Below are positions 1-64,000 of a stretch of 64,000 nt of DNA, one piece after another; position 1 is the stretch's first letter; the number at the start of each line of letters is the position of its first letter. This stretch comes from a virus. The notes under the pieces are model-generated. The model made no database searches. It had not been told where the DNA came from and saw only the letters and a list, made by a program, of their open reading frames with translations. The position numbers and the translations under genes are program-made. The stretch covers positions 13,510 through 77,509 of IMG/VR virus record IMGVR_UViG_3300007775_000157. One strand, given 5' to 3'.

Positions 1-2
1 AA

Positions 3-1934
3 TTACCAAGATGCGCAACATTTGATACGGATAAGATAGTTATATTTTGGCGAAATAGCAACAACCTAAATGCTGTTGTCGGAACTGTTTCCGGTACATC
101 AATCTCGTTTGGGACTCCTGTTGTTGGGCCGACGTATGGTCATTCCAACGGGAATATTATTTCCTTAAATAGTGTTAGTGGTATTATTACATATGAGAGA
201 TTTAGTCCGACTTACTCAATGATGGCAGTTCCAATAACTGTTTCTGGCACAACTTTGTCTTTCGGAACAGAAACACAATTGGCAGATACTACTGGTGATA
301 GTGGTGGAGCATTTGCTTCTAAGCTAAATAATTCACAGGCTGTTTTGTCGTGGGATGAAGCAGATGGCTATTCTAGAACGGCGATAGCAACAGTTTCTGG
401 AACAGATTTGACATTGGGGCCAAAAACTGTAATAACAGATTCTGTTGAAGGTTTTGCTGGACAAACACAAGTCTTAGTTTTAGATAGTGATAAAGTAGTT
501 TATGGGTACAGCAGAACTACCCTTGGATTCAACACCAGAATAGGTAGCATATCTGGAACTACCATATCTATGGATGGAGAAACCCAACTAACAGCCGGGG
601 TAACACTTGGTGGGCTTGGGTATCTTAGCGCATCTGGTTTCGTTGCTGGATATACATACAGTACTGTCGGTAGACGGGCACAGGTTGTAGAAGTGCAAGG
701 AACAGATATTTTCGGCGGAACAGAAACAACCACAACATATGCCGGTTCAACTGGCGGTTCAATGACGATGCTGGATGATACGAAACTATTACACGCAACA
801 GATAATGGAGACATAGCGGCTGGTCAATTAATTCAACTGGTCGATATTCTAGCTAGTACGCCAAATGATTATCCAAACGCATCTGGAGCAGATAGATTAA
901 CAGTTCTTCTATGGGAACAGAATTTAACGAACCATATCTCCGAAGTAACTATTCAAAGAGATTATCTGATAGGAATGACTTCTGGATATATTTATCTTGG
1001 AGATGCGTATTGGTCTGGCTCAAGTTTAACGGATGAAATAGCTCTTGCCAACAACGACTATCAACATTTATTTATAGCAGATTTTGAACATGTAGCTTCT
1101 GGGATATGGAATCTAAGTACTTCCATAGATGGTTCTGGATGGGTTAACCATGGAAATCAAACATCTGGCGTACAAACAATAGTATCTGGAACCGCTGATC
1201 CAAGATTTATGGTTCAAAGAGGTAATCCAGAGCAATGGTTTGATGAACTCGCCTTGTGGGCAGGCGACAAATCTACCTTTACTCAATTTACAGACACAGA
1301 ACTTCAAAAGGTATATGACCTTGGAATTATATTCTCTCAAACATTGCCTAAATATGATTCAACTACATATATGACATTATATATGCATGGGCCAGAACCA
1401 GCTTCTGGATCGTCTAATTTATACATAAATGGACATGGACTATTCCCTGGATCGGGAGACCTGTATATGTTCAGTTCTACTATCTATTCCGGGACAAAAG
1501 ACCTGTATGTTAATGGTTCTCCCCCACAAAGTACTGGCACAACAGACTTGTACGTTTCTGGTTCTGGCGTTGCTTCTAGTGGGAGTGGTGTCGGCAGGCC
1601 ACTTGATTGGTTTATTAGATATCCAGATTATAATCCACAACTACTAGGAGTATTTGATCTACCGGCTAGTTCTGTGAATATTAACGTGTGGGACATAACA
1701 AATGGACAAAATATAAAACTGTCCATATCTAATAGTGGATGTTACCATATAGGAGATACTGGTAGGTGGGGATGGTCTACCATCTACTTGTCGTCAAATA
1801 CAACAAATACAAGACAATATTTGTATTCAATGGAATCTAATGTCGGAGAAACTTTCACTGGACAATTCTTCCTTGATGTACCAGAAGGGAACAAATGGAT
1901 TCATCCAAATAACCGTTCGGACTATCTTGTGTAG
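3..1934 (+). CDS. Virion structural protein, 5'-truncated (TVSGT-type repeats, LamG-like domain, LYxxG repeats)
   Basis: The frame is open from position 3, upstream of the listed Met at 219. It has repeated 'TVSGTxLSFG' units. The segment 'HLFIADF..W..S.DG..W...FDELALW' is shared with 28975-30705. Confidence 0.65.
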   Translation, partial: LPRCATFDTDKIVIFWRNSNNLNAVVGTVSGTSISFGTPVVGPTYGHSNGNIISLNSVSGIITYERFSPTYSMMAVPITVSGTTLSFGTETQLADTTGDSGGAFASKLNNSQAVLSWDEADGYSRTAIATVSGTDLTLGPKTVITDSVEGFAGQTQVLVLDSDKVVYGYSRTTLGFNTRIGSISGTTISMDGETQLTAGVTLGGLGYLSASGFVAGYTYSTVGRRAQVVEVQGTDIFGGTETTTTYAGSTGGSMTMLDDTKLLHATDNGDIAAGQLIQLVDILASTPNDYPNASGADRLTVLLWEQNLTNHISEVTIQRDYLIGMTSGYIYLGDAYWSGSSLTDEIALANNDYQHLFIADFEHVASGIWNLSTSIDGSGWVNHGNQTSGVQTIVSGTADPRFMVQRGNPEQWFDELALWAGDKSTFTQFTDTELQKVYDLGIIFSQTLPKYDSTTYMTLYMHGPEPASGSSNLYINGHGLFPGSGDLYMFSSTIYSGTKDLYVNGSPPQSTGTTDLYVSGSGVASSGSGVGRPLDWFIRYPDYNPQLLGVFDLPASSVNINVWDITNGQNIKLSISNSGCYHIGDTGRWGWSTIYLSSNTTNTRQYLYSMESNVGETFTGQFFLDVPEGNKWIHPNNRSDYLV

Positions 1935-1948
1935 TGAAAGGTTGAAAC

Positions 1949-4900
1949 ATGTCATTAGCTTACTACACAGAAAAATTTCAAAGCTGGACAGCTAGTAGTC
2001 CTGGTGTTTGGGAACAGAAGGATTTATCTGCATATTTACCTTCTTCGGGAGATATTACGGCAGAAATCTTAATAGCAAACAGTAACACAGTAGATGCAAC
2101 ATATCCCGTTGGTGTCAGACAACTTGGTACATCTACTCCAAGGCTTGTCAATTTATTCAAATCAGAAAATGCTAGCGCATATAATTGTGTTACTATGCAT
2201 TCTAATGTTGTCAGTGGAAAAGTTGAATCTCAACTTCCTACAGGATGCACTGCATATCTCTTAGGTTATTGGACTGGCGCACAATATGTAGAAAAATTTT
2301 ATAATCCATCAATTTCTACTAATTTTAATACTTGGGCCAATTTAGATTTGAGCGCTGGTGTTGGCAGTGGAGCACCAATAGTAGAAGTCATTTGTGGTAG
2401 GCGAGAATCTGGTAGATATATCGGTGTTCGTTCTGTTGGCAATACAGCAGATAGACGCATAAAAATACATCAGGGTGGAGGACTTTCTAATAAATACAGT
2501 TTTTTCCAGTCTTTTGTTAAGTCTAGCGGAACTACATCAACAATAGAAAGATATGTTCAGTCTTATACCAGTATTAGGGTTCCCATAATAGTAACTATTG
2601 GTTATTGGTCTACGCCCCCTGGGGATTATATAGATAGTTTCGATGAACATATATATGATACTAACAACCCTTCTATTTGGAAAAAAGCTTTAGTCTCAGG
2701 TTTATCTTCCGGAAACGTAGCGTCGTTCGGGTGTTTTAACAATGACGCCTCCAATAGTGTAATACTTGGTATGAGAGAATCTGGTAGTGTTTTATCTAGA
2801 AATCTAACTTTGTGTGACGCTGTGGCGTCTGGCAATAGCGTAGCCGCTAATTTTCATACAAATATTTTGAGCGGGGCAGAATTTGTCAGTGATACGACAG
2901 ACACTATTCAATATGATTTTACTCTTCTAGGGCATTGGGAAAATCTTATAGGACAAATTCATCCGTTAAATGATAATTGTGCTCTGTATACAAACGGAAT
3001 GAATAATAGTTCTGGTCAGTTAAATTTGTATATGAATGGTTCTCTCGGAACCTTGGTTGATACAAGTGCGGATTTTTATATTTTGGGACACAGGTCTACA
3101 CACACACAAAACTTGTACTATTCCGAAGATGCATCGAAGACACTTTTCAGGTCTGATTTACAGGGTGGAAATTCTACGGGAATAATTACAGAGGCCTCTG
3201 GGGCACCACGAAGCATATCTTACGATCATACAACTGAAAAAATTTATGCTACTTTTTCTAATCTAATAGATAATACCATAATTAAAAGCCTTAATCCCGA
3301 TGGATCAAATACCGATCTTCTATATATATCAGGTTCAGTTCAAGCATTTGGAATAGCTCTACACGTAGAAAGTGGATATATTTATTTCACAAATATAGCC
3401 AAGGGGCATGTCGAGAGAATGGGCATAGAAATGCCGAGTGGAGAAACTGCCTACAACAGGACAGACATAGAGAATATAGTTGACTTCTTAAGTACCCCAT
3501 TGGAAATAAAAATAGACCAAGTTAATGACAAACTTTATTACGTCGATGGAATAAGTCCGAATTGTAAAATTAATAGATGCGATCTTGATGGGTCCAATTT
3601 AGAAACCGTAGTCACGTCTGATAACCCGTCTCAATCCATTGGCGGAATAGCACTGGATATATTAGAAAATAAAATATATTTTGGAGTTTATGGAATCGAT
3701 CCAAGGATAATGGTCGCAAACATAGACGGAACAAACAAAGAAATAGTTTATAGTGGTTTCGTGGATGTAGGACGACAACCTCTTTATTTAAGTATAGATT
3801 ACTTACGAAGCCAATTGTATTGGGGTGAAAGAATAGGTCATTTGGTAGAAAAGATAGACCTTGATGGCAGTAACCACGAGATAGTTATTACTGGATCGTT
3901 TACGAACAATCGTATAGCACAAGTTTTGCCAGAGATAAAACCGACAGACATGTTTATACATGGACATCAGTCTTCGTCCGTTTCTGGCAATCTTTATCTG
4001 TATGGCAACGAACAAATTTCTTCTTCCATAGATTTAATAATAGACGGAATAGATATTAGCGTTGACAATATTGATCTCTATGTAAAAGGTTATACGGCAG
4101 AAAATGATCAAATAAATTTGTATATAGACGGCCATGAATCTGTTTTAAGTAATACAAATTTATATATATTAGGTGACGATTTTGCCTCTGTATCTGGCGG
4201 TCATTTATTCGTTCATGGTTTTGATACGGGGACATCTGGATTAAATCTATATATAGATGGTATTAATAGGTCTCTGTCTAGCATGGAATTATTTACACAA
4301 GCTTATGACATAATAAATATTTCTATCGATTTATATATTCATGCATTCAGTAAACTATCAGGATTTGTAAATTTATTAACAAAAGGTTCAGATAGCAAGA
4401 CTAATGAATGTAGTCTGTTTGTCTATGGAATAGACAGTGTCGCAAACCCAGGACAAAATCTTTATATTAATGGTAGTATTATATCAAATTCACAAAATGA
4501 CCTGTATCTATATGGGAAGAAACTTCATTCTGTGTCTGGCGATTTGTATACCCATGGAATATCTATTGAATCTGAGACTATAGATGCTTTCATAACCGGA
4601 CCAAGTGGAAATATTAATTCTTGTACATTAATTTTGTCTGGATTTGATGTAATAACTTCTCTTGTTCCAAATTTATACATACATGGTGTTGAAAGCAAAA
4701 ATGACAACATTAATCTCTTTTTACTTAATTCTGGCCAGATTATTTCTATGTCTGGAAATACGTCTTTTCTTATTAATGGATATGTTGCTAAAACTCTGGT
4801 GTCCTGTCCAACGCTAGACGCAACAGCATCCATACAGATAGGCGACGAATTAATAGAAATATATCAATCTAGGATAGATGCGCTTATTAATCAGATAGGT

Positions 4901-5329
4901 AAAAATGTCTACCTTGAATTTTCACCAATAATCGATCCTTGTCCCAACTGTACATATGACACTTTTAGAAAACGATCAACTGGAATATATATACCTGGTG
5001 GCCCAAGACCATTCGAAAGAGGAAGAAGATGTCCGTACTGCAAAGGTGAAGGATTTTTAGAAACAGAAGTCAATAAATGTATCAAGGCTTTAATCAAATG
5101 GGGTGTTTCTGCTAATCAAAATTTTGGGTTGTCTCTTTCTGAAAGAAAAGGTGTTGTAAGATTAAAAACTCTCTTAACAGATGCGGACGATATAGCCAGA
5201 GCAAAAACGGCGATAGTTAATCACGACATTGTCGATCAAATGAAATTACGGGTTAAATTAATTCGTGGTCCTATACCTGCTGGCTTAAGAGAAGATAGGT
5301 ATGCTCTAAGTTTTTGGAAGTTGGTGTAA
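1949..5329 (+). CDS. Large virion protein: three N-terminal repeats, YWTD-like beta-propeller, 14-15 aa repeat stalk, C-terminal Zn-finger domain
   Basis: 1126 aa ORF with propeller-blade motifs KIYATF/YIYFTN/KLYYVD/KIYFGV/QLYWGE and motifs CPNC and CPYCKGEG. Paralog of 5331-7403. Confidence 0.7.
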   Translation: MSLAYYTEKFQSWTASSPGVWEQKDLSAYLPSSGDITAEILIANSNTVDATYPVGVRQLGTSTPRLVNLFKSENASAYNCVTMHSNVVSGKVESQLPTGCTAYLLGYWTGAQYVEKFYNPSISTNFNTWANLDLSAGVGSGAPIVEVICGRRESGRYIGVRSVGNTADRRIKIHQGGGLSNKYSFFQSFVKSSGTTSTIERYVQSYTSIRVPIIVTIGYWSTPPGDYIDSFDEHIYDTNNPSIWKKALVSGLSSGNVASFGCFNNDASNSVILGMRESGSVLSRNLTLCDAVASGNSVAANFHTNILSGAEFVSDTTDTIQYDFTLLGHWENLIGQIHPLNDNCALYTNGMNNSSGQLNLYMNGSLGTLVDTSADFYILGHRSTHTQNLYYSEDASKTLFRSDLQGGNSTGIITEASGAPRSISYDHTTEKIYATFSNLIDNTIIKSLNPDGSNTDLLYISGSVQAFGIALHVESGYIYFTNIAKGHVERMGIEMPSGETAYNRTDIENIVDFLSTPLEIKIDQVNDKLYYVDGISPNCKINRCDLDGSNLETVVTSDNPSQSIGGIALDILENKIYFGVYGIDPRIMVANIDGTNKEIVYSGFVDVGRQPLYLSIDYLRSQLYWGERIGHLVEKIDLDGSNHEIVITGSFTNNRIAQVLPEIKPTDMFIHGHQSSSVSGNLYLYGNEQISSSIDLIIDGIDISVDNIDLYVKGYTAENDQINLYIDGHESVLSNTNLYILGDDFASVSGGHLFVHGFDTGTSGLNLYIDGINRSLSSMELFTQAYDIINISIDLYIHAFSKLSGFVNLLTKGSDSKTNECSLFVYGIDSVANPGQNLYINGSIISNSQNDLYLYGKKLHSVSGDLYTHGISIESETIDAFITGPSGNINSCTLILSGFDVITSLVPNLYIHGVESKNDNINLFLLNSGQIISMSGNTSFLINGYVAKTLVSCPTLDATASIQIGDELIEIYQSRIDALINQIGKNVYLEFSPIIDPCPNCTYDTFRKRSTGIYIPGGPRPFERGRRCPYCKGEGFLETEVNKCIKALIKWGVSANQNFGLSLSERKGVVRLKTLLTDADDIARAKTAIVNHDIVDQMKLRVKLIRGPIPAGLREDRYALSFWKLV

Positions 5330-5330
5330 T

Positions 5331-7403
5331 ATGGGAATAGCATACTACGAAGAATCATTTACTACTTGGCCAGCTACAGACCCAAGCGGTTGGACCACCA
5401 AAGATTTATCTGCGTATCTTCCGACATACGATGATATTACGGCAGAAATAGTCATAGCAAACTCAAATACTGCCGTTGGTAGTTATAGTGTTGGGGTTAG
5501 AACCAATGGGTCAACCTTAGACAGAAGATTCAATCTTGTTCCGGCATTATCTAACGGAGGCGCTAATTGCGCCACAATGAATGTTCAGGTTACGAGCGGT
5601 GCCATAGAATATTATGGACCATCCGGGGTCGATTTTTACCTAGTAGGATTTTGGGCCGGTCCCAAGTATGTAGAGTTAGATACCAGACTTTCTCCTAGCG
5701 GGACAAATTCTTGGCTTACAATGAATCTGTCGGATGGCGGTGTTCCTAGTGGTGCATTGACAGAAATAATGTGTGCCCAGGGATGGGGTGGTCTGTTGAT
5801 GGGTAATCGATCTATCGGTAATACGATAGATAGACGTATCCGCATGGAAATAGGCAGTGATTCTTTCGAGAGATACAATACTTGGACATCCTTTGTTCAG
5901 AGTAGCGGCTATAATGCTGCGATAGAACACTATGTTCAAACATACATTTTGAACAATAAATTTTATATATTAGGATACTGGGAAGTTCCTCCCGGAGATT
6001 TTACTGATGTCTTTCAATTGGACGAAGGAAATCCAACCTCTAACAATACATGGGAGGGCGTAGACATTTCCGGTATTCCGTCTGGAGCAGTTTGCTCTTT
6101 TGTTATGACAAATAGCGACATATCGACAAGTCGTGTATTAGGCATTCGGGAATCAGGAACATCTCTTGAAAGAAAAATAGACATAAGATTTGCCAATAAT
6201 GCAACATATAAACTCGCTTGTTGTATGCATGTCATATCTAATTCTCCGATAGAAGCATTTTCAGAGGCAGCTACTGGTGTTAACGATGATTTCACACTAG
6301 CTGGATATTGGGATAATTTTGCTACCGTTCCATTACAAACTACTGTGTTTGATAATGCCGATCTGTTTATTGAAGGCATGTCTATCGGGATATCACAACA
6401 GGTTGACCTATATATGGACGGACTTGGGTCTAGTTCTGGCATAGTCAATCTTTTCACAATAAGTCATGATACAAATAATGATAATATTAATGCTTATGTT
6501 TCTGGATCAGTTCCAGCAGTATCTTCAAATATGAACATGTTCGTTTCTGGCCTTGGATTATTTTCTGACACTCTTAATTTGTTTGTAAATGGAGACATAA
6601 TCAGGGCGAATAATATTGATTTATATCTTGATGGATTTAGTTCTAGTTCTGGCCTTACGAATATTTTTATAGAAGGTTCTGAGACACTAAACGACAGTCT
6701 TTCTATGTATGTGTCCGGATCAGTCAATATGTCGTCTGGTGACTTGAACCTGTATTTATGCGGAGGTTCCTTTGCGTTTGCGTCTGAAAATCTGTTTATA
6801 AGTGGTCCATTCTCCACTTCTGTATCTGGAACTTGTGACTTAATCGTTAATGGGATAGTTCCGATTCCAGGAGTCTCTTGTCCAATTTTAGACTCCACCG
6901 CTTCAATACAAATAAAATCTAGTTTAATACAAATCTATCAGTCTAGAATAGATGCACTCATTAACCAGCTTGGGAAAAATGTTTATCTTGAATTTGATCC
7001 AATAATAGAACCTTGTCCAAATTGTGAATTTGATACAATTAGACACAGATCAAAAGGTATATATATAGTTGGTGGTCCTGTTCCTTTTGAGAGAGGAAGA
7101 AGGTGTCCTTACTGTAAAGGAAATGGTTTGTTGGAAACTCCTGTAAATAAGTGTATAAAATGTTTGCTTAAGTGGAACCCTAGAGATGCTGAAAATCATG
7201 GAATATCTCTGTCCCAAGGGAAGGGTATCGTTCGTCTGAAAACGTATCTAACAAACGCAGACGATTTATCTAGAGCAAGAACGGCATTAGTTAATCATGA
7301 TATTGTGGATCAAATGAAATTAAAAGTTAAGCTATTGGAAGGCCCTATTCCCGTAGGGTTAAGAGAAGACAGATATTGTATAAGTTTTTGGGAATTGTTA
7401 TAA
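5331..7403 (+). CDS. Virion protein, paralog of 1949-5329 lacking the propeller (neck/collar fibre candidate)
   Basis: Nearly identical C-terminal ~175 aa (YQSRIDALINQ.GKNVYLEF...CPYCKG.G...GLREDRY) and a homologous N-terminus. Confidence 0.7.
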   Translation: MGIAYYEESFTTWPATDPSGWTTKDLSAYLPTYDDITAEIVIANSNTAVGSYSVGVRTNGSTLDRRFNLVPALSNGGANCATMNVQVTSGAIEYYGPSGVDFYLVGFWAGPKYVELDTRLSPSGTNSWLTMNLSDGGVPSGALTEIMCAQGWGGLLMGNRSIGNTIDRRIRMEIGSDSFERYNTWTSFVQSSGYNAAIEHYVQTYILNNKFYILGYWEVPPGDFTDVFQLDEGNPTSNNTWEGVDISGIPSGAVCSFVMTNSDISTSRVLGIRESGTSLERKIDIRFANNATYKLACCMHVISNSPIEAFSEAATGVNDDFTLAGYWDNFATVPLQTTVFDNADLFIEGMSIGISQQVDLYMDGLGSSSGIVNLFTISHDTNNDNINAYVSGSVPAVSSNMNMFVSGLGLFSDTLNLFVNGDIIRANNIDLYLDGFSSSSGLTNIFIEGSETLNDSLSMYVSGSVNMSSGDLNLYLCGGSFAFASENLFISGPFSTSVSGTCDLIVNGIVPIPGVSCPILDSTASIQIKSSLIQIYQSRIDALINQLGKNVYLEFDPIIEPCPNCEFDTIRHRSKGIYIVGGPVPFERGRRCPYCKGNGLLETPVNKCIKCLLKWNPRDAENHGISLSQGKGIVRLKTYLTNADDLSRARTALVNHDIVDQMKLKVKLLEGPIPVGLREDRYCISFWELL

Positions 7404-8101
7404 TGACAAACTTTGGACTCGGATTAGATTTACCATCAAATTTTGATCGCCAATTAAAAAAGGGGATTAAGCAAGAGGGGTCTAAGAAATTTGCCTCAAG
7501 AGTTTTTGCAAAAGCTTCTATTATTTCTAAGGACATAGGTAATTTGTTGGTATATAAATTTGAATCTAGTATAGTAGCCAAAGCTCTTAGGGGACATAGT
7601 GCGACAGACCTTCCCGCACATCTTGGGTTATCTGATGCATTAGCTAACGCTTTCGTTGATGGTATGGCTGAACTGATCAGGTCTTCTGTTAAATTGTCTG
7701 CCCATTCCATTAATGGTCAAGTTGTTATAAACATTAAAGCCGTTGAAGACAACTGGGCGCAATATCTTAGTTTACCTGGCGCTGAATATATTTCTCAGAA
7801 ATCCGGCATAGTCATTCCTGTTGCAAAATGGTTGCTAATTGATCCTAATATAGATATAGGACAAGCATCATATGATATAGTTTTTCTGGGTGAGTCAACG
7901 AAATTTGACGCAAGAATCAGAAAAGTATCTAGAAGTGGGAGAGCTATTATGGTAGATTTAGAAACGCTTGGCGGAAGTGGAGGGTATGTTCTTCCTAATA
8001 TCATATCCGGCCAAACCGGAGAGAATTTTATAGAATACACACTTCGACAGCCAAGAGTATCAAGCGAAGCTGTTCAGTTTTTACTTAAGAGGGTGAAATA
8101 A
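7403..8101 (+). CDS. Putative neck / head-tail joining protein
   Basis: The start ATG overlaps the upstream TAA (taatg). It lies before the terminator and tube candidates. Function is inferred from synteny only. Confidence 0.45.
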   Translation: MTNFGLGLDLPSNFDRQLKKGIKQEGSKKFASRVFAKASIISKDIGNLLVYKFESSIVAKALRGHSATDLPAHLGLSDALANAFVDGMAELIRSSVKLSAHSINGQVVINIKAVEDNWAQYLSLPGAEYISQKSGIVIPVAKWLLIDPNIDIGQASYDIVFLGESTKFDARIRKVSRSGRAIMVDLETLGGSGGYVLPNIISGQTGENFIEYTLRQPRVSSEAVQFLLKRVK

Positions 8102-9033
8102 TGGCTATAAATTTTAAAGGCACAAATATTGGTGGTTTCGGAGGTTATGAATTAACAGATCAGCTTCTATACAACCTAAAATGGTTTTTAGACTGGGGCT
8201 TAGCCAATAGAGGTGCATTTGGCATATATGAATATGATTCCGAAAGTTATTTCGATGACGACGAATCCAGACTACATCCGGTGATAGATGAAAGATACAC
8301 CTACGGACAGGTGTGGGAAGGAGCAGGACGTGAATGGGTCTGGGAAAGTGGCGTCACCCTTGGGAGCGGAACTGCTGATCCATTCCGTGTTTCCGGTGTT
8401 TATGTCGGAGGAAGCTTCGTACCGATATCTGATACGGGAATTTACAGACATCATATAGATTATCTGAATGGTAGAGTAATCTTTGACGAGCCACAAAATG
8501 ACTCTGAAGATATCAGAGCGGAATACAGTAGACGATCTGTTCACGTTAGTTTTGCAGACAATAAAGACTTTAGGAGATTAATGCTGGAAGCCGTAGAAGA
8601 ATTCTTGTCAGATAATTCTCCGTCTGGCACTCCCGCCAGAGAACATCAGATTTGGTTGCCGAGTATCTTTATCGAAATTAGGAAAGGGAGTCAGAGAGGG
8701 TTACAGCTTGGTGGTGGACAAACTAAGATAAAGGATGTTGTTTTTCATATTTTCGCAGACAATCCACAAGACAGGAATCTTTTGATGGACTGGCTAGATT
8801 ATCAGAGTAGGAGTACCTTCTGGATGGCAGACCTAAATACGATAACATTTCCTTTTGATCAATATGGAGACATAGTATCTGGAACGACTAATTGGCCAAA
8901 CATGGTAGCATCTAACCCGTGGAAAAAATTACGAGTGATAGAAAGTAATTCAGAGACAATTAACTCTTTAAACTCTCAGTTGTTTAGGGCTAGAGTAACC
9001 TATAGGGTTGAGATAGATTTTGGTGGAATTTAA
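8101..9033 (+). CDS. Putative tail terminator/completion protein
   Basis: 'LPSIFIE...GLQLGGG...FHIFA...DRNLLMDWL' resembles tail terminator proteins. It lies directly upstream of the tail tube candidate. Confidence 0.55.
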   Translation: MAINFKGTNIGGFGGYELTDQLLYNLKWFLDWGLANRGAFGIYEYDSESYFDDDESRLHPVIDERYTYGQVWEGAGREWVWESGVTLGSGTADPFRVSGVYVGGSFVPISDTGIYRHHIDYLNGRVIFDEPQNDSEDIRAEYSRRSVHVSFADNKDFRRLMLEAVEEFLSDNSPSGTPAREHQIWLPSIFIEIRKGSQRGLQLGGGQTKIKDVVFHIFADNPQDRNLLMDWLDYQSRSTFWMADLNTITFPFDQYGDIVSGTTNWPNMVASNPWKKLRVIESNSETINSLNSQLFRARVTYRVEIDFGGI

Positions 9034-9036
9034 TTG

Positions 9037-9045
9037 GTGTATAAT
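9037..9045 (+). promoter_or_regulatory. GTGTATAAT promoter-like motif upstream of tail tube gene
   Basis: Intergenic; the same motif recurs at 11291, 15658, 21574, 22280, 36215 and 36874. Confidence 0.6.
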
Positions 9046-9104
9046 ATTGTGACAATGGACAGAATTGGACAGAAAAGATTTATATTGAAAGGTTAGTGAT
9101 ATAA

Positions 9105-10220
9105 ATGGCTCAGAACCGTATATTTTATGCGATACAAGCACTAGGTTTTGCTCCGCATGAGCAATTATGCCCGTTGGATGCAGGCAATCTGCATACCGGA
9201 TCGGGTACTCATCCGTCAGGCTTTATAACAGCCCATGGCGTTCAAAGTGTTGGACTCAACACGACTTTTAATCTAGAACAGATATTTGAATTGGGTCAAT
9301 TAGAGCTTTACGAAAACATTGAAGGTATTCCCGACATAGAAGTAACCTTGCAAAAGGTTCTTGACGGATATCCTCTATTATATCATTTGGCTACACCGAA
9401 TGCAACGTCCGCGACTCTTGTTGGACGATCTAATGAAAGATGTTATGCCGCTCTCAACATTTATCCAGATACCAACGATAATGCATCGGGAACCCCTTTG
9501 CAGTCTGTAGGCATGTCTGGTATGTACGTTTCTACTCTGACGTATACGCTGAACGTAGAAGGCAGTTCTACCGAAGATGTTACTCTTGTTGGTAACGATA
9601 AAGAGTGGATAGCCAGTGGGTTAAATCACTTCGCACCAAGTGTTTTTGATGGTTCCGACGAACCTCTATCTATTACTACGTCTGGTGGAGTAGCCCAGAG
9701 AGAGAATATTCTGATGGGTAGCGGAGTTTCTATGGGAAGCGACGGTACTATTACAGGGGTTAGCGGGAGTCTGTTCCCGGTTGCTATAGATGGCATAGAT
9801 GCCAATGGACATAATCTTGATTCGGGTGACGGATCATTTAGTGCCCACCTTCAAACTATTACTATTAGCACGGACCTTGGCAGAGACGAATTATACGAAC
9901 TCGGCCGTAGAGGCCCTTATCATAGATTTGTTTCATTCCCCGTTGAAGTTACTTGCGCGATAGACTCAACTTCTTCGGAAGGCGACTTAATTGATGCCTT
10001 GGCTGATCCGCCAGGAGGCACTAATTTGTCTAACGAGAAGATTTTTGTTTGGGTGGAAGAAGGTACTCGTATTAATCTTGGAGCAAAGAATAAGTTGGCT
10101 TCCGTGACCTACGGAGGCGGCGATGCAGGTGGAGGAAACGTGACAGTTACATATAATTATTCAAACTTTAATAGCTTAAAGGTCACTCACGTCCAAGACC
10201 CTGCTGGTTTGGCAACATAG
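9105..10220 (+). CDS. Major tail tube protein
   Basis: 371 aa, acidic and beta-rich, with an internal duplication (EQIFELGQ / DELYELGR). It has its own promoter and a strong terminator, and fits by synteny. Confidence 0.65.
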   Translation: MAQNRIFYAIQALGFAPHEQLCPLDAGNLHTGSGTHPSGFITAHGVQSVGLNTTFNLEQIFELGQLELYENIEGIPDIEVTLQKVLDGYPLLYHLATPNATSATLVGRSNERCYAALNIYPDTNDNASGTPLQSVGMSGMYVSTLTYTLNVEGSSTEDVTLVGNDKEWIASGLNHFAPSVFDGSDEPLSITTSGGVAQRENILMGSGVSMGSDGTITGVSGSLFPVAIDGIDANGHNLDSGDGSFSAHLQTITISTDLGRDELYELGRRGPYHRFVSFPVEVTCAIDSTSSEGDLIDALADPPGGTNLSNEKIFVWVEEGTRINLGAKNKLASVTYGGGDAGGGNVTVTYNYSNFNSLKVTHVQDPAGLAT

Positions 10221-10244
10221 AGATCATAATATAAGCAGATTATG

Positions 10245-10280
10245 AATCGGGGTAGTTTTCGGACTATCCCGATTTTTTTT
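10245..10280 (+). terminator. Rho-independent terminator
   Basis: AATCGGGGTAGT-TTTCGG-ACTATCCCGATT hairpin followed by a T-run. Confidence 0.9.
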
Positions 10281-10311
10281 ATTTTCAACTAGAACCATCT
10301 TAGTCTTTTAT

Positions 10312-10319
10312 CGTATAAT
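10312..10319 (+). promoter_or_regulatory. -10-like CGTATAAT at start of accessory island
   Basis: Intergenic TATAAT after the terminator; a similar site occurs at 11749-11756. Confidence 0.55.
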
Positions 10320-10332
10320 CACAGTAAACGAT

Positions 10333-10521
10333 TTGAATCACATGGGTAGAAGTATTTTAGTTAGTGGAAAGGCGACAGAATTAGGCAAGATTATTGCAAA
10401 TATTATTCAGATCGAATGTTATGATTCGTCTTCTGATAATTTTTCTTGTAAAAAAATCGTGGACCCGCTAGAGTCAGAAAAGAAACGAATCGACGATAAT
10501 CTTAGAAGTGTTTTTGGGTAA
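10333..10521 (+). CDS. Small hypothetical protein ending in DNLRSVFG
   Basis: ORF follows the promoter and shares its C-terminal 8 aa with the next ORF. Confidence 0.6.
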   Translation: MNHMGRSILVSGKATELGKIIANIIQIECYDSSSDNFSCKKIVDPLESEKKRIDDNLRSVFG

Positions 10522-10530
10522 GGAGTGTGT

Positions 10531-10989
10531 ATGAATATAACAAACACCCACCAATACTATGACAGAAGATGTAATCTACCATTCAACATATTTTTGTATT
10601 ACCGAGACAAGCAAGGGTATCGTCTATCACACAATCTGCGTCTTTCTATAGAAGACACAATAAGATTAACTAAATTTTTAAATAAAGACGAAAAAATCTC
10701 TTCGGAAACAATCATGATAAAATCAGATAATATTTTGTATTATTTTTCGTGGGACACAAATTATAATTATGTATTAATTACCACCATACCGGCTGGTATT
10801 TCTGTTTATCACCAAAGAGATAGATTTGAGTTATATGGTTTAACGGCAAAAGAGTTGTGTCGTCTTTTGTTGGTAAATTTATCAATCGAGAATCTATATG
10901 AAAATACTACTGACGAAAATGCACAGACCAATTTTGCCGAAATGATAAAAAATAAAATGAACGACAATTTAAGGAGTGTTTTTGGATGA
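10531..10989 (+). CDS. Hypothetical protein ending in DNLRSVFG
   Basis: AAGGAG ribosome-binding site precedes the ATG at 10531. Confidence 0.7.
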   Translation: MNITNTHQYYDRRCNLPFNIFLYYRDKQGYRLSHNLRLSIEDTIRLTKFLNKDEKISSETIMIKSDNILYYFSWDTNYNYVLITTIPAGISVYHQRDRFELYGLTAKELCRLLLVNLSIENLYENTTDENAQTNFAEMIKNKMNDNLRSVFG

Positions 10990-11303
10990 GAAAAATAGGT
11001 AGTTTCAAAACATCTCTTGGTCTTGTGACCATAGCTTTCGATACGAATGATTTAGTAGAACAAAAAATCAGAGGATTATGGTGCGAACGTAGAACATTTT
11101 TGTGTACCACCAAATTTGAATGGCTAGCAGGCAAGGAACATATTAAGTCCCTGTATGATGTAGGACTTTTCCACGAAGGCGAAATTGCCATCATAGCAGA
11201 TGAAGACTTTTGGTTACAATTGAGTTGCGAGATTCTTATCATGGATCACCAGAATATTTACTTAATTTTGATGGATAAGGTTTGGAAATTGTGTATAATA
11301 TAG
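10986..11303 (+). CDS. Hypothetical protein
   Basis: ATGA overlap with the upstream gene; AAGGAG at 10971. Confidence 0.6.
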   Translation: MRKIGSFKTSLGLVTIAFDTNDLVEQKIRGLWCERRTFLCTTKFEWLAGKEHIKSLYDVGLFHEGEIAIIADEDFWLQLSCEILIMDHQNIYLILMDKVWKLCII

Positions 11304-11304
11304 T

Positions 11305-11405
11305 AGACAACGAAAGCAAGCAGACGCCGAATTCGTTTAGTTGCGCCACCTTGCCGGAGTTCGTTACCTTAGTGACCTGGGGGCTATGAACTAGCCCCCT
11401 TTTTT
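11305..11405 (+). ncRNA. Candidate structured small RNA or attenuator leader
   Basis: Lies between GTGTATAAT (11291) and a terminator. It is locally GC-rich, with hairpins at 11316-11344 and 11363-11376. Confidence 0.5.
11379..11405 (+). terminator. Rho-independent terminator
   Basis: GGGGGCTA-TGAAC-TAGCCCCC-TTTTTT. Confidence 0.9.
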
Positions 11406-11417
11406 CATGGAACCGGC

Positions 11418-11744
11418 ATGAACAGAAAATGGTCCGTTATCATACCGTCTATTGTGTTCCTCGCATCAGTCTTCGATTTAATAGTTACACTCAAGGCCGA
11501 AAGAATATACGAACATTTCTATGAAGCTAATCCTGTCGTAAGATATGTATGGCAGGAATGTGGAGACGATGGAATTATAATATTTAAGATGACACTCACT
11601 TTGTTGTCCTGCTTTGCTTCTTGGTATGTTCTATTTTACAAGAATAATATTTGGCAAATTTTCGTTGCTATTTTTGATTTATCGATTTCTTTTACTCTCA
11701 TTCTTTGGTGGATTATTTGGTTTTTTTTAAACACGCCTCTATAA
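11418..11744 (+). CDS. Membrane protein (DUF5658-like)
   Basis: Three hydrophobic segments and a 'D..VT....YEANP' motif. Confidence 0.6.
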   Translation: MNRKWSVIIPSIVFLASVFDLIVTLKAERIYEHFYEANPVVRYVWQECGDDGIIIFKMTLTLLSCFASWYVLFYKNNIWQIFVAIFDLSISFTLILWWIIWFFLNTPL

Positions 11745-11800
11745 GATTCGTATAATGATGTGTCGTCTATTATTGCGGAAGAACACAAAAGGAAAACTGA

Positions 11801-12118
11801 ATGAAAAATGAAGTAAGTGACAGGTTTGTAGATTCTACGGCAGAAACAATAAAATTCGAAAAAGATATTCCGGCACGCTTATTGAAAGGTTGTACCTTTA
11901 GACATTATGGAATCAATGACCCATCGGGACTTTGTGATGGTGGAGATTATATTGATGAGGTGCAAATAAGGATAGACGACGACCATGGCAGTGTATATGT
12001 TAGTGTTAGGCCGAATGAACGCGGAGATTGGTGGTATCTTAAGTTGTCATGGGAAGATTTTGCTAAATGGTTTACTAATTGTGTCAAAAAACACAAGCTT
12101 TCTGTTAAGGTAGATTAA
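11801..12118 (+). CDS. Hypothetical protein
   Basis: ORF with AAAGGA ribosome-binding site and an upstream TATAAT. Confidence 0.65.
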   Translation: MKNEVSDRFVDSTAETIKFEKDIPARLLKGCTFRHYGINDPSGLCDGGDYIDEVQIRIDDDHGSVYVSVRPNERGDWWYLKLSWEDFAKWFTNCVKKHKLSVKVD

Positions 12119-12146
12119 GTTGCACATCACAAGATTGGAGATATAA

Positions 12147-12455
12147 ATGACAATAGAAGATGCTAAAAGAAAAGTAGACGAAATTATTAGGTCGAGTGGA
12201 ACAACACATCCAAAGATTTCAGTAGTGCAATTGGCTGGTATAGTTAAATATCTTATAGGCGCACTAGATAGAATCAAAATGCCGAAAACGACTGTGCTTA
12301 GTACGCTTCCATATGACAAGGTTGAAATTGATCCACAAAATCAACTTAATAGAACTCCACCTTTGACCCCAGATAGAAAAAGATATTTTGATCAACCAAA
12401 CAAGGATGGAAAAGAGGAAAATCCACTTCCTCCGATCCCACCGGAGACAGAATAA
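12147..12455 (+). CDS. Hypothetical protein with Pro-rich C-terminus
   Basis: GGAG ribosome-binding site; stop overlaps the next start. Confidence 0.6.
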   Translation: MTIEDAKRKVDEIIRSSGTTHPKISVVQLAGIVKYLIGALDRIKMPKTTVLSTLPYDKVEIDPQNQLNRTPPLTPDRKRYFDQPNKDGKEENPLPPIPPETE

Positions 12456-13420
12456 TGTGTCAAATAAAAGAACATACGTGTGATGTCGTACGAATCAAAC
12501 TTGAGAATCATCCAAATGCAGATGCGCTTAGCATAGTACATGTTAAAGATTTTCAATGTGTTGTAAAAACATCTGATTGGAAGGATGGGGAGTTGGCTGT
12601 GTACATCCCCCCAGACAGCGTTGTTCCGAACACAAAACCGTTCGATTTTCTCAACGGTAATACAAGGATCAAGGCGAGAAGACTTCGGGGGGAATGGTCT
12701 ATGGGATTATTGGTCCCAGCCCCAGACGGAGCTAAGGTGGGCGACGATTACATGGAGTGGATGGGTATTACACACTACGATCCTCCGATTAAGAGCCATT
12801 TTTCTACTGGGGGAGATAACACAAATGCGCCACCAGGGTTTATCCCAAAATATGACGTTCTGAATTTTCGAAAATACGCGCAAGTATTTCAGGATGGAGA
12901 AGAAGTTGTCGTGACAGAAAAAATTCACGGAGCAAATACTAGATTTGTTTGTCACAACGATCAAATGTTCTGTGGATCAAGGAACAACTGGAAAAAAGAA
13001 GACCCTAATAATCTATGGTGGAAAGCTTTGAATCAAAATCCAGCGCTCGAAGCATGGCTAAGACGCAATCAGGATTATGTAGTTTACGGGGAGATTTTCG
13101 GGAATGTTCAAAGTCTAAAATATGGTGCTACAAATGGTCAAATATTTTTCGCTGTTTTTGATATCATGAAAAATAATCAATGGCTTGACTACGACGAAGC
13201 ACACGAGATAGGTAAACCTTTGACTTGGGTTCCGTTGGTTTTTCGTGGTCCATTTAACAAAGAGCAAATACTTGAGTTTGCCGAAGGCGATAGCATCTGG
13301 CCAGAAGCCAATCATCATGCAGAAGGTGTTGTTGTAAAGCCTGTGAAAGAGAGAACAGAAAGAAAAATAGGCAGAGTTCAGTTGAAGGTAGTAGGGAATA
13401 GATATTTGAGCAAAAGTTAA
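12455..13420 (+). CDS. ATP-dependent RNA ligase, DRB0094/Rnl5-like, with N-terminal OB/tRNA-binding-like domain
   Basis: N-terminal HPNADAL; nucleotidyltransferase motifs EKIHGAN, YGEIFG, FAVFDI, EGVVVK and LK. Confidence 0.88.
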   Translation: MCQIKEHTCDVVRIKLENHPNADALSIVHVKDFQCVVKTSDWKDGELAVYIPPDSVVPNTKPFDFLNGNTRIKARRLRGEWSMGLLVPAPDGAKVGDDYMEWMGITHYDPPIKSHFSTGGDNTNAPPGFIPKYDVLNFRKYAQVFQDGEEVVVTEKIHGANTRFVCHNDQMFCGSRNNWKKEDPNNLWWKALNQNPALEAWLRRNQDYVVYGEIFGNVQSLKYGATNGQIFFAVFDIMKNNQWLDYDEAHEIGKPLTWVPLVFRGPFNKEQILEFAEGDSIWPEANHHAEGVVVKPVKERTERKIGRVQLKVVGNRYLSKS

Positions 13421-13431
13421 AAGGAGAAAAA

Positions 13432-13722
13432 ATGCCGTACATATCCTTAAAAGATAGACAAAAATACGACCAATATATTAATGAGATTGCAAATTCTTTG
13501 TTGAAGTCTGAGAATAATGATGTTTTAAGCGGAGCAATGAACTACATACTTTTCCGTCTTGCAAAAATCCTGTGCGATGTTGATTCTGGTGGTTCCAGGA
13601 GCTATGCTCGAATGGCCGTTGTGTCTTCTGCTATGTCGGAGGCTCAAGCAGAATTTAGGCGAAGGATTATGGCTCCGTATGAAGATGAAAAGATAGAACA
13701 AAACGGTGATGTTGTATGTTAA
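13432..13722 (+). CDS. Conserved phage hypothetical protein
   Basis: 'MPYI...G.MNY...AEFRRRIMAPYEDEKI..NGDV' pattern; AGGAG ribosome-binding site. Confidence 0.7.
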   Translation: MPYISLKDRQKYDQYINEIANSLLKSENNDVLSGAMNYILFRLAKILCDVDSGGSRSYARMAVVSSAMSEAQAEFRRRIMAPYEDEKIEQNGDVVC

Positions 13723-13762
13723 TTTTTTTGGAGAAATCCAGCAAAAAAGATTATATTAGTTT

Positions 13763-13835
13763 GCCCCTGTCTTCTAGAGGCCTAGGATGCTGGTTTTTCA
13801 TGCCGGTGACGCGAGTTCGAATCTCGCCAGGGGTA
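13763..13835 (+). tRNA. tRNA-Glu(TTC)
   Basis: Acceptor GCCCCTG/CAGGGGT, anticodon loop TT-TTC-AT, T-loop TTCGAAT; no encoded CCA. Confidence 0.92.
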
Positions 13836-13851
13836 TTTTGAAAGGGGAAAA

Positions 13852-14154
13852 ATGATTAGGTTAGAATACAATGGTTGTGAGGTTAAGGTTAAATTTTATC
13901 ATAAAACATTAAATGCATTAGAGGTTGAATGTGTGACTGGAATCTCTGTCGACAGTCCAAGGAGATGCACCTATGCTCAAATAGAGATTGGACACAACAA
14001 AAGAGTGTATCAGGGAATTGCCGTTTGCCATTCATTGGACAATTTCTGTAAGGCGACAGGAAGAAAAAAGGCCTTAGAAGATGCCATCTTTTCTCTTAAT
14101 AAAGAATTGAGAAAAGTTGTCTGGGAAGCCTACGGACAACAAATAGGATTTTAG
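13852..14154 (+). CDS. Phage hypothetical protein
   Basis: 'C...DNFCKATGRKKAL' motif typical of small phage proteins. Confidence 0.65.
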   Translation: MIRLEYNGCEVKVKFYHKTLNALEVECVTGISVDSPRRCTYAQIEIGHNKRVYQGIAVCHSLDNFCKATGRKKALEDAIFSLNKELRKVVWEAYGQQIGF

Positions 14155-14163
14155 GAGACAGCT

Positions 14164-15285
14164 ATGTCTTATACCTATTGTGTTTTTGGAGCAGGACGAC
14201 AAGGTGTGGCTACGGTCTACGACCTAATAATCAACTGCGAGGCTAGCCGTGTCATATTGTGTGATCCAAACCAAAAGGTATTAGACGAAGCTAAGAATAG
14301 ACTCGATGATCTTTTGCCAGAAAATAAATGTCCTATCGATACGTTTCAGGACGTATCATTAAAGGTTGATTTCAGTAGGGTGGACGTTATTCTTAGTTGC
14401 GCTACGTGGTCCGCGAATTTAGGCTTGGCTAGGTTCGCTGCGACATACAATGTTCCATACTGCGACCTGGGAGGAAATCCACATATCGTGACACGACAGG
14501 GATTGATAGATACTCACACAGCCATTGTTCCTGAGTGCGGATTATCTCCAGGTATCTCAAATATATTGGCTATGGGATTAGCCAAAGAAGGTTTCCACGA
14601 AATACAGATTAAGTGCGGCGGAATACCCGTAGGGACATCTAGGGGTAATGACCCCCTAGAATACAAGCTTACTTTTGATGTAATGGGTCTAATAAGTGAA
14701 TATAGTGGCGTGGTCCCTACTATTCACGATGGACGAATAGTGAACAGAGATACTATATCTAGAATAGTCCCGTATATACGACCAGACGGATCGAAATATG
14801 AATGTTCATATACGTCGAACAACTCACTCGCTGTGGTACAGTCGTTGTTAAATGCTGGCGTAAATAATTATGAATACATGACAATAAGGTATCCAGGTCA
14901 TTGGGATAAGGTAAAACAATGGAAAACTCTTGGATTCCTACAAGGAGACGATGAGTCAGACGCAACACTCGCAGATATTCTGAAACGTAGGCCTGGACTC
15001 AAATATAACAGAGACACAGACGAAGATAAAGTGATATTATCTATAGTAGGGAAAAATGGTAACGATTTTGTTTGTGGACTTTATGGATTTGATATAGTCG
15101 TGTATTCAGATTGGAAAACTAAATTTTCAGCCATGGAAATGATGACTTCCTGGGGGATAACCATGGTGGCTCATTTCATTGCTTCTAACCCGTCTTTGGT
15201 GCCAAAGAGATTTTGCACTCCAGAAAATTTTGTTCCATCAGAATTTATTATGAACGGTATTAAGAAAAGAACTGGAGACAAGTAA
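14164..15285 (+). CDS. Saccharopine dehydrogenase / lysine 6-dehydrogenase family oxidoreductase
   Basis: Rossmann motif GAGRQG, plus YCDLGG, ECGLSPGISN, CGGIP, GLISEY and TIRYPGH. Confidence 0.85.
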   Translation: MSYTYCVFGAGRQGVATVYDLIINCEASRVILCDPNQKVLDEAKNRLDDLLPENKCPIDTFQDVSLKVDFSRVDVILSCATWSANLGLARFAATYNVPYCDLGGNPHIVTRQGLIDTHTAIVPECGLSPGISNILAMGLAKEGFHEIQIKCGGIPVGTSRGNDPLEYKLTFDVMGLISEYSGVVPTIHDGRIVNRDTISRIVPYIRPDGSKYECSYTSNNSLAVVQSLLNAGVNNYEYMTIRYPGHWDKVKQWKTLGFLQGDDESDATLADILKRRPGLKYNRDTDEDKVILSIVGKNGNDFVCGLYGFDIVVYSDWKTKFSAMEMMTSWGITMVAHFIASNPSLVPKRFCTPENFVPSEFIMNGIKKRTGDK

Positions 15286-15287
15286 AT

Positions 15288-15656
15288 ATGAAGATTTTTA
15301 TACTAGAAGACGACCCCAATAGAATGAAGACATTCAAGAAAGCCTTGTCTGGGCATTCAATAGACCATGCGACCAACTGCGAAGAGGGAAGAACAATAGT
15401 ATCGTCGAACACCTACGATCTTATCTTCCTTGATCATGACCTGGGAGGGGAGCAGATGGTAGATTCTTCTCACGAGAATACTGGTTATCAATTGGCTAAA
15501 TTCATGAAAGAGAACGGATACAACACCGAAGTCCCATGTATTGTTCATTCGTGTAATCCAGACGGGGCAGATAATATAGCATCCCTTTTGTGTCATGCTG
15601 TTAAAATCCCTTTCCCTTTTATAGATTTTATTAAAGTGTTATCGTATTTTGGGTAA
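15288..15656 (+). CDS. Cyclic-phosphate-processing receiver (cREC-like) domain protein
   Basis: Motifs ILEDD, FLDHDLG, TGY and IVHSCNP.GA. Confidence 0.75.
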   Translation: MKIFILEDDPNRMKTFKKALSGHSIDHATNCEEGRTIVSSNTYDLIFLDHDLGGEQMVDSSHENTGYQLAKFMKENGYNTEVPCIVHSCNPDGADNIASLLCHAVKIPFPFIDFIKVLSYFG

Positions 15657-15681
15657 TGTGTATAATTGATAAGGTAGGAAT

Positions 15682-15873
15682 ATGGAAAAAGAAAAACCAG
15701 ATCAGACTATTTTGGATTCAATCGGCAGTCCTAACGTATGGACCCCAGCAAAAGAAGATGCTTGGCATGAGCAGTTGAATAAATTGTCTTCTGGTGCCAT
15801 ATATCAAAGATTCCCACCATTGAAAAAGCCTGGGAATGTTCGCAGGCGTGGAAAATCTAGTGGATGGACATAG
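15682..15873 (+). CDS. Small hypothetical protein
   Basis: Follows GTGTATAAT (15658) with a ribosome-binding site. Confidence 0.5.
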   Translation: MEKEKPDQTILDSIGSPNVWTPAKEDAWHEQLNKLSSGAIYQRFPPLKKPGNVRRRGKSSGWT

Positions 15874-15886
15874 AAAGAGGTGCGAG

Positions 15887-16066
15887 ATGCGATTTTTGAG
15901 TAAGTTGTCTTTTGTTGCGATTTTGTTTGTTGGAGCAGCTATTTTGTCTGGTTGCGATAAATCCAAGTTTTTGGATGTTAGTGTTGGGGATTCGGCCAGC
16001 GTTGTATGTGTGAGAGGCACTGATCTTTGCTGGAACGTGGAAGTCGGAAAAGACACTTTAAATTAA
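15887..16066 (+). CDS. Small lipoprotein
   Basis: GAGG site, then signal peptide MRFLSK + hydrophobic stretch + lipobox LSGC. Confidence 0.65.
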   Translation: MRFLSKLSFVAILFVGAAILSGCDKSKFLDVSVGDSASVVCVRGTDLCWNVEVGKDTLN

Positions 16067-16076
16067 GGTGTAACAA

Positions 16077-16310
16077 ATGACTGATTGGAACGAAGAATTG
16101 AAGAAGGCGAGCGAGAAGGCCATGGAGGGCACTTCCGCCATTATACGTAAGGATGGTCCATCAGATAAACCTTATTGTGTTTATAGTGAAACAACAGGAA
16201 AAAAGTTCGGTTGTTATCCCAGCAAAAAGAAAGCCCAAGAAAGACTCAATCAGATAAAAATGTTTAAACACATAAAGGGAGAAAACGCCAATGGTGAATG
16301 TGAAGGTTAG
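16077..16310 (+). CDS. Small basic phage protein
   Basis: 'YCVYS..GKKFGCYPSKKKAQERL.QI' motif. Confidence 0.65.
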   Translation: MTDWNEELKKASEKAMEGTSAIIRKDGPSDKPYCVYSETTGKKFGCYPSKKKAQERLNQIKMFKHIKGENANGECEG

Positions 16311-16347
16311 CTGAGCCATACCAGAGACATATTTTAGGGGGACTAAG

Positions 16348-16773
16348 GTGCAAGCGAACTACAGAGAATTAAAGGGTTATAAATATGAATTGGTAGAAGA
16401 TTACAGAGTCGTTATTCCAATTTTTGGCATGAGTATCGACCACAGATTTATCCAACTACATCCTAGTGGCTTGCTAATTATTAAAAAAGAATATGCTTGG
16501 GATGGGCCAAGTGGGCCGACGATAGATACTCCAACATTCATGAGAGGTTCTTTGGTCCACGATGCGCTTTACCAATTAATTAGATCGGAAGCCTTAGACG
16601 TATCTTTTAGAGAACAGGCGGATAAGATACTTAGAGATATCTGTTTAGAAGATGGCATGAATAGTATAAGGGCTTGGTACGTGTATTGGTCTGTTAGACT
16701 GTTCGCTGCCAACTGCGCCAAACCAGGGACACAAAAGCCATATAAAGTTTATAGTGTGCCATCTAAAAAATAA
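16348..16773 (+). CDS. DUF1353-like protein
   Basis: WDGPSG...SLVHDALY...ADK motif. Confidence 0.7.
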   Translation: MQANYRELKGYKYELVEDYRVVIPIFGMSIDHRFIQLHPSGLLIIKKEYAWDGPSGPTIDTPTFMRGSLVHDALYQLIRSEALDVSFREQADKILRDICLEDGMNSIRAWYVYWSVRLFAANCAKPGTQKPYKVYSVPSKK

Positions 16774-17350
16774 TAATATTAGGAGATTCAATGTGTCTAA
16801 AAGCAGTAGTTGGATTCAAACTTTTACAGGCAAACAATTTTTTCTAGAAACAGCAGAGACAATAGACATAGAAGATATAGCTCATTCCTTATCTATGACA
16901 TGTAGGTTTAATGGTCATTGCACAAGATTTTATTCTGTAGCAGAACACTCCATACGTGTATCGGACATGTTGAGTGCCGATCTTGCTCTTTGGGGTCTTA
17001 TACACGATGCGGCAGAAGCATATATCGGAGACATTCCTTCTCCGATCAAAAGAAATCTAATGTATTATGCGCCAAATGAATATAGTACCAGTATCAAGAC
17101 TGTTGAAGCGAGAATAATGAGAAAAATTTCTGAAAAATTTGGTCTCAGATGGCCAATGCCAAAAGAGGTTACACATGCTGATTTAGTTATGTTGGCAACA
17201 GAAAAGCGAGACCTGATGAAACAAGAACCTGCTCCATGGCTACCTTTACCGGACCCACTAGAGGAAAGGATAGTAGTTACAATGTGTCCACAAGAAGCTA
17301 AAGAAAAATTTCTTAGATTATTCAGAAGTTTTAACAAGACATACAGATAA
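16754..17350 (+). CDS. HD-domain deoxynucleotidase (YfbR/YfdR-like)
   Basis: IEDIAHSLS..CRFNGH, YSVAEHS and LIHDAAEAYIGDIPSPIK. Confidence 0.85.
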   Translation: MCHLKNNNIRRFNVSKSSSWIQTFTGKQFFLETAETIDIEDIAHSLSMTCRFNGHCTRFYSVAEHSIRVSDMLSADLALWGLIHDAAEAYIGDIPSPIKRNLMYYAPNEYSTSIKTVEARIMRKISEKFGLRWPMPKEVTHADLVMLATEKRDLMKQEPAPWLPLPDPLEERIVVTMCPQEAKEKFLRLFRSFNKTYR

Positions 17351-17357
17351 TTAGCCT

Positions 17358-18002
17358 ATGAACAAAACGTCAGTCGTAAATATACGCAGAAACGAATACG
17401 ATATCTATATTGGAAGACCAAGAAAAGGTAGTATGGATGATGGATATTTTGGGAATCCATTTAGCATAACAAGCGATGGAGGTCGTAGCAACGCTATCGA
17501 ATTGTTCAGATCATATTTTGTACAAAGAATCAATAACGATACAGAGTTTGCTACGAAAATAGAATCGTTGCGAGGTAAGACTCTTGGGTGCTTCTGTAAA
17601 CCAAAGCTATGCCATGGAGACGTTATAGCGGATTATCTGGATAGAAAAATGAAGGTTGTTGTCTGCGGAAGTCGTAAATGGTTAAATATTGAAATTATTA
17701 AAAAGCGTTTGACAAAGCTATCTTGCAATGCTATAGTAATAGAAGGTGGATGCGAAGGTGCTGATTTAATGGCGAGAAACATCGCTTTAGATGTTGGTTT
17801 AGAAATTGTAGAATTTCCAGCAGCATGGAAAAAATATGGTAACTCAGCAGGACCGATAAGGAATATCAAAATGCTTGATACTAGACCAGAACTGGTGATA
17901 GCATTCCATAATGACATACAAAACTCCAAGGGCACCAAACATATAGTAGGAGAAGCTAGGAAAAGAGGAATACCGACAGAGGTCATACGGAGTATAATAT
18001 AA
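17358..18002 (+). CDS. DUF4326 domain fused to SLOG (YspA/DUF2493-like) domain
   Basis: N-terminal YIGRP..FGNPF..LGCFCKP..CHGD; C-terminal VCGSR, GGCEGAD, AGPIRN..M and SKGT. Confidence 0.8.
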   Translation: MNKTSVVNIRRNEYDIYIGRPRKGSMDDGYFGNPFSITSDGGRSNAIELFRSYFVQRINNDTEFATKIESLRGKTLGCFCKPKLCHGDVIADYLDRKMKVVVCGSRKWLNIEIIKKRLTKLSCNAIVIEGGCEGADLMARNIALDVGLEIVEFPAAWKKYGNSAGPIRNIKMLDTRPELVIAFHNDIQNSKGTKHIVGEARKRGIPTEVIRSII

Positions 18003-18003
18003 T

Positions 18004-18309
18004 ATGAAAATTCTATTAGACATAGATGATACCGTCTTTATTCGTGGCGATCTTCATCCTTCTTGGTCTGATTTCGTGGAATTGGTAAAGAGAGAAGATT
18101 ATCGTGTTGTTGTGTGGTCCTCTAACGAAGACGGCTTGGCTATAGCAAAACTTATGGGATTTGATTTTGTGTCTAAAAATGAATATGATTCACATCCATT
18201 AGCAAAGGTGTTAATAGATGATTGCTGCGACTTAAATAAACAATGTTGTCGAGTGGAAGAAACATTCGAATCCTTGGATAGCTTTATGGAAAAATACGAC
18301 AGAGTGTAG
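18004..18309 (+). CDS. Small HAD-superfamily protein
   Basis: LLDIDDTV motif I, WSS motif II and LIDD motif IV. Confidence 0.6.
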   Translation: MKILLDIDDTVFIRGDLHPSWSDFVELVKREDYRVVVWSSNEDGLAIAKLMGFDFVSKNEYDSHPLAKVLIDDCCDLNKQCCRVEETFESLDSFMEKYDRV

Positions 18310-18375
18310 CTCAACTGGCTTTAGAGCGCCTGGTCTGGAGCCAGGAGGCTGGGGGTTCGAGTCCCTCCACTCTGA
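18300..18375 (+). tRNA. tRNA-Pro(TGG) with atypical anticodon loop
   Basis: Acceptor CAGAGTG/CACTCTG and arm CCTGG-TCTGGAG-CCAGG. It overlaps the upstream stop codon. Confidence 0.88.
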
Positions 18376-18389
18376 TTGATGTCGATATT

Positions 18390-18770
18390 TTGGATGTAGA
18401 AACAATGGATTTATCTTGTGTGCATACTTTTATATGGGACATGCAATCGCGGGGTATAGACCCCAAAGATGTCGCCTATCTTCTGGTAAATGACGATGAT
18501 TACATAGATTTACTCAAAGATTATCAAGGGAAAAATTTTGCTCAAACCACCTTTAGTTCTTCGTCCGATTTCGTATTACATGGAATACCAATTATAAAAA
18601 GTCCAGTGGTCGGTAAGGCAGAAATCTTTACAGTGATGAAAGATATGATAAATACATATGGAAACAATGCAATATTCCAATACGATATTCCTCCTGTAGT
18701 CCCGACCAACAAAAAACCAGAACAACAAGAAAAAAAACAAAAATCAGACAAGAGAATAATAAGGCTTTAG
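18390..18770 (+). CDS. Hypothetical protein resembling an HK97-fold capsid A-domain fragment
   Basis: 'LLVN..DY..LLKDYQGK...VLHGIPIIKS' pattern. Confidence 0.5.
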   Translation: MDVETMDLSCVHTFIWDMQSRGIDPKDVAYLLVNDDDYIDLLKDYQGKNFAQTTFSSSSDFVLHGIPIIKSPVVGKAEIFTVMKDMINTYGNNAIFQYDIPPVVPTNKKPEQQEKKQKSDKRIIRL

Positions 18771-18841
18771 GGGAGGTAGCTCAATGGGAGAGCATCGGCT
18801 TTGCAAGCCGGAGGTTGCGGGTTCGAGTCCCGTTCTTTCCA
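18770..18841 (+). tRNA. tRNA-Ala(TGC)
   Basis: Cloverleaf, loop TT-TGC-AA and G3:U70 pair. Confidence 0.93.
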
Positions 18842-18843
18842 TA

Positions 18844-18924
18844 CCCCTGGTGGCGGAATGGCAGACGCGACGGTCTTAAAAGCCGTTGTCAAAAGACGTG
18901 TAGGTTCGAGTCCTACTCAGGGGA
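18844..18924 (+). tRNA. tRNA-Leu(TAA)
   Basis: Acceptor CCCCTGG/TCAGGGG, loop CT-TAA-AA and long variable arm. Confidence 0.93.
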
Positions 18925-18942
18925 TTAGCAGAAAGGAATCTT

Positions 18943-19425
18943 ATGGCAACAGAACTAGCCTTGGCAAAACAATCAATGAATAAAACTATTTCTATTCTAA
19001 GAGAAAGAACGACGGGAATAGACAACAATGTCAACGATATACTCGTATCTACGGTATTCGTTTCTATAAATGGACAAAAAACAGCACTGAAAGAACTTAG
19101 TGCAATAAACCAAAATACGAAAACAAGGACAATAAGTATTATACCATATGACAGGACTATGTTACCAGAGATTACCAAAGAATTGATCCGGCAGGGATTT
19201 GACGCCTATCAATTTTCTCCAACAAATATATCTGTCAATATACCTTTGCCGTCTGGCGAAAACTACAAGAAGGTTCTTGCGCATATTAAAAGTCTTGGAG
19301 AAGAAGCCAAAGTAGCAATTCGGAATATTAGACGTAAGTATATGAAAAAATGCGACAGAGAAGAACTTCAGAAAGTAACCGATAATTCTATAAATAGAAT
19401 AGACGAAATAATAAAAAGAACTTAG
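18943..19425 (+). CDS. frr: Ribosome recycling factor homolog
   Basis: ISIIPYD, V.IPLPS.E, EEAKVAIRNIRR and LQKVTD..I..IDE. Confidence 0.88.
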   Translation: MATELALAKQSMNKTISILRERTTGIDNNVNDILVSTVFVSINGQKTALKELSAINQNTKTRTISIIPYDRTMLPEITKELIRQGFDAYQFSPTNISVNIPLPSGENYKKVLAHIKSLGEEAKVAIRNIRRKYMKKCDREELQKVTDNSINRIDEIIKRT

Positions 19426-19440
19426 CAGACTGGAGATTGT

Positions 19441-19644
19441 ATGACTAAGAAAGCGTATAGTTTTGGAGATAATAGATTAAAGAGAATTACAAGATTTTTG
19501 TATAAGTGGTTGTTCTGTGCGTGGTTACACAAAAAGAATCGTTGTAGTCCTTCTAATCCAAAAAGTTGGCATTGCACCAAGTGTCATCCGTGTGGAGAAG
19601 AATTTGATTTGGTTTCAGGAAACAAGAGAATGAGATGGTTATAA
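19441..19644 (+). CDS. Small Cys/His-rich hypothetical protein
   Basis: GGAG ribosome-binding site; C..H..C..HCTKCHPC pattern. Confidence 0.5.
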   Translation: MTKKAYSFGDNRLKRITRFLYKWLFCAWLHKKNRCSPSNPKSWHCTKCHPCGEEFDLVSGNKRMRWL

Positions 19645-19650
19645 TTGTTT

Positions 19651-19753
19651 GGGCTGGTAGCTCAATGGGTAGAGCGTCCTGCTATTCCGATGATGGCTCG
19701 TAAGAGTCAGCTTAGGTTCAGGAAGGTTGCGGGTTCGAATCCCGTCCAGCCAA
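19651..19753 (+). ncRNA. tRNA-like RNA with 37-nt structured region in place of the anticodon loop
   Basis: Canonical D arm (TAGCTCAATGGGTAGAGC), anticodon stem TCCTG/CAGGA, T arm GCGGG-TTCGAAT-CCCGT and acceptor GGCTGG/CCAGCC. Confidence 0.85.
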
Positions 19754-19883
19754 TTTAAAACACACAAAGTAAACTAGAATAGAACAAAAAAGGAAATTGC
19801 AGTTAGTAAAATACTAAGTATAGCATTTACTGTAGTCTATTTTAGAACTTACATTATGGAAAGTTGTCTATACGGGGTTTAAT

Positions 19884-20081
19884 ATGGATAAAATAGAACA
19901 AAATGTTTTGGATGGATTAATGGTAGCGTGGAATAACTTTGTTAAACTAAAATCAACACATCCAGACGACTTAAACGACTTTCGCAGATCATTGCATGAA
20001 TGTGAGCGTATTATTGGTATGCGACAATTAAGAAAAATTGATCCAGATAGGTGGATAACTTTAGAAAATGTTGATGAATGA
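19884..20081 (+). CDS. Small hypothetical protein
   Basis: Coupled to the RNA ligase gene by an ATGA overlap. Confidence 0.6.
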   Translation: MDKIEQNVLDGLMVAWNNFVKLKSTHPDDLNDFRRSLHECERIIGMRQLRKIDPDRWITLENVDE

Positions 20082-21148
20082 ATGTTATGGATCATATGAA
20101 CGCATATATCAAAGAGAGAGACGATTACGTAACTAGGGGATTGCTCAGATGCGACGATCTCGATGATCTTAGAGTCTATACATATACTAACTCGTGCAAA
20201 CATTGGGATTACATTACTATGAACAGCAGAGGCATAATTGTTAATAGGAAAACAGGTGAGATAGTATCGCAACCCTTTCCCAAGTTTTTTAACATGGGCC
20301 AAAGACAGGAGACTCAAGAACATAACCTCCCCTGGCACGAAGGTTTTAGAATTTTTGAAAAATGTGACGGATGGCTTGGAATTTTATATAGACATAACGG
20401 GCAGTATAAAATAGCTACGAGAGGGTCTTTCAAGAGTACTGGGGCTTTATGGGCTACTAAGATTCTTAATGAATGTTATCGTCTAGATGGTTTACCAGAC
20501 GAAGTAACTTTGTTGTTTGAACTTATATCTCCGTTAACTAAAATAGTTGTAGATTATGGGCAACGAGAAGATTTAGTTTTACTAGGAGCATACAATAGAC
20601 ATACAGGAGAAGAATACCAATGGGACCAAGTACAGTCGTGGGGAGAAGAGTTCGGATTCCTCACTGCAAATTCGTGGCCGAAAGAGTATCTTGGATATTG
20701 TAGGGGACTTCTAAAATCTAAACCAGGAAATGAACTTGAAGGGTTCATAATTCGTTTTGCTAATGGTCTTAGAATAAAAATAAAATCAGAAGACTACTTT
20801 AGAAGAAGTAAGATTTTACAACAAATAAATCCGCTTGGTATCTGGGACATAATGCAAAATGGTAATTTACCAGAATATATCTGGAATATGGTTGATAAGG
20901 ACTACCACGAAGATATCGAGAAAATATATCATACTCTTGCATCCAGATATCGGACCATAAGAGAAGAAATAGATAATCAATACAAGGTTTGCACAGGTGC
21001 TTCCAGTAGAAATGTTTTTGCTAAAATAGCTAAAACAATGTCCCATGCACCAGCCATGTTTTGTCTCCTAGACAAACAAGACAACAAAGTGGATGAATAT
21101 ATTATGAAAAAGATACGACCCAAAAATAATATTTTGGAGAACGAATAA
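20078..21148 (+). CDS. RNA ligase 1 (T4 RnlA-like)
   Basis: SRGII, PFPKFFN, EKCDGW, ATRGSF, FELI, EGFII and KIKSEDY. Confidence 0.9.
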   Translation: MNVMDHMNAYIKERDDYVTRGLLRCDDLDDLRVYTYTNSCKHWDYITMNSRGIIVNRKTGEIVSQPFPKFFNMGQRQETQEHNLPWHEGFRIFEKCDGWLGILYRHNGQYKIATRGSFKSTGALWATKILNECYRLDGLPDEVTLLFELISPLTKIVVDYGQREDLVLLGAYNRHTGEEYQWDQVQSWGEEFGFLTANSWPKEYLGYCRGLLKSKPGNELEGFIIRFANGLRIKIKSEDYFRRSKILQQINPLGIWDIMQNGNLPEYIWNMVDKDYHEDIEKIYHTLASRYRTIREEIDNQYKVCTGASSRNVFAKIAKTMSHAPAMFCLLDKQDNKVDEYIMKKIRPKNNILENE

Positions 21149-21489
21149 TGAATGTTGGGAAATCTGTTTGGTTAATTTATGATATAAAATGGAAATGTAT
21201 AGCTGATAGCAGTGAAAATGGATTGCCATTAATTTTTGATAACGAACTTGATGCAAAAGATGTCGCATCAGAAAGAAAGACGTGGATTGTCGTACAAGCC
21301 GACATTGTCCCAAGAGGGATAGAAGAATGTCTTGGTGAAAAAATCATAACAACTAATCTTTTATGTTTTGAATGCGGTGAAAGACCTGGGATAGAATGTG
21401 CTGGTAGAAAATTGAACGAACCAACTCGTTGCCAAATTTGTCTATACAGGTTCCTCAAAATGGACAATAATGCTGACACATTAAAATAA
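21148..21489 (+). CDS. Hypothetical protein with C-terminal Cys motifs
   Basis: Translationally coupled start; CFEC...CQIC. Confidence 0.55.
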   Translation: MNVGKSVWLIYDIKWKCIADSSENGLPLIFDNELDAKDVASERKTWIVVQADIVPRGIEECLGEKIITTNLLCFECGERPGIECAGRKLNEPTRCQICLYRFLKMDNNADTLK

Positions 21490-21537
21490 GTGACGGTAAA
21501 ACTATCCATCTAATAAAATATTGTAAAATAAATTGCT

Positions 21538-21564
21538 AAGCGACCAATATTGGTCGCTTTTTTT
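21538..21564 (+). terminator. Rho-independent terminator ending the accessory island
   Basis: Perfect palindrome AAGCGACCAATATTGGTCGCTT plus T-run. Confidence 0.85.
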
Positions 21565-21664
21565 GTGCGCATTGTGTATAAACCTAGTGATGGTGAATCT
21601 GTATAGCCTTCGTTTCTAGGTTGATTCGGAATCTATGCAGCCTTATCGTACTGGGAGGTATGAA

Positions 21665-22213
21665 ATGAGTTTAGTAACTGACAATTGGGCGAGTAATCTC
21701 AATCCTACTCCAAAAACTTTCAAGATGTATAAGACACTTTCTGTAACCGCCGTTTCTGGCTCTGCTGTTACAGATACACAGAATTTTTTCAACAAGGATT
21801 GTCCGTTTGATGTAGATGTAATTGGTTTTGAAGTTCATTCTGTTTCCGTTTCTGGTGCTGGTTTTAACGGTAGTGGATCAAATCTTACAGTAGCACTTCA
21901 AAGTTCTGATGAAGTAGATACGTCTCCTGCGCAACCGACTTCTGTTTCCTGGGACAATATTATGTCTGTTGATGCTTCTGGTAAAGTTGCAAGTACCGAC
22001 AAGATGCTTCTTCGTGCTCCAGCGAATTCTGGCGATGTCATAAATGCCAGTCTAGATAAGACATACGTTTCTGTACCTGCTGGAGGGTCTCTGAGAACGA
22101 CTTTGTCTGCACAGGCTCATGATGCTATAGGCGCGGCTGGATCAACTCCTGTACAGCTTCTGGCCATCGTAGAATGCATTCCTACTCAAGTTAAGGATCA
22201 GCGATACTTCTAG
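21665..22213 (+). CDS. Putative virion structural/decoration protein
   Basis: GGGAGGT ribosome-binding site; Ser/Ala/Thr-rich beta protein with its own GTGTATAA motif and terminator. Confidence 0.55.
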   Translation: MSLVTDNWASNLNPTPKTFKMYKTLSVTAVSGSAVTDTQNFFNKDCPFDVDVIGFEVHSVSVSGAGFNGSGSNLTVALQSSDEVDTSPAQPTSVSWDNIMSVDASGKVASTDKMLLRAPANSGDVINASLDKTYVSVPAGGSLRTTLSAQAHDAIGAAGSTPVQLLAIVECIPTQVKDQRYF

Positions 22214-22237
22214 GTCGTTAGCACAAGAACAGACTCA

Positions 22238-22277
22238 TATGGGAGCCTGGAGCTTTGCTCTGGGCTCCATTTTTTTA
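22238..22277 (+). terminator. Rho-independent terminator
   Basis: GGAGCCTGGAGC-TTT-GCTCTGGGCTCC plus T-run. Confidence 0.85.
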
Positions 22278-22355
22278 TGGTGTATAAAACGATGGATAGA
22301 CAAGGCTTCGGTCTGGATAGCAGTACCACTTTATTTGGGACTGGGAAGACATACT

Positions 22356-23441
22356 ATGAACAACGACGAAAAAGAACGAATTATTTCCAAAATAATTTGC
22401 AGTGAAACCATAGCGAACGTAAGAAGCCGGAATGGATCACTTCTATCTTTCTCCCTAAAAACCCCAACCCCAAAGCAACAAGCAAAATCTTCGTCTGTGT
22501 ACGAGAAAGCGTTTGAGCAGGCTATTCTGTCTGGATTGCTAGACAAGGAAAGTTTGCTGATTAATATGATTGAAATTGGGAGATGGACAGAAAAGAAAGA
22601 ACAAGAAATCAAAGGCTTACAGGAAGATATTTACAAGATAAGGCGTAGTCTGTTGGATTTTATATTCAATAAAACCAAGCTAGAGAAAGTACGCTCTCTT
22701 TTGCGTCGTGCTGAATCTGCATTAGTTGAAAGATTGTCTGCTAAGCATGAATTATTATCTACCAGCGCAGAGTCTCAAGCCATACTAGAACAACAAAGAT
22801 ATTTGATTAGGCATATTACATACAATGATGACGAAACTTTGGTGTGGTCAACAGATAGCAATTTTGACAATTTCGGAGATATAGGTATTATTATACAATT
22901 ATGCACATTTTTCTTTCTCGAATCGCATTTTTCTAGTAAAGTTATCAGAGAATTGGCGAGGTCACAGCAGTGGAGAAGCTACTGGGAAGTTGCTAAAGTA
23001 ACCAATCAATTGTTTGAGAATCCAGTATCTCATTGGTCTTGGAACCAGAAGGAATTAGCATATTGGTCTACTATTTACGATTCAGTCTACGAGGCGTATG
23101 AAAAACCATCAAAGTCAGTAATAGGAGACGACGACTTACTCGATTCTTGGTTCATTAGACAGACAGAAAAAAATGATAAGACCAATAAGTCCAGTTCTAT
23201 TCCTCAATCTAATAAAAGCGGTAGAAATGAAATGTTTATTATGACAGACAAAGCTGGAGCTAAAGAAGTCTACAATATGAACGATCCAGCTTCTAGGGTA
23301 CGAATAAAAGCGAAACAAAAAATGTTAGCTCAGAAAGGGTCTGTTAAAGAACAACATATGCCAGATAGTCAGAGAGAGATGCGGGAATCTTTGTTAGCAA
23401 AACAGAGTAGACATGTAAAAGACATACGTAGCAAAAGGTAA
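22356..23441 (+). CDS. Putative tail assembly chaperone (paralog of 23804-24688)
   Basis: Lies upstream of the tape measure gene. The longer ORF start runs through the terminator, so the start was moved to MNNDE. Confidence 0.5.
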   Translation: MNNDEKERIISKIICSETIANVRSRNGSLLSFSLKTPTPKQQAKSSSVYEKAFEQAILSGLLDKESLLINMIEIGRWTEKKEQEIKGLQEDIYKIRRSLLDFIFNKTKLEKVRSLLRRAESALVERLSAKHELLSTSAESQAILEQQRYLIRHITYNDDETLVWSTDSNFDNFGDIGIIIQLCTFFFLESHFSSKVIRELARSQQWRSYWEVAKVTNQLFENPVSHWSWNQKELAYWSTIYDSVYEAYEKPSKSVIGDDDLLDSWFIRQTEKNDKTNKSSSIPQSNKSGRNEMFIMTDKAGAKEVYNMNDPASRVRIKAKQKMLAQKGSVKEQHMPDSQREMRESLLAKQSRHVKDIRSKR

Positions 23442-23445
23442 TATC

Positions 23446-23820
23446 ATGACACGCAAAGAAAGAGAATTGTATAATCTTCGTGAAGACAACAGGAGGCGTC
23501 AAAATAGTAGGCTTTCTGAAGATTCTAAAGATAGATTGAAAAAAATCTCTGACAAAAAATTTAGAACCTGTTTTGTGTTTGCAATATGCGAGTTTGAAAA
23601 TGCTTTTGGAGAACAGATATGGGGACACGGGCTTGATGAATCCCAGTTAACAGAACAGCAAAAACAAAATAGAGAAAAATGGGCGAAAGTAAGGAAGAAT
23701 ATTCTCGATAAAGGCAATACTCAGTCGCGTGCTCTGAGTATGGAAATCGATTTACATAGGGTCGATTTCATGGGATATAGGATAGAATTTGGAGGAAAGT
23801 TAAATGACTCAAGAAAATGA
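23446..23820 (+). CDS. Hypothetical helical protein in tail operon
   Basis: 124 aa ORF packed between the two paralogs. Confidence 0.65.
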   Translation: MTRKERELYNLREDNRRRQNSRLSEDSKDRLKKISDKKFRTCFVFAICEFENAFGEQIWGHGLDESQLTEQQKQNREKWAKVRKNILDKGNTQSRALSMEIDLHRVDFMGYRIEFGGKLNDSRK

Positions 23821-24688
23821 ACGATTTTTTGTTCAAACTATGAACACGAATAATGAGAAGATAAAACTTACCGTTAAAATGCCAGGACATAAACTCTTAC
23901 AAGACGCACAGATGGTTTACAATGTTGCTATGACAGCTTTTATTAAACAAAGTGCTAACGGAGAAAGCTTGCTGTCAAGGGATCAACTAGAAAGATATTT
24001 GTCTGAAATTGGTGTTTGGACCCAAGATGATGCAAAGAAATTTCTACAATTACAAATAGAACTGAGAGAATGTGAATTAAAGTTAAAAACAGGGGGAATG
24101 AAAGTATCAGAAGCGAGACAGCTTGCCTTAAGGATGAAAATAAAGAGAAACATGTTATTCTCTTTGTATACAAAGCGTTCTCAGTTCGACAGTATAACGA
24201 TGGAGTCAATGGCGGAAAACAAAAAATTCAAATTTTTAATAACCAAGTGTGTATTTTATGAAGATGAAGATGTCTTGTTTTTCAAGAACATCGAAGACTA
24301 TGAGAATCGACAAGAAGAGAAAGCTGTTATAGATGTTACCACTGCTTTTGCTGGTCGGATGTATGGATATCAATCTGATCATGAATCTAATTTGACAGAA
24401 AACGAATGGTTAAAAAAATACGGTTTTTCTGATGACCAGGGACGTCTTGTTGATGATTGTGGCAGATTAGTAGATGAATCTGGTCGACTGATAGATGAAG
24501 AAGGAAGATTTATAGACCAAGATGGTAATTTTGTGGATAATCAAGGTAGGCGCATAGATCAATATGGAGAGTTTGTGATTGAAAATCCAAAACCATTTAT
24601 AGATGATCTTGGGGTAACAAAAAAAACAAGGACTACGAAAAAGAAAAAGACAAAGAAACAAAATAAAAAAATAATTACAAAGAAGTAG
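23804..24688 (+). CDS. Putative tail assembly chaperone with DxxGRL(V/I) repeats and Lys-rich tail
   Basis: Directly upstream of the tape measure gene; GGAGG ribosome-binding site. Confidence 0.5.
   Translation: MTQENERFFVQTMNTNNEKIKLTVKMPGHKLLQDAQMVYNVAMTAFIKQSANGESLLSRDQLERYLSEIGVWTQDDAKKFLQLQIELRECELKLKTGGMKVSEARQLALRMKIKRNMLFSLYTKRSQFDSITMESMAENKKFKFLITKCVFYEDEDVLFFKNIEDYENRQEEKAVIDVTTAFAGRMYGYQSDHESNLTENEWLKKYGFSDDQGRLVDDCGRLVDESGRLIDEEGRFIDQDGNFVDNQGRRIDQYGEFVIENPKPFIDDLGVTKKTRTTKKKKTKKQNKKIITKK
24431..24580 (+). repeat. Seven tandem 7-aa (21-nt) repeats DxxG(R/N)(L/F)(V/I)
   Basis: DDQGRLV DDCGRLV DESGRLI DEEGRFI DQDGNFV DNQGRRI DQYGEFV. Confidence 0.85.
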
Positions 24689-24697
24689 GTGGATTAA

Positions 24698-27600
24698 GTG
24701 GCTTTTATTATAGATGCAAATTTAAGAATTCAAAAGGTCTTAGGGCTCCAACAGGTCAAACAACAGCTTGCCAATATTCAAGTTGGTGGAATTGGACAAA
24801 TAAATAAGGTTGCTAGCGGCCTTGGACTTGTAAGCAAAAACGCTTCTGGTGCTGCTGAAAAAATCTTTTCTGCATCCAAGGCCACAAAGAATCTTGGTTC
24901 GGCTGCTGGAAAAACTGGTTCACAATTAAAAGATGGTGCCAATAAAGCGAAAAATTTTGGAGACCAAATCTTTCTAGCGGGAAAAAGATATGCCGCCTTC
25001 TTGAGCGCAACGGTTGGTGCCTTTAAGGCATTTCAATTAATTTCAGAAGGTGCAAAATCTGTTGTTGAATTTGATCAAGCACTAGTTTCCTTGGCCCAAA
25101 TAATAGGTACTACCGTTGACAATTTAGGCAATCTACGTCAACAATTTTTAGACTTATCTGTTGCTACAGGTACCAGCGCCTCTGATATTGCTAATGCGGC
25201 TAAGTTGTTGGCTCAGGCCGGATTTAGAGGGAGAGAATTAACAGAAGCTGTTGAGCAATTAGCTAAGACTCCGCTAACACCAATCTTCGAAAGTATGGAA
25301 CAAGCTGTTGCTGGTGCGGTCGCTGCACTAGAGCAATTTTCTGATGAAGGATTAACTGTCGAAACCGTCTTCGATAAACTAACAAAAGTATCTAATAATT
25401 ATGCCGCATCTTTCCCAGATATTATAGAAGGTATTAGGAGAGGTGGTTCTGCGTTTCAGGCCATAGGTGGTAATCTAGACGAATTTATCGCAGCTTTTAC
25501 AACCATACGATCTGTAACACAAGAAAGCGCATCTGCCGTAGGAACATCGCTCAAGACGATATCTAGTCGTTTGGCTGATCCAAAAATTATTGATTTTTTA
25601 CAGACTAAAAATATCAGGTTAATAGAGGAGGGTCAATTTGTTGGACCAATCGAAGCAATCAGAAGAATTGGAGAAGGTCTTGACAAAGTAAAGACCACCC
25701 AAGAGGCGGTAAACATAGCAACGCAGCTTGGTGGTAGAAGACAGATTAGTCGTTTTCTAGCTTTAGCTAAAAATGTTGATACTTTTAACGAAATTTTAGG
25801 AGTTTCTGAAACTTCTTTTGGTGAGTTTGATCGAGTTGCAGAACAGGGATTACAAGCTGTCAGCAAACAAATTGATGTTTTAATTTCTCAGGCGAAGAAA
25901 TTAGCTATAGATTTGGGTTCGGATTTATTTTTGCCTGTTATTAAAGGCCTAAACACAGCAGCCACTGCTGCAATAGGGCTTCTTGACGCATTAAAACCAA
26001 TTATTCCAGCTTTGGGAACTATCGGTGCCGCCTTCGCCGGAGGTGCTCTTTTTCGTGGTTTGAGTGCTTTTGGCGGATCACAGATAGGTCGCTTAGCTGG
26101 TCCAGCAGCTTTTTCTGCTGCTGGTGGTCGTAGAGCGGGTGTTACTGCTGGTATCACAGCCAGTCCTTTTGCTCAAGCCGGACTATTAATTGCTGCATCA
26201 GAAGCCGCTGCTTCATTGACCAAAACAGCTTTGGGAGCAGATTCATTTACTGCCACGTTAATAACATCCATAGCCAGCATTACTGCTGCCATAGCTTTGT
26301 TTCGAAATCAAACAATCGCGCAATTTGCTGCTGGTGGCGGAATTTTTACAAGTCTAGGTAAAAAGGGTATACTTGGTGGTCTAGCTGGTTCTCTTGCTAC
26401 GATTGGTACATTAGCTGTTCCTTTAGCCTTATCTCAAGCGAATAAAAGCGCCAAAGAACTCTCCGATAAAATAATTGACAGTGCAATACAATCAATATCA
26501 GAAATACAAATAGATAAAACTGATCCGAAATCAGTGACTGATGGAGTTGGCAAACTTTTTGACGTTATCACAAATAGTGTAGATGAATTGACTAACGGAG
26601 TAGATATCAAGCAAAATCCAAGTATATTGAAATTTTTTGAAGGTGTTTCTAGGGCTATTGGAAATGCTTTAGAAGGGGATTTTTCAGGGCTCGTCAGTAG
26701 GGGCGGATTAACAAGAAGAAACGTAGATAGTCAAATACAAAAATTACTCAAACAAAGTTCTCAAATTACCCAGATATTGATTGACAATATTGCAGCAGAC
26801 CTTGGTGATTCCGCGCAACAAATAGCAAGACCGGGAAGGGTTCAGTTAATACAGCAGGGCGTACAAAATGGATTAACAGTTGAAGAATCTGCGCAATTTG
26901 CTTCTTCTATAATAGAATCTGTTGGAGGAATAGATGCATGGACAGAGAAAATTAGGAAAAGTGCTGAGACTATTGCCAAAGAGACCAAAGAAAGAGAAAA
27001 GGTTTCTAATCTTGTAAAGAACTTTCTCCCAAATAGATTAGTTGGACAACTTTCGCAGTTCTCAAAAGCTGTTGATAAGACAGTTAACAGTATCAATAAT
27101 TCTGCCCAATTGTTTCAGTCTCAAATTGCTGAGATAGCCGGTGGTATTAGAGCACCTTCATTTGATTTTCAATTTAATGATTTGCAGGTCAAAGATTTGA
27201 TCCAGACTGGTGGTCTTAATGATTTATTTCAATTTACGCCAGATATACCTAAGTTTGTTGGAGCCTTTTCTGAGATAGAAAACTTGTTAGATCAATTCGT
27301 TTTGAGTGTTAGCAATGTTTCTGTTCCTAATGTAGACATATCTTCTACTATAGATCAATTTTTTGCTTCTCAGAGCAATGTTCCCCAAACTGTGAGGGAT
27401 AATTTTGAAGAATTTTTCACCACAATAGGCAATGATCTGGCCAGCGTATCTACTGGTAAATTTATAGACGCCAACAAGATTAAGGAAAGATTCAGAGAAG
27501 AGTTTCAAGATATTGGTGCTGGCGCAACAGATTCTGTTGTTCAGTCCGTGAGAGGATTTTTGCAAGCGACGTTTAAGCAAATAGAAGATGAAGCCAATAG

Positions 27601-28975
27601 ATTAGCAACGGTGAGACAATTTGAAATTGCTGCACCTGTGCGTCCAGAATCTCAAGCCGCTTTCCTTGAGCAACAATTGCGAAGGGTTGGTATTACTGCT
27701 CCTTCTAGAACCCAAGGGAATCAGGTAAGAGGAACTATAGAAGAGCTAGACCTTATTAGAAGAGAATTGGAAAGTCGTTCTGGTCCAGGCAATATTCCTG
27801 GCAGACTACCAACTCCTGGAGTAGGCTTTTTCAGAGGAAGAGACCAAAGACTTGTCGATATTGCAGGAAACGAAAGAGTTAGACAAGAGGTTAGGGATCA
27901 GTTTAAGGGTATCATAACAGAATCGTCTGCTCTGAAACAAAGTCTTGCAGAATTAAAGCCAGGGACAGAGGGTTTTATAGAAGCCTCTAACAGGGCGAGA
28001 GAGTTGGCACGGTCAACAGTGGAATTACAGACGACCCTAGAAGCATTAGACAAAGCTACTGGTCAAGCCCTAAAGTCAGAACTAGAAACTTTGTCAAGGC
28101 GACAACAGTTTGAAACGGCTCAGACTAGAGCTACTCTGGCAGAACAAGTAAGAACAGGAGCGATCGATCCGCTACAAGCGGAACGTCGACTTTTCGACTT
28201 ATCAAAAGAACAACAAAAAGAACAACTGGCTGTTCAGGATAAGTTTGATGCCATTGTTGAGAAAGATAATTCTCTTAGAGTTGATTTAGCTAAGCAAGTT
28301 AGCGAGAACACAAAGACTCAACAGGAAATTATAGCAGATTTTGGAACGTCAGCAAGTTTATTCGCTGATTCTACAAAAATACAAGCCACCTCTATACAAT
28401 TAATGCAGCGATCTATTATTGATTTTGGACAGAGTGTGGTAGATTTTAGCAATTTTAATTCAATAGGACCGACAACAAGTCAAGGTAATTCGGCAGAAAT
28501 AATTCCTTCTCAGATTAGGTCTGGCGGGATAACCGTACAGCAAGGATTTGATGAGTTTAACAGACTGATAAAAGAAGGTAATACAAGCCAGCAACAAATG
28601 ACAGATATTTTAGAAGCCATATATGAGCGTCAAGATCAGATTAAATCTACTAGCGAAGAATCAAACACAATACAAAGAGACCAAGAGAAAAATGCTGCCG
28701 TTGGAGATAAAATTAGTCAATTAAATGAAAGCCTAGATAATCTTAGAAATGTATTGTCGTCCCCCAACGAACTAAGGATTGTATCTGATCAAAGGGTTGT
28801 ACTTGACTTGTCTACTCTGCCAGATGATATTGTCAATGAAGTTAAGCCATTGTTTGAAGAGGCTGGCATAGTCATTGCCAAAACAGTTACCAGACAAGCT
28901 ATGGAAAGTCTGGCCGCTAAAACTGATTCTGAAGTATCTATTTCTGCCGGAAGTGTAGCCCAGGAGCTTGCATAA
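24698..28975 (+). CDS. Tail tape measure protein (TP901-type core)
   Basis: 1425 aa, helical and Ala/Gln-rich; motifs EFDQALVSL, LAQAG, DKLTKVSNNYA and ESASAVGTSLKTISSRL. Confidence 0.9.
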   Translation: MAFIIDANLRIQKVLGLQQVKQQLANIQVGGIGQINKVASGLGLVSKNASGAAEKIFSASKATKNLGSAAGKTGSQLKDGANKAKNFGDQIFLAGKRYAAFLSATVGAFKAFQLISEGAKSVVEFDQALVSLAQIIGTTVDNLGNLRQQFLDLSVATGTSASDIANAAKLLAQAGFRGRELTEAVEQLAKTPLTPIFESMEQAVAGAVAALEQFSDEGLTVETVFDKLTKVSNNYAASFPDIIEGIRRGGSAFQAIGGNLDEFIAAFTTIRSVTQESASAVGTSLKTISSRLADPKIIDFLQTKNIRLIEEGQFVGPIEAIRRIGEGLDKVKTTQEAVNIATQLGGRRQISRFLALAKNVDTFNEILGVSETSFGEFDRVAEQGLQAVSKQIDVLISQAKKLAIDLGSDLFLPVIKGLNTAATAAIGLLDALKPIIPALGTIGAAFAGGALFRGLSAFGGSQIGRLAGPAAFSAAGGRRAGVTAGITASPFAQAGLLIAASEAAASLTKTALGADSFTATLITSIASITAAIALFRNQTIAQFAAGGGIFTSLGKKGILGGLAGSLATIGTLAVPLALSQANKSAKELSDKIIDSAIQSISEIQIDKTDPKSVTDGVGKLFDVITNSVDELTNGVDIKQNPSILKFFEGVSRAIGNALEGDFSGLVSRGGLTRRNVDSQIQKLLKQSSQITQILIDNIAADLGDSAQQIARPGRVQLIQQGVQNGLTVEESAQFASSIIESVGGIDAWTEKIRKSAETIAKETKEREKVSNLVKNFLPNRLVGQLSQFSKAVDKTVNSINNSAQLFQSQIAEIAGGIRAPSFDFQFNDLQVKDLIQTGGLNDLFQFTPDIPKFVGAFSEIENLLDQFVLSVSNVSVPNVDISSTIDQFFASQSNVPQTVRDNFEEFFTTIGNDLASVSTGKFIDANKIKERFREEFQDIGAGATDSVVQSVRGFLQATFKQIEDEANRLATVRQFEIAAPVRPESQAAFLEQQLRRVGITAPSRTQGNQVRGTIEELDLIRRELESRSGPGNIPGRLPTPGVGFFRGRDQRLVDIAGNERVRQEVRDQFKGIITESSALKQSLAELKPGTEGFIEASNRARELARSTVELQTTLEALDKATGQALKSELETLSRRQQFETAQTRATLAEQVRTGAIDPLQAERRLFDLSKEQQKEQLAVQDKFDAIVEKDNSLRVDLAKQVSENTKTQQEIIADFGTSASLFADSTKIQATSIQLMQRSIIDFGQSVVDFSNFNSIGPTTSQGNSAEIIPSQIRSGGITVQQGFDEFNRLIKEGNTSQQQMTDILEAIYERQDQIKSTSEESNTIQRDQEKNAAVGDKISQLNESLDNLRNVLSSPNELRIVSDQRVVLDLSTLPDDIVNEVKPLFEEAGIVIAKTVTRQAMESLAAKTDSEVSISAGSVAQELA

Positions 28976-30705
28976 TGTCTCTTTTACGCCATGATAATGT
29001 AACATTCTATCATCCACTAGATGATTATACAGAATACATACAAAATCATGTTTGGAATGATAGCCAGGCTAACGTAGGTATTAGCGGTGGTGTCATAGTA
29101 AGCGGTATGATTAATACTGGCGGGGCTGTTTACGCTACGCTTGGAGAGTCTGTTTCTGCCGGTGGATATAGTGGCGTTGCTGGAGCCACAAGATTAACCA
29201 CATGTTTTTGGGCTAGTGGATTTTATCAAAACGGTTCAGATACAAGAATTGTGCTGATTGGGTATGGATCATCTGCCACAAATGGCGACACCAATATTTT
29301 AAGATTAACAAAAAGTTCATCAAACACATGTGACTTCAGACTGACCATTGGTACCGCTGGAGTTGGTACAAAAAATATCCCCACCAAACCCAGTGATAAC
29401 GATAAACACTTTGTTGTTCTGGACGCCGAGGACGAAGGCAGCGTCTGGAGATATCGTATCAGTTTCGATGGCGCAGATTGGCAGGACTTAGGAACACTTT
29501 CTAGTGCAGCTAGTCCAACAAGTGCTAACTCTGTTATAATTCATCTTTTTGACAATGGTTCGGTTAGTTCTGTTATAGACGAAGTTGTATTCTGGAGTGG
29601 TGCCAGTCTATTCTCCGCTCAAGAATTATCAAATCTATATGAATTGGCCAACACGTATGGTCGATCTATGGATGAATATTCTACCACATTCGGTACTTTA
29701 ACTAGCGGTAGTATAGATCAGTTCACAAAAGGGTACGATGTGTCTTCTGGCAATTTACCCCTATATATTCCAGGACAAAAGGAAGTAGATTCCATTGCTC
29801 TTTTTGCGTCTGGTAGTCCAACTTCTATATCCGATACAATAGATTTGTATATGAGCGGCTCTGTATCTACGTCGTCTTCTGGTGTAGATTTGTTTATTTT
29901 ACCTCCTGTGCTATCGAGTGGCAATGTCGATTTATATGAATATGGTTTTGATATTGCTTCGGGAGAAACTACCCTTTATATAGCTGGTTTATTCCCAAGT
30001 TTTGACGCTTTTGTTTCGGTTGATAGTAATACCCCAACCACTAGTGCTAATCTTTTTATCTATGGTTTTGCAAGTGGTTCGCCAACTCCAAGTTATGTCG
30101 CAGACTCGGTTTCTCTATATATCAATGATTCTGGAAACTTAGTCACAGTCAATAAGAATTTTTCTGGTTTTGTGCATGTAGATGATCCCATTTTAACATC
30201 ATATAGTGGAATTTGGTCTTCTTTTGTTAAGGTTGGAAATAGTTCTGACAAAAACTGTACTTTTTATATGTATGGACATGCTTCCGGAGAATCACCTCAT
30301 GGAACCTTAAATACAAACGATAAGAATTTGTTCGTCCGTGGAAGGTCTGCGTTCTCTGGAGACGAAGGGTTGCTTTTCGACAATTACATTGGGTTGTTTA
30401 GTGATTTTTCGTCCTTTGCCAAAGTTCATCTTGGAACTTCTGGATTATCGAATTTATATGTGTCTGGCTATATTCCAATAGAACCACCATCTGGATATCT
30501 TGATTTTTATGTCTTTGGAATTAGTGGGATTACGTTTGATTCTATCGACTATTATATCTCTGGGAAGGATGTTCCAAGTGGAGATTGTGATTTGTTTATG
30601 TTCGGCATACAAGGGATACCTTCTGGAAGTGTTCCATTTTATCTCGCCGTAACTACTCTTGGTGATTTAACTGGTTCTGATACTCTGTATACTCATGGAT
30701 TCTAA
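28975..30705 (+). CDS. Virion protein with LamG-like N-domain and LYxxG repeats
   Basis: FYHPLD...IDEVVFW; repeat type shared with the 1-7.4 kb proteins. Confidence 0.65.
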   Translation: MSLLRHDNVTFYHPLDDYTEYIQNHVWNDSQANVGISGGVIVSGMINTGGAVYATLGESVSAGGYSGVAGATRLTTCFWASGFYQNGSDTRIVLIGYGSSATNGDTNILRLTKSSSNTCDFRLTIGTAGVGTKNIPTKPSDNDKHFVVLDAEDEGSVWRYRISFDGADWQDLGTLSSAASPTSANSVIIHLFDNGSVSSVIDEVVFWSGASLFSAQELSNLYELANTYGRSMDEYSTTFGTLTSGSIDQFTKGYDVSSGNLPLYIPGQKEVDSIALFASGSPTSISDTIDLYMSGSVSTSSSGVDLFILPPVLSSGNVDLYEYGFDIASGETTLYIAGLFPSFDAFVSVDSNTPTTSANLFIYGFASGSPTPSYVADSVSLYINDSGNLVTVNKNFSGFVHVDDPILTSYSGIWSSFVKVGNSSDKNCTFYMYGHASGESPHGTLNTNDKNLFVRGRSAFSGDEGLLFDNYIGLFSDFSSFAKVHLGTSGLSNLYVSGYIPIEPPSGYLDFYVFGISGITFDSIDYYISGKDVPSGDCDLFMFGIQGIPSGSVPFYLAVTTLGDLTGSDTLYTHGF

Positions 30706-30719
30706 TAAGAGGTGGCAAA

Positions 30720-32387
30720 ATGTCGGTTATTTATACAAAATCTGATGGAATAGGAAGAAAAATCGTTCCTGCCCCGGTTGTATCCGTGAATAAAACTTAC
30801 GATACGACTCAAGATGGCAAAAAAATAGGCTCCAAATACTCCTTGACGTTAACTGGTACTTTATTGCCGTTTAGAGGTTCTCCTAGTGGGTCATATACTG
30901 CTTTGTCTGGCGCTTTTCATACTACGGGTGGATATCCTGCCGACGAAACCTATGCTGCTAATAACGAAGATTTTAATCACATTCTAAGAAAACAAGAAGC
31001 TCTCAGATGGTTATTTAGTGATGACGGTGGAATTTTAGAATGGCAACCATCTAATGGTCAACCACCAGTCAAATGTTATCCGCGTATACTGTCAATCAAT
31101 TTTTCGGAAGGCCAGTGGGCAGATCGTTGTGATTACACCATACAACTCGAAGCTCCGTGGATTTACATCAATGGAACGCTAGACGTAGAAGATAGTGTGG
31201 CTACGGACCTCGTAAATGGTTCGTCTGAAACATGGTCTTTTGAAGAAGCAACTGGAAGAAATGACAAACAATATAGAGTTACTCATGACGTGAGTGCTGA
31301 TGGAAAATTAGAATATGATGGATTAGGTAATCCATACGGCAACAAACAGGCATGGGAAAATGCGAAAACTTTTGTTGATGCGAAAATCAGCGGATTTGTA
31401 GATAGCAACACCATGTTTGCAGCACTAGGTGCGTCTGGTAAAATCACTGGTCATTACAGTACAGTCACCAGAATAGATGAAGATGCTGGTTCTTACAATG
31501 TCACAGAAGAATGGCTTCTGTCTGATTCGGCAGCTTATGAAGAGAGACAATTTACCGTAGACTACAATCAGTCTCAAGATGAGTATACGATCACATATCA
31601 AGGAACTATTTACGGTGTCGGTACAGATAGTCGTGCTGGCGCAGACTCGAATATAACTGCGGCGAAAGCAGCTATCCCTTCTATCTCTGCGGCTAGAACA
31701 ACTGCAATTTCCTATGTCAGTTCTCTGATTGGCGGTAAAACAATACCTAGTTCTCCAGATAAAAAAACATTCAACATCAATAAACAGGATGGAACGGTTA
31801 ACTTTACGTATATCTGGAATACGTCAGATGATACGGATGTTCTCATTACCGAGGAAGGTCAGTTAACATATTCGTTAGACAATCAGTCTAATACACTTGT
31901 ATTTACACAAACCGTTGAAGGTAAGGGAGATACGGCAGCAGAAAAACTAACCAATGCGAAGGCCGCTATATACACAAACGCAGAAGCACTTGTCGCTGCT
32001 AAAACACTGGTTGGAACAAGTTTGAGTTTTGACTTAGGTTCTGTATTGAAGTCCTTTAATAGTCGAGACGGGTCTGCTCGTGCAAGTTGGACATGGAATG
32101 ATATAGATTCTAACAATACAGATATTACGATTCAAACCCAAATGGCTGTTGACGTTATAGCAAGCATAGCTATTCCAGGAAGAAGTGCTGGTCCAATTAT
32201 TCAAAATATGGGGACTAAGAATTCTGAAATTATAACAGTGTCTATTCGGTCTACAAGAAATACATCGAAACCAACTGTTGATACTACAGCTTACGGGGAC
32301 GGTGGAACGATAGTAGACGATTCAGACAACTGGAATCCGATTACTGGTGTCTACAGTAGAACTACTCGGTTTTTGAAGGAGACATAA
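30720..32387 (+). CDS. Tail tip / distal tail protein candidate
   Basis: 555 aa beta-rich ORF downstream of the tape measure gene (synteny only). Confidence 0.5.
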   Translation: MSVIYTKSDGIGRKIVPAPVVSVNKTYDTTQDGKKIGSKYSLTLTGTLLPFRGSPSGSYTALSGAFHTTGGYPADETYAANNEDFNHILRKQEALRWLFSDDGGILEWQPSNGQPPVKCYPRILSINFSEGQWADRCDYTIQLEAPWIYINGTLDVEDSVATDLVNGSSETWSFEEATGRNDKQYRVTHDVSADGKLEYDGLGNPYGNKQAWENAKTFVDAKISGFVDSNTMFAALGASGKITGHYSTVTRIDEDAGSYNVTEEWLLSDSAAYEERQFTVDYNQSQDEYTITYQGTIYGVGTDSRAGADSNITAAKAAIPSISAARTTAISYVSSLIGGKTIPSSPDKKTFNINKQDGTVNFTYIWNTSDDTDVLITEEGQLTYSLDNQSNTLVFTQTVEGKGDTAAEKLTNAKAAIYTNAEALVAAKTLVGTSLSFDLGSVLKSFNSRDGSARASWTWNDIDSNNTDITIQTQMAVDVIASIAIPGRSAGPIIQNMGTKNSEIITVSIRSTRNTSKPTVDTTAYGDGGTIVDDSDNWNPITGVYSRTTRFLKET

Positions 32388-35113
32388 TGGCTGCTCAGCA
32401 AATTTCTGGTTACGAATTGTTTGGTGGTCGAGTGAGAAGTCTGAACGCTTCTTTGGGTATCAACCAATCCCCAACGACCGTAACGGTTGATATCGTTAAG
32501 GATGATAATCCCATATCTGTTTCTAATAGACAAATCACAGATATATCTATAGGAGCATTTGATTTTAGAGGCATAGTACAATCATGGAGTCAAGCCAAGA
32601 TAGATATTAATGGTACTGGCGTGTATCAGGTAAGACTGACGGACACCAAACCAGTTTTAAATGCTGCTCAAGTAATCATAGGGTCTGCTTTCGATTCTAC
32701 CAAAACCACATCTTACGACTATGGAGATAATGTTATACCAGTTACTTTTGAATCTGCCACACAAATCAGCAATGGAGTACCATTTAGTACGATACAAACT
32801 GTCATTGAAAACGCATCTATCAGATACGGTAGCCAGACATATACAGTAGAATTCAATTTCACACTACCAGACAGGGGAAGCTTGGTCGAGTATTCAATCA
32901 GTGGAAGAGCATTGTCCTTACTGGAACTTATCTCTCAAATTGCCAATGATCACGGTTTAAATTGGTACGTTTCTACGTCTAGCGACAATGTTATATCTGT
33001 TAATATGTTTGGTAGAAGCAACCTTACTAATCTTACCGTCAATCAATTGGCTGCTTTACATCCAAGTGCTATAGTTCGCAGACACGAGGGTCTGGAGAAC
33101 AGGGATGCTATTCAGAAAGTAGTTCTTGTCGGTGGGTATAAAACATATCTGAATAAAACTAATGGTTCTTTGTGGGAACAATTTTGGGGTTTTGAATCTG
33201 ACGGCAACAAAAGGTCTGAACCAGTTTATTCTAACGATATAATGGAACAAATTATTAACAACGATTTCACCTATGAAGATTATACAGAGGAAGATGCGCA
33301 AAAAATTATATCATATGCTAATGAGTATTGGGGTAGAAAATTTATAGGTTTGATTACGCCAGCATCTGCTGTCAGTTCTGATGGTATTTCTTGGGTTAGC
33401 CCTGTCACGTCTGCATGGAATAATTCAGATAGTTTTCCACTCGATTTTAATAGAGATGGACAGTTAAAATTTCAAACAGAAGACGGTCGATGGATAACTT
33501 TTGTTACATTACCATTGCCAGGATCACGATATGACACATCGAATACGAAAGTTAGTTATCAATGGGATGACGAATTGTTTTCTAATCCAAATACACACAT
33601 AGATGATGATGGCAATATCACTGTCAAGGCTTCTTTGGAAATCATAGATGGTTTTTCGGAAATAGAATATTGGCTTGAATTATTTATAGTATATTTATTA
33701 AATCTAGAAACATTTACCAGTATTTCATCTGCTTTGACTGGTTTTCTAATAGAAAATTCAGATATTTCGACTATCGTAAAGTTAAACCTGATACGTTTGG
33801 TTGGGGAGATATCTTCTGATTTGACAGATATAGCTAATGGGAATTTAATATATACAGATGCAGTCAAAAATACATTTTCAAAAAGTTTTGGTGATCAATA
33901 TTTTCTTTTGACACTTGCTACTCCACTGAGAGTTAAGTCTATAACAAAAGATAGCGCTGTTAATGAAGATACTGGTTTCGTAGAACAATCAGATGTAATA
34001 ACGAGAACAAGAGTAGAATCTATAGAAGAGGCATATCTAGCATTGAGCGATCAAAGAGAAACATATGGTCCTTGGTCAAATAGAGAAAATGCAATAGGTA
34101 GAACAGAAGTAATTATTGATCCATCCTTAACACCATGGTCTTTTGGCTACAGAGGGATTACCAATGCAACTGGGACAGACCTTATGGATCAAGTTGCTAG
34201 AGCCAAAATAAGAACTGTCGCAGATATAACTCTTGATGCAAAAACAGCGGAACTAGAAGTAGCTGGATTGCCAGCTATTAATCTTGGAAGTCAGATACAG
34301 ACTACAGGAGCCGTAACATCTATAAGTATCACATTTTCGGTACAAGGAGTCAAGACCATTTATAAGGCTTTACAATATACAAACGATTTGTCTAAATATA
34401 TCAGACAACAACAAGAGTTAATAGATAAACTACGAAGACAAGCAGCAGAATTTAACAACACACAACTACCTCCACAAAACGATTGGAAATTAGATAGAAC
34501 ATTGCGCAATTTGAAAAAAGAATTGCCAGACCCATCAGTTGGATCAAAAAACGAGGGTAATAGACGTTCGGCGAGAAGACTTTTGGGAAGAATAGATGAA
34601 AGAGCTAGCGACACAGAGCCTAAATATCATATCTTACCAATGGCTTGGGTTTCCGATGCTTTTGGCGAATTAACGCTTGTAAGAGACCCAAAGGTTTTTG
34701 GGAGATATCTCAACGTAGTAAATATGTCTGAAAAACAAACAGCCCCTGGTAGATTGCCAGTTGGGACAGATGTTCAGGTTAATGAATTTTTGACTACAGA
34801 TGGTGGTGTCACTGCTTATTACATAGAAGTTTCTGCGCCAAAACCTCCAACATTCAAAGCTACTATAATAGATTTTGTAAGTGATTCTTCTCCTATCTAT
34901 GAAGTAGAACCAGTTGTAAACGGTGTGCAAGAAATAAACTTGTTAAGTACCGAACTTCTTGCATTACAAGCTGTTACCAATATTGGCGAACCAGAGAATT
35001 ATAGAGGTTATTTATCAATAGGCGCAGAAGTAACAATTTCGTGGAATGAAAATTCGGATGGAACATATACGCCTTTTATAGAACAACAAGTTAATTTGTT
35101 CAAGCCAGTATAG
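32387..35113 (+). CDS. Baseplate hub / central tail protein candidate
   Basis: 908 aa; hub-like 'LLELISQIANDHGLNWYV' segment; synteny. Confidence 0.55.
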   Translation: MAAQQISGYELFGGRVRSLNASLGINQSPTTVTVDIVKDDNPISVSNRQITDISIGAFDFRGIVQSWSQAKIDINGTGVYQVRLTDTKPVLNAAQVIIGSAFDSTKTTSYDYGDNVIPVTFESATQISNGVPFSTIQTVIENASIRYGSQTYTVEFNFTLPDRGSLVEYSISGRALSLLELISQIANDHGLNWYVSTSSDNVISVNMFGRSNLTNLTVNQLAALHPSAIVRRHEGLENRDAIQKVVLVGGYKTYLNKTNGSLWEQFWGFESDGNKRSEPVYSNDIMEQIINNDFTYEDYTEEDAQKIISYANEYWGRKFIGLITPASAVSSDGISWVSPVTSAWNNSDSFPLDFNRDGQLKFQTEDGRWITFVTLPLPGSRYDTSNTKVSYQWDDELFSNPNTHIDDDGNITVKASLEIIDGFSEIEYWLELFIVYLLNLETFTSISSALTGFLIENSDISTIVKLNLIRLVGEISSDLTDIANGNLIYTDAVKNTFSKSFGDQYFLLTLATPLRVKSITKDSAVNEDTGFVEQSDVITRTRVESIEEAYLALSDQRETYGPWSNRENAIGRTEVIIDPSLTPWSFGYRGITNATGTDLMDQVARAKIRTVADITLDAKTAELEVAGLPAINLGSQIQTTGAVTSISITFSVQGVKTIYKALQYTNDLSKYIRQQQELIDKLRRQAAEFNNTQLPPQNDWKLDRTLRNLKKELPDPSVGSKNEGNRRSARRLLGRIDERASDTEPKYHILPMAWVSDAFGELTLVRDPKVFGRYLNVVNMSEKQTAPGRLPVGTDVQVNEFLTTDGGVTAYYIEVSAPKPPTFKATIIDFVSDSSPIYEVEPVVNGVQEINLLSTELLALQAVTNIGEPENYRGYLSIGAEVTISWNENSDGTYTPFIEQQVNLFKPV

Positions 35114-36211
35114 GTGGTTGATATGACAAGGACTGGACCAAATCAAGATGTAAATGATCCCACAACGATCATAGAACTCGCTTATGAATATAATGCCACA
35201 AGTCAATCCCTTGGAGACTTTTTGGCTCAATCAATTGCAGAAGACCCCAGTGTCACTGGTAGTCCAATTGTAGATGTATCTATCCCGCTAAAGATAGAAG
35301 ATGGTTCTAGTGTCTTATTGTACGGTAGTGATATTACATACGATGGGACATATCATTACGACCAAGATGTGGTTGCAAAAGCGAATATTTTAACCTATGT
35401 AGGTCTAGCTGAAAGATTTCGAGATTATTGGGAATCACTGAACGCCGTTATAGATTCTTTGTCCGATTTCACTACTATCTCTGAAACCGGAATAAGTCCT
35501 GAGATATATGGATCGGGCATTAGTGTTTTTCCATACACGAGAACATATGGAACTTCTGGTGGAATTTCATACACCTTGAATTCTTTTACACACTCACCAA
35601 CTTCATCCTTAGAAACACCAGAATGGTACGGTTCTGGAGACACAAACTATAATCAAGCAACTTATCCACAGCTTTTATCCGAATTACAATTGATAGAAGT
35701 GACAAGAACTTTCGCCATAGAAGATACCTGGGAAACCAATTATAGATTTGAATTATTGGTCGACGACAGTGGATCGCAAAGAAGTGCGAGTCTTTCATGT
35801 CCTTTGACAAATGCTTATACTTCAGTTCTTGAAAACCAATATGTACAAATCTACAATTCTACTACTTCTGCCATAAATATCAGCTTGTCGGCAGATGTAA
35901 CAATAAGCACCGATGATATATGTAGTTTAGGCGTAGGTTCTTTTGGAGAAATAGACGACCTAAATATTTATCCAGACCCACTTTTGGGTGATAAAAGTTT
36001 ATTATCGTCCTATATGTCATCTTCTAAAACAACCTCTGGCGCAGACAGCCTAAGCCACACGCGAAACATCTCTATTCCCGCTGGCAAATCTGCGTTTATA
36101 GGAGTCGGTGCTTCTGTCAATTTTGCCGCTTTTGTTGGGACATACGCTATCGTGGATATAGTTGTCACATTAAATGGGTATACATTTTCATATTCAGGTA
36201 ATATCGCTTAA
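35114..36211 (+). CDS. Tail-associated structural protein
   Basis: Acidic Ser/Thr-rich ORF in the tail operon. Confidence 0.5.
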   Translation: MVDMTRTGPNQDVNDPTTIIELAYEYNATSQSLGDFLAQSIAEDPSVTGSPIVDVSIPLKIEDGSSVLLYGSDITYDGTYHYDQDVVAKANILTYVGLAERFRDYWESLNAVIDSLSDFTTISETGISPEIYGSGISVFPYTRTYGTSGGISYTLNSFTHSPTSSLETPEWYGSGDTNYNQATYPQLLSELQLIEVTRTFAIEDTWETNYRFELLVDDSGSQRSASLSCPLTNAYTSVLENQYVQIYNSTTSAINISLSADVTISTDDICSLGVGSFGEIDDLNIYPDPLLGDKSLLSSYMSSSKTTSGADSLSHTRNISIPAGKSAFIGVGASVNFAAFVGTYAIVDIVVTLNGYTFSYSGNIA

Positions 36212-36243
36212 AATGTGTATAATAAAGACGAAAGGCAATACTT

Positions 36244-36858
36244 ATGTCAGAAATTAATATCTATTTCGCTGAAACAGATGTCAGAATAGAAACTGGTGAA
36301 GCTCTTGGCTTTTTTGGTCCAGAAGGCTATGGAGACCCATTGTCTATTGGAGAATATAATGGAAGAACCTTTGTAACAAGTACAGATGGCGACACTCCGT
36401 ACGAAGAATGTGATAACTGTAAGAAGATATCCTCTTCTGGAGTTGTTATCGGCCAGACAGGAAATGGTATCAATCTAAGGAATTTGCCGAATTACCTGGC
36501 TACCATAAATATAAGGTTCACTCATCCACAGGAGGTTCTTGTTCAAAACGCTAGATTGATAGCTTTTGATGGGAATGATCAGGCAGTCGCTCCTGTAGGC
36601 CTAGACGTGTACGGTGCGGAGATTATACATACCAGCAGGCTTCAGAGCGACACGGGCGTAGGAGACACTTCCTGGCTTAAAATGGAGGGGTCCGGAGTAC
36701 AACTGGATTTAGTCGATTCTCCAGCTACATCTGGCATCAGTCCTCTTGGACCAGCCAGTCTAGATACGAGACATGACTGGTTCGTAGCTTTGTCTGTCAC
36801 GCCTACTACTCCTGGGGATAAGACGTTCAGTTTTAGGGCAGAACTTGAATATGTGTAA
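36244..36858 (+). CDS. Virion protein, paralog of 36928-37563
   Basis: Shares LGFFG, T.N.RFT, QNA.L..FD, RHDW.V.LS and a terminal LEY with 36928-37563. Confidence 0.65.
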   Translation: MSEINIYFAETDVRIETGEALGFFGPEGYGDPLSIGEYNGRTFVTSTDGDTPYEECDNCKKISSSGVVIGQTGNGINLRNLPNYLATINIRFTHPQEVLVQNARLIAFDGNDQAVAPVGLDVYGAEIIHTSRLQSDTGVGDTSWLKMEGSGVQLDLVDSPATSGISPLGPASLDTRHDWFVALSVTPTTPGDKTFSFRAELEYV

Positions 36859-36927
36859 ATAAGTTTGAATTTGGTGTATAAAAAGTTGGATTTTTTAACT
36901 TTTAAGCTATAAAAGGGAGGTGAAAAA

Positions 36928-37563
36928 ATGGCAGCAGCAATTACATTTTATGCCGGTCAGGGCGGTGGAGTTTGGCAGAATCTGAATTCATCTGGTCTTG
37001 GATTTTTCGGTGCATCTTTTGGGACTTCGGTTCAAGTTGGGCAGTATCAAGATAGCACTTTCATTACCACCAGCAATGGTTCTTCTCAAGGTCCACAGGC
37101 TACTAACTGTAAATTTGAAACTCCTTCGGGTGTCATCATAAATGGAGATTCGTCGATTCAGCCGTCCGCTGTACCGATCAACTCTGGAACGATGAACGTC
37201 AGGTTTACGTTTGATTCGGCAGTTCAGACACAAAATGCGGAACTGAGGATTTTTGATAGGTCTAATATCAATACTGGCGCAACAGGCGTCACGACCAAGG
37301 TTTTGCAAGTCTGTAATGGTGGGTCTGGAGTTAGTTCTAGTGGAACGGCAATCGCTCCAGGTAGTCATTCCGGTTGGTTTACCCCGGTAGGTTCTAGCGT
37401 TACTGTCCCGTTGCTTAGCAGCGCTGGTACTAGTGGTACGAGCATTTCGGGTGTTGCAACCCAGGACGATCGTCACGATTGGTACGTTTGTCTATCAGCA
37501 AGTCCGGATAGTATTGGAGCTAAAGAGGCTTTTGGTCTCTACGTACAATTAGAATATCTCTAA
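36928..37563 (+). CDS. Virion protein (Ser/Gly-rich), probably abundant
   Basis: Strong GGGAGGTG ribosome-binding site, own promoter motif and terminator. Confidence 0.65.
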   Translation: MAAAITFYAGQGGGVWQNLNSSGLGFFGASFGTSVQVGQYQDSTFITTSNGSSQGPQATNCKFETPSGVIINGDSSIQPSAVPINSGTMNVRFTFDSAVQTQNAELRIFDRSNINTGATGVTTKVLQVCNGGSGVSSSGTAIAPGSHSGWFTPVGSSVTVPLLSSAGTSGTSISGVATQDDRHDWYVCLSASPDSIGAKEAFGLYVQLEYL

Positions 37564-37583
37564 TATCTTAATGACCGAAATAC

Positions 37584-37631
37584 GGGGGAATGTGTTGATT
37601 GACCCAACGATCATAGCTTCCCCCTTTTTTA
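37584..37631 (+). terminator. Probable terminator
   Basis: GGGGGAA...TTCCCCC stem with an internal hairpin, followed by a T-run. Confidence 0.65.
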
Positions 37632-37645
37632 TTTGAAGGATTATT

Positions 37646-37963
37646 ATGTGGTCAAAAACGATGGGACTAGATGGTAATATGTATGATTCGTCTTCAGAGG
37701 CGAATGTTGCTGATTGGTTGTATTTAAACGATATAGAATATGTACCACATAAAAAACTCCCTAAGCCAAGCCGAGGCATATGTGATTTTTATCTGCCAGA
37801 CTGTAAATTATGGATAGAATATGACGGTTTGATGGAAGTAAGGAAAGATGATAAACTGTTAAAAAAACAACAGTTTTATGAAGATCACAATATGAATTTT
37901 CTTATTATCACAAGAGACAACTGGCAAAGAGATTTGCTGGAACAAATAGAATTAGGGGCATAA
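37646..37963 (+). CDS. Small PD-(D/E)xK-type endonuclease-like protein
   Basis: S..E..VADWL...DFYLP...IEYDG. Confidence 0.7.
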   Translation: MWSKTMGLDGNMYDSSSEANVADWLYLNDIEYVPHKKLPKPSRGICDFYLPDCKLWIEYDGLMEVRKDDKLLKKQQFYEDHNMNFLIITRDNWQRDLLEQIELGA

Positions 37964-37964
37964 G

Positions 37965-38360
37965 ATGGGCATAACTAAAAAATCTAATGCAATCTATGGC
38001 GTTATATTCACGATAATTGGTATTATTGGTGGGGCGACAGGTACAGCTTTTAGTATTGGCGCAGACAAACAAAGAATAAATGATCAATTAAATAACAATA
38101 CTCGTGCAGTCTCTCTCGTAGAAGGGAAACTACAAGACTATAAAACTAAAATAGAGAAAGAGACAAAAGAACAAAGACAAAATTTACAAGACGAACTAGA
38201 TCGGCTGGTGAAAGTTATGTCCTCTCAAGTATCTTCTATACAAAACAGTTTAGTAGACATAAACGGCAATGTTTCTAATCTGAGAACGGACGTAAAAGTA
38301 ATTCAAGCCATAGTAGAAAGACTAGAAAAACAATTGAAATCGTCTAGAACGTCAAATTAG
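37965..38360 (+). CDS. Membrane-anchored coiled-coil protein (possible lysis accessory)
   Basis: N-terminal transmembrane helix followed by a heptad region. Confidence 0.55.
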   Translation: MGITKKSNAIYGVIFTIIGIIGGATGTAFSIGADKQRINDQLNNNTRAVSLVEGKLQDYKTKIEKETKEQRQNLQDELDRLVKVMSSQVSSIQNSLVDINGNVSNLRTDVKVIQAIVERLEKQLKSSRTSN

Positions 38361-38833
38361 TTCCAGTTGTAGCAAACAACTACAGCCCTTTCCAAGATGG
38401 TTTTTAAAATACAGGATTCACCAATAGTAATGTTGTGACTGGCTACGCAGATGTTGGGTTGATCGCTTCTTTTAACGCTTAGATGGATTCTGAGAACACC
38501 CTGGTCATCCTTACCGAAGTAAAGAACTGAATTCCCATTCTGGTTGGAATGAAACAGCCCTTTGTGTTTTCCTTTCTGGCTGTCGAATGGTCCAACCGCT
38601 GGTTTCATACCATTTAATACCGACAGAATTTCTCCAATATCACTATCGCCTAATTTGAAAGAGATTTTTTTGTCCCAATCAAATTTAGCATTTCCGTCTT
38701 CTGTCTTTCCGCATTGCTTAGCCATTTCTAGAAATACACAATCTTTTTTAGAAGATATGCTCCATTGAGATGCACAGCCGTCACAACTTCTACGCGGTTT
38801 ATACATTATGTATGATTTCGGGAAATTACTCAT
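38357..38833 (-). CDS. Whirly-like ssDNA-binding protein
   Basis: SYIMYK..., VFLEMAKQ, FDWDKKISFKLGDSDIGEI, LFH and ITIGESCILK parallel the Whirly motifs. Confidence 0.55.
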   Translation of the reverse strand: MSNFPKSYIMYKPRRSCDGCASQWSISSKKDCVFLEMAKQCGKTEDGNAKFDWDKKISFKLGDSDIGEILSVLNGMKPAVGPFDSQKGKHKGLFHSNQNGNSVLYFGKDDQGVLRIHLSVKRSDQPNICVASHNITIGESCILKTILERAVVVCYNWN

Positions 38834-38835
38834 TA

Positions 38836-39789
38836 TTATGTTCCTTTCTCTGTTTTGGGGGTTGTTGATTCTTCTTTTAATTCTCTCATTCTTTTCGCTG
38901 TCAATAAAGCGTCTTCATATGTAAGAGATTGAAGGTTCACGTCTCCAGTATTTTCATCCATTTTATATTCAATTCCAAGATCATCCAATACATCAGAAAT
39001 GATAAAATTATTCCTCGTAGCCATCATCCTTATCATGGTAATTTGACTTGTATGTATTGAACCACCACTTTGCACATCAGAAGAGTTAGCTACAGTCTTG
39101 CTAATTTCTTCAGCAGACACCACTCTTTTCAAACAAAGTGCATTTCTGAACATACGACCCTTAGCCCTTGTGTCTGCCATAGCAACTAGATAAGTTGCAT
39201 AATCTTCTATGCAATTTTCTGGATGAGCATCTGCTAGCGCCTCGAATCTTTTGGTAATCCCGGTATTTCTGTTCATAAAAATACCCCAGGCCTTGACAGC
39301 AGCCCTAAAACCATTCTCTGAAGTTGGCGAACACACAAGATCACAACCTTCTTCAATCATTTCTCCAAGAATTAATCCCGCTATACGTCTCAACCCTTCT
39401 ACTCTTGGATTTTGACCATCGACTTCGTCATCCATAAATTGTCCAAGAACATATTGAGTCCATTCAGGATCGCAAGGGTCAGGTGGTGATTTCGGCAAAT
39501 CATCGCCTGCCGTCTCTATCTCTACTGTCTCTTGTTGTGAACTTATTTTTTCTGGCATGTTTATTTCAACTCCAAGGTCATCTTCGTCATCTATTTCTTC
39601 TACGTTGCCCAAAATCGATATTATTTTTTCATTCTCTAGACATAGCTTAAGTTGCTTCAATAATTCTGGTCTCTTAAAAAGTTTCCCGTTCTCATCGGAA
39701 AGCTGTTCTTTTGTATACCCCTTGCTTATAAGAACTTTGTATAATTGTTTTTTGTCCATCCTGGTCGGCGGCACATTTATATCTGACAT
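38836..39789 (-). CDS. Putative ssDNA-annealing protein (Rad52/Sak-like fold)
   Basis: GLRRIA...FEALADA...VAMADTRAKGRMFRNAL. Confidence 0.5.
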   Translation of the reverse strand: MSDINVPPTRMDKKQLYKVLISKGYTKEQLSDENGKLFKRPELLKQLKLCLENEKIISILGNVEEIDDEDDLGVEINMPEKISSQQETVEIETAGDDLPKSPPDPCDPEWTQYVLGQFMDDEVDGQNPRVEGLRRIAGLILGEMIEEGCDLVCSPTSENGFRAAVKAWGIFMNRNTGITKRFEALADAHPENCIEDYATYLVAMADTRAKGRMFRNALCLKRVVSAEEISKTVANSSDVQSGGSIHTSQITMIRMMATRNNFIISDVLDDLGIEYKMDENTGDVNLQSLTYEDALLTAKRMRELKEESTTPKTEKGT

Positions 39790-40370
39790 TTTTTCATCTC
39801 CAACAATATGAATTTAACAAAATTTTCTATATGAAAATCTGGAATAATTATTTCGCATGTTTTTATTCCAAATTCTGATTCTACTAATTTCTTATGATCT
39901 TCATGTCTAACTACAACAGAAATTCTTGGATCAATAAAAGTCTGTTCTATTTCTGTGATACTTGTGTTTGTATTGTATAAAAATTCTGGATCAAATGCAT
40001 AATAATAAATTCTTGATGCATTACTAGACAAAGCCAGTTTTGTTGTCGTTATATCTGTTGATATCAATGGATAATTGTTCCATCTAATTAGTGACGATAT
40101 ATTGAATACTGGACACAGAGGTTGTACGCACGGTGGTATCATGTGTTGAGAAAAAATTGAAATATCTACTCCAGAATATGATCTGCACAAATTGTTTATA
40201 TTCACTATACCTGTGTAGTTTAAATGAGAAATACCTAAGTGATTGAAAATAATCCCTATAGTAGTCAAGTCGTCAGATAAATCAAGACCTATATTCGCCA
40301 TTTCTTCTGACGCTATCGCTTTTCTTTTAAGGGATTCTAATCTACCTTTGTTTTTTTGTTTTTTAGCCAT
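39777..40370 (-). CDS. Hypothetical protein, possibly a glycosyltransferase-derived domain
   Basis: End of the glycosyltransferase operon; weak GT-B N-domain-like pattern. Confidence 0.45.
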   Translation of the reverse strand: MAKKQKNKGRLESLKRKAIASEEMANIGLDLSDDLTTIGIIFNHLGISHLNYTGIVNINNLCRSYSGVDISIFSQHMIPPCVQPLCPVFNISSLIRWNNYPLISTDITTTKLALSSNASRIYYYAFDPEFLYNTNTSITEIEQTFIDPRISVVVRHEDHKKLVESEFGIKTCEIIIPDFHIENFVKFILLEMKKCQI

Positions 40371-41130
40371 TGTTATTCCTATTTTGCTCTATTATTGATC
40401 TTCGAATAAGATTTTCTTGAGCTTGAATAAATTCTTTTTCGGAATCATCTAGGTCTACAACGAGATTATTGTGTAGTGGTTCTGGTATATGATATATCAA
40501 CCCTACATTAGATATTCGCAATAACAAATCATACGCCTCACTTTTCTGTATGTTGTCGTTAAATGCGCTCCGAAGTTTTATTAAGGCTTCTATTCTTATC
40601 ATAAAATTTAAATCATATGTAAATTCAGACAAGAGTCTCTGGGCGTCGAATGAACTCAGAAACAATCTTGTTTTCAAACCATTTCGTCCGTGTTGTATAT
40701 AATCATTTACTACACATGCGACATAAGAATGTTTATTGAAGATATCTAGAGACCTTTGAATTTTATTTTCTTCGTACCAACTTGTTGGGTCCAAAAACCC
40801 AAAGATGTTTGTAGGCCTATTATTCATCCTCATTGCAACATTCATAGTGTTGGCAATAGTGTTCTTTCTTTGGCGAAAGATAGTTACCGGGACACCATGT
40901 AATGTTCCGTCAAATTTTGGTGGTAATCCAGTTTGCCCGTCTATTGTAACACTTTCTGCCCCCAATAATTCGCACAGCTTATCATACGTTCCATCCGTAC
41001 TATCGTTGTCTCCAATGATCACCTTATTTGCCGGACGATTACCGGATATTACGGATAGAATAGCTCTTTCTATGGTATCTGCGTTATTCTGTGTCGCAGT
41101 TATAACGGTTACTATTTTGTCGTCTTGCAT
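40363..41130 (-). CDS. Glycosyltransferase family 2-like
   Basis: VTVIT...TIERAILSV...IIGDNDSTDGT and YDLLLRIS...YHIPEPL. Confidence 0.8.
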   Translation of the reverse strand: MQDDKIVTVITATQNNADTIERAILSVISGNRPANKVIIGDNDSTDGTYDKLCELLGAESVTIDGQTGLPPKFDGTLHGVPVTIFRQRKNTIANTMNVAMRMNNRPTNIFGFLDPTSWYEENKIQRSLDIFNKHSYVACVVNDYIQHGRNGLKTRLFLSSFDAQRLLSEFTYDLNFMIRIEALIKLRSAFNDNIQKSEAYDLLLRISNVGLIYHIPEPLHNNLVVDLDDSEKEFIQAQENLIRRSIIEQNRNNNG

Positions 41131-41891
41131 CGTGATATACATGATCCTTCGCAAAGCCAAGAAAGCTTTATATGAGTCGTTTTACTTTCTTCTTCAAGCA
41201 CATTTGTGAACGTATCTGAGACCTTATTTGCCATTAATGTCCTGTATGGCACTGTGATAAATAAACCAGAATGTATGAAGTTTTCATGAAGAAATGTCTG
41301 ATGCGTCATATATGGAACAGACCAATGAATTACTCTGGCAGGTATTTGCTGCACTCTGACAGCCAGTTCATCGATGTTACGAACAATGCTACCGGCCCTA
41401 ATCACAAAGAAAAATGGAGATTTGACCATCTTGACAATTCTTCTTATAGTCTGTTCTGTCTGCAAAGGAGGTTCATGATCTACACTACTATTTGCAACAA
41501 TTTCAATTGGTGTTTGTTTGTTATTCTGGAGATATTGCATGGCTAGATTTTTTCTATCTCCAAACCCGGTGGTATCTGCTATAATAACTTTTTTTGCATA
41601 ATTCTTATACCAAGACGAATTACCAATTGTAGTTTCAAGGTCTTTTATGGTATCTCTGTGTTCGTCAAATATAACAATTAGATCGAACACCAATTTATTA
41701 TCAGCTATTATTGCTTGTATCATTGCTTCAGTCTCTGTTAGGCCTTTATCTTTAGCCCAAGAAATACTTCGGCAGCATCGACAATATCCTGGAGCGACCA
41801 TCTTGCCATTCAGGTCAATGTTAAATTGACCTATCGCACACTGCTTGTTAGCCTTGAGAAAACAACAACCTTCACATCCTGTGGTTAACAT
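41112..41891 (-). CDS. Hypothetical protein with Cys-rich N-terminus and degenerate GT-A-like region
   Basis: Located in the glycosyltransferase operon; similarity is weak. Confidence 0.45.
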   Translation of the reverse strand: MLTTGCEGCCFLKANKQCAIGQFNIDLNGKMVAPGYCRCCRSISWAKDKGLTETEAMIQAIIADNKLVFDLIVIFDEHRDTIKDLETTIGNSSWYKNYAKKVIIADTTGFGDRKNLAMQYLQNNKQTPIEIVANSSVDHEPPLQTEQTIRRIVKMVKSPFFFVIRAGSIVRNIDELAVRVQQIPARVIHWSVPYMTHQTFLHENFIHSGLFITVPYRTLMANKVSDTFTNVLEEESKTTHIKLSWLCEGSCISRCKTTK

Positions 41892-42358
41892 TTGACACCC
41901 TCTACGTAAATAGCTATACCCTCATACCTTTTTAAAGTCAATTTTATCCTAAATTTTTCTAATAAATTAATAAGGGTTCCGGCATCTATCATAGAAACTC
42001 TTACATCGTTGTTTTTCCTGAAACCAAAAACGATATTAGAATATTCTTCCAAACTAATTTGTCCTTGATAAAAGGATTTCGCTGTCAAAAGACAGTCTGG
42101 AACGAGAATTTTTATTACTCCACCAATAGCAAGTTTTTCTATCCAGTTTTCAATAGTAGAAGACAAACGATCAGACTGAATATACTGTAGACAATCGATA
42201 GCGATTATTTGTTCTACAGAAGAACTTTTAGTTAACCAATCTATGTTAGTAATATCCCCTTGTCTATAAATAGAATCGGGAAAATCGCCTGGCGGCATTT
42301 TATCGATATTAACACAATCTGTCCTGATATCTTGTCCACAACCTAGGTTTACTTTCAT
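41885..42358 (-). CDS. Class I SAM-dependent methyltransferase-like protein
   Basis: KVNLGCG, NID, GDI and L..GG.IKILVPD. Confidence 0.75.
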   Translation of the reverse strand: MKVNLGCGQDIRTDCVNIDKMPPGDFPDSIYRQGDITNIDWLTKSSSVEQIIAIDCLQYIQSDRLSSTIENWIEKLAIGGVIKILVPDCLLTAKSFYQGQISLEEYSNIVFGFRKNNDVRVSMIDAGTLINLLEKFRIKLTLKRYEGIAIYVEGVKC

Positions 42359-42371
42359 CTTACTTCCTTTT

Positions 42372-43391
42372 CTAATCTAAGCATCCAACAGGACATTCTG
42401 CGACTTTCCAAAATGCCTTATTCCATGCATCAATAAATTGTTGTTGTCCAAACATATCTATTACAGTCTGCCTTCCAGCAGCCCCTATTTCTGCTGCCAT
42501 GTCTTGGTCATCTATTAAATTCTTTAACGCCTTTTTCATTTGTACTGGATCATTAGTTATAAAACCATTTTTTCCATTCTCAATAAATTCGGGGAGAGAA
42601 GTTGTGGCGGTCGTAACAACCGGACAGCCAACGGACATTGCTTCTAGTATCGCGAATGGGCAAGACGACCAAAGTGTGGTATTGAGGAATACAGAGGCGT
42701 GTCTATATAGTTCTCTAAGATGGTCTGTGTTGTCAGCCATTACAGAAAATCCCGGACTATCGCCCCATGGATTAACTTCTAGGCCATCGGTTACTTCTTT
42801 CCATATTGAAAAACCACAAATCCTATCTCTTGTCAAATAATTCCAGACGGCAGTCATAACCTTGCCGTCTCCACCAACCCATCCATTCCAATAATCTGTG
42901 TCCATACCGTGTCTAATTATTTGTACATTCTTGTCTTCTGGGTCTCTAAACCAGGCGAAGGCAGAAAAATCTGCCACGAATATATCGTGATTGGTCTTGA
43001 GGTTTCCTATTTGTTCTATCGTTTGATCTGTCCAGTCTGGCCATGGTAATGTGTGTTCCATTTGCAATAAAGGTGCATTGATTTGTTTAGCTATTTGGCT
43101 CATGATTGGATAATGATCTATTCTGTTTTGGGTTAACACTAGATCAAAAGCAATATCTATTTTGAGTTGTCGAGACAAATCCCCATTTCCGAGAGGGATT
43201 ATATTGGCTGGCATGGCTCTTTCTCTCTGGTCCCATTGATGAAACTTAGGATGATTCAACATATAAAAATTGTGGCCAGTCTTTGCCAAAGTCGCTTGAT
43301 ATGCTTCGTGATTTAGGGCAAACAAAATATTGAGAGGTTTGCTTTTATCTCTGTTTACGCTTCGTAAGGCGGTAGAAATTGGTGTAACCAT
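42372..43391 (-). CDS. Glycosyltransferase family 4 (GT-B)
   Basis: IRHGMD, PFAILEAMSVGCPVV and IENGKNGF. Confidence 0.88.
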   Translation of the reverse strand: MVTPISTALRSVNRDKSKPLNILFALNHEAYQATLAKTGHNFYMLNHPKFHQWDQRERAMPANIIPLGNGDLSRQLKIDIAFDLVLTQNRIDHYPIMSQIAKQINAPLLQMEHTLPWPDWTDQTIEQIGNLKTNHDIFVADFSAFAWFRDPEDKNVQIIRHGMDTDYWNGWVGGDGKVMTAVWNYLTRDRICGFSIWKEVTDGLEVNPWGDSPGFSVMADNTDHLRELYRHASVFLNTTLWSSCPFAILEAMSVGCPVVTTATTSLPEFIENGKNGFITNDPVQMKKALKNLIDDQDMAAEIGAAGRQTVIDMFGQQQFIDAWNKAFWKVAECPVGCLD

Positions 43392-44581
43392 TAGTTTTCG
43401 CTCTCCAAGTTTTTCTTAGCTATCATGCCTATCTTTTCATAAGAGAATTCTTTTGCCCTTTGTTTTGCCAAGTTACCACGACGTTGTAGTTTGCCGCTTG
43501 CCCATTCTTCGTAAGCTTCTTGCATATGAGACACTAGAGTGCCTATATTGGGCTCGTACCACATTTCTTGTCCAGTATATAGGTCTGGAAACGTGTCCAC
43601 TTGACCGAAACATGGAGTTAACTGACCATTTATTAACCATCCAATTTTTGTATCACGCGGATATCCATGGAACAACTGAATATCTTCTTGCCAATAATCT
43701 TCGGCGTCTTTCAGCATCAATTCTGGATAAGCACCCCAAGCACTAAGTATCGCTGGATTTCCAAACCCCATGGCGTCGTGAGCCGGTATTCCCCATGCTT
43801 CACCATGACTAGCCGAAACAAAAACATCTCCAGTTCTGTGTAGCTCACATATTTGTTGTTCCGATACTGGATTTGTAATACAAATAACCGGAGGGTAATA
43901 ATTATGCCTCATATATATATGCATGGATTTTTTTATATCATCTATCGTTGATTTAAGGATATTTGTTGCTTCTTCGGAAGTTTTGCCAGGGAGATTTGTT
44001 TTAATAACTAAGACAACATCATCCCGAACACTAAAAGCGCTGTAAAAAGCTCTTATAATTGCTATAATATTTTTACGTCTAGTCATTTCTCCTATTGTAT
44101 AAAAAACACATTTACCATCGGTGCGTGGAATCTTTAATGATTCATATTCTTTGTCAAATCTTTCTGTATCGCATGAACATGGCAATATTTTAACAGGCAA
44201 AGACACACCACTTTTTTTAACGGCAGCAACATTCTGTATCGAAGGTACCCAAATTTCATCTAACATATTACAGCAATGAGACCAATTTGATCGCAAGAAA
44301 TTTGTAGTCTCCCAGTCAAATAATCCTATATTTTTGACGCCACCCTTAAATTCAAATTGATGTGGTAAAACGTGTTGAATAACCACATCAACGTCATCGG
44401 TAGACTTGTCTTCTAGGTGTTTGACCTTTTTTGCCATAGTAGAATTGATGTTTTGAGAAAGTCTAATTGATCTTGCAACGACATTTATCCCGACTCGGTC
44501 CATGGCTAACATATTGTTTACAGCTTGATTGCCGTAGCCAGTACCATCTTTAAATACTCCAAGATAACAAACTTTCATCAA
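43391..44581 (-). CDS. Glycosyltransferase family 4 (GT-B)
   Basis: TGYG, RKNI and DVFVSASHGEAWGIPAHDAMGFG. Confidence 0.88.
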   Translation of the reverse strand: MMKVCYLGVFKDGTGYGNQAVNNMLAMDRVGINVVARSIRLSQNINSTMAKKVKHLEDKSTDDVDVVIQHVLPHQFEFKGGVKNIGLFDWETTNFLRSNWSHCCNMLDEIWVPSIQNVAAVKKSGVSLPVKILPCSCDTERFDKEYESLKIPRTDGKCVFYTIGEMTRRKNIIAIIRAFYSAFSVRDDVVLVIKTNLPGKTSEEATNILKSTIDDIKKSMHIYMRHNYYPPVICITNPVSEQQICELHRTGDVFVSASHGEAWGIPAHDAMGFGNPAILSAWGAYPELMLKDAEDYWQEDIQLFHGYPRDTKIGWLINGQLTPCFGQVDTFPDLYTGQEMWYEPNIGTLVSHMQEAYEEWASGKLQRRGNLAKQRAKEFSYEKIGMIAKKNLESEN

Positions 44582-44593
44582 ATAAGAACCTTT

Positions 44594-46294
44594 CTAGAAA
44601 ATATTTACGCTAACAGAATTAGATTTTGATTCTTGTAATCCATGGATTCTTTGCATTTCCAAATTATTAGATTCTTTAACCATACCCATAAAATGTTCTA
44701 TCATCATCCTTCTGTCGAACGGGACTGTTTTGTCGCCTATCGTCCTAGAACCGCTATTAAGGGCTTTTAGCCAATCTGCCGCAAAATATGTATTTATCAT
44801 ATCTGGTCTTTTCCATATCTTGCCTATAACCCAATTAACGAATTCGCTATTATTCATATTATTGCTTGGTGCAGTTAGGTCGGGTTCGTTAATGTCCACA
44901 TCTGGTTTGAGCCAAGTATTGTTCTGATCATATATTTCTGTTTCCTTGATTACTTGTATCCAGATCGCAGCAGTTCTTTCCCAACTTCTTCGTCTCATTT
45001 TTGCAGTTTGGCCATATGTTTCAACAAGTTCTTCTACATACTGTCTGGTTTGTAGGTTTTTTTCATTTCTTCTGGATTCATTCTGTTTAAGAAACTTATT
45101 TAATTTTTGAATAAAATCTCTATTATCTGGTAATGCTCTTTTCTGTTCTGTTTCTATTATCGCTTCCCAGAAGAATCTTTCTACTTCGACAGGAATAGCG
45201 GTAGGACACTGTAGATGATCTTCCATGGCCGAATAGTTGACAGCCATAGTTGGGACTCCACAAGCCTGTGCTTCTGTTAGAGGCATACCCCAACCCTCGC
45301 ATATTGAATACTGAACATACAAATCAAAAGATTTCATAATGTCGGCTAAAACATTCCTCGGACACGAATGATTTGCATTGGGTGGATGCGCAGACAATTT
45401 TCCGCATTTACGACAAACAGCCAGTTCTCCAGTAAAAAATGAAGGATATGCGGTTTGACAATTTGTACATAAATATGTCATAATTACCTTATTTCCTACC
45501 TTAAAATCAATAATCGCTTTTCCTATATCGTACCCAACATCTGGATAGCTTGTGTGAAGATACAAAAAAGTTCTTTTAGCTAATTCTGTATGTCCCCTTG
45601 AGTTAGAATGATTAACCCAATTACTGAATGCTTCTATCAGGTCATAATACAATTTACGCTTTTGATTGCGCATAACAGTACCTACAATATTGGAATTAGG
45701 ATCAATACCCATTCTAGCTTTGTGATCCCTTTTGTTTTCTGGTGGCTTAAACATTTCTAGGTCTGCTCCAGGAGAAGCTACCGTAATTAATTTAGTTCCG
45801 GGACGAGCCGTTTTGCGCAATAAATTCATACCATATTCTGAATAAGTCAAAATTTTATCACACTGTTTATATGAATCTAACCACAATTCTCTTTGTGGTT
45901 CTCCATCTATCGTTGGCATCCATATTACCTTAAATTTATCCCTTAATGGAGAACGCAAAACAAATTCGTCCATCCACCAGTCACGAATCATAAGAACAAT
46001 ATCTGGCTTGAAATCCAGGCAGACGTGATTAAATCTCCATTCTCCGAATTGATTTGTTGGTCTAGACATATATTGTTGAATAGATTTTTGGTCGTTACGA
46101 GATGGGGCAACGGGATAAAATTTCCACAAAACTTGCTGACATCTGGGGTCGTCGTCATGAGCATATGATCCGAGTTCCGCTATCTCAAATTCACCAGTTT
46201 CATGAATTCTTTTTATGACTTCATGCCAATAGGTAGAGAATCCAGTAGCAAGAAATGATGCTTCTCCCACGAACAAAATTCGTTTTTTAGCCAC
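44594..46294 (-). CDS. Glycosyltransferase family 4 (GT-B) with Zn-ribbon insertion
   Basis: TGFS, RNQKRK and EGWGMPLTEAQACGVP; CTNC...CRKC insert. Confidence 0.88.
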   Translation of the reverse strand: MAKKRILFVGEASFLATGFSTYWHEVIKRIHETGEFEIAELGSYAHDDDPRCQQVLWKFYPVAPSRNDQKSIQQYMSRPTNQFGEWRFNHVCLDFKPDIVLMIRDWWMDEFVLRSPLRDKFKVIWMPTIDGEPQRELWLDSYKQCDKILTYSEYGMNLLRKTARPGTKLITVASPGADLEMFKPPENKRDHKARMGIDPNSNIVGTVMRNQKRKLYYDLIEAFSNWVNHSNSRGHTELAKRTFLYLHTSYPDVGYDIGKAIIDFKVGNKVIMTYLCTNCQTAYPSFFTGELAVCRKCGKLSAHPPNANHSCPRNVLADIMKSFDLYVQYSICEGWGMPLTEAQACGVPTMAVNYSAMEDHLQCPTAIPVEVERFFWEAIIETEQKRALPDNRDFIQKLNKFLKQNESRRNEKNLQTRQYVEELVETYGQTAKMRRRSWERTAAIWIQVIKETEIYDQNNTWLKPDVDINEPDLTAPSNNMNNSEFVNWVIGKIWKRPDMINTYFAADWLKALNSGSRTIGDKTVPFDRRMMIEHFMGMVKESNNLEMQRIHGLQESKSNSVSVNIF

Positions 46295-46312
46295 AGAATA
46301 ATTCCTCTCCAG

Positions 46313-46909
46313 TTAAACAGACGTCATCCGATATCCTATCTTGTTCATTTTAGTACGTAATCTCTTCAATTTTCTCCACAAAGATTTAGCGGACACTCTT
46401 CCACTTGTCTCAAGATGATATATTTTGCTTAAAATCAATCTCTTGTCTCTTATTCGAAGATGTTTAGAAGATAAAATATCTGATAAAAAATAATACGGTT
46501 GTTGATCAAATGACGGTTCAAAATATAATTGGTCGAACGATTTACATTTAACGATTGTTTTTATTTTAGATAGCTTTGCTTTCGTTATATCTAGAATATC
46601 ACAAATCTCTGTCTCATTCAATCCACTAGCTATCATATTTCTTATTTTATAGAATAAGATTTTATCCTTATACGGCGCAGAAACAGAACTGGTCGATTTG
46701 ATAGCCGCTTCTCTCATAGCACGAGATATCGCGGTTATTGCATATGAATGGAAATTCTTGATAGTGTCTTTGCGACAACTAATTTCGGCTAATTTTAAAT
46801 AGCCTTCTTGTTCTAAATCGTCCTGATCCATAGAGGAATACGAATATAATGCCGCATTTTTTCTAGCTAGGCGTTGTATGATTATTTTTAAGTCATCCTT
46901 GTATTCCAT
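46313..46909 (-). CDS. Sigma-70-like factor (region 2 plus HTH)
   Basis: DQDDLEQEGYLKL...FHSYAITAISRAM and EICDILDIT. Confidence 0.7.
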   Translation of the reverse strand: MEYKDDLKIIIQRLARKNAALYSYSSMDQDDLEQEGYLKLAEISCRKDTIKNFHSYAITAISRAMREAAIKSTSSVSAPYKDKILFYKIRNMIASGLNETEICDILDITKAKLSKIKTIVKCKSFDQLYFEPSFDQQPYYFLSDILSSKHLRIRDKRLILSKIYHLETSGRVSAKSLWRKLKRLRTKMNKIGYRMTSV

Positions 46910-46920
46910 TATTGCCTTTA

Positions 46921-47355
46921 CTAGAACGGGATTTCACTATCCGAATAATCTGATTGCTGTACCGGATCAACACCTTGACCAGCACCAACGGGTGCCGACT
47001 TCTTACCATCACTCTTTTGTGTCTTGCTATACTTAGTACAAACTTGGAAATCCTTAAGATTGATAGAAAACGCAACCTTCTTTTGTCCGCTATCGTCTTC
47101 CCATGAATCTTGCTTCATAAAGCCACAGACGTAAACTGGAGTACCTTTCTTTACAGTCTCTCTCATCTTTTCTGCCTTTTTGCCCCAAACTTGCGCACGC
47201 AAAAAACAGACTTCGTTTTTCCATTCCTTGTTTTTGTCCTGAAAACCACGATTAAATGCTAAGTTAACTGTACAAACCTTGTTGTTACCGGCGATTTCCC
47301 GGAACTCAGCGTCAGCAACTGCAACACCTACTCCAAACACACCCAATTCAGCCAT
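46921..47355 (-). CDS. ssb: Single-stranded DNA-binding protein
   Basis: OB-fold motifs WGKKAE..KG..V.V.G...SWED and acidic tail ending SEIPF. Confidence 0.92.
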   Translation of the reverse strand: MAELGVFGVGVAVADAEFREIAGNNKVCTVNLAFNRGFQDKNKEWKNEVCFLRAQVWGKKAEKMRETVKKGTPVYVCGFMKQDSWEDDSGQKKVAFSINLKDFQVCTKYSKTQKSDGKKSAPVGAGQGVDPVQQSDYSDSEIPF

Positions 47356-47392
47356 TTTTTTTCCTTTCTAAAATATAACCAGTTCTTTTTAC

Positions 47393-47400
47393 ATTATACG
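47393..47400 (-). promoter_or_regulatory. -10-like CGTATAAT upstream of ssb
   Basis: Intergenic position. Confidence 0.55.
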
Positions 47401-47424
47401 TTTAAGTCTCGTATTTGTTTCAAT

Positions 47425-49275
47425 TTAAATAAGTTTTTTGATATCTTCTACGATAAAACTACCGTTTTTCTTTGTTCCGTAGACCAAACAAATGGTATCT
47501 TCTTTGCATAGACCTTTTAATTTCTGGAACGAATCAGGAAAAACAACAGCGTGATCTATCGAATACGTAGAATCAGAAATGGTGAGGAAGCACATCGGCT
47601 GTCCAGGATTTCTACCCCTTTTTGTCTTTGTATGTTTGACTAAGTCTATAATAGCACAAACAACGGCACTAGTATTATTGAACATCTTTGCTACGTCAAG
47701 ACATGTATGCGTGGCCAAACTATCATCAGCATCGTCCGCTTGTGAGCAAGACAAAGAAATACCTAGGAAATGTTTTTCTGCTGTTGCATTAGCTCTGTTG
47801 GTGTCGAAAATATCTGGTTCGAGTTTTTTTGCCTTTTGTGCCATTATATTTCTTCGTCTATCGCTTGAACAAGGTGGTTTAACGACAGATTGTTGATATC
47901 CATTTTTATTGAGTATGTCTGTTATCTGTTTTTTTGTTAACTTGGTAAATGAATTAATCCAGTCATTTGAGTTTTGTTCTAATGCAAATTTAACATTTTG
48001 TTCTCCCACACATATTGCTGTATTTTGCTCTATTTTGTTTCTCATGTACGTCTGTGCAACAGAAACTAATTCGGACTTAGACATCTGTGTGATAGATTTA
48101 GATTTCTCTCCAGGTGATTCCGACATTTGTTGTAATATCTCTCTGGTTGTCATATTAGATTTTCTTAGTTTGTCAAAGAAATATTGTTTTTCTTTATCTG
48201 TTAAACCTTTTATTTCCTGTTTTTTCCCTTCGTGATCACGGGTCGTAGTCCCAAGTATAGTTTCTAACTCTCTGACCATTTCATTCCTGTGCATTCCATA
48301 ACAATCGCACGCACCAGATTTGATTAATGCTATTCCGACATTTCTATGAAAGTGAGGAACTGAAGCCAAAAAGTCTGGCCAAGTCTTGAGGCCAATTTGC
48401 TGATCAAGACTATTGTCTATCGCACCAGTAATTTTAGTGATAGCGGATTGACCAACCCCTCTGATGTGAGACAATCCATAAGCTATCCCGACAGAAGGAT
48501 TTTCTATCATTCTGAAATTAGTATTGCCTCTTCTTATGTCCGGAGGAAATACGTCAATTCCAAATAATCTAGCATCTTGAACCAATCTGTATATTTCTTC
48601 TTTGTGATCACTCTTGTACTGAGAGTATATCAAAAAACTCGTGAAAAATTCTTGGGGGAAATGACATTTTAGCCAAGAAGTCATGTACCCGGTTGTCGCA
48701 TAACATATTGCGTGAGATTTATTGAAACTGTAGCGTTGACACTTTTCAATCCAGTGGAAAATTTCTTCTGCTATGTTGCTGTCTATATTTGAATGATTTT
48801 TACATCCTTCGACAAATATGTTTTTGAGTTTTTGGATTACTTCTGGTAATTTTTTGCCAATACCTTTCCTGAGAGTGTCTGCCTCAATAGGGTTGAATCC
48901 AGCAAGGTCCGTGGCGATAGACAATGCTTGTTCTTGGTAGACCATGATACCGTGTGTGTCGCCCAGAATTGTCTCTAGTTTAGGATGAAGATAACTCGGT
49001 TTTTTTCTGCCAAATTTAATGTCGACATATTCTTGGCTTAATCCTGCTTCTAAGGGTCCAGGTCTCAAGATAGAAATCAAAACCCCAAGTTCGCTAATAC
49101 TTTTAGGCTTTACTTTCTTAGCCCAATCTTGACCAAGCTTTTTCTCCAATTGAAATATTCCTACTGTATATCCACTAGATATCAACCTCCAAACAGAGGA
49201 ACAGTCTCTTGGGATTTTCTTTATGTCGAAATTACCTTTGTCTACTACACAATTGCATTGCGAAAACTTTATCAT
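47425..49275 (-). CDS. dnaE: DNA polymerase III alpha, C-terminal half (fingers, HhH, OB)
   Basis: TVGIFQLE, LRPGPL, VYQEQ, ADTLRKGIGKK, YSFNKSHA, and OB motif KTKRG..MCFLTISD. Confidence 0.92.
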   Translation of the reverse strand: MIKFSQCNCVVDKGNFDIKKIPRDCSSVWRLISSGYTVGIFQLEKKLGQDWAKKVKPKSISELGVLISILRPGPLEAGLSQEYVDIKFGRKKPSYLHPKLETILGDTHGIMVYQEQALSIATDLAGFNPIEADTLRKGIGKKLPEVIQKLKNIFVEGCKNHSNIDSNIAEEIFHWIEKCQRYSFNKSHAICYATTGYMTSWLKCHFPQEFFTSFLIYSQYKSDHKEEIYRLVQDARLFGIDVFPPDIRRGNTNFRMIENPSVGIAYGLSHIRGVGQSAITKITGAIDNSLDQQIGLKTWPDFLASVPHFHRNVGIALIKSGACDCYGMHRNEMVRELETILGTTTRDHEGKKQEIKGLTDKEKQYFFDKLRKSNMTTREILQQMSESPGEKSKSITQMSKSELVSVAQTYMRNKIEQNTAICVGEQNVKFALEQNSNDWINSFTKLTKKQITDILNKNGYQQSVVKPPCSSDRRRNIMAQKAKKLEPDIFDTNRANATAEKHFLGISLSCSQADDADDSLATHTCLDVAKMFNNTSAVVCAIIDLVKHTKTKRGRNPGQPMCFLTISDSTYSIDHAVVFPDSFQKLKGLCKEDTICLVYGTKKNGSFIVEDIKKLI

Positions 49276-49280
49276 ACAAT

Positions 49281-49288
49281 ATTATACC
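49281..49288 (-). promoter_or_regulatory. -10-like GGTATAAT about 5 nt before the dnaE-C start (possibly leaderless)
   Basis: Intergenic TATAAT with no obvious Shine-Dalgarno sequence. Confidence 0.5.
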
Positions 49289-49315
49289 TTCAAATAACAA
49301 AACCATTTTCAGAAA

Positions 49316-50137
49316 TTAGAATTTTTCATACGCAGATGCTGTAACCCTAAGTAGATTGCCTATATCCGGAGACATTGCAGATAATCTTTGAAATTTCTGT
49401 GTTTTCACAGATTCGATTATCTGGTCTTTATGGTACTGATAATTATTAGCAAAACTTAATCCCCTAATCCCCTGATGTTCTGCTAGCCTAATATGAGTTC
49501 CATGATGATTTGATGTAACAAGAGAACTCCAGTAAGACTCAGAAAGATTCGGGGGTGGGGTACCAAGAGAAGATTCTTCTATCATTTTTAACAGAAGTTG
49601 TTCATTGAAACCTTGGCTAGGCAAATCTATTGAACCGTTTTTCAAAAGCGCTCTGTACTTACACATAATAGGTCTCATAATGTCGAACCACTCCTTTGGC
49701 TGTACTACATGAATCCCGCACACTCTTCTTGGAGCAGTTGGGCGAATAAAATTGCTGTAAGGAAGACCAGTTTTTTTACAATGATTGAGATGCTGGTCCA
49801 TGTAAGACGGTTCTTCTCTGTATATCGCCATGTCAATATCCCCTATGGATAAACATTTGAATTCATTGAATTCTTCGAGAAAAGTTAGCCATCTTAGACA
49901 TTTTATTTGTTTTCCGCTTGTAAGAAGATATTCTGGGAAAGCATTTTCTATAACGCGAAAATTCCCAGACAGAAGATTCATCATATCTTTAACATTTTGT
50001 TTAAGCTGTCTATCAACCATTACTATTTTTCTAGCTTCTGGATATGCCCTGTTCAAAAAATATAAATACCAGGGTATATACTTTTGATAAGGATCATTTG
50101 CCACAGACATAAAACACATTTCATTCGATTTGCTCAT
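49316..50137 (-). CDS. Putative glycosyltransferase (GT-A-like, DxD)
   Basis: LRW...IGDIDM...NEQLL; gene context. Confidence 0.5.
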   Translation of the reverse strand: MSKSNEMCFMSVANDPYQKYIPWYLYFLNRAYPEARKIVMVDRQLKQNVKDMMNLLSGNFRVIENAFPEYLLTSGKQIKCLRWLTFLEEFNEFKCLSIGDIDMAIYREEPSYMDQHLNHCKKTGLPYSNFIRPTAPRRVCGIHVVQPKEWFDIMRPIMCKYRALLKNGSIDLPSQGFNEQLLLKMIEESSLGTPPPNLSESYWSSLVTSNHHGTHIRLAEHQGIRGLSFANNYQYHKDQIIESVKTQKFQRLSAMSPDIGNLLRVTASAYEKF

Positions 50138-50146
50138 TTGATACTC

Positions 50147-51094
50147 CTACAAGTCTATACCCAAAGCCTTGAATTGAGAACTAATATCGGACCACATATT
50201 CTCTGTCATACCTCCGTCGTCCATCAGGCGATAATAAGATTGATATAGTCCGTATGCATTTTCAGCTATACTTTTTGTCTCATCGATATTTTTCATTGCT
50301 ATATCGCATACTTCCTCTAGATTGGATAGGTCTGGTTTTATCTCTAAATAATCTCTTCCAGCGACTAATTTGTTCATCCATTGAAAATCGTCCAAAGAAC
50401 ATGTAATAATGCACGATTTTAATCCCATACTTTCAAAATGTCTATATGTCAGAACACTGTTCCCAGGGAGACAAAGAGACACAAGAGAATTATTAATCAT
50501 TCTCAAGTACATCGGCCTAGGAACACGACCAGTTTCTACTCCAGAAATATCTCTTTCCGCTCCTGGTTCTTGTCCGACTATGCCCCCACGAAAAATAGGT
50601 TTGTCATACAGCAATCTGCAAGCATTGATTCTAAGGTTATTCTCTGTTTTTAAATCTCCCGTTGGTAGACCGTAAAACAACACACAAGATTTCTTTATGT
50701 CTGACGGTTTCGGTAAACCCCCTATCAAAAAAGGTTGCATTGTCATTCTTTTCGCATATATTCTTGGGTCATAATCGTTTGGATTTTTTGTCCACTGTAT
50801 TTTAGCAAACGCCTTTGCTTTGTTTATTACGTCATCTGGCAAACCTCTCCCGTTCATGTTCGTATTGAACGAACTCCAATCTCCAAGAGAAGTTAGGATA
50901 AGTTGTCCTTTATATTTCGACAATTCTTCTATAATTTTTTCTGGTATATGATCTACTCTCATGCAATCTAAGATATACAAGTCTGCGACAGAAGAATCTT
51001 GCGTAAAAAAATGTCCATACCTTTTTAGTGTTGGGATCAAAACTTGCATTCTCAGCTTTGCGGAGATGTGGGTAGTTACAATTTTGATTTTCAT
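50147..51094 (-). CDS. Putative glycosyltransferase (GT-B C-domain, CgeB/GT90-like)
   Basis: YLRMINNSLVSLCLPGN...YRHFE...DYLEIKPDLSNL...IAENA. Confidence 0.65.
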   Translation of the reverse strand: MKIKIVTTHISAKLRMQVLIPTLKRYGHFFTQDSSVADLYILDCMRVDHIPEKIIEELSKYKGQLILTSLGDWSSFNTNMNGRGLPDDVINKAKAFAKIQWTKNPNDYDPRIYAKRMTMQPFLIGGLPKPSDIKKSCVLFYGLPTGDLKTENNLRINACRLLYDKPIFRGGIVGQEPGAERDISGVETGRVPRPMYLRMINNSLVSLCLPGNSVLTYRHFESMGLKSCIITCSLDDFQWMNKLVAGRDYLEIKPDLSNLEEVCDIAMKNIDETKSIAENAYGLYQSYYRLMDDGGMTENMWSDISSQFKALGIDL

Positions 51095-51206
51095 CTATTC
51101 AAATCCTTCCAAGTTCTATTGTATTTAATATCGCAGACAGTGCTTGTACTCATGTCAAATTCCCTAGCTACTTCAACATTCGTTTTACCAACAGATATCA
51201 TTCTCT

Positions 51207-51806
51207 TTATTTTTTGGCGTCATTTAGATCGATCGATTTACCTTTGCGAGCAGAAATCATGTCTTTTACTTTGTGTTTCCAATTTTTATTGCATTTTATT
51301 TTACTGATAGTAGTTTTATGCACATGAAATTTTGTAGCTATATTAATGATAGATACCCCGTTTTCAATAAGCTCTATTATATCATCAACATCTTCTTCTG
51401 TTAATTTTGATCTTGGACTTTTGGACCCAGCAATAGTTTTTTCGTGCAGAATTCTATCTTGTGCATTTTCGTATGGTGTTCCATATCTCAGATTAGATAA
51501 TGCATTATGCAATTTGTTCCCATCCAAGTGTCTGGTTTCGTAATTTTTTGGAATAGGGCCAAGGAAAGCTTCTCCAACCAATCTATGTATGTTTATCTGT
51601 TTTCTTTTCTTGTGGTAGTACAAAATCACATATAAATACCCATTATTGTCAATTCTTTGTTTCAGTTTATACCATCCAATATTCTTCCTGGCTAAACTTA
51701 TGACATCCCCGTTCGTAGAAACACGGTATTTACCATTGTAACCCGGTATGTCTCTCCAAAGACACTTATCCATCGTCAATAATGGCCTTTCTGAATAAAC
51801 CTCCAA
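51207..51806 (-). mobile_element. NUMOD4-HNH homing endonuclease (frameshifted before a second HTH that would end at 51091)
   Basis: WRDIPGYNGKYRVST.G, HRLV, RHLDGNKLHN..SNL and an HTH. Confidence 0.9.
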
Positions 51807-52527
51807 GGAACGTATCGCTCTCCATTATTTGCTCTTTGGTCATAGACAAGAATTTACTGTTAGACTGTCTGAACATTTCGTGGAATAGCATACATCCAAA
51901 TGAGTCCTGAATTATGTATCTATCCATGGGTTCTTTGCCCTCGAAACGGAAAGCTTCCCATGATGCTATCGGCATCATCAATCTGTGGTCTAGGTGATGG
52001 TATCTATGTTTCGACACGGCTTGTCTAAGAATGCCGGGACCAAGAGACCCCCATTTGAATACATGTCCTGGTTTTTGAAGATTAATACAATGATCTATTA
52101 AAGAGACTGCTTTAGATATTATTAATCCATTCTTTTTAGAAACTATGAATCCACTTTCTGGTTGTCCATATTTTAGTGTTGGAGAAGCTGTCGCAACAAG
52201 GTCTATCTCATCTGTAAGTAAATTTAACATAGGTTTCAAACTTTTAAACAAAATCAAATCACTATCGAGCCAAACTCCACCGTGCTCTTTTAATAGGTGA
52301 TATCTCAGATAATTAGATTTATTGTTAATTTGAGATATCGTAAAAAATTGTTCAGATATATTTGGAAGAAATTGCTTGACGTTATCTGTATTTACCATTT
52401 TGATTTCAAAATCTTTTGAACAATGTTTTTGGATAGTGGCCCAGCAAAGCTGTATATATTCCGGGGGAGATATACACCCTGGTTTGTTATCCCAATACAA
52501 CCAAATAGATTCTTTTCTTTTATCCAT
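51766..52527 (-). CDS. Capsular polysaccharide synthesis / GT32-like glycosyltransferase
   Basis: IWLYW, SNYLRYHLL..HGGVWLDSD and LGP. Confidence 0.85.
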   Translation of the reverse strand: MDKRKESIWLYWDNKPGCISPPEYIQLCWATIQKHCSKDFEIKMVNTDNVKQFLPNISEQFFTISQINNKSNYLRYHLLKEHGGVWLDSDLILFKSLKPMLNLLTDEIDLVATASPTLKYGQPESGFIVSKKNGLIISKAVSLIDHCINLQKPGHVFKWGSLGPGILRQAVSKHRYHHLDHRLMMPIASWEAFRFEGKEPMDRYIIQDSFGCMLFHEMFRQSNSKFLSMTKEQIMESDTFLGGLFRKAIIDDG

Positions 52528-52536
52528 CGATCTTTC

Positions 52537-53112
52537 CTATCTAACAACAGACATCAAAACCATGTGTCTATTGTCTCCCATGTATATGTGAAGGTTTTTA
52601 ATATTCATTTTTTCCATTTTTTGCCTTAATTCATCTTCTTTGTGTCTCTGCGACGGACTTTTCCTGATATCAAAATCTATTAATGTATCAGAAACTTTAT
52701 TATATTCTCCGCTATCAAGCAGATCGTTAACAACTTCACATTCTGATCCTTCGCAGTTGAGCTTCAAGAACACTTTGTCGTCTTGCGATATATTGTCTCT
52801 AAACCAATCAGATGCCCTGATGAATTTACACATTGCAGTTCTGATTTCTGGATTGCAAGTAGTTTGATAATCCTTATGAACAGTTCCTCCCTGACTACCC
52901 TCGTTTTCTAGCTCCATATCACATTCCCTAGACCATAAACCAGCTTTGACGATAGTAACCTTTGGGTTGTCAGCGAATTTTGCTTCCAAAATCTTCTGAC
53001 AAGACGGAGCGGGATCGAATCCAAAGATATGATCAATCTTGAATCTAGGCCTAAGTAACATCTCTATGGTTTGTCCGTGGTGACTTCCTACATCAATAAA
53101 GATTCTTCGCAT
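52537..53112 (-). CDS. FkbM-family methyltransferase
   Basis: FIDVGSHHG, GFDP and LKLNCEGSE. Confidence 0.85.
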   Translation of the reverse strand: MRRIFIDVGSHHGQTIEMLLRPRFKIDHIFGFDPAPSCQKILEAKFADNPKVTIVKAGLWSRECDMELENEGSQGGTVHKDYQTTCNPEIRTAMCKFIRASDWFRDNISQDDKVFLKLNCEGSECEVVNDLLDSGEYNKVSDTLIDFDIRKSPSQRHKEDELRQKMEKMNIKNLHIYMGDNRHMVLMSVVR

Positions 53113-53954
53113 TACTTTCTCCAATCCGTATAGACGAATCTAGCCAAAAAGCAGTCGTTATGTATATGAAAAGCGAATTTCAATTTGTCCAACAAACCCT
53201 TCTTCCTCAGTTGTTTTAGCGCGAATTCATGATTGCTTGGGACTCCTTCTCTCAAGAATTTATATATATCCAAATACAGGTCTCCAAACTTGTCCATGAT
53301 TTCTGATCCACCAAAGAACCAATAATCGGCAAGTGCTGGATAATGCGGTGTATGTGGGTATCCCGTATGTGTGTGTTTTAGTGTTTTATCGTTCTTCTTG
53401 TCCCATCCGTGGAAAAACCAATCTTCATGTCTGATACCAGCCCCATTAGGCTGTTTCATTACGCACCAGTTGGACGCATAGAAGCTCTCTGGGTCGAACT
53501 GATCAAAGTGTACGTCCGTCATCCAGGCAACGTCAAAACGGCCTATCATGACCATATCGTACTTGAAGTTTTTCTTCTTCTCGTATTCCCTTTTCAATTG
53601 CATACACTTAAATATACTATACCATCTGGCTATGGTTATTTGAGTCTTAGAGGTTACTCCGTCTGGATAATTTTTATCCGAAATAGTCCCGTCTGTGTTG
53701 AATACGGGATCGAGTTCGAACAATGCGCCTTTTGGAGTATAGGCATCTCTGAGTTCTTGTTCGACAGAAACGCTTGGAGTGTGCATAAATACATCTACGT
53801 CGTTATGGGCAAATATGTGCTTCTTGTAATGTTCTAATCCTCTCTCCCATTCAACCGGCGTACGTTTTCCTGTCTTGCCATCCCACATTTGTCCACCGAC
53901 GACCTTTTTTCCAGGATGAGAAGCCATGCCCGTTAAACACAAGGCTATTTTCAT
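53112..53954 (-). CDS. Putative glycosyltransferase-like protein
   Basis: MKIALCLTG, DVFMHT, YDMVMIGRFD and DYWF. Confidence 0.6.
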   Translation of the reverse strand: MKIALCLTGMASHPGKKVVGGQMWDGKTGKRTPVEWERGLEHYKKHIFAHNDVDVFMHTPSVSVEQELRDAYTPKGALFELDPVFNTDGTISDKNYPDGVTSKTQITIARWYSIFKCMQLKREYEKKKNFKYDMVMIGRFDVAWMTDVHFDQFDPESFYASNWCVMKQPNGAGIRHEDWFFHGWDKKNDKTLKHTHTGYPHTPHYPALADYWFFGGSEIMDKFGDLYLDIYKFLREGVPSNHEFALKQLRKKGLLDKLKFAFHIHNDCFLARFVYTDWRK

Positions 53955-53956
53955 TA

Positions 53957-54532
53957 TTATATCCTTTCTAGTATTTTTATGATTTTTCTTTCTTCGCCGC
54001 ACGGAGTTTTATCTGAAAATTCTATTATTTCAAACAGAACTTTAAACTCTTCTACCCATTCGTAAAATGCTTTTTTCTCGTGGTCATCAAACTTTGGCTT
54101 GTGTCTATAGAACCATTCATCGAAGACTATAATTGTCCCATTTACTATGCAATCGTTCAGAGACCAGAGTATTTCTTTTGCAGAACTGTATAGGTCAGAA
54201 TCAATGTGCAATAGAGCTATGGGTTGTGATATTTTGAGATAATCTGGTATTGTATCGGAGAACCATCCAACGAAGAACTTTACTCCGTCTACATTCGGCA
54301 CAACACCTCCTGTCGAAAAATATTCTGCTGGGACGACAACCTTACCATCTTTGTCCACCCATGGCTCTGGCAATCCTTTGAAGGAATCAAAACCAAACAC
54401 AGAGAAAGATTCGTCAAGAGATTCTCTTATAGTTCTAATGGTTCCCCCTCTACAAACACCAAACTCTAAAACGTGTTTGTAGTCATTGTTGATAAGGGTC
54501 AGACCATGTTGTAAACTAGATTTGTTAGCCAT
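53957..54532 (-). CDS. TylF/MycF-family O-methyltransferase
   Basis: LEFGV..G, GFDSFKGLPE, GWFSDT, LHIDSDLYSS and FDEW. Confidence 0.85.
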   Translation of the reverse strand: MANKSSLQHGLTLINNDYKHVLEFGVCRGGTIRTIRESLDESFSVFGFDSFKGLPEPWVDKDGKVVVPAEYFSTGGVVPNVDGVKFFVGWFSDTIPDYLKISQPIALLHIDSDLYSSAKEILWSLNDCIVNGTIIVFDEWFYRHKPKFDDHEKKAFYEWVEEFKVLFEIIEFSDKTPCGEERKIIKILERI

Positions 54533-56114
54533 GAGATTGTTCCTTAAGCAGATTGTTCAACATATATTTTCCTAGATAAAACAACATTTCAGCATAGGGA
54601 GTGTGGTGTAGGCAAGCTATGTTTAAATATATTAATGCTGTTAATATTTTTACTTTATTAAGATCGTAATCATTTTTTTCTATATAAGTTCCAAGCCATT
54701 CTTCGCAATCAATAAGAGTCTGTTTTCTCATTAATTCGAAATTAACAATAGGCAAAGATTCATTTATGTCGTCTATATAATTTACTTCATACATATTGTT
54801 ATTAATAACAGAATGAGATACGATAAGTCCGTGCCACAGCTTGGCCAAGTCGTAATAAATATCTCCATATTTATCTAATCCACCAAAATCTTGTCTCCAA
54901 TCTAGCAGACAAAAGGAAGCAATTGTATCTATTATATTCTCGAAGTGCAAATCTCCATGGACCCTGCCAGTATGTCCTTCTGAAAGATGTGTCCAATCAA
55001 CCTTAGACAAAAGAGCCTCTATTGTCGGGACTCTGACACCGTTTATTACGTGCTCAGAATCCTTCTTGTCGAACCTACGGAAATATTCAGAGACTCTTGC
55101 TCTAGTCTTGTCTTCGTAGAATTTTCGATAAACTTCTATTTGTTTTTTCGATGGACACGTTTGTTTTCCCCATAGTTTTTCTATGAAGAACATAAGATTT
55201 TTCAATCTTGGGACATTTACTGTTTTAGAAAAAATTTCTCCTTCAACCATATTGTACGAATACATATGTTCTGTTTGTCCTATTATCTCAGGGACGTATC
55301 CCTCAAGCAGTTTAGCTCTTTTGACGCGATCTGATATAAAGGTTTTGTCTGTAGAAAATTTGATAACTTTGCCATTACAGAACCATATATGTTCCTGCTC
55401 TTTAGGTAGAATGTTCATGTCGTTTCCGGTAGATAAAACTTTGTTAGCGTGTTTTAGAGCGGCGGTGGTTCCTGTGTCATACCAACTAAATTCCTTCCCT
55501 TTTAACAATCCACTCTCTGCCATTGCGGACAGCGAAAAAGATTCTCCCTGATTCTTCGTACCATTTTCCAAAGCCAATCTCATTCTATCCCAAAATATCT
55601 TATAATCTTTGATGCCACAGATACCTATATATGATGGTGCTTCTGTATGTATTCCCTTTTCCTCAACTTTGCTAACCAACTGATTATCCCAGGAATCAAA
55701 CACTATCGATCTATAATCCTGGCCAGCAGGCACTGAAGCATATCCTATCCAGTTGTGGTCTGGCGGCGGTACGCTTTCTTCTACTATGGCGTCGTTCGTG
55801 AAAAAGATAAATGGACATTGGAGCATTTGTTCATAATCGCACAGGTCTGATGTTAAACCATTCCTGTTCGCCCAAACGAAGGTGAATTTTCTTTCTGGAT
55901 AAGCTAATTCTAGAAATTCTTTAACTAACTCCCCCTTGTATCCTAGGTCAATTATAATATCAACATCTTTACTAAATTTCTCTATTATATAAGACAAGAT
56001 TGGTTTGTTCGCCACCGGAACTAATGTCTTGTTAACATGGTCGCAGTGATTACCAAGTCTGGACCCAACGCCTGCTGTCGGTATTATAACTTTGTATTTT
56101 TTATTCTCTGCCAT
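54525..56114 (-). CDS. Sugar-phosphate nucleotidyltransferase fused to APH/choline-kinase-like domain
   Basis: IPTAGVGSRL..NKTL...KPIL and WYDTG; kinase motifs HGDLHFENI, LDWR and YDLAKL. Confidence 0.85.
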   Translation of the reverse strand: MAENKKYKVIIPTAGVGSRLGNHCDHVNKTLVPVANKPILSYIIEKFSKDVDIIIDLGYKGELVKEFLELAYPERKFTFVWANRNGLTSDLCDYEQMLQCPFIFFTNDAIVEESVPPPDHNWIGYASVPAGQDYRSIVFDSWDNQLVSKVEEKGIHTEAPSYIGICGIKDYKIFWDRMRLALENGTKNQGESFSLSAMAESGLLKGKEFSWYDTGTTAALKHANKVLSTGNDMNILPKEQEHIWFCNGKVIKFSTDKTFISDRVKRAKLLEGYVPEIIGQTEHMYSYNMVEGEIFSKTVNVPRLKNLMFFIEKLWGKQTCPSKKQIEVYRKFYEDKTRARVSEYFRRFDKKDSEHVINGVRVPTIEALLSKVDWTHLSEGHTGRVHGDLHFENIIDTIASFCLLDWRQDFGGLDKYGDIYYDLAKLWHGLIVSHSVINNNMYEVNYIDDINESLPIVNFELMRKQTLIDCEEWLGTYIEKNDYDLNKVKILTALIYLNIACLHHTPYAEMLFYLGKYMLNNLLKEQSHG

Positions 56115-56427
56115 AATCATCCTCCACTCTAACTACATCGTCATTTTCAGGAGTTGATGCTTCTAGATATACTGTATCTTCAAGGCCTTCCATCCTGTGA
56201 ATAGTCCCGGCATGTATTGTGTATGAGTCCCCAGGAGACAACGTGATTGTATTTTTGTCACAGGTTAGCAACAGTAGGCCACTTAAAACATATACGGTTT
56301 CTGTTTTATGTACATGGTATTGTAAACTGCACCGAGCATCTTTGTTCATATATAATTTTTTAACCATATATTTTTCCTGAACAGTAATTAGAATTTCTTT
56401 GCCCCAAGGTTTTTCCGTTATCAACAT
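56101..56427 (-). CDS. Cupin (mannose-6-phosphate isomerase type II C-terminal-like)
   Basis: EKPWG, SLQYH..KTE, HR and DVVRVEDDYGR. Confidence 0.88.
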   Translation of the reverse strand: MLITEKPWGKEILITVQEKYMVKKLYMNKDARCSLQYHVHKTETVYVLSGLLLLTCDKNTITLSPGDSYTIHAGTIHRMEGLEDTVYLEASTPENDDVVRVEDDYGRE

Positions 56428-56431
56428 AATT

Positions 56432-57430
56432 CTACCCCATAGAAAATAAATAATGTTCAATTAATAGCCACATATACTGCTGAATGGCTTTTTTTGTAGC
56501 CCAATTTCTTTCTAATAATTTCTTCATCAAACGCCTATATTCATCATCGGCAAAATGATAATGACCAGCCAACATAAGCTGTTCCATTTCGTCTTGGGAA
56601 TTTGACCACTTCTTCCAATTTCCAGATCGAACAACCAATTCCTTAAATGGTTCTATGTCTATACCATAAATAAGCGATTGTAATATAGTCGTTTCTGTTT
56701 GTATTACACCAAGTTGTGGCGCTATGTTGAATGCATCAACAATTCCATTTCTCTCTTTTATTTGTTTTTCATTGAGATAGTCTGCATTGTGTTCTTTTAA
56801 CTTAGCTCCATTTTCGTGCAATGCTTGGGCCATACTTTTTGCTAAATTTCTGTTAAAAGTTCCAGAGTTTTTATATCTAGAAACTAAACTTCCGGTTTGC
56901 ACGACATAGAATATTGGGTTTGCTATTTCTTGACAAGACTTTAGGTCTGAGACTATTCTGTCTACATTATCTTCCGGAATTCCAACGTTTTCGTCTGTTC
57001 CAATCTCAAACAATACGTCTGATCTTATATCTATCGCATAAGACATCATTTCTTTTGTCAATGAAAGTCTTTGTTTGTGAGAATCGCATTTAGCTTTGCA
57101 CAAATCTATATGTATCAAATCGAATCCATGTTCCAGGTCGTTTTTTATGGTTTTTTTTGTAGCTTCAAGATCATTGATGTTTTCCCATTTTGGACCAAAG
57201 CCAGGCCCACAGTGGTCCCTACAAATAAGCACTTGTGATCTAGGGAATTTTCTTCGTAGTTTCTCGACCATTTCCATATATTCAGATGTCGTACAAACAT
57301 ATCCACTGTCGGTATCTATCTGATTGCGAGAAGCTATCAACATTAATGGCTTATTGAAATTGTGAGAATATTTAAAGACAGATTCTATAATCTCGGCACT
57401 CATTGGTCCTATTGCAAGGTTATATGTCAA
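56432..57430 (-). CDS. GatZ/KbaZ-family protein (hexose-6-phosphate epimerase-like)
   Basis: LIASRNQID..GY, RDHCGP, GFDLIHID, EIGTDE, KEHNADY and NIAP. Confidence 0.8.
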   Translation of the reverse strand: MTYNLAIGPMSAEIIESVFKYSHNFNKPLMLIASRNQIDTDSGYVCTTSEYMEMVEKLRRKFPRSQVLICRDHCGPGFGPKWENINDLEATKKTIKNDLEHGFDLIHIDLCKAKCDSHKQRLSLTKEMMSYAIDIRSDVLFEIGTDENVGIPEDNVDRIVSDLKSCQEIANPIFYVVQTGSLVSRYKNSGTFNRNLAKSMAQALHENGAKLKEHNADYLNEKQIKERNGIVDAFNIAPQLGVIQTETTILQSLIYGIDIEPFKELVVRSGNWKKWSNSQDEMEQLMLAGHYHFADDEYRRLMKKLLERNWATKKAIQQYMWLLIEHYLFSMG

Positions 57431-57767
57431 CGTTTTTCATTCCTTTGTTTCTTTTAAGGTTAAATGCAACTGCCATTTTTTCTTTTGACTTAGGTTTGAT
57501 ATCGTTAATGATTATTCTTTGTCCTCTTGGTAAATTCATAATTAATTGATTATAGAACAAGCCAAATTTACACAATTCTTTTTCTGTAAAATTTCTTAGA
57601 CTTTCTGGTCTTCCAGTCGTTAGAATTATTGTGTATCCTTGATTGTGCCATTCGTAGAACTTTTCTTGGACTCCAGGTAATATGCTTGCCTCTTCTGACA
57701 TTATTTGTTTTATATTTCCATAATGATAAAAAACGCACCCATCTATATCACAGAATATTGTTTTCAT
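57420..57767 (-). CDS. HAD-family phosphatase
   Basis: IFCDIDG, TTGR and IND. Confidence 0.8.
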   Translation of the reverse strand: MKTIFCDIDGCVFYHYGNIKQIMSEEASILPGVQEKFYEWHNQGYTIILTTGRPESLRNFTEKELCKFGLFYNQLIMNLPRGQRIIINDIKPKSKEKMAVAFNLKRNKGMKNVDI

Positions 57768-57780
57768 GTGTGTCGCATGG

Positions 57781-60126
57781 TTAATCTTCTCCATCCAAAA
57801 CTCCTTCATCTATTTCAAGTATAGCTTCTTTGCCGTTTATCAAATCTTCTGCTGTCATGATTTTATCAAGAGCCACTACCCCTAAGAAATCGAACTTAAC
57901 AGCGCCAACACTTTCAGCGCTTCCCATTTCTAAACCAACTACTCTACTCTTGCTTTTTGGATCATAGACCAATGGGGATAATTCCTCTATAGGTCTGTCG
58001 GCTATTACTATTCCAGCGGCGTGTTTTGATTGGGATTTTTTTGTTCCTTCTATTCTCATTGCTTGATCGAATAATGGTTTATACCATTTATATGCGTTTT
58101 GGACTTGTTCCACGTTGTGAATCGCCCATTGTAAGATACCATAGTCATCTCCATGATCTTCTCTGGCTCCGTTTAATTCGTCGGCGATAGATGCTTCGTC
58201 TGGTATGTATTTAGTTATTTCGTTACACAAATCATGGGGTGTAATATTAATCTCTTGTGTGTCTTTGCCTTCCTTTAAGGCCTTTACTTTCATTAAATGC
58301 TGTACTGTCCCGGGCTGAGTCCTGAACACTTCTTTTAACGCAGCCTTCCCTTGCAATCTGCCGAAAGTTATCATCTGAGCAACGTACTGACTCCCCCATC
58401 TTTCTTTGAGATATGAAATGACCTTTTCTCTGAATAGAACTCCTATGTCCGTATCAATATCAGGCAAGCTTATATGTCCGTCATGTGTGATAACATCTTT
58501 GTTTTCTATCAATTCGTTTCTACCAGCCAGAGTTATTCCCAGCCCGAATGCCAAATGAGAATTGGATTTATTTTCTGCTGGCTTCGCTTTTATCATATCA
58601 TTAAGATACATCCACATCTTGGGATTATTTTTATCTATCCATTCTACTTCTTGTCTCATTTTTGTGGTAAATTTTATGTTATTATTTTGTATCCTTCTGG
58701 CAAGGTGTTTGCTGACCGTTTTTCTTTCCTCTCCTATGTCTCTGGTGTGAAACAATTCAAAATTTTCAGACATCCACGACATAAAATCTGTCTGTCCAAC
58801 ATTGAAATGCGGAGGAACATTTCTGCTCATATTGTAAAATCGTTCAAAAAACAGTCCATATTCTAGAGGATCAATCCCGGTAATACCCGTCAAAAAGTTG
58901 ACAAGAGAACCAGCGCCAGACCCTCTGCCATGGCCTCTTGGTCCTTTGTGTTTATCCACGAAATTGCATACATCCCAAACAATTAAAAAATAGTCAGCAA
59001 GACCGGCCTCATTGATAACGATCAACTCCTTTTGTAGTCTTTCCCAATATTCTTGCTTCATTTTTGGACTAAGGTGTTGTAGTTTTTTCTTTGCTCCTTC
59101 GATACATAGATATTTCAAATAATCACGAGAATTCATTTTAAGTTTTTCAGATTCTTCATTCGTGAATTTTGGAAGATAAGGATTATGCCCTATAGAAGAA
59201 TAATGTATTTGATCCGCTATGTCTACGGAAGCCTGTAATTCTTCTGGAGTGAATTTTTCTAGCATTTCTTCATATGTCGGTATATAGTAGTTGTCTGAGA
59301 CAAAAAAGTCCATACCGTCAAAGCCATCCATCCTTTTCTTGTCTTGCTCTTCTTTCGTTGTGTGTAATTGAGCACACAGTAAAATTCTTTGATCTTCTGC
59401 ATCTTCTTTCCTGGCGTAATGAGCGTCTATCGTAGCTACGGTTGTTATCCCCAATTCTTTACCGAGTTCTCTTAAGCAGTCTGTAACCACACTTTGAATA
59501 TCCATTCCCTCTTCTTGTATCTCTAAATAATAATTCTCTCTGCCGAAAATACTTATATGTTGTTCGATTATAGATTTTGCAACTTCTTTCCAATTTGGCT
59601 TAAGATAGGCCCTTACCTGTTCTTTATGTGTTCCATGTTGACTTACTTGAGCGGCTTCTTTAAAATCTGTAAAAAGATTTACTGGTAATTGACCTCCGAT
59701 ACAGGCAGAAAGACAAATCAAATTACCGTTTTTTGCAAACGGTCTGATGCCTTCTAAGTGTATTCTTGGCTTTGTATAAAAATAATCTGGTCTGTTCGTC
59801 TCACTTATCAATCCCATCAGGTCTTTTATACCATCATCGTTTTTAGCCAATACTATAAGGTGGTATCTTTTTCTGTTTGTTGTCTTTTTTATAGACGCAT
59901 CTTCTTCGCATATATATAATTCAACTCCAATGATTGGTTTGATGCCGTCCTTTTTCGCTGTATCGTAAAAAATTTTCATACCAGCTATATTCCCATGATC
60001 AGTAAGAGCGCATCCCGGCAGACCTATGTCTACGCATCTGTCTACGATATCTTTTGGAGAAGATAATCCGTCTAATAACGAATAGTAACTATGGCAATGT
60101 AATGGTACGTACGATTTTTTACTCAT
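57781..60126 (-). CDS. dnaE: DNA polymerase III alpha, N-terminal half (PHP plus palm/thumb)
   Basis: LHCHS.YSLLDG, ALTDHG, GRGSGAGSLV, PDIDTD, HAAG and KFDFLG. Confidence 0.93.
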   Translation of the reverse strand: MSKKSYVPLHCHSYYSLLDGLSSPKDIVDRCVDIGLPGCALTDHGNIAGMKIFYDTAKKDGIKPIIGVELYICEEDASIKKTTNRKRYHLIVLAKNDDGIKDLMGLISETNRPDYFYTKPRIHLEGIRPFAKNGNLICLSACIGGQLPVNLFTDFKEAAQVSQHGTHKEQVRAYLKPNWKEVAKSIIEQHISIFGRENYYLEIQEEGMDIQSVVTDCLRELGKELGITTVATIDAHYARKEDAEDQRILLCAQLHTTKEEQDKKRMDGFDGMDFFVSDNYYIPTYEEMLEKFTPEELQASVDIADQIHYSSIGHNPYLPKFTNEESEKLKMNSRDYLKYLCIEGAKKKLQHLSPKMKQEYWERLQKELIVINEAGLADYFLIVWDVCNFVDKHKGPRGHGRGSGAGSLVNFLTGITGIDPLEYGLFFERFYNMSRNVPPHFNVGQTDFMSWMSENFELFHTRDIGEERKTVSKHLARRIQNNNIKFTTKMRQEVEWIDKNNPKMWMYLNDMIKAKPAENKSNSHLAFGLGITLAGRNELIENKDVITHDGHISLPDIDTDIGVLFREKVISYLKERWGSQYVAQMITFGRLQGKAALKEVFRTQPGTVQHLMKVKALKEGKDTQEINITPHDLCNEITKYIPDEASIADELNGAREDHGDDYGILQWAIHNVEQVQNAYKWYKPLFDQAMRIEGTKKSQSKHAAGIVIADRPIEELSPLVYDPKSKSRVVGLEMGSAESVGAVKFDFLGVVALDKIMTAEDLINGKEAILEIDEGVLDGED

Positions 60127-60691
60127 GGATTTCGCCTTTCTTGGCTTTGCTTATTCTTTTATGTTCCAGTAGTAGTTCGAGATATCTATCATGATCTTCA
60201 TTCTTTATGTCTCCGAATATATTTTCAACTACAGAAGGAGGATACCCATACGTAGCGTGCAAGACGAACAAATCATTAGGTGTCGGGTGTGTTCTCTTGA
60301 CTTTATTCATATATTTGCAGATATTCCTTTGTGATTCCTTCAACATCTTTAAACACATTTCTTCTTCTTCCCTCAGAGCATTGGAAACAAAGATAGTATT
60401 ACTTATTGCTTCTCTCTCATCCGTTGATATAGCTACAAAAATACGTCTATCTGATTCGTTGGTCGTGATAAGCCACTTTCTTCCATTCGGATAGCAATGC
60501 AATATGTCGGCCAAACACTTTTCTCCATTTTTGTTTTTGTGTACTGCCCTTGAGGCTGTGTGGTCCTGGCCTCCACACGGACATAAGTACATATTCCAGT
60601 AGTTGTTTTCTCTAACAAAGACAAGTGTTTTAGGGTCTATAATCCCCGAAAAACTCTTTGTGTAAATTTTGATGGTTTCTGTGTCATTCAT
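60119..60691 (-). CDS. Protein with C-terminal alanyl-tRNA synthetase-like helical fragment
   Basis: LREEEE...LFVLHATYGYP...LLEHKRISK resembles AlaRS EEE.F...AFKLYDTYGFP...MEEQRERSR. Confidence 0.6.
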   Translation of the reverse strand: MNDTETIKIYTKSFSGIIDPKTLVFVRENNYWNMYLCPCGGQDHTASRAVHKNKNGEKCLADILHCYPNGRKWLITTNESDRRIFVAISTDEREAISNTIFVSNALREEEEMCLKMLKESQRNICKYMNKVKRTHPTPNDLFVLHATYGYPPSVVENIFGDIKNEDHDRYLELLLEHKRISKAKKGEIHE

Positions 60692-61622
60692 CTATTGACT
60701 GCTCCATCAAATCTTTGCCATCACCCTTGTACTTTTCTGACACATAGGCTCCACCCATGGTGTGTAAATCTCCCCAAATTTTTGAACACTTATCTTCTTT
60801 ATTGAATCTACACATTTTACATTTCCAAGACCTGTTTCTTCTCAAAAGAGTGTCGCCTTTTACTGTCATTAAAAATCTATGAAGATATTCTATGGTGTTT
60901 AAAACGTCATCATGAGACAGAGCTATAGTTACCGGCCCGCCATCTCCTGTATAATAAAATGTAAGTATAACATTTTTATATTGTGGATACAACAAATAAG
61001 ATGCTAGATGATATATTCTAGGTTGTATCTCTCTTGACAGAACCTCTTCATCTATTTCTTTTTGTGTATAGAAACTTTTCCTTACACCCGTTTTCCAATC
61101 AATTATTTCTATAGTATCTTTATCTACTTTGTGAACCAAATCTATAAAACCACGCGCAGCAAATTGCTCAGGCTCATCGTTTTCGTTTTTCACTTCCCAT
61201 TCTTTTCCTGGCATTTCTAATCTGAACCACTTTTCACTGTCTATTATATCTAAATTATACGGATTATAGTGTTCGTTGGCCAAGATTTCTTCAATAGCTA
61301 ATCTACATTTTTTGAAATCTGCTGCTTCTTTGAATTCTCCCGTTTCTTTATCTATCCTTGTAGTCACCTTTCTTATTGATATGTTTTCATTTTTTTGCAC
61401 TTGTTCATCCCATGCCCTGTCCAACAACCACATAGGATCAACATTAGTCTTACCTCTTTTTTTGAGTTTTGCCATCCAATCTATTGTTTGGTGAACAATA
61501 GTTCCTTGAAGAGCGGCTTTCCCCGAGTCTGATTTCTGATTCAGTATGTATTGCAGATAATATGCAAATGGACAATGTTTATACATACTAATTGAACTTG
61601 CGCTACATCTAGATATATTCAT
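60684..61622 (-). CDS. Cas4/RecB-like PD-(D/E)xK exonuclease
   Basis: CP..Y, G..VH, GFIDLV, IIDWKTG, Q..IY and C-terminal CKMC..C. Confidence 0.85.
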   Translation of the reverse strand: MNISRCSASSISMYKHCPFAYYLQYILNQKSDSGKAALQGTIVHQTIDWMAKLKKRGKTNVDPMWLLDRAWDEQVQKNENISIRKVTTRIDKETGEFKEAADFKKCRLAIEEILANEHYNPYNLDIIDSEKWFRLEMPGKEWEVKNENDEPEQFAARGFIDLVHKVDKDTIEIIDWKTGVRKSFYTQKEIDEEVLSREIQPRIYHLASYLLYPQYKNVILTFYYTGDGGPVTIALSHDDVLNTIEYLHRFLMTVKGDTLLRRNRSWKCKMCRFNKEDKCSKIWGDLHTMGGAYVSEKYKGDGKDLMEQSIDE

Positions 61623-61624
61623 TT

Positions 61625-62074
61625 TTATTCCAAATTAGATTGTTCTGTGACCTTTTGGGATTCTGTATGTCTTGGTGGTCCGTCTGGAAATATATTTTGT
61701 AGATGTTTCACTTTACCTTCCATTGTTGTCAGAAGTTCTGAGACAGGACATGATGGCGGTCTGTCGTCGCTTATTTTGTTACATTGGATCGCGTCTATCA
61801 GAACAGCTATACAAGCTAAAGCGCTAGCTAGATGAGGAACTTTTGTATGTTGGTCTTCTTCTTCCCCATTAAACCATTTTTCCAGATGTCTATTTGCGGC
61901 CGCATAATATACAGAAGCCTTAACACCTCTATCCCTGTAGTTATATCCACCGTATTTCAAATCCCCTTCTGTCATAGCTAATGCGCCAAAAATTCTTGCT
62001 GTCGCCGGGAAAAGACTTAAGTCTATCCTGGACGTTGCCATTCTATCTTTTGGGTTGGTGTCTTTCCTGTCCAT
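61625..62074 (-). CDS. dATP/dGTP diphosphohydrolase domain protein (DUF5664-like)
   Basis: NPKD, G..KYG.YNYR, RHL..W..GE, HLA.A and DDRP. Confidence 0.8.
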   Translation of the reverse strand: MDRKDTNPKDRMATSRIDLSLFPATARIFGALAMTEGDLKYGGYNYRDRGVKASVYYAAANRHLEKWFNGEEEDQHTKVPHLASALACIAVLIDAIQCNKISDDRPPSCPVSELLTTMEGKVKHLQNIFPDGPPRHTESQKVTEQSNLE

Positions 62075-62111
62075 ATTGTTCTCCCTTTGTAAACCAAAAT
62101 TTTATTAATGA

Positions 62112-63251
62112 CTAATTAGACAAAACTTCTTCTCTCGACGACACATTCAGTATCGGCAATATTTGTTTGTAAATATCTTCTGGCAACATATCTCCAACAT
62201 CTTTGCCGTCTTTCAGGTTTACACAAAATACTCTAAAATAATTGTTCAAATCTTTTTGGAGCAGTTGTGTCGCAGCTTGTCCAGCTTTGTCTCCGTCAAA
62301 AGTACACACGACCGTTAGAGCCCCCGCATTCTGCAACATCATTCTTTGATGTCTAGAAATACTGGTGCCTAAAAGGGCAACACTATTTTTAATCCCAGCG
62401 GTTTCATACGCCCAAACGTCTCCAGGCCCTTCACACAGTATTGCTGTTCCTGTTTTATTCATAAAGTGTTTAGCAAACCATATGTTATATAGAGACGTTT
62501 CTCCATGAAAACCTGTAGTATGTTTCCATTTAGCATAAAGACTTCTGTATTTTTTATCTGGACATTCTTTTCTCTCTGGATGATGATACATAGAACAATT
62601 TACGCACTTATCATATATACTTCTGCCAGACCAACCAACAACAATTTTACCAGTGACATCCAAGACAGGGAAAAAAGCCCTTTTATACATTGGTTTTCCC
62701 TTCGTGTCACAGAACGATATATGATATTTATCTAAGATGTCTTCGGGTACACCTCTATTTGGATAGTATATAGTGTCCTTTTGCAATAAATGTATGACAT
62801 CAGTCAATAGAATACCTTCTGAACTTGGTATAGGCTTTTTATTTTTCTTATGCTCTTTAATAATTTTGGCTATAGCGACGTCTTGTGCATCCATTTGAGA
62901 ATTTTCCCACCCTTTGAGACCAAGTGCTTGTATAATAAATACTACAGATTGTCTAAAAGTCCATGGTTTTTCTGTTTTCCTAGACATCGTACCTCTAACT
63001 AGGCCAAAGACACTATTGGACGGTCCTGTTTTTGGGTCTTTATGACAACCTCTTGTCTTACATTGCCAATGACTAGACCTGATAGCCCAGAATAAACCTC
63101 TGTCATTATTGCCATCATGAACAGGACAAGCTGATTGTATGTAATCATATCTTTCTGTATATTCTATACCAAGAGCATCAAAAATTTCTGTTATTCTCTC
63201 ACACGCTCTTTTTTGTATAAAATCTATTTCTGCTTTTTCAAACTGTTTCAC
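62112..63251 (-). CDS. dnaG: DNA primase
   Basis: Zn-finger CPVH...C..RGC; TOPRIM motifs CEGPGD and FDGDKAG. Confidence 0.9.
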   Translation of the reverse strand: MKQFEKAEIDFIQKRACERITEIFDALGIEYTERYDYIQSACPVHDGNNDRGLFWAIRSSHWQCKTRGCHKDPKTGPSNSVFGLVRGTMSRKTEKPWTFRQSVVFIIQALGLKGWENSQMDAQDVAIAKIIKEHKKNKKPIPSSEGILLTDVIHLLQKDTIYYPNRGVPEDILDKYHISFCDTKGKPMYKRAFFPVLDVTGKIVVGWSGRSIYDKCVNCSMYHHPERKECPDKKYRSLYAKWKHTTGFHGETSLYNIWFAKHFMNKTGTAILCEGPGDVWAYETAGIKNSVALLGTSISRHQRMMLQNAGALTVVCTFDGDKAGQAATQLLQKDLNNYFRVFCVNLKDGKDVGDMLPEDIYKQILPILNVSSREEVLSN

Positions 63252-64000
63252 TCTGTGTATTCCCCAGTATCGATTGAGAAACTAATGAAAATGGTTTTCC
63301 TTCTTTTAATTTAGCCTGCTCAAGCCTATTTAATACATTGATATAATCTCCGTTCTGCATTCCAGGCCCATATCTTGTATCTGTGACAAGAAGCTTCTTC
63401 GTTCCATTAGATGGTGGGTCTTCGTTTAGTTCTGTTTGAGATTTTTGTTTAAGAATTGTAAAATTAGAACATAGCCAACCTATTCTGTCTGAGCCAGATA
63501 TTACTTCTGCCCCCTCTTTTTCAACTCCGTCTCTGTTTAATTGAACAGTAGCTAGTATCGGCAGCTTAAATTTTACTGCAAAATTATGTAAGGCGGTAAT
63601 CAAAAATCCTAACAACTGATATTCTTGTAGATTTTGTTTAAAGCCTGCACTATCCATAAGCTTGAGATAATCATATATGATCAAACATGGTTTAGCAGAC
63701 CCGCTCGAAGTAAATCCAACAGTTTTTGATAACCATCTTCTAGCTACCGACATAATCGCTTGAGGATTCATCCCCGCTACGGAAAAATGATCTATCGGTA
63801 GATTCTCTATAATTTCTTGACACGCCCATACCGCATCAGATTCGTTTGGATTATTTTGAAACTTACCAGTTTCTATTGTTAACAAATCGACGCCAGACAC
63901 TAAAGACGTGAGTCTGTGAAGTTGTGTTTCCCCTGTTAATTCTGTATCTAGATATAGAACGGGGATATCATTGCTTGCAACATTAAAAGCTACATTTAAA
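63238..64000 (-). CDS. dnaB: Replicative DNA helicase, 5'-truncated by the window edge
   Basis: VLYLDTE (upstream of the listed Met), IIYDYLKL, VQLNR and RYGP. Confidence 0.88.
   Translation of the reverse strand, partial: LNVAFNVASNDIPVLYLDTELTGETQLHRLTSLVSGVDLLTIETGKFQNNPNESDAVWACQEIIENLPIDHFSVAGMNPQAIMSVARRWLSKTVGFTSSGSAKPCLIIYDYLKLMDSAGFKQNLQEYQLLGFLITALHNFAVKFKLPILATVQLNRDGVEKEGAEVISGSDRIGWLCSNFTILKQKSQTELNEDPPSNGTKKLLVTDTRYGPGMQNGDYINVLNRLEQAKLKEGKPFSLVSQSILGNTQSETV

Follow-up and report, generated by a model that had tools for sequence, protein, structure and literature searches.

The window, by which we mean the whole stretch of 64,000 nt that was analysed (IMGVR_UViG_3300007775_000157, positions 13,510-77,509), belongs to an uncultured phage from soil metagenome runs. 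A preliminary description of this DNA had proposed that its structural proteins are rich in the dipeptide Ser-Gly (SG), and that these sites may be glycosylated by enzymes which the phage itself encodes. The proteins that bear on the first part of this proposal are given below, with window coordinates and, in parentheses, the evidence for each.

1-1934, + strand: 3′ part of the gene for p765, 765 aa, SG-rich (gene start at genome position 13146, which is 363 nt upstream of the window)
1949-5329, + strand: p1126, 1126 aa, SG-rich (SG count, YWTD match, register of 14-aa repeats)
5331-7403, + strand: p690, 690 aa, SG-rich (paralogous to p1126 but lacking its YWTD insert)
9105-10220, + strand: protein of 371 aa in which SG is mildly in excess (SG and GS counts)
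24698-28975, + strand: tape measure protein (PHROG tape-measure families, E 3e-33)
28975-30705, + strand: p576, 576 aa, SG-rich (SG count, lectin-like match)
36928-37563, + strand: protein of 211 aa in which SG is modestly in excess (paralogous to its 204-aa neighbour at 36244-36858)

Recounting SG and the reverse dipeptide GS in each protein reproduced exactly all the hand counts of the preliminary description. p576 contains 25 SG and 10 GS, against 9.3 expected after correction for composition, and p690 contains 17 SG against 6.9. The ORF at 219-1934, cut by the window edge, contains 20 SG; at full length in the whole record (765 aa), p765 has 28 against 10.4 expected. p1126, which was absent from the earlier list, has 25 against 10.8. 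For these four (219-1934, 1949-5329, 5331-7403 and 28975-30705) the observed/expected ratio (O/E) of SG was 2.3 to 2.8, with p<0.0005 upon shuffling. When they were pooled, 95 SG were found for 37.4 expected, a 2.5 fold enrichment (z 9.4) that made SG the most enriched of all dipeptides; GS reached 1.15 fold in the same pool, and NG, DG and TG were not enriched. The SG enrichment therefore survives correction for composition. Smaller effects were seen at 36928-37563 (8 SG for 4.1 expected, O/E only 1.9, p=0.036) and at 9105-10220 (9 SG and 7 GS for 4.0 expected, p=0.01, GS being raised as well). The tape measure protein, used as an internal control, had no SG excess (5 for 10.0 expected).

The excess is restricted to four paralogous, modular, all-beta proteins of 765, 1126, 690 and 576 aa, and is absent from the capsid, portal, tape measure and non-structural proteins. 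Pooled O/E for SG was 1.29 in head proteins and 0.90 in the tail core; for the remaining appendage genes, pooled values were 1.47 for SG and 1.37 for GS. The claim of SG-rich structural proteins is thus correct for the four fibre-like paralogues, but does not extend to structural proteins in general. The serines concerned are drawn from all six Ser codons, in proportion, which places the bias at the protein level and rules out an origin in a DNA word or in codon usage. A generic property of fibres was also ruled out: T4 fibre and baseplate proteins are unbiased (1.00 fold), so that the motif is specific to this lineage and to these modules.

p765 is composed of a beta-propeller of 51-52-aa repeats, a ConA-like sandwich and a short run of 14-aa repeats. 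It carries five (V/I)SGTx(I/L)x(F/L)G repeats, and its AF2 model (pLDDT 78) shows the propeller and the sandwich. In p1126, an N-terminal domain paralogous to p690 is followed by a six-bladed YWTD propeller (aa ~430-660), matching LRP2/LRP6 YWTD with an E of 7e-47, and by a long run of 14-aa repeats. Identity between p690 and p1126 is 41% over the N-terminal half and 51% over the C-terminal half, the 14-aa repeats of p690 lying at aa 336-505. p576 starts with a ConA/LamG-like jelly roll (aa 1-223), whose model resembles lectin-like domains (VIA, Z 15), and continues with a 14-aa repeat region (aa ~240-576); SG O/E is about 2-3.6 in all 36 of its homologues. For the SG-rich proteins Pfam and PHROGs gave almost nothing: p1126 has the YWTD repeat, and p576 matches, marginally, a PHROG without known function. 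The p576 family profile matched no PDB sequence, and a family search with the 371-aa protein (9105-10220) was without match. The most likely role of the four SG-rich appendage proteins is that of receptor-binding fibres or of decorations.

We then asked where in these modules the SG sites lie. The excess falls on conserved positions of the 52-aa propeller blades, the 14-aa fibre repeats and the lectin-like jelly rolls. In the alignment of the p576 family, SG is conserved in 16 columns versus 2 for GS, and once the conserved SG columns were removed the mean residual SG O/E was 1.2. Where the Ser varied, it was replaced by Asn (40 cases), Asp (35) or Thr (35). The excess thus consists mostly of fixed positions in repeated or duplicated modules, rather than of an upheld density of shifting sites. 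The 14-aa repeat, SGNxDLYIxG, was considered as the sole cause and rejected: masking it left an enrichment of 2.57 fold outside the repeats, versus 2.38 fold inside, so that no single repeat explains the excess.

Two AlphaFold models place SG at turns and loops, more precisely at strand ends and in tight beta-hairpins, in line with the exposed loops that had been predicted. Of the 17 SG in the p765 model, 8 sit at tight turns, which make up 19% of all positions, and only 2 lie within strands, which make up 49%. At its five repeat SGs, the Ser ends a strand and a 2-residue loop follows. The flanks are hydrophobic ([V/P/A]-S-G-x-V), with V, P and A enriched at −1 and +3. A two-residue loop of Gly followed by Asn, Ser or Thr is the classical pattern of type II′ beta-hairpins, and the SG sites resemble it in that Gly opens a 2-residue loop and is followed by T, S or N, between hydrophobic strands and in a fixed phase of the repeat. 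The 14-aa repeat region gave no usable AF2 model (pLDDT ~30), the probable reason being that it forms an obligate oligomer.

The second part of the proposal concerned about 16 glycan genes, among them several glycosyltransferases (GTs), in two blocks at 39.8-46.3 kb and 49.3-57.8 kb. The main genes of these blocks and their borders are as follows.

40363-41160, − strand: GT2-family glycosyltransferase (PF00535, E 2.4e-9)
42372-46294, − strand: three tandem GT4 of 339, 396 and 566 aa (PF00534/PF13692)
47425-49275, − strand: split DnaE, C-terminal half, one border of glycan block II (PF17657, E 2.5e-44; HHH_6)
50147-51094, − strand: weak GT-B-like candidate (PF13524, E 0.006, below cut-off)
51766-52527, − strand: GT32-like (DXD) glycosyltransferase (PF05704, E 2.6e-13; PF04488, E 1.3e-8)
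52537-53124, − strand: FkbM-family methyltransferase (TIGR01444, E 4e-12, above cut-off)
53957-54532, − strand: TylF-type O-methyltransferase (PF05711, E 4.7e-14)
54525-56120, − strand: fusion of a sugar-1-phosphate nucleotidyltransferase and an APH-type kinase (NTP_transferase-type N-terminus; PF01636 kinase)
56101-57809, − strand: PMI-type cupin, GatZ/KbaZ-like protein and HAD phosphatase, candidates for sugar-phosphate steps (PF01050, E 5e-14; PF08013, E 2.6e-10; PF03767, E 8e-8)
57781-60126, − strand: split DnaE, N-terminal half, other border of block II (PF07733, E 3.6e-63; PHP, E 4.6e-40)

Most of the 16 genes are backed by Pfam or NCBIfam, but 4-5 ORFs, including the third methyltransferase, have no family support. 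The set extends past the window, to a total of about 20 genes, with Gmd (396 bits, slightly below the NCBIfam equivalog cut-off and far above that of Pfam), a GT-like gene and a second FkbM methyltransferase. Gmd and the GT-like gene lie immediately upstream of TerL, and one FkbM methyltransferase is within the head module. Both window blocks lie among replication genes, on the replication strand, near SSB, a sigma-like gene and the two DnaE halves. No convincing transmembrane segment was found in the 23 proteins encoded at 38.3-57.8 kb; borderline hydrophobicity was seen for 41112-41891 only (2 windows at KD 1.67). The GT4 enzymes have generic PDB neighbours (TarM, PglA, BshA), and a search of PDB yielded nothing for either the large GT4 or the GT32-like protein. 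From this gene content, the products of about 20 genes, all soluble, would build a glycan of methylated mannose/6-deoxyhexose type, stepwise in the cytoplasm.

The phage belongs to a clade of 160-180 kb phages, and the glycan genes are kept in all 7 of its near-complete relatives. The gene order of the GT4 trio is the same in every one of them, and Gmd is likewise conserved. In relatives the largest GT4 carries inteins, which argues for a core gene. Since SG proteins and the GT set are found together in 7 of 7 near-complete relatives, and the only two relatives without GT4 are 24-32% fragments, their co-occurrence is uninformative within the clade. Megablast detected no cultured relative, nor did tblastn searches of cultured phages with p576 and p1126, and TerL shares at most 29% identity with cultured phages.

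In the 52-aa repeat family, Ser stands directly before Gly in 1012 of 1023 units (99%), a near-absolute preference. Members of this family were found in Lentibacter phage ICBM2 as well as two 54-57 kb contigs of at least 95% completeness. None of the three has a GT4 or GT2, as judged by screening for PF00534, PF00535 and, in two of these phages, PF01075. The preliminary description had tied the SG bias to the GT set; the same bias in phages lacking GT4 and GT2 contradicts this, for the 52-aa module only. Among 185,579 species genomes, the 52-aa family had 2 matches, one of them a 4-kb MAG contig. In the 14-aa repeat, a family of 307 clusters, SG is optional, and some members have Gly-free units such as xSERSLYLxG. 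Among SG-rich members SG occurs in 52% of the units, and the Gly of the repeat is preceded 596 times by Ser versus 47 times by Thr. All homologues of the 14-aa repeat and lectin-like proteins with examinable genomes are in GT-bearing phages, the informative genomes all coming from one clade. G023, a relative of the same clade that has the GT trio, carries genes for SG-rich as well as SG-poor repeat proteins. A GT-less phage with an SG-poor 14-aa repeat protein was not found via the relatives of P0267 and P0286: viral relatives of the former lack the 14-aa repeat, and that of the latter belongs to the same GT-bearing clade.

To our knowledge, glycosylation of phage particles is proven in mycobacteriophages only, with capsid and tail subunits as acceptors. 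Freeman et al. (2023, in Cell Host Microbe) are said to have described virion O-glycosylation for Che8, Corndog and Myrna, reportedly with few GT genes, placed beside the structural genes, and Ser/Thr-rich C-terminal acceptor tails. The resemblance lies in phage-encoded soluble GTs, in some of those phages accompanied by methyltransferases, that work in the cytoplasm and modify the particle of the phage itself, as those of the present phage may do; unlike those phages, it has about 20 genes, most of them located in the replication module. According to PMC12619734, capsid and tail-tube subunits of the mycobacteriophages carry the glycans at their C-termini; the study of Freeman et al. is cited there and in PMC12801897. 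No Ser/Thr-rich C-terminal tail is seen in six capsid and tail candidates of the present phage: S+T make up 5-20% of their last 40 aa, not above the level of the whole proteins.

Chloroviruses and mimiviruses (PBCV-1 GMD/GMER, A064R) encode a GDP-mannose 4,6-dehydratase, several GTs of the cytoplasm and sugar O-methyltransferases, with which they make a methylated glycan containing deoxyhexose independently of the host ER and of membrane machinery; the N-glycans of Vp54 and the fibrils are proven acceptors. Virus-encoded nucleotide-sugar synthesis (Gmd), several soluble GTs and sugar methyltransferases were all found here too, though in a tailed bacteriophage rather than in a eukaryotic giant virus. 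Closest in mechanism to an SG sequon are the soluble cytoplasmic enzymes TibC/Aah, acting on TibA/AIDA-I, and GtfA/GtfB, acting on serine-rich adhesins, which modify Ser in a repeat of beta-structure. Unlike these systems, the phage has no GT9/BAHT homologue (PF01075 is absent from the record and complete relatives, one relative giving a sub-threshold match of 13.5 bits), its GT4 similarity is generic, and its candidate acceptor tracts are not low-complexity repeats rich in Ser. As for animal proteoglycans, in which Ser-Gly is the glycosaminoglycan attachment motif (XylT, GT14), the dipeptide alone is shared, and the analogy drawn earlier fails. GT14 (PF02485) is absent from the record and two complete relatives, in a search whose control was positive in 2 of 14 genomes; there is no SGxG context, and the flanks are hydrophobic, with no acidic residues in excess (fraction 0.03-0.11 at −4 to +5, versus 0.10 for the background).

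Could the phage GTs nevertheless read SG as a sequon? A soluble GT would then recognise the Ser of exposed phi-S-G hairpins in the fibres, and the other GTs and the methyltransferases would extend and cap the sugar into a glycan coat of the appendages. The strong and specific enrichment of SG, as opposed to TG, NG and GS, its position at turns and loops, and its frequency in a 14-aa fold from which it is dispensable, with Ser far ahead of Thr, are consistent with such a role; so is a machinery that is soluble, cytoplasmic, conserved in the clade and partly located in the head/packaging module, and BAHT enzymes on AIDA-I/TibA and GtfA, a GT4, on serine-rich adhesins are precedents. Yet the 52-aa Ser-Gly hairpin is just as invariant without GT4 or GT2, conserved columns account for most of the excess, variable Ser changes to Asn or Asp as often as to Thr, GT9/BAHT and GT14 homologues were not found, and G023 has SG-poor repeat proteins besides SG-rich ones in spite of its GT trio. 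We consider this explanation quite unlikely. A fuller version, in which intein-invaded core GTs and methyltransferases of this soil/sediment clade of 160-180 kb phages put a self-made methylated deoxyhexose glycan on the serines of exposed phi-S-G beta-hairpins in the fibre and lectin-like appendages, is even less probable; the hairpin would be a turn doubling as a sequon, and thereby a phage counterpart of BAHT on autotransporter repeats.

Other uses of the glycan genes would leave the SG bias unrelated to them. They might remodel the LPS O-antigen, capsule or teichoic acid of the host during infection by feeding its undecaprenyl-linked pathways, for example to block superinfection or to keep progeny off debris. 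GT4, GT2, GT32-like, FkbM, TylF and Gmd are typical of O-antigen and capsule loci, and among NCBIfam and PDB entries the nearest are enzymes of EPS, teichoic-acid and PglA type. We find this unlikely, as the 23 ORFs include no flippase, polymerase, priming phosphoglycosyltransferase or ligase, nor any clear membrane protein, and a conserved core set with intein-invaded genes would be unusual for accessory host-conversion functions. Very unlikely, finally, is a T4-like hypermodification of the phage DNA by the GTs, to which the place of both window blocks in the replication module, on the replication strand, and the nucleotide-pool genes for a MazZ-like protein and a dNMP phosphatase might point. 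A ThyA-type hydroxymethylase (PF00303) is absent from 5 records, including this one and two complete relatives; PurZ was searched for and not found, and Tet/JBP (PF12851) gave no match in a search whose control matched nowhere. Moreover, about 9 GT-like genes, sugar O-methyltransferases and a GDP-mannose dehydratase exceed what any known DNA glycan requires.

The explanation we favour, with moderate confidence, is that the SG excess and the glycan genes are two real features side by side, SG being a structural signature. The Ser closes a beta-strand and the Gly starts a two-residue G-[T/S/N] hairpin loop, in which we read the classical type II′ hairpin; fixed at conserved positions, the motif would have multiplied as repeats expanded in tandem and genes were duplicated. 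A link between an SG sequon and the glycan enzymes is unsupported, and some evidence speaks against it: the fixed positions in the modules, the 99% Ser of a module found in GT4/GT2-less phages, the failure of the proteoglycan analogy, and the absence of an SG bias from capsid and tail candidates, which correspond to the acceptors in mycobacteriophages. We cannot derive the near-absolute preference for Ser before Gly from turn geometry alone, nor account for its strength by general turn statistics. The turn position is exposed too, so the SG sites could be structural and modified at once; in the GT-less phages, modification of the SG proteins by an enzyme of the host is conceivable. Glycosylation of the virion remains plausible for this phage, and it is possible, if somewhat short of probable, that the acceptors are proteins of the particle, though not the SG serines specifically.

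Were fibres glycosylated at a readable motif, glycan coats would become predictable from sequence, and phage host range, immune recognition and environmental stability would be open to reinterpretation. The SG excess is at least partly a signature of the fold and occurs without phage GTs, and is therefore unfit, on its own, as a marker of virion glycosylation. Apart from SG, the lineage is notable as a large, uncultured, siphovirus-like clade with about 20 conserved genes for a predicted cytoplasmic glycan. Some of the glycan genes are intein-invaded in relatives, and one of the blocks is wedged between two halves of a DNA polymerase.

The Ser-Gly (SG) and Gly-Ser (GS) counts made by hand in the preliminary description were all reproduced on recount. 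With the expectation corrected for the Ser and Gly content of each protein, SG remained enriched 2.3-2.8 fold in four appendage proteins, named here by their length in residues (shuffle test, p<0.0005), and GS was at about 1.1 fold. These proteins are, in window coordinates:

p765, cut by the window edge
1949-5329, p1126
5331-7403, p690
28975-30705, p576

The full p765 ORF holds 28 SG versus 10.4 expected. In the four proteins pooled, SG tops all dipeptides (95 versus 37.4, z 9.4), followed by LY, ID, NL, YI, LF and DL; NG, DG and TG were not enriched in this pool. All six Ser codons are used for the SG serines, so the signal is at the protein level. The bias had been attributed to surface and structural proteins; it holds for these four but not for virion proteins in general, the observed/expected ratio being 1.29 in the head module and 0.90 in the tail core, tape measure included (0.8-0.9 in non-structural proteins). 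The other appendage genes gave 1.47, with GS raised equally. T4 baseplate and fibre proteins gave 1.00; fibres as a class thus do not share the bias.

The four SG-rich proteins are modular paralogues. Two halves are common to p1126 and p690 (41% and 51% identity), and p576 and p765 share repeats and an N-terminal peptide of 28 residues (61% identity), which may serve to dock both proteins on the particle. It is encoded at window 28975-29064 in p576 and at genome 13161-13244 in p765, and the downstream domains differ. All four proteins contain a 14-residue unit in tandem, built around [D/N]-L-[Y/F]-[I/V/L]-x-G; as a monomer, these repeats yielded no usable AF2 model. Residues 1-223 of p576 gave a confident ConA/LamG-like jelly roll (AF2 model; VIA Z 15 to lectin-like domains), with matches including phage baseplate and Dit carbohydrate-binding modules. 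Residues 50-560 of p765, modelled at pLDDT 78, form a beta-propeller and, C-terminal to it, a ConA-like sandwich, a layout resembling GH43 enzymes and sialidases. The YWTD propeller of p1126 is homologous to LRP2/LRP6 (E 7e-47). Folds and gene position most readily suggest a peripheral role for the four, in receptor binding or decoration. The p1126 propeller (residues ~430-660) is six-bladed, similar to animal LRP2/LRP4/LRP6 (the E-value being a summed one), and is an insertion relative to p690. Elsewhere, the adjacent genes of 204 and 211 codons (window 36244-36858 and 36928-37563) encode paralogues, 33% identical over 191 residues.

The SG excess stems from conserved positions in several modules. 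In an alignment of 22 homologues of p576, 16 columns have SG in 50% or more of the sequences (GS: 2 columns), and without these 16 columns the residual SG density averages 1.2 fold. Substitutes for the Ser at variable sites are Asn (40), Asp (35) and Thr (35). The 14-residue repeat as sole source of the excess was rejected: with repeats masked, SG was 2.57 fold outside and 2.38 fold inside them. In p765, five propeller repeats of 51-52 residues carry the signature (V/I)-S-G-T-x-(I/L)-x-(F/L)-G; in the model the Ser ends a strand and G-T makes a two-residue loop before the next strand. The expectation that SG sites lie in loops agrees with the models, which place 8 of the 17 SG of p765 in tight turns, which make up 19% of positions, and 2 in strand interiors, which make up 49%, and all five SG of the p576 jelly roll at strand ends or in loops. 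The likeness to proteoglycan Ser-Gly sites did not hold: the flanks are hydrophobic ([V/P/A]-S-G-x-V), not acidic, and neither the record nor its complete relatives encode a GT14.

The window covers bases 13510-77509 of the viral record (77.5 kb), which comes from DNA carried by soil-metagenome runs and encodes a tape measure protein and its own DnaE, primase/helicase and SSB. Sequence comparison indicates that it is part of an uncultured phage genome of about 165 kb, since CheckV completeness is 46%, TerL is 73-80% identical to that of IMG/VR contigs of 160-180 kb (two with terminal repeats), and TerL identity to any cultured phage is at most 29%. In many relatives (L022-L028, L031-L033, L035, L038) the TerL match begins at query residue ~101-201 and the DNA span is longer than the match requires, which suggests inteins or introns. 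Two nucleotide-metabolism genes were found in the window; PurZ was absent from the record and from four complete relatives:

61625-62074, MazZ-like dATP/dGTP diphosphohydrolase (PF18909)
16754-17350, dNMP phosphatase

Family searches supported the following glycan genes, the FkbM and TylF methyltransferases among them, but four to five neighbouring ORFs, including the third methyltransferase of the preliminary description, match no family. Window coordinates:

40363-41160, GT2
42372-46294, three GT4
50147-51094, weak GT-B candidate
51766-52527, GT32-like
52537-53124, FkbM methyltransferase
53957-54532, TylF methyltransferase
54525-56120, nucleotidyltransferase-kinase fusion
56101-56460, PMI-type cupin
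56432-57430, GatZ-like
57420-57809, HAD phosphatase

Outside the window, coordinates of locus L015 (genome 1-15500):

2-643, GT-like ORF at the record start, cut by the contig end
901-1968, Gmd (GDP-mannose 4,6-dehydratase), next to TerL on its upstream side
7173-7811, second FkbM methyltransferase, in the head module between portal candidate and capsid genes

Gmd and the GT4 trio were found in all near-complete relatives, Gmd lying close upstream of TerL in both relatives with both positions mapped. The largest GT4 of relatives carries one or two inteins, which argues for a conserved core gene. These inteins have LAGLIDADG endonuclease domains (L091:1887-5843 in G008, L092:2842-5727 in G005); the window allele (44594-46294, 566 residues) has no intein. 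No convincing membrane span was seen in the 23 proteins of the two glycan blocks. The machinery, which the clade has kept throughout, consists of soluble proteins and covers sugar activation by itself; it would build a methylated glycan of mannose/6-deoxyhexose type in the cytoplasm. Phage-encoded glycan gene sets are of a known kind; here one is combined with a structural SG motif.

It had been proposed that SG serines are the sequon for this glycan. The SG excess and the glycan genes each hold up on their own; a connection between the two found no support and, for the 52-residue propeller repeat, is contradicted. That family is very large (>3800 matches, mostly proteins of ~850 residues), viral and nearly missing from cellular genomes; Ser precedes the Gly in 1012 of 1023 units (108 members) and Thr in none. 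Two contigs carrying it (54 and 57 kb; 95% and 98% complete) have no GT4, GT2 or GT9. A cultured phage, Lentibacter phage ICBM2 (40.9 kb), lacks any gene annotated as a GT, and neither PF00534 nor PF00535 matched it. Its gp49, a homologue within the tail-fibre gene cluster, has the same motif and SG at 1.69 fold. For this module only, the bias is therefore kept in relatives lacking the clusters, the outcome that the preliminary description had named as refuting its proposal. The 14-residue family is small (307 clusters; pooled SG 2.06 fold versus GS 1.10). SG was below 1 fold in 22 of 149 members, their units being Gly-free (xSERSLYLxG or NDNIDLFIHG, for example), so SG is optional for the fold; where Gly is present, Ser precedes it 596 times and Thr 47. 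Gly-free variants occur in P0180, P0267, P0286 and P0227. Repeat expansion that multiplied the units of each subfamily would account for this pattern; Gly-free members amplify SER likewise. Selection on Ser-Gly would be just as compatible with it. No SG-poor protein of this family was found in a GT-less phage, the single context recovered being a same-clade relative in which the GT trio accompanies both SG-rich and SG-poor proteins.

Particle proteins are the leading, if tentative, candidate acceptor of the glycan; no Ser/Thr-rich C-terminal tail was seen on capsid and tail candidates. Attachment at SG serines in particular is doubtful. A host envelope polymer as acceptor is unlikely, and DNA is improbable, the record and complete relatives having no ThyA-type hydroxymethylase; other targets take the remaining probability. 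GT9 was likewise absent from the record and complete relatives.

Glycan block II (8.5 kb, region 49316-57809), with an HNH/NUMOD4 homing endonuclease (51207-51806), lies between the halves of a split DnaE:

57781-60126, N-terminal half (PHP and Pol3 alpha)
47425-49275, C-terminal half (finger, HHH, OB)

Block I is separated from SSB by a weak sigma-70 region-2-like protein (window 46313-46909) and has a Whirly-like protein (38357-38833) at its opposite end, both matches being below the Pfam cut-offs.

Follow-up and report, generated by a model that had tools for sequence, protein, structure and literature searches.

Phage tRNA clusters have long been known as a source of stable RNAs, such as species 1 and 2 of T4 and RNA1 of T5, and the small RNAs of both clusters accumulate in this stable form. 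T4 rnaC and rnaD, as well as T5 RNA1, RNAI, RNAIII and RNA2H, are annotated as being of unknown function. Another kind of tRNA mimicry is found in Y RNAs of the YrlA type (RF02553), which occur in phages too and combine a tRNA-like domain with a Ro60-binding stem; their 5′ and 3′ ends lie in the Ro-binding stem and not in an acceptor. In the "tRNA scaffold" that Ponchon and Dardel reportedly engineered in 2007, a foreign hairpin takes the place of the anticodon loop while the tRNA body is said to secure processing and stability. Finally, the tRNA genes of Lak megaphages carry "enigmatic" short inserts in the anticodon region that are not group I introns (Devoto et al., 2019, PMC6784885). These inserts, which tRNAscan-SE identified as introns in its eukaryotic mode, leave an anticodon that can be typed and do not differ between cohorts (PMC6784885). 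Beyond this study, we found no description in the literature of the tRNA look-alikes reported below.

Here we describe a 103-nt tRNA-shaped RNA gene at positions 19651-19753 (+ strand) of the window, by which we mean the whole 64,000-nt stretch of DNA that was analyzed. It belongs to a 77.5-kb IMG/VR virus record estimated to be ~46% complete. Our preferred reading, to which we assign a probability of roughly 0.45, is that the element is a working, unspliced and non-decoding tRNA-shaped RNA. An earlier note on this DNA had also read it as a tRNA-shaped RNA that is not an ordinary decoder, and had considered a non-decoding RNA likelier than an intron. That much holds, whereas the conserved insert module, the bulge-helix-bulge, the promoter and the link to an Rnl1 ligase that the note also proposed do not. 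Contigs of two soil metagenome runs, possibly the very source of the record, contain the window DNA unchanged; no RNA run is listed as a carrier of the sequence.

The element lies inside the phage tRNA cluster, on the same strand as tRNA-Leu and 727 nt past it. Its 3′ end is the discriminator A73 and no CCA is encoded. Rfam model RF00005 aligns to 19651-19753 (+ strand) over its complete length (model 1-71) with a score of 50.3 bits, above the family threshold, and the 35 extra bases in this alignment all fall in the anticodon loop. ARAGORN at default settings reports only four ordinary tRNAs in the window (Glu, Pro, Ala and Leu) and misses the element; with introns allowed, as the earlier note had suggested, it adds a call at 19650-19754, a tRNA-Pro(agg) whose modeled intron measures 30 nt. 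Under a covariance model that we built from 22 tRNAs of the phage's own clade (R1), the element scores 59.7 bits, more than the tRNA-Glu (53.2 bits) and the tRNA-Leu (41.5 bits) of the same window.

In the acceptor stem, GGGCTGG (19651-19657) faces CCAGCCA (19746-19752) with six Watson-Crick pairs and a G1.A72 mismatch, and the acceptor and T stems together form 11 of 12 pairs. The D arm (GCTC-AATGGGTA-GAGC, 19660-19675) holds the equivalents of G18 and G19, and G26 can be read in the sequence between this arm and the anticodon stem. The latter, TCCTG/CAGGA (19677-19681/19719-19723), is perfect both in the sequence and in the RNAfold prediction, with all 5 bp paired. It is followed by the variable loop AGGTT and the T arm GCGGG-TTCGAAT-CCCGT (19724-19745, the T arm itself at 19729-45). 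The resemblance of the D and T arms to those of the nearby tRNA-Ala (18770-18841), already pointed out, amounts to 14/14 and 21/22 identical bases, and the third acceptor pair is indeed G3:C70, not G3:U70. Apart from 1:72, all stems and all invariant loop bases are intact. The G1.A72 mismatch, which the earlier note had also recorded, is the sole visible flaw and could be a defect; we know of no anticodon-independent identity set that the combination of G1.A72, A73 and G3:C70 would match. No relative in IMG/VR shares this acceptor.

What departs from a canonical tRNA is the anticodon loop, which measures 37 nt (19682-19718, + strand) where 7 nt would be canonical, just as first described. This expanded loop, or insert, is unique in the genome and matches no RNA family: among Rfam families it retrieved only RydC, at an E-value of 0.99, and no intron. 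In the RNAfold prediction, the cloverleaf is retained and the loop becomes an irregular hairpin with a GNRA cap. In both the minimum-energy and the centroid folds, a 5-nt/2-nt asymmetric loop, 2 bp and a 5x5 internal loop lead to the hairpin TGGCTC-GTAA-GAGTCA (19694-19709, + strand), which has 6 bp including one G.U and a GNRA-type loop. The GNRA hairpin that had been proposed is thus predicted by RNAfold but is at most marginally better than chance: the insert alone reaches -10.1 kcal/mol, compared with -6.1 +/- 2.3 for shuffled sequences, and 5.8% of the shuffles are as stable. The CTA/TAG helix proposed alongside it is absent from the minimum-energy fold, which pairs CC/GG instead. A bulge-helix-bulge consists of two 3-nt bulges with 4 bp between them, and not even the partial version that had been suggested forms in the minimum-energy or centroid fold.

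These results bear on whether the insert could be removed. In a pre-tRNA, ~30 nt would be cut out by a host or phage nuclease still to be identified, and the repair enzymes of the island (Rnl1 or a second ligase) would heal and seal the halves into a functional tRNA whose loop would be unusual, for example CU-AGG-UU; we consider this improbable. ARAGORN -i does place its 30-nt intron between positions 33 and 34, at what we take to be the bond that T4 Rnl1 reseals after PrrC cleavage, and two RNA ligases and a cyclic-phosphate-processing domain are encoded within 7 kb. The tRNAs of these loci also include odd ones, with A34 (His(atg) in L044, Asn(att) in L039 and L080) or an unusual loop (the C33 Pro(UGG) of this phage), and there is a precedent in the unexplained introns of Lak megaphage tRNA genes (PMC6784885). 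However, single excisions can only generate the 7-nt loops UUAGGUU, CUAGGUU, CUAUGUU, CUAUUUU, CUAUUCU and CUAUUCC. None of these six distinct loops has a purine at position 37, in agreement with the earlier note, so that no one excision of the window loop recovers a loop with both U33 and a purine at 37. The absence of a bulge-helix-bulge also speaks against an intron, as does the body of the element, which is nearest to the Trp, Asn and Gln tRNAs of relatives and not to Pro. G1.A72 is presumably at odds with proline identity, and the phage already encodes a tRNA-Pro(UGG). Our searches of the 77.5-kb record (46% complete) found no tRNA-intron endonuclease (PF01974), RtcB or Ro60/TROVE protein (PF05731), and the three complete carriers of look-alikes, G001, G003 and G034, have neither a tRNA-intron endonuclease (PF01974) nor a TROVE gene. 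Ligase-dependent splicing is therefore unlikely. That the element is a true pre-tRNA whose insert is removed by a new bacterial or phage nuclease, with the enzymes of the surrounding island (Rnl1 or the second ligase, together with the cyclic-phosphate-processing domain) healing and sealing the ends, appears decidedly improbable. Were it so, it would represent protein-dependent tRNA splicing in the bacterial world, and might shield the anticodon loop against host anticodon nucleases for as long as the repair kit is not yet expressed. A group I intron was rejected on size, as the insert spans 30-37 nt and the ribozyme core (P3-P9) requires ~200 nt or more.

With a 37-nt loop from which U33 and R37 cannot be recovered, and with G1.A72 in the acceptor, the element very probably cannot read codons, as far as can be judged from its sequence.

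We also considered where the insert might come from. A repeat or mobile mini-element is ruled out by its single copy in the genome, and an antisense RNA was rejected because the best match on the reverse strand is only 10 nt long (E 1.6). An origin in tRNA fragments had some appeal, as the hairpin resembled a shortened D arm, but 77% of shuffled inserts match tRNAs equally well; the figure in the same test for the insert of the complete relative G003 is 12%. No DNA homologue of the insert was found in the collections that we scanned. Exact and degenerate patterns for insert and stem gave only chance matches in IMG/VR (L003-L005), where we also found no insert-free tRNA with a 7-nt loop on a TCCTG/CAGGA stem. 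A search for this stem across 185,579 species genomes returned only four odd Bacteroidota loci. We observed that an AUG AUG in the insert opens a 22-codon frame (19691-19759) running through the T arm to a UAA just past the RNA, and that the element of G001 has an AUG too, in the same frame relative to the T arm. This frame is probably due to chance given that no Shine-Dalgarno sequence precedes it.

The insert could instead be the functional part of the molecule, the version that the earlier note favored. In such a tRNA-scaffolded aptamer, the 37-nt arm would bind a particular protein, such as a Ro60-like protein, a synthetase or a defense nuclease, and the body would only stabilize it. The arm can form a long irregular hairpin with a GNRA cap. 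Against this, the fold of the arm lacks significance, no Rfam family matches it, no relative conserves it, there is no TROVE/Ro60 gene here or in the three complete carriers, and no conserved neighboring gene was found. We regard such an aptamer as very improbable.

Similar elements proved to be present in other phages. We retrieved 64 phage loci through an alignment of Rnl1 and searched five complete close relatives for tRNAs. Two of the complete relatives each carry one long tRNA match. In G003, the match spans 104 nt and has a 37-nt loop, in which ARAGORN models a 30-nt intron at position 35; the identical loop and intron lengths and the shared position of the two elements could be taken to favor an intron. 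In G001, the match spans 95 nt and has a 30-nt loop, the T arm of the window element and a TCCT/AGGA stem core. The other three complete relatives (G002, G007 and G009) have none, implying that the gene is dispensable. Further look-alikes have a 31-nt loop that forms a 14-bp extended arm (L044) or a 20-nt loop (L074 and four sister contigs), and one is carried by a contig of a Bacteroidota MAG (L088). A 26-kb sludge contig, L083, has three different expanded look-alikes (7930-8043, 9175-9276 and 9401-9481) that adjoin normal tRNA-Gln and tRNA-Leu genes; such elements are also found in L081 and L084. In total, there are at least seven other distinct look-alikes with anticodon loops of 15-45 nt (G001, G003, L044, L074, two in L083, and L088), a count that leaves out two unparsed candidates, L083 9175-9276 and L040 11834-11933.

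In the parsed look-alikes, 11-12 of the 12 pairs of the acceptor and T stems are formed, and no two inserts are alike. The expansion is in the anticodon arm in all of them, across unrelated phages. Only one of the eight elements with a clear anticodon stem can yield U33 and R37 by a single excision, compared with 28% of random 30-nt loops, a class-wide rate below random expectation that speaks further against introns. Since the anticodon-loop signature is lost while those of the D and T loops are kept, the sequences argue that the look-alikes do not decode as a class. They also lend no support to the proposal of a structured module conserved in the insert: it is kept by no homologue, and the inserts of the nearest look-alikes, 15-45 nt long, are unrelated to it. 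We found no orthologue of the window element itself. The G001 element may be orthologous, yet this is not demonstrable, since the T arm is matched equally well by that of an ordinary tRNA-Asn in L010. Nor do we claim a family based on the TCCTG/CAGGA stem shared by the window, L074 and L088, as this sharing is partly an effect of the search.

Several other features of these loci deserve mention. The insert of G003 (L070 2785-2821, minus strand) contains GGGTAGAGG twice in tandem (GGGTAGAGG-CA-GGGTAGAGG), with a TGAAC/GTTCA helix closing the repeat, and is G-rich and quite unlike that of the window. In L074 (3965-4420; likewise in L076, L077, L080 and L082), the ~450 nt past the look-alike are non-coding and strongly conserved, with 19 variable columns out of 453, and contain more T-arm-like modules (GCAGG-TTCGAAC-CCTGC and CCGGG-TTCAAAT-CCCGG). 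This arrangement suggests a tandem array of tRNA-derived RNAs. In one tRNA gene of this lineage (L074 4294-4366, equivalent to L080 1323-1395), four contigs have TCT (Arg) as the anticodon where L080 has ATT; the loops CT-TCT-AA and CT-ATT-AA amount to an anticodon switch between near-identical phages. Relatives also encode 73-nt tRNAs of class I shape with the anticodon UAG (L006 5113-5185, L010 5723-5795 and L011 4338-4410), which are typed as Leu yet have no long variable arm, and others whose anticodons begin with A34 (His(atg) at L044 7073-7149; Asn(att) at L039 358-429 and in L080). Both kinds are unusual for bacteria.

Substitution patterns give a mixed picture of the class. In the five contigs of the L074 lineage, none of the 88 columns of the look-alike varies, its 20-nt loop included, whereas the upstream gene varies at 45 of 358 columns, 32 being third codon positions, and the spacer at 15 of 93 (look-alike versus gene, Fisher p 4e-5). 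Judged by this alignment, the lineage is under purifying selection, and hence at least some look-alikes are, loop included. The opposite is seen in L081, L083 and L084: over ~1,300 aligned bases, of which only ~330 are present in all three contigs, all three differences fall inside a single expanded element (L083 9401-9481). They are a D-loop change, a loop indel and the break of an acceptor pair, a pattern that looks like decay or rapid change.

A serious rival to our preferred reading, although the less likely of the two, is that the window element is a dead or dying gene: an ordinary phage tRNA gene that received a 30-nt insertion in its anticodon loop and has not yet decayed or been deleted. 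The insertion could have arisen by, for instance, illegitimate recombination in the tRNA cluster, and any RNA made would be a mere by-product of transcription through the cluster. Such an origin is compatible with two short, similar words, GCTA and GCTTA, that bound the 30-nt segment. The insert is unique, without a conserved homologue, and its hairpin is equalled by 5.8% of shuffles; the G1.A72 mismatch, the complete relatives that do without the element, and the L081/L083/L084 element that bears all local differences, including an acceptor-pair break and a loop indel, point the same way. Judged by the refuting condition that the earlier note had set itself, this rival gains further weight: no homologue has a conserved insert and no RNA run carries the sequence. 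On the other hand, the stems and invariant loop bases are intact save for 1:72, and the element outscores some working tRNAs of the same phage. The parsed expansions are always in the anticodon arm and recur across unrelated phages, one lineage is clearly under purifying selection, and IMG/VR holds neither an insert-free allele nor a normal tRNA having this anticodon stem. Useless DNA is, moreover, usually quickly lost from phage genomes. The evidence on the window's own copy is compatible with function as well as with decay.

The genomic neighborhood helps to define how the element may be expressed. A cysteine-rich ORF of 67 aa (19441-19644, + strand) ends 6 nt before the RNA; its only homologue, in L011, adjoins an ordinary tRNA-Leu, and we found no conserved neighboring gene. 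The hexamer TATAAT (19640-19645, + strand), which overlaps the stop codon of this ORF, does sit 5 nt upstream of the RNA as reported, but it is probably not the promoter that it was taken for: it has no -35 partner, the promoter scan is silent there, and the same strand of this AT-rich window contains 47 such hexamers. We found no terminator-like site on the + strand between 18000 and 21500, and promoter-like sites are no more numerous than in shuffled sequence. Together with the start of the RNA 6 nt past the upstream stop, this makes co-transcription plausible, and the cysteine-rich ORF and the RNA are probably on one transcript.

An Rnl1-type RNA ligase (20078-21148, + strand; PF09511, E 3e-20) starts 325 nt downstream of the RNA. 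The proximity had been noted correctly, but the specific partnership read into it does not stand. Relatives encode an Rnl1 ~60% identical to this one among normal tRNA genes: ordinary tRNA genes lie within ~1.5 kb of Rnl1 in 7/10 of the closest relatives' loci, and a distance of 20-43 nt separates the end of a normal tRNA from the Rnl1 start in L010 and L013. As the clade keeps its ligase among ordinary tRNA genes, adjacency does not indicate a specific pairing, and its generic nature weakens the case for an intron. The scan with the single Rnl1 protein gave no match, and it is the scan with an Rnl1 alignment that yielded the 64 phage loci; other contigs are listed for the identical Rnl1 protein, and our comparison covers the 64 loci. 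The cultured-phage collection includes no close DNA relative, and the best Rnl1 match in cultured phages is 34% identical. Among carriers found independently of Rnl1, the sole one searched, a 36-kb fragment, has no RNA ligase, too small a sample to be informative.

The ligase and the tRNA cluster belong to a larger island that also encodes a second RNA ligase (12455-13420; PF09414 with a PHA02142 OB domain), a DUF6899 protein (13432-13722), a saccharopine-dehydrogenase-like protein (14164-15285), a cyclic-phosphate-processing receiver domain (cREC, 15288-15656), an HD-domain protein (16754-17350) and a DUF4326/SLOG protein. No polynucleotide kinase was found by Pfam among the ORFs scanned. Within the tRNA cluster lies a short, 160-aa homologue of ribosome recycling factor (18943-19425; PF01765, E 4e-20), and a copy 48% identical to it is directly upstream of Rnl1 in L011. 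The tRNA-Pro(UGG) of the cluster (18300-18375) has perfect stems and an odd loop, U-C-UGG-A-G, in which position 33 is C and not the near-universal U, and position 37 is A and not G; the tRNA-Pro(UGG) of relatives has U33 (TT-TGG-GG in L011, TT-TGG-AG in L010). The RNA-repair genes of the island suggest that this phage faces tRNA-cutting defenses, a line of thought previously elaborated for phage tRNAs (PMC10264068).

If the element is indeed a working, unspliced and non-decoding RNA, we envisage that it would be transcribed jointly with the same-strand genes of the tRNA and RNA-repair island. Its top half would then be recognized by RNase P, by the 3′ trimming enzymes and by the CCA-adding enzyme, and this processing would release a stable RNA of ~103 nt, which would be left unspliced. 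The same cuts would sever the message of the upstream ORF from the downstream message encoding ORF19884 and Rnl1. Any action would be exerted via the tRNA body and not via the specific insert. The RNA may function as a mark for processing, or it may be a look-alike, harmless in itself, that keeps tRNA-gripping host enzymes such as anticodon nucleases occupied. The sequences establish the fold, the lost anticodon-loop signatures, the recurrence of look-alike genes and the lack of conservation in the insert, whereas expression and processing, as well as any decoy action, are inferred; a decoy role is a conjecture, and it would require the RNA to compete with very abundant host tRNAs.

The window copy is chiefly of value as one more member of a class that recurs and is poorly described. 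Uncultured phages from soil and sludge repeatedly carry near-perfect tRNA bodies in which the anticodon end is swapped; these genes behave unlike ordinary introns, with purifying selection acting on at least one lineage. If they are tRNA-body mimics, they would provide phages with a cheap countermeasure or processing device at the RNA level, of relevance to the arms race around tRNA-cleaving defenses. If they are spliced, they would reveal an undescribed route of tRNA splicing in bacteria and phages.

How does the element compare with the systems from which we started? With canonical tRNAs (RF00005) it shares the full cloverleaf, the elbow bases, a 5-nt variable loop and a location in a tRNA cluster, but its anticodon loop is 37 nt long instead of 7, lacks U33/R37 and is accompanied by G1.A72, and it is very unlikely to decode as these tRNAs do. 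Like the Lak introns, the insert interrupts a phage tRNA gene in the anticodon region; unlike them, it restores no canonical loop and has no homologue. Protein-spliced tRNA introns of archaea and eukaryotes (position 37/38) resemble it as short inserts in the anticodon loop, and RNA ligase genes are nearby in the window; the window insert, however, has no bulge-helix-bulge, is not at 37/38, comes with no EndA-type endonuclease and leaves no canonical loop after excision. The YrlA-type Y RNAs (RF02553) likewise represent tRNA mimicry by a non-decoding RNA, but the window has neither an RF02553 match nor a TROVE (PF05731) gene. The T4 and T5 cluster RNAs are, as the element would be, non-coding and non-decoding RNAs encoded among phage tRNA genes, and T4 rnaC and T5 RNA1 also have a tRNA-like T arm and acceptor end. 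They score ~15 bits with R1, matching it in the T arm only, where the window element reaches 59.7 bits, and share no sequence similarity with it; their accumulation is established, whereas the window element is a predicted RNA. The architecture as a whole is that of the engineered tRNA scaffold, with the difference that the latter is a laboratory construct and the window element a predicted natural gene.
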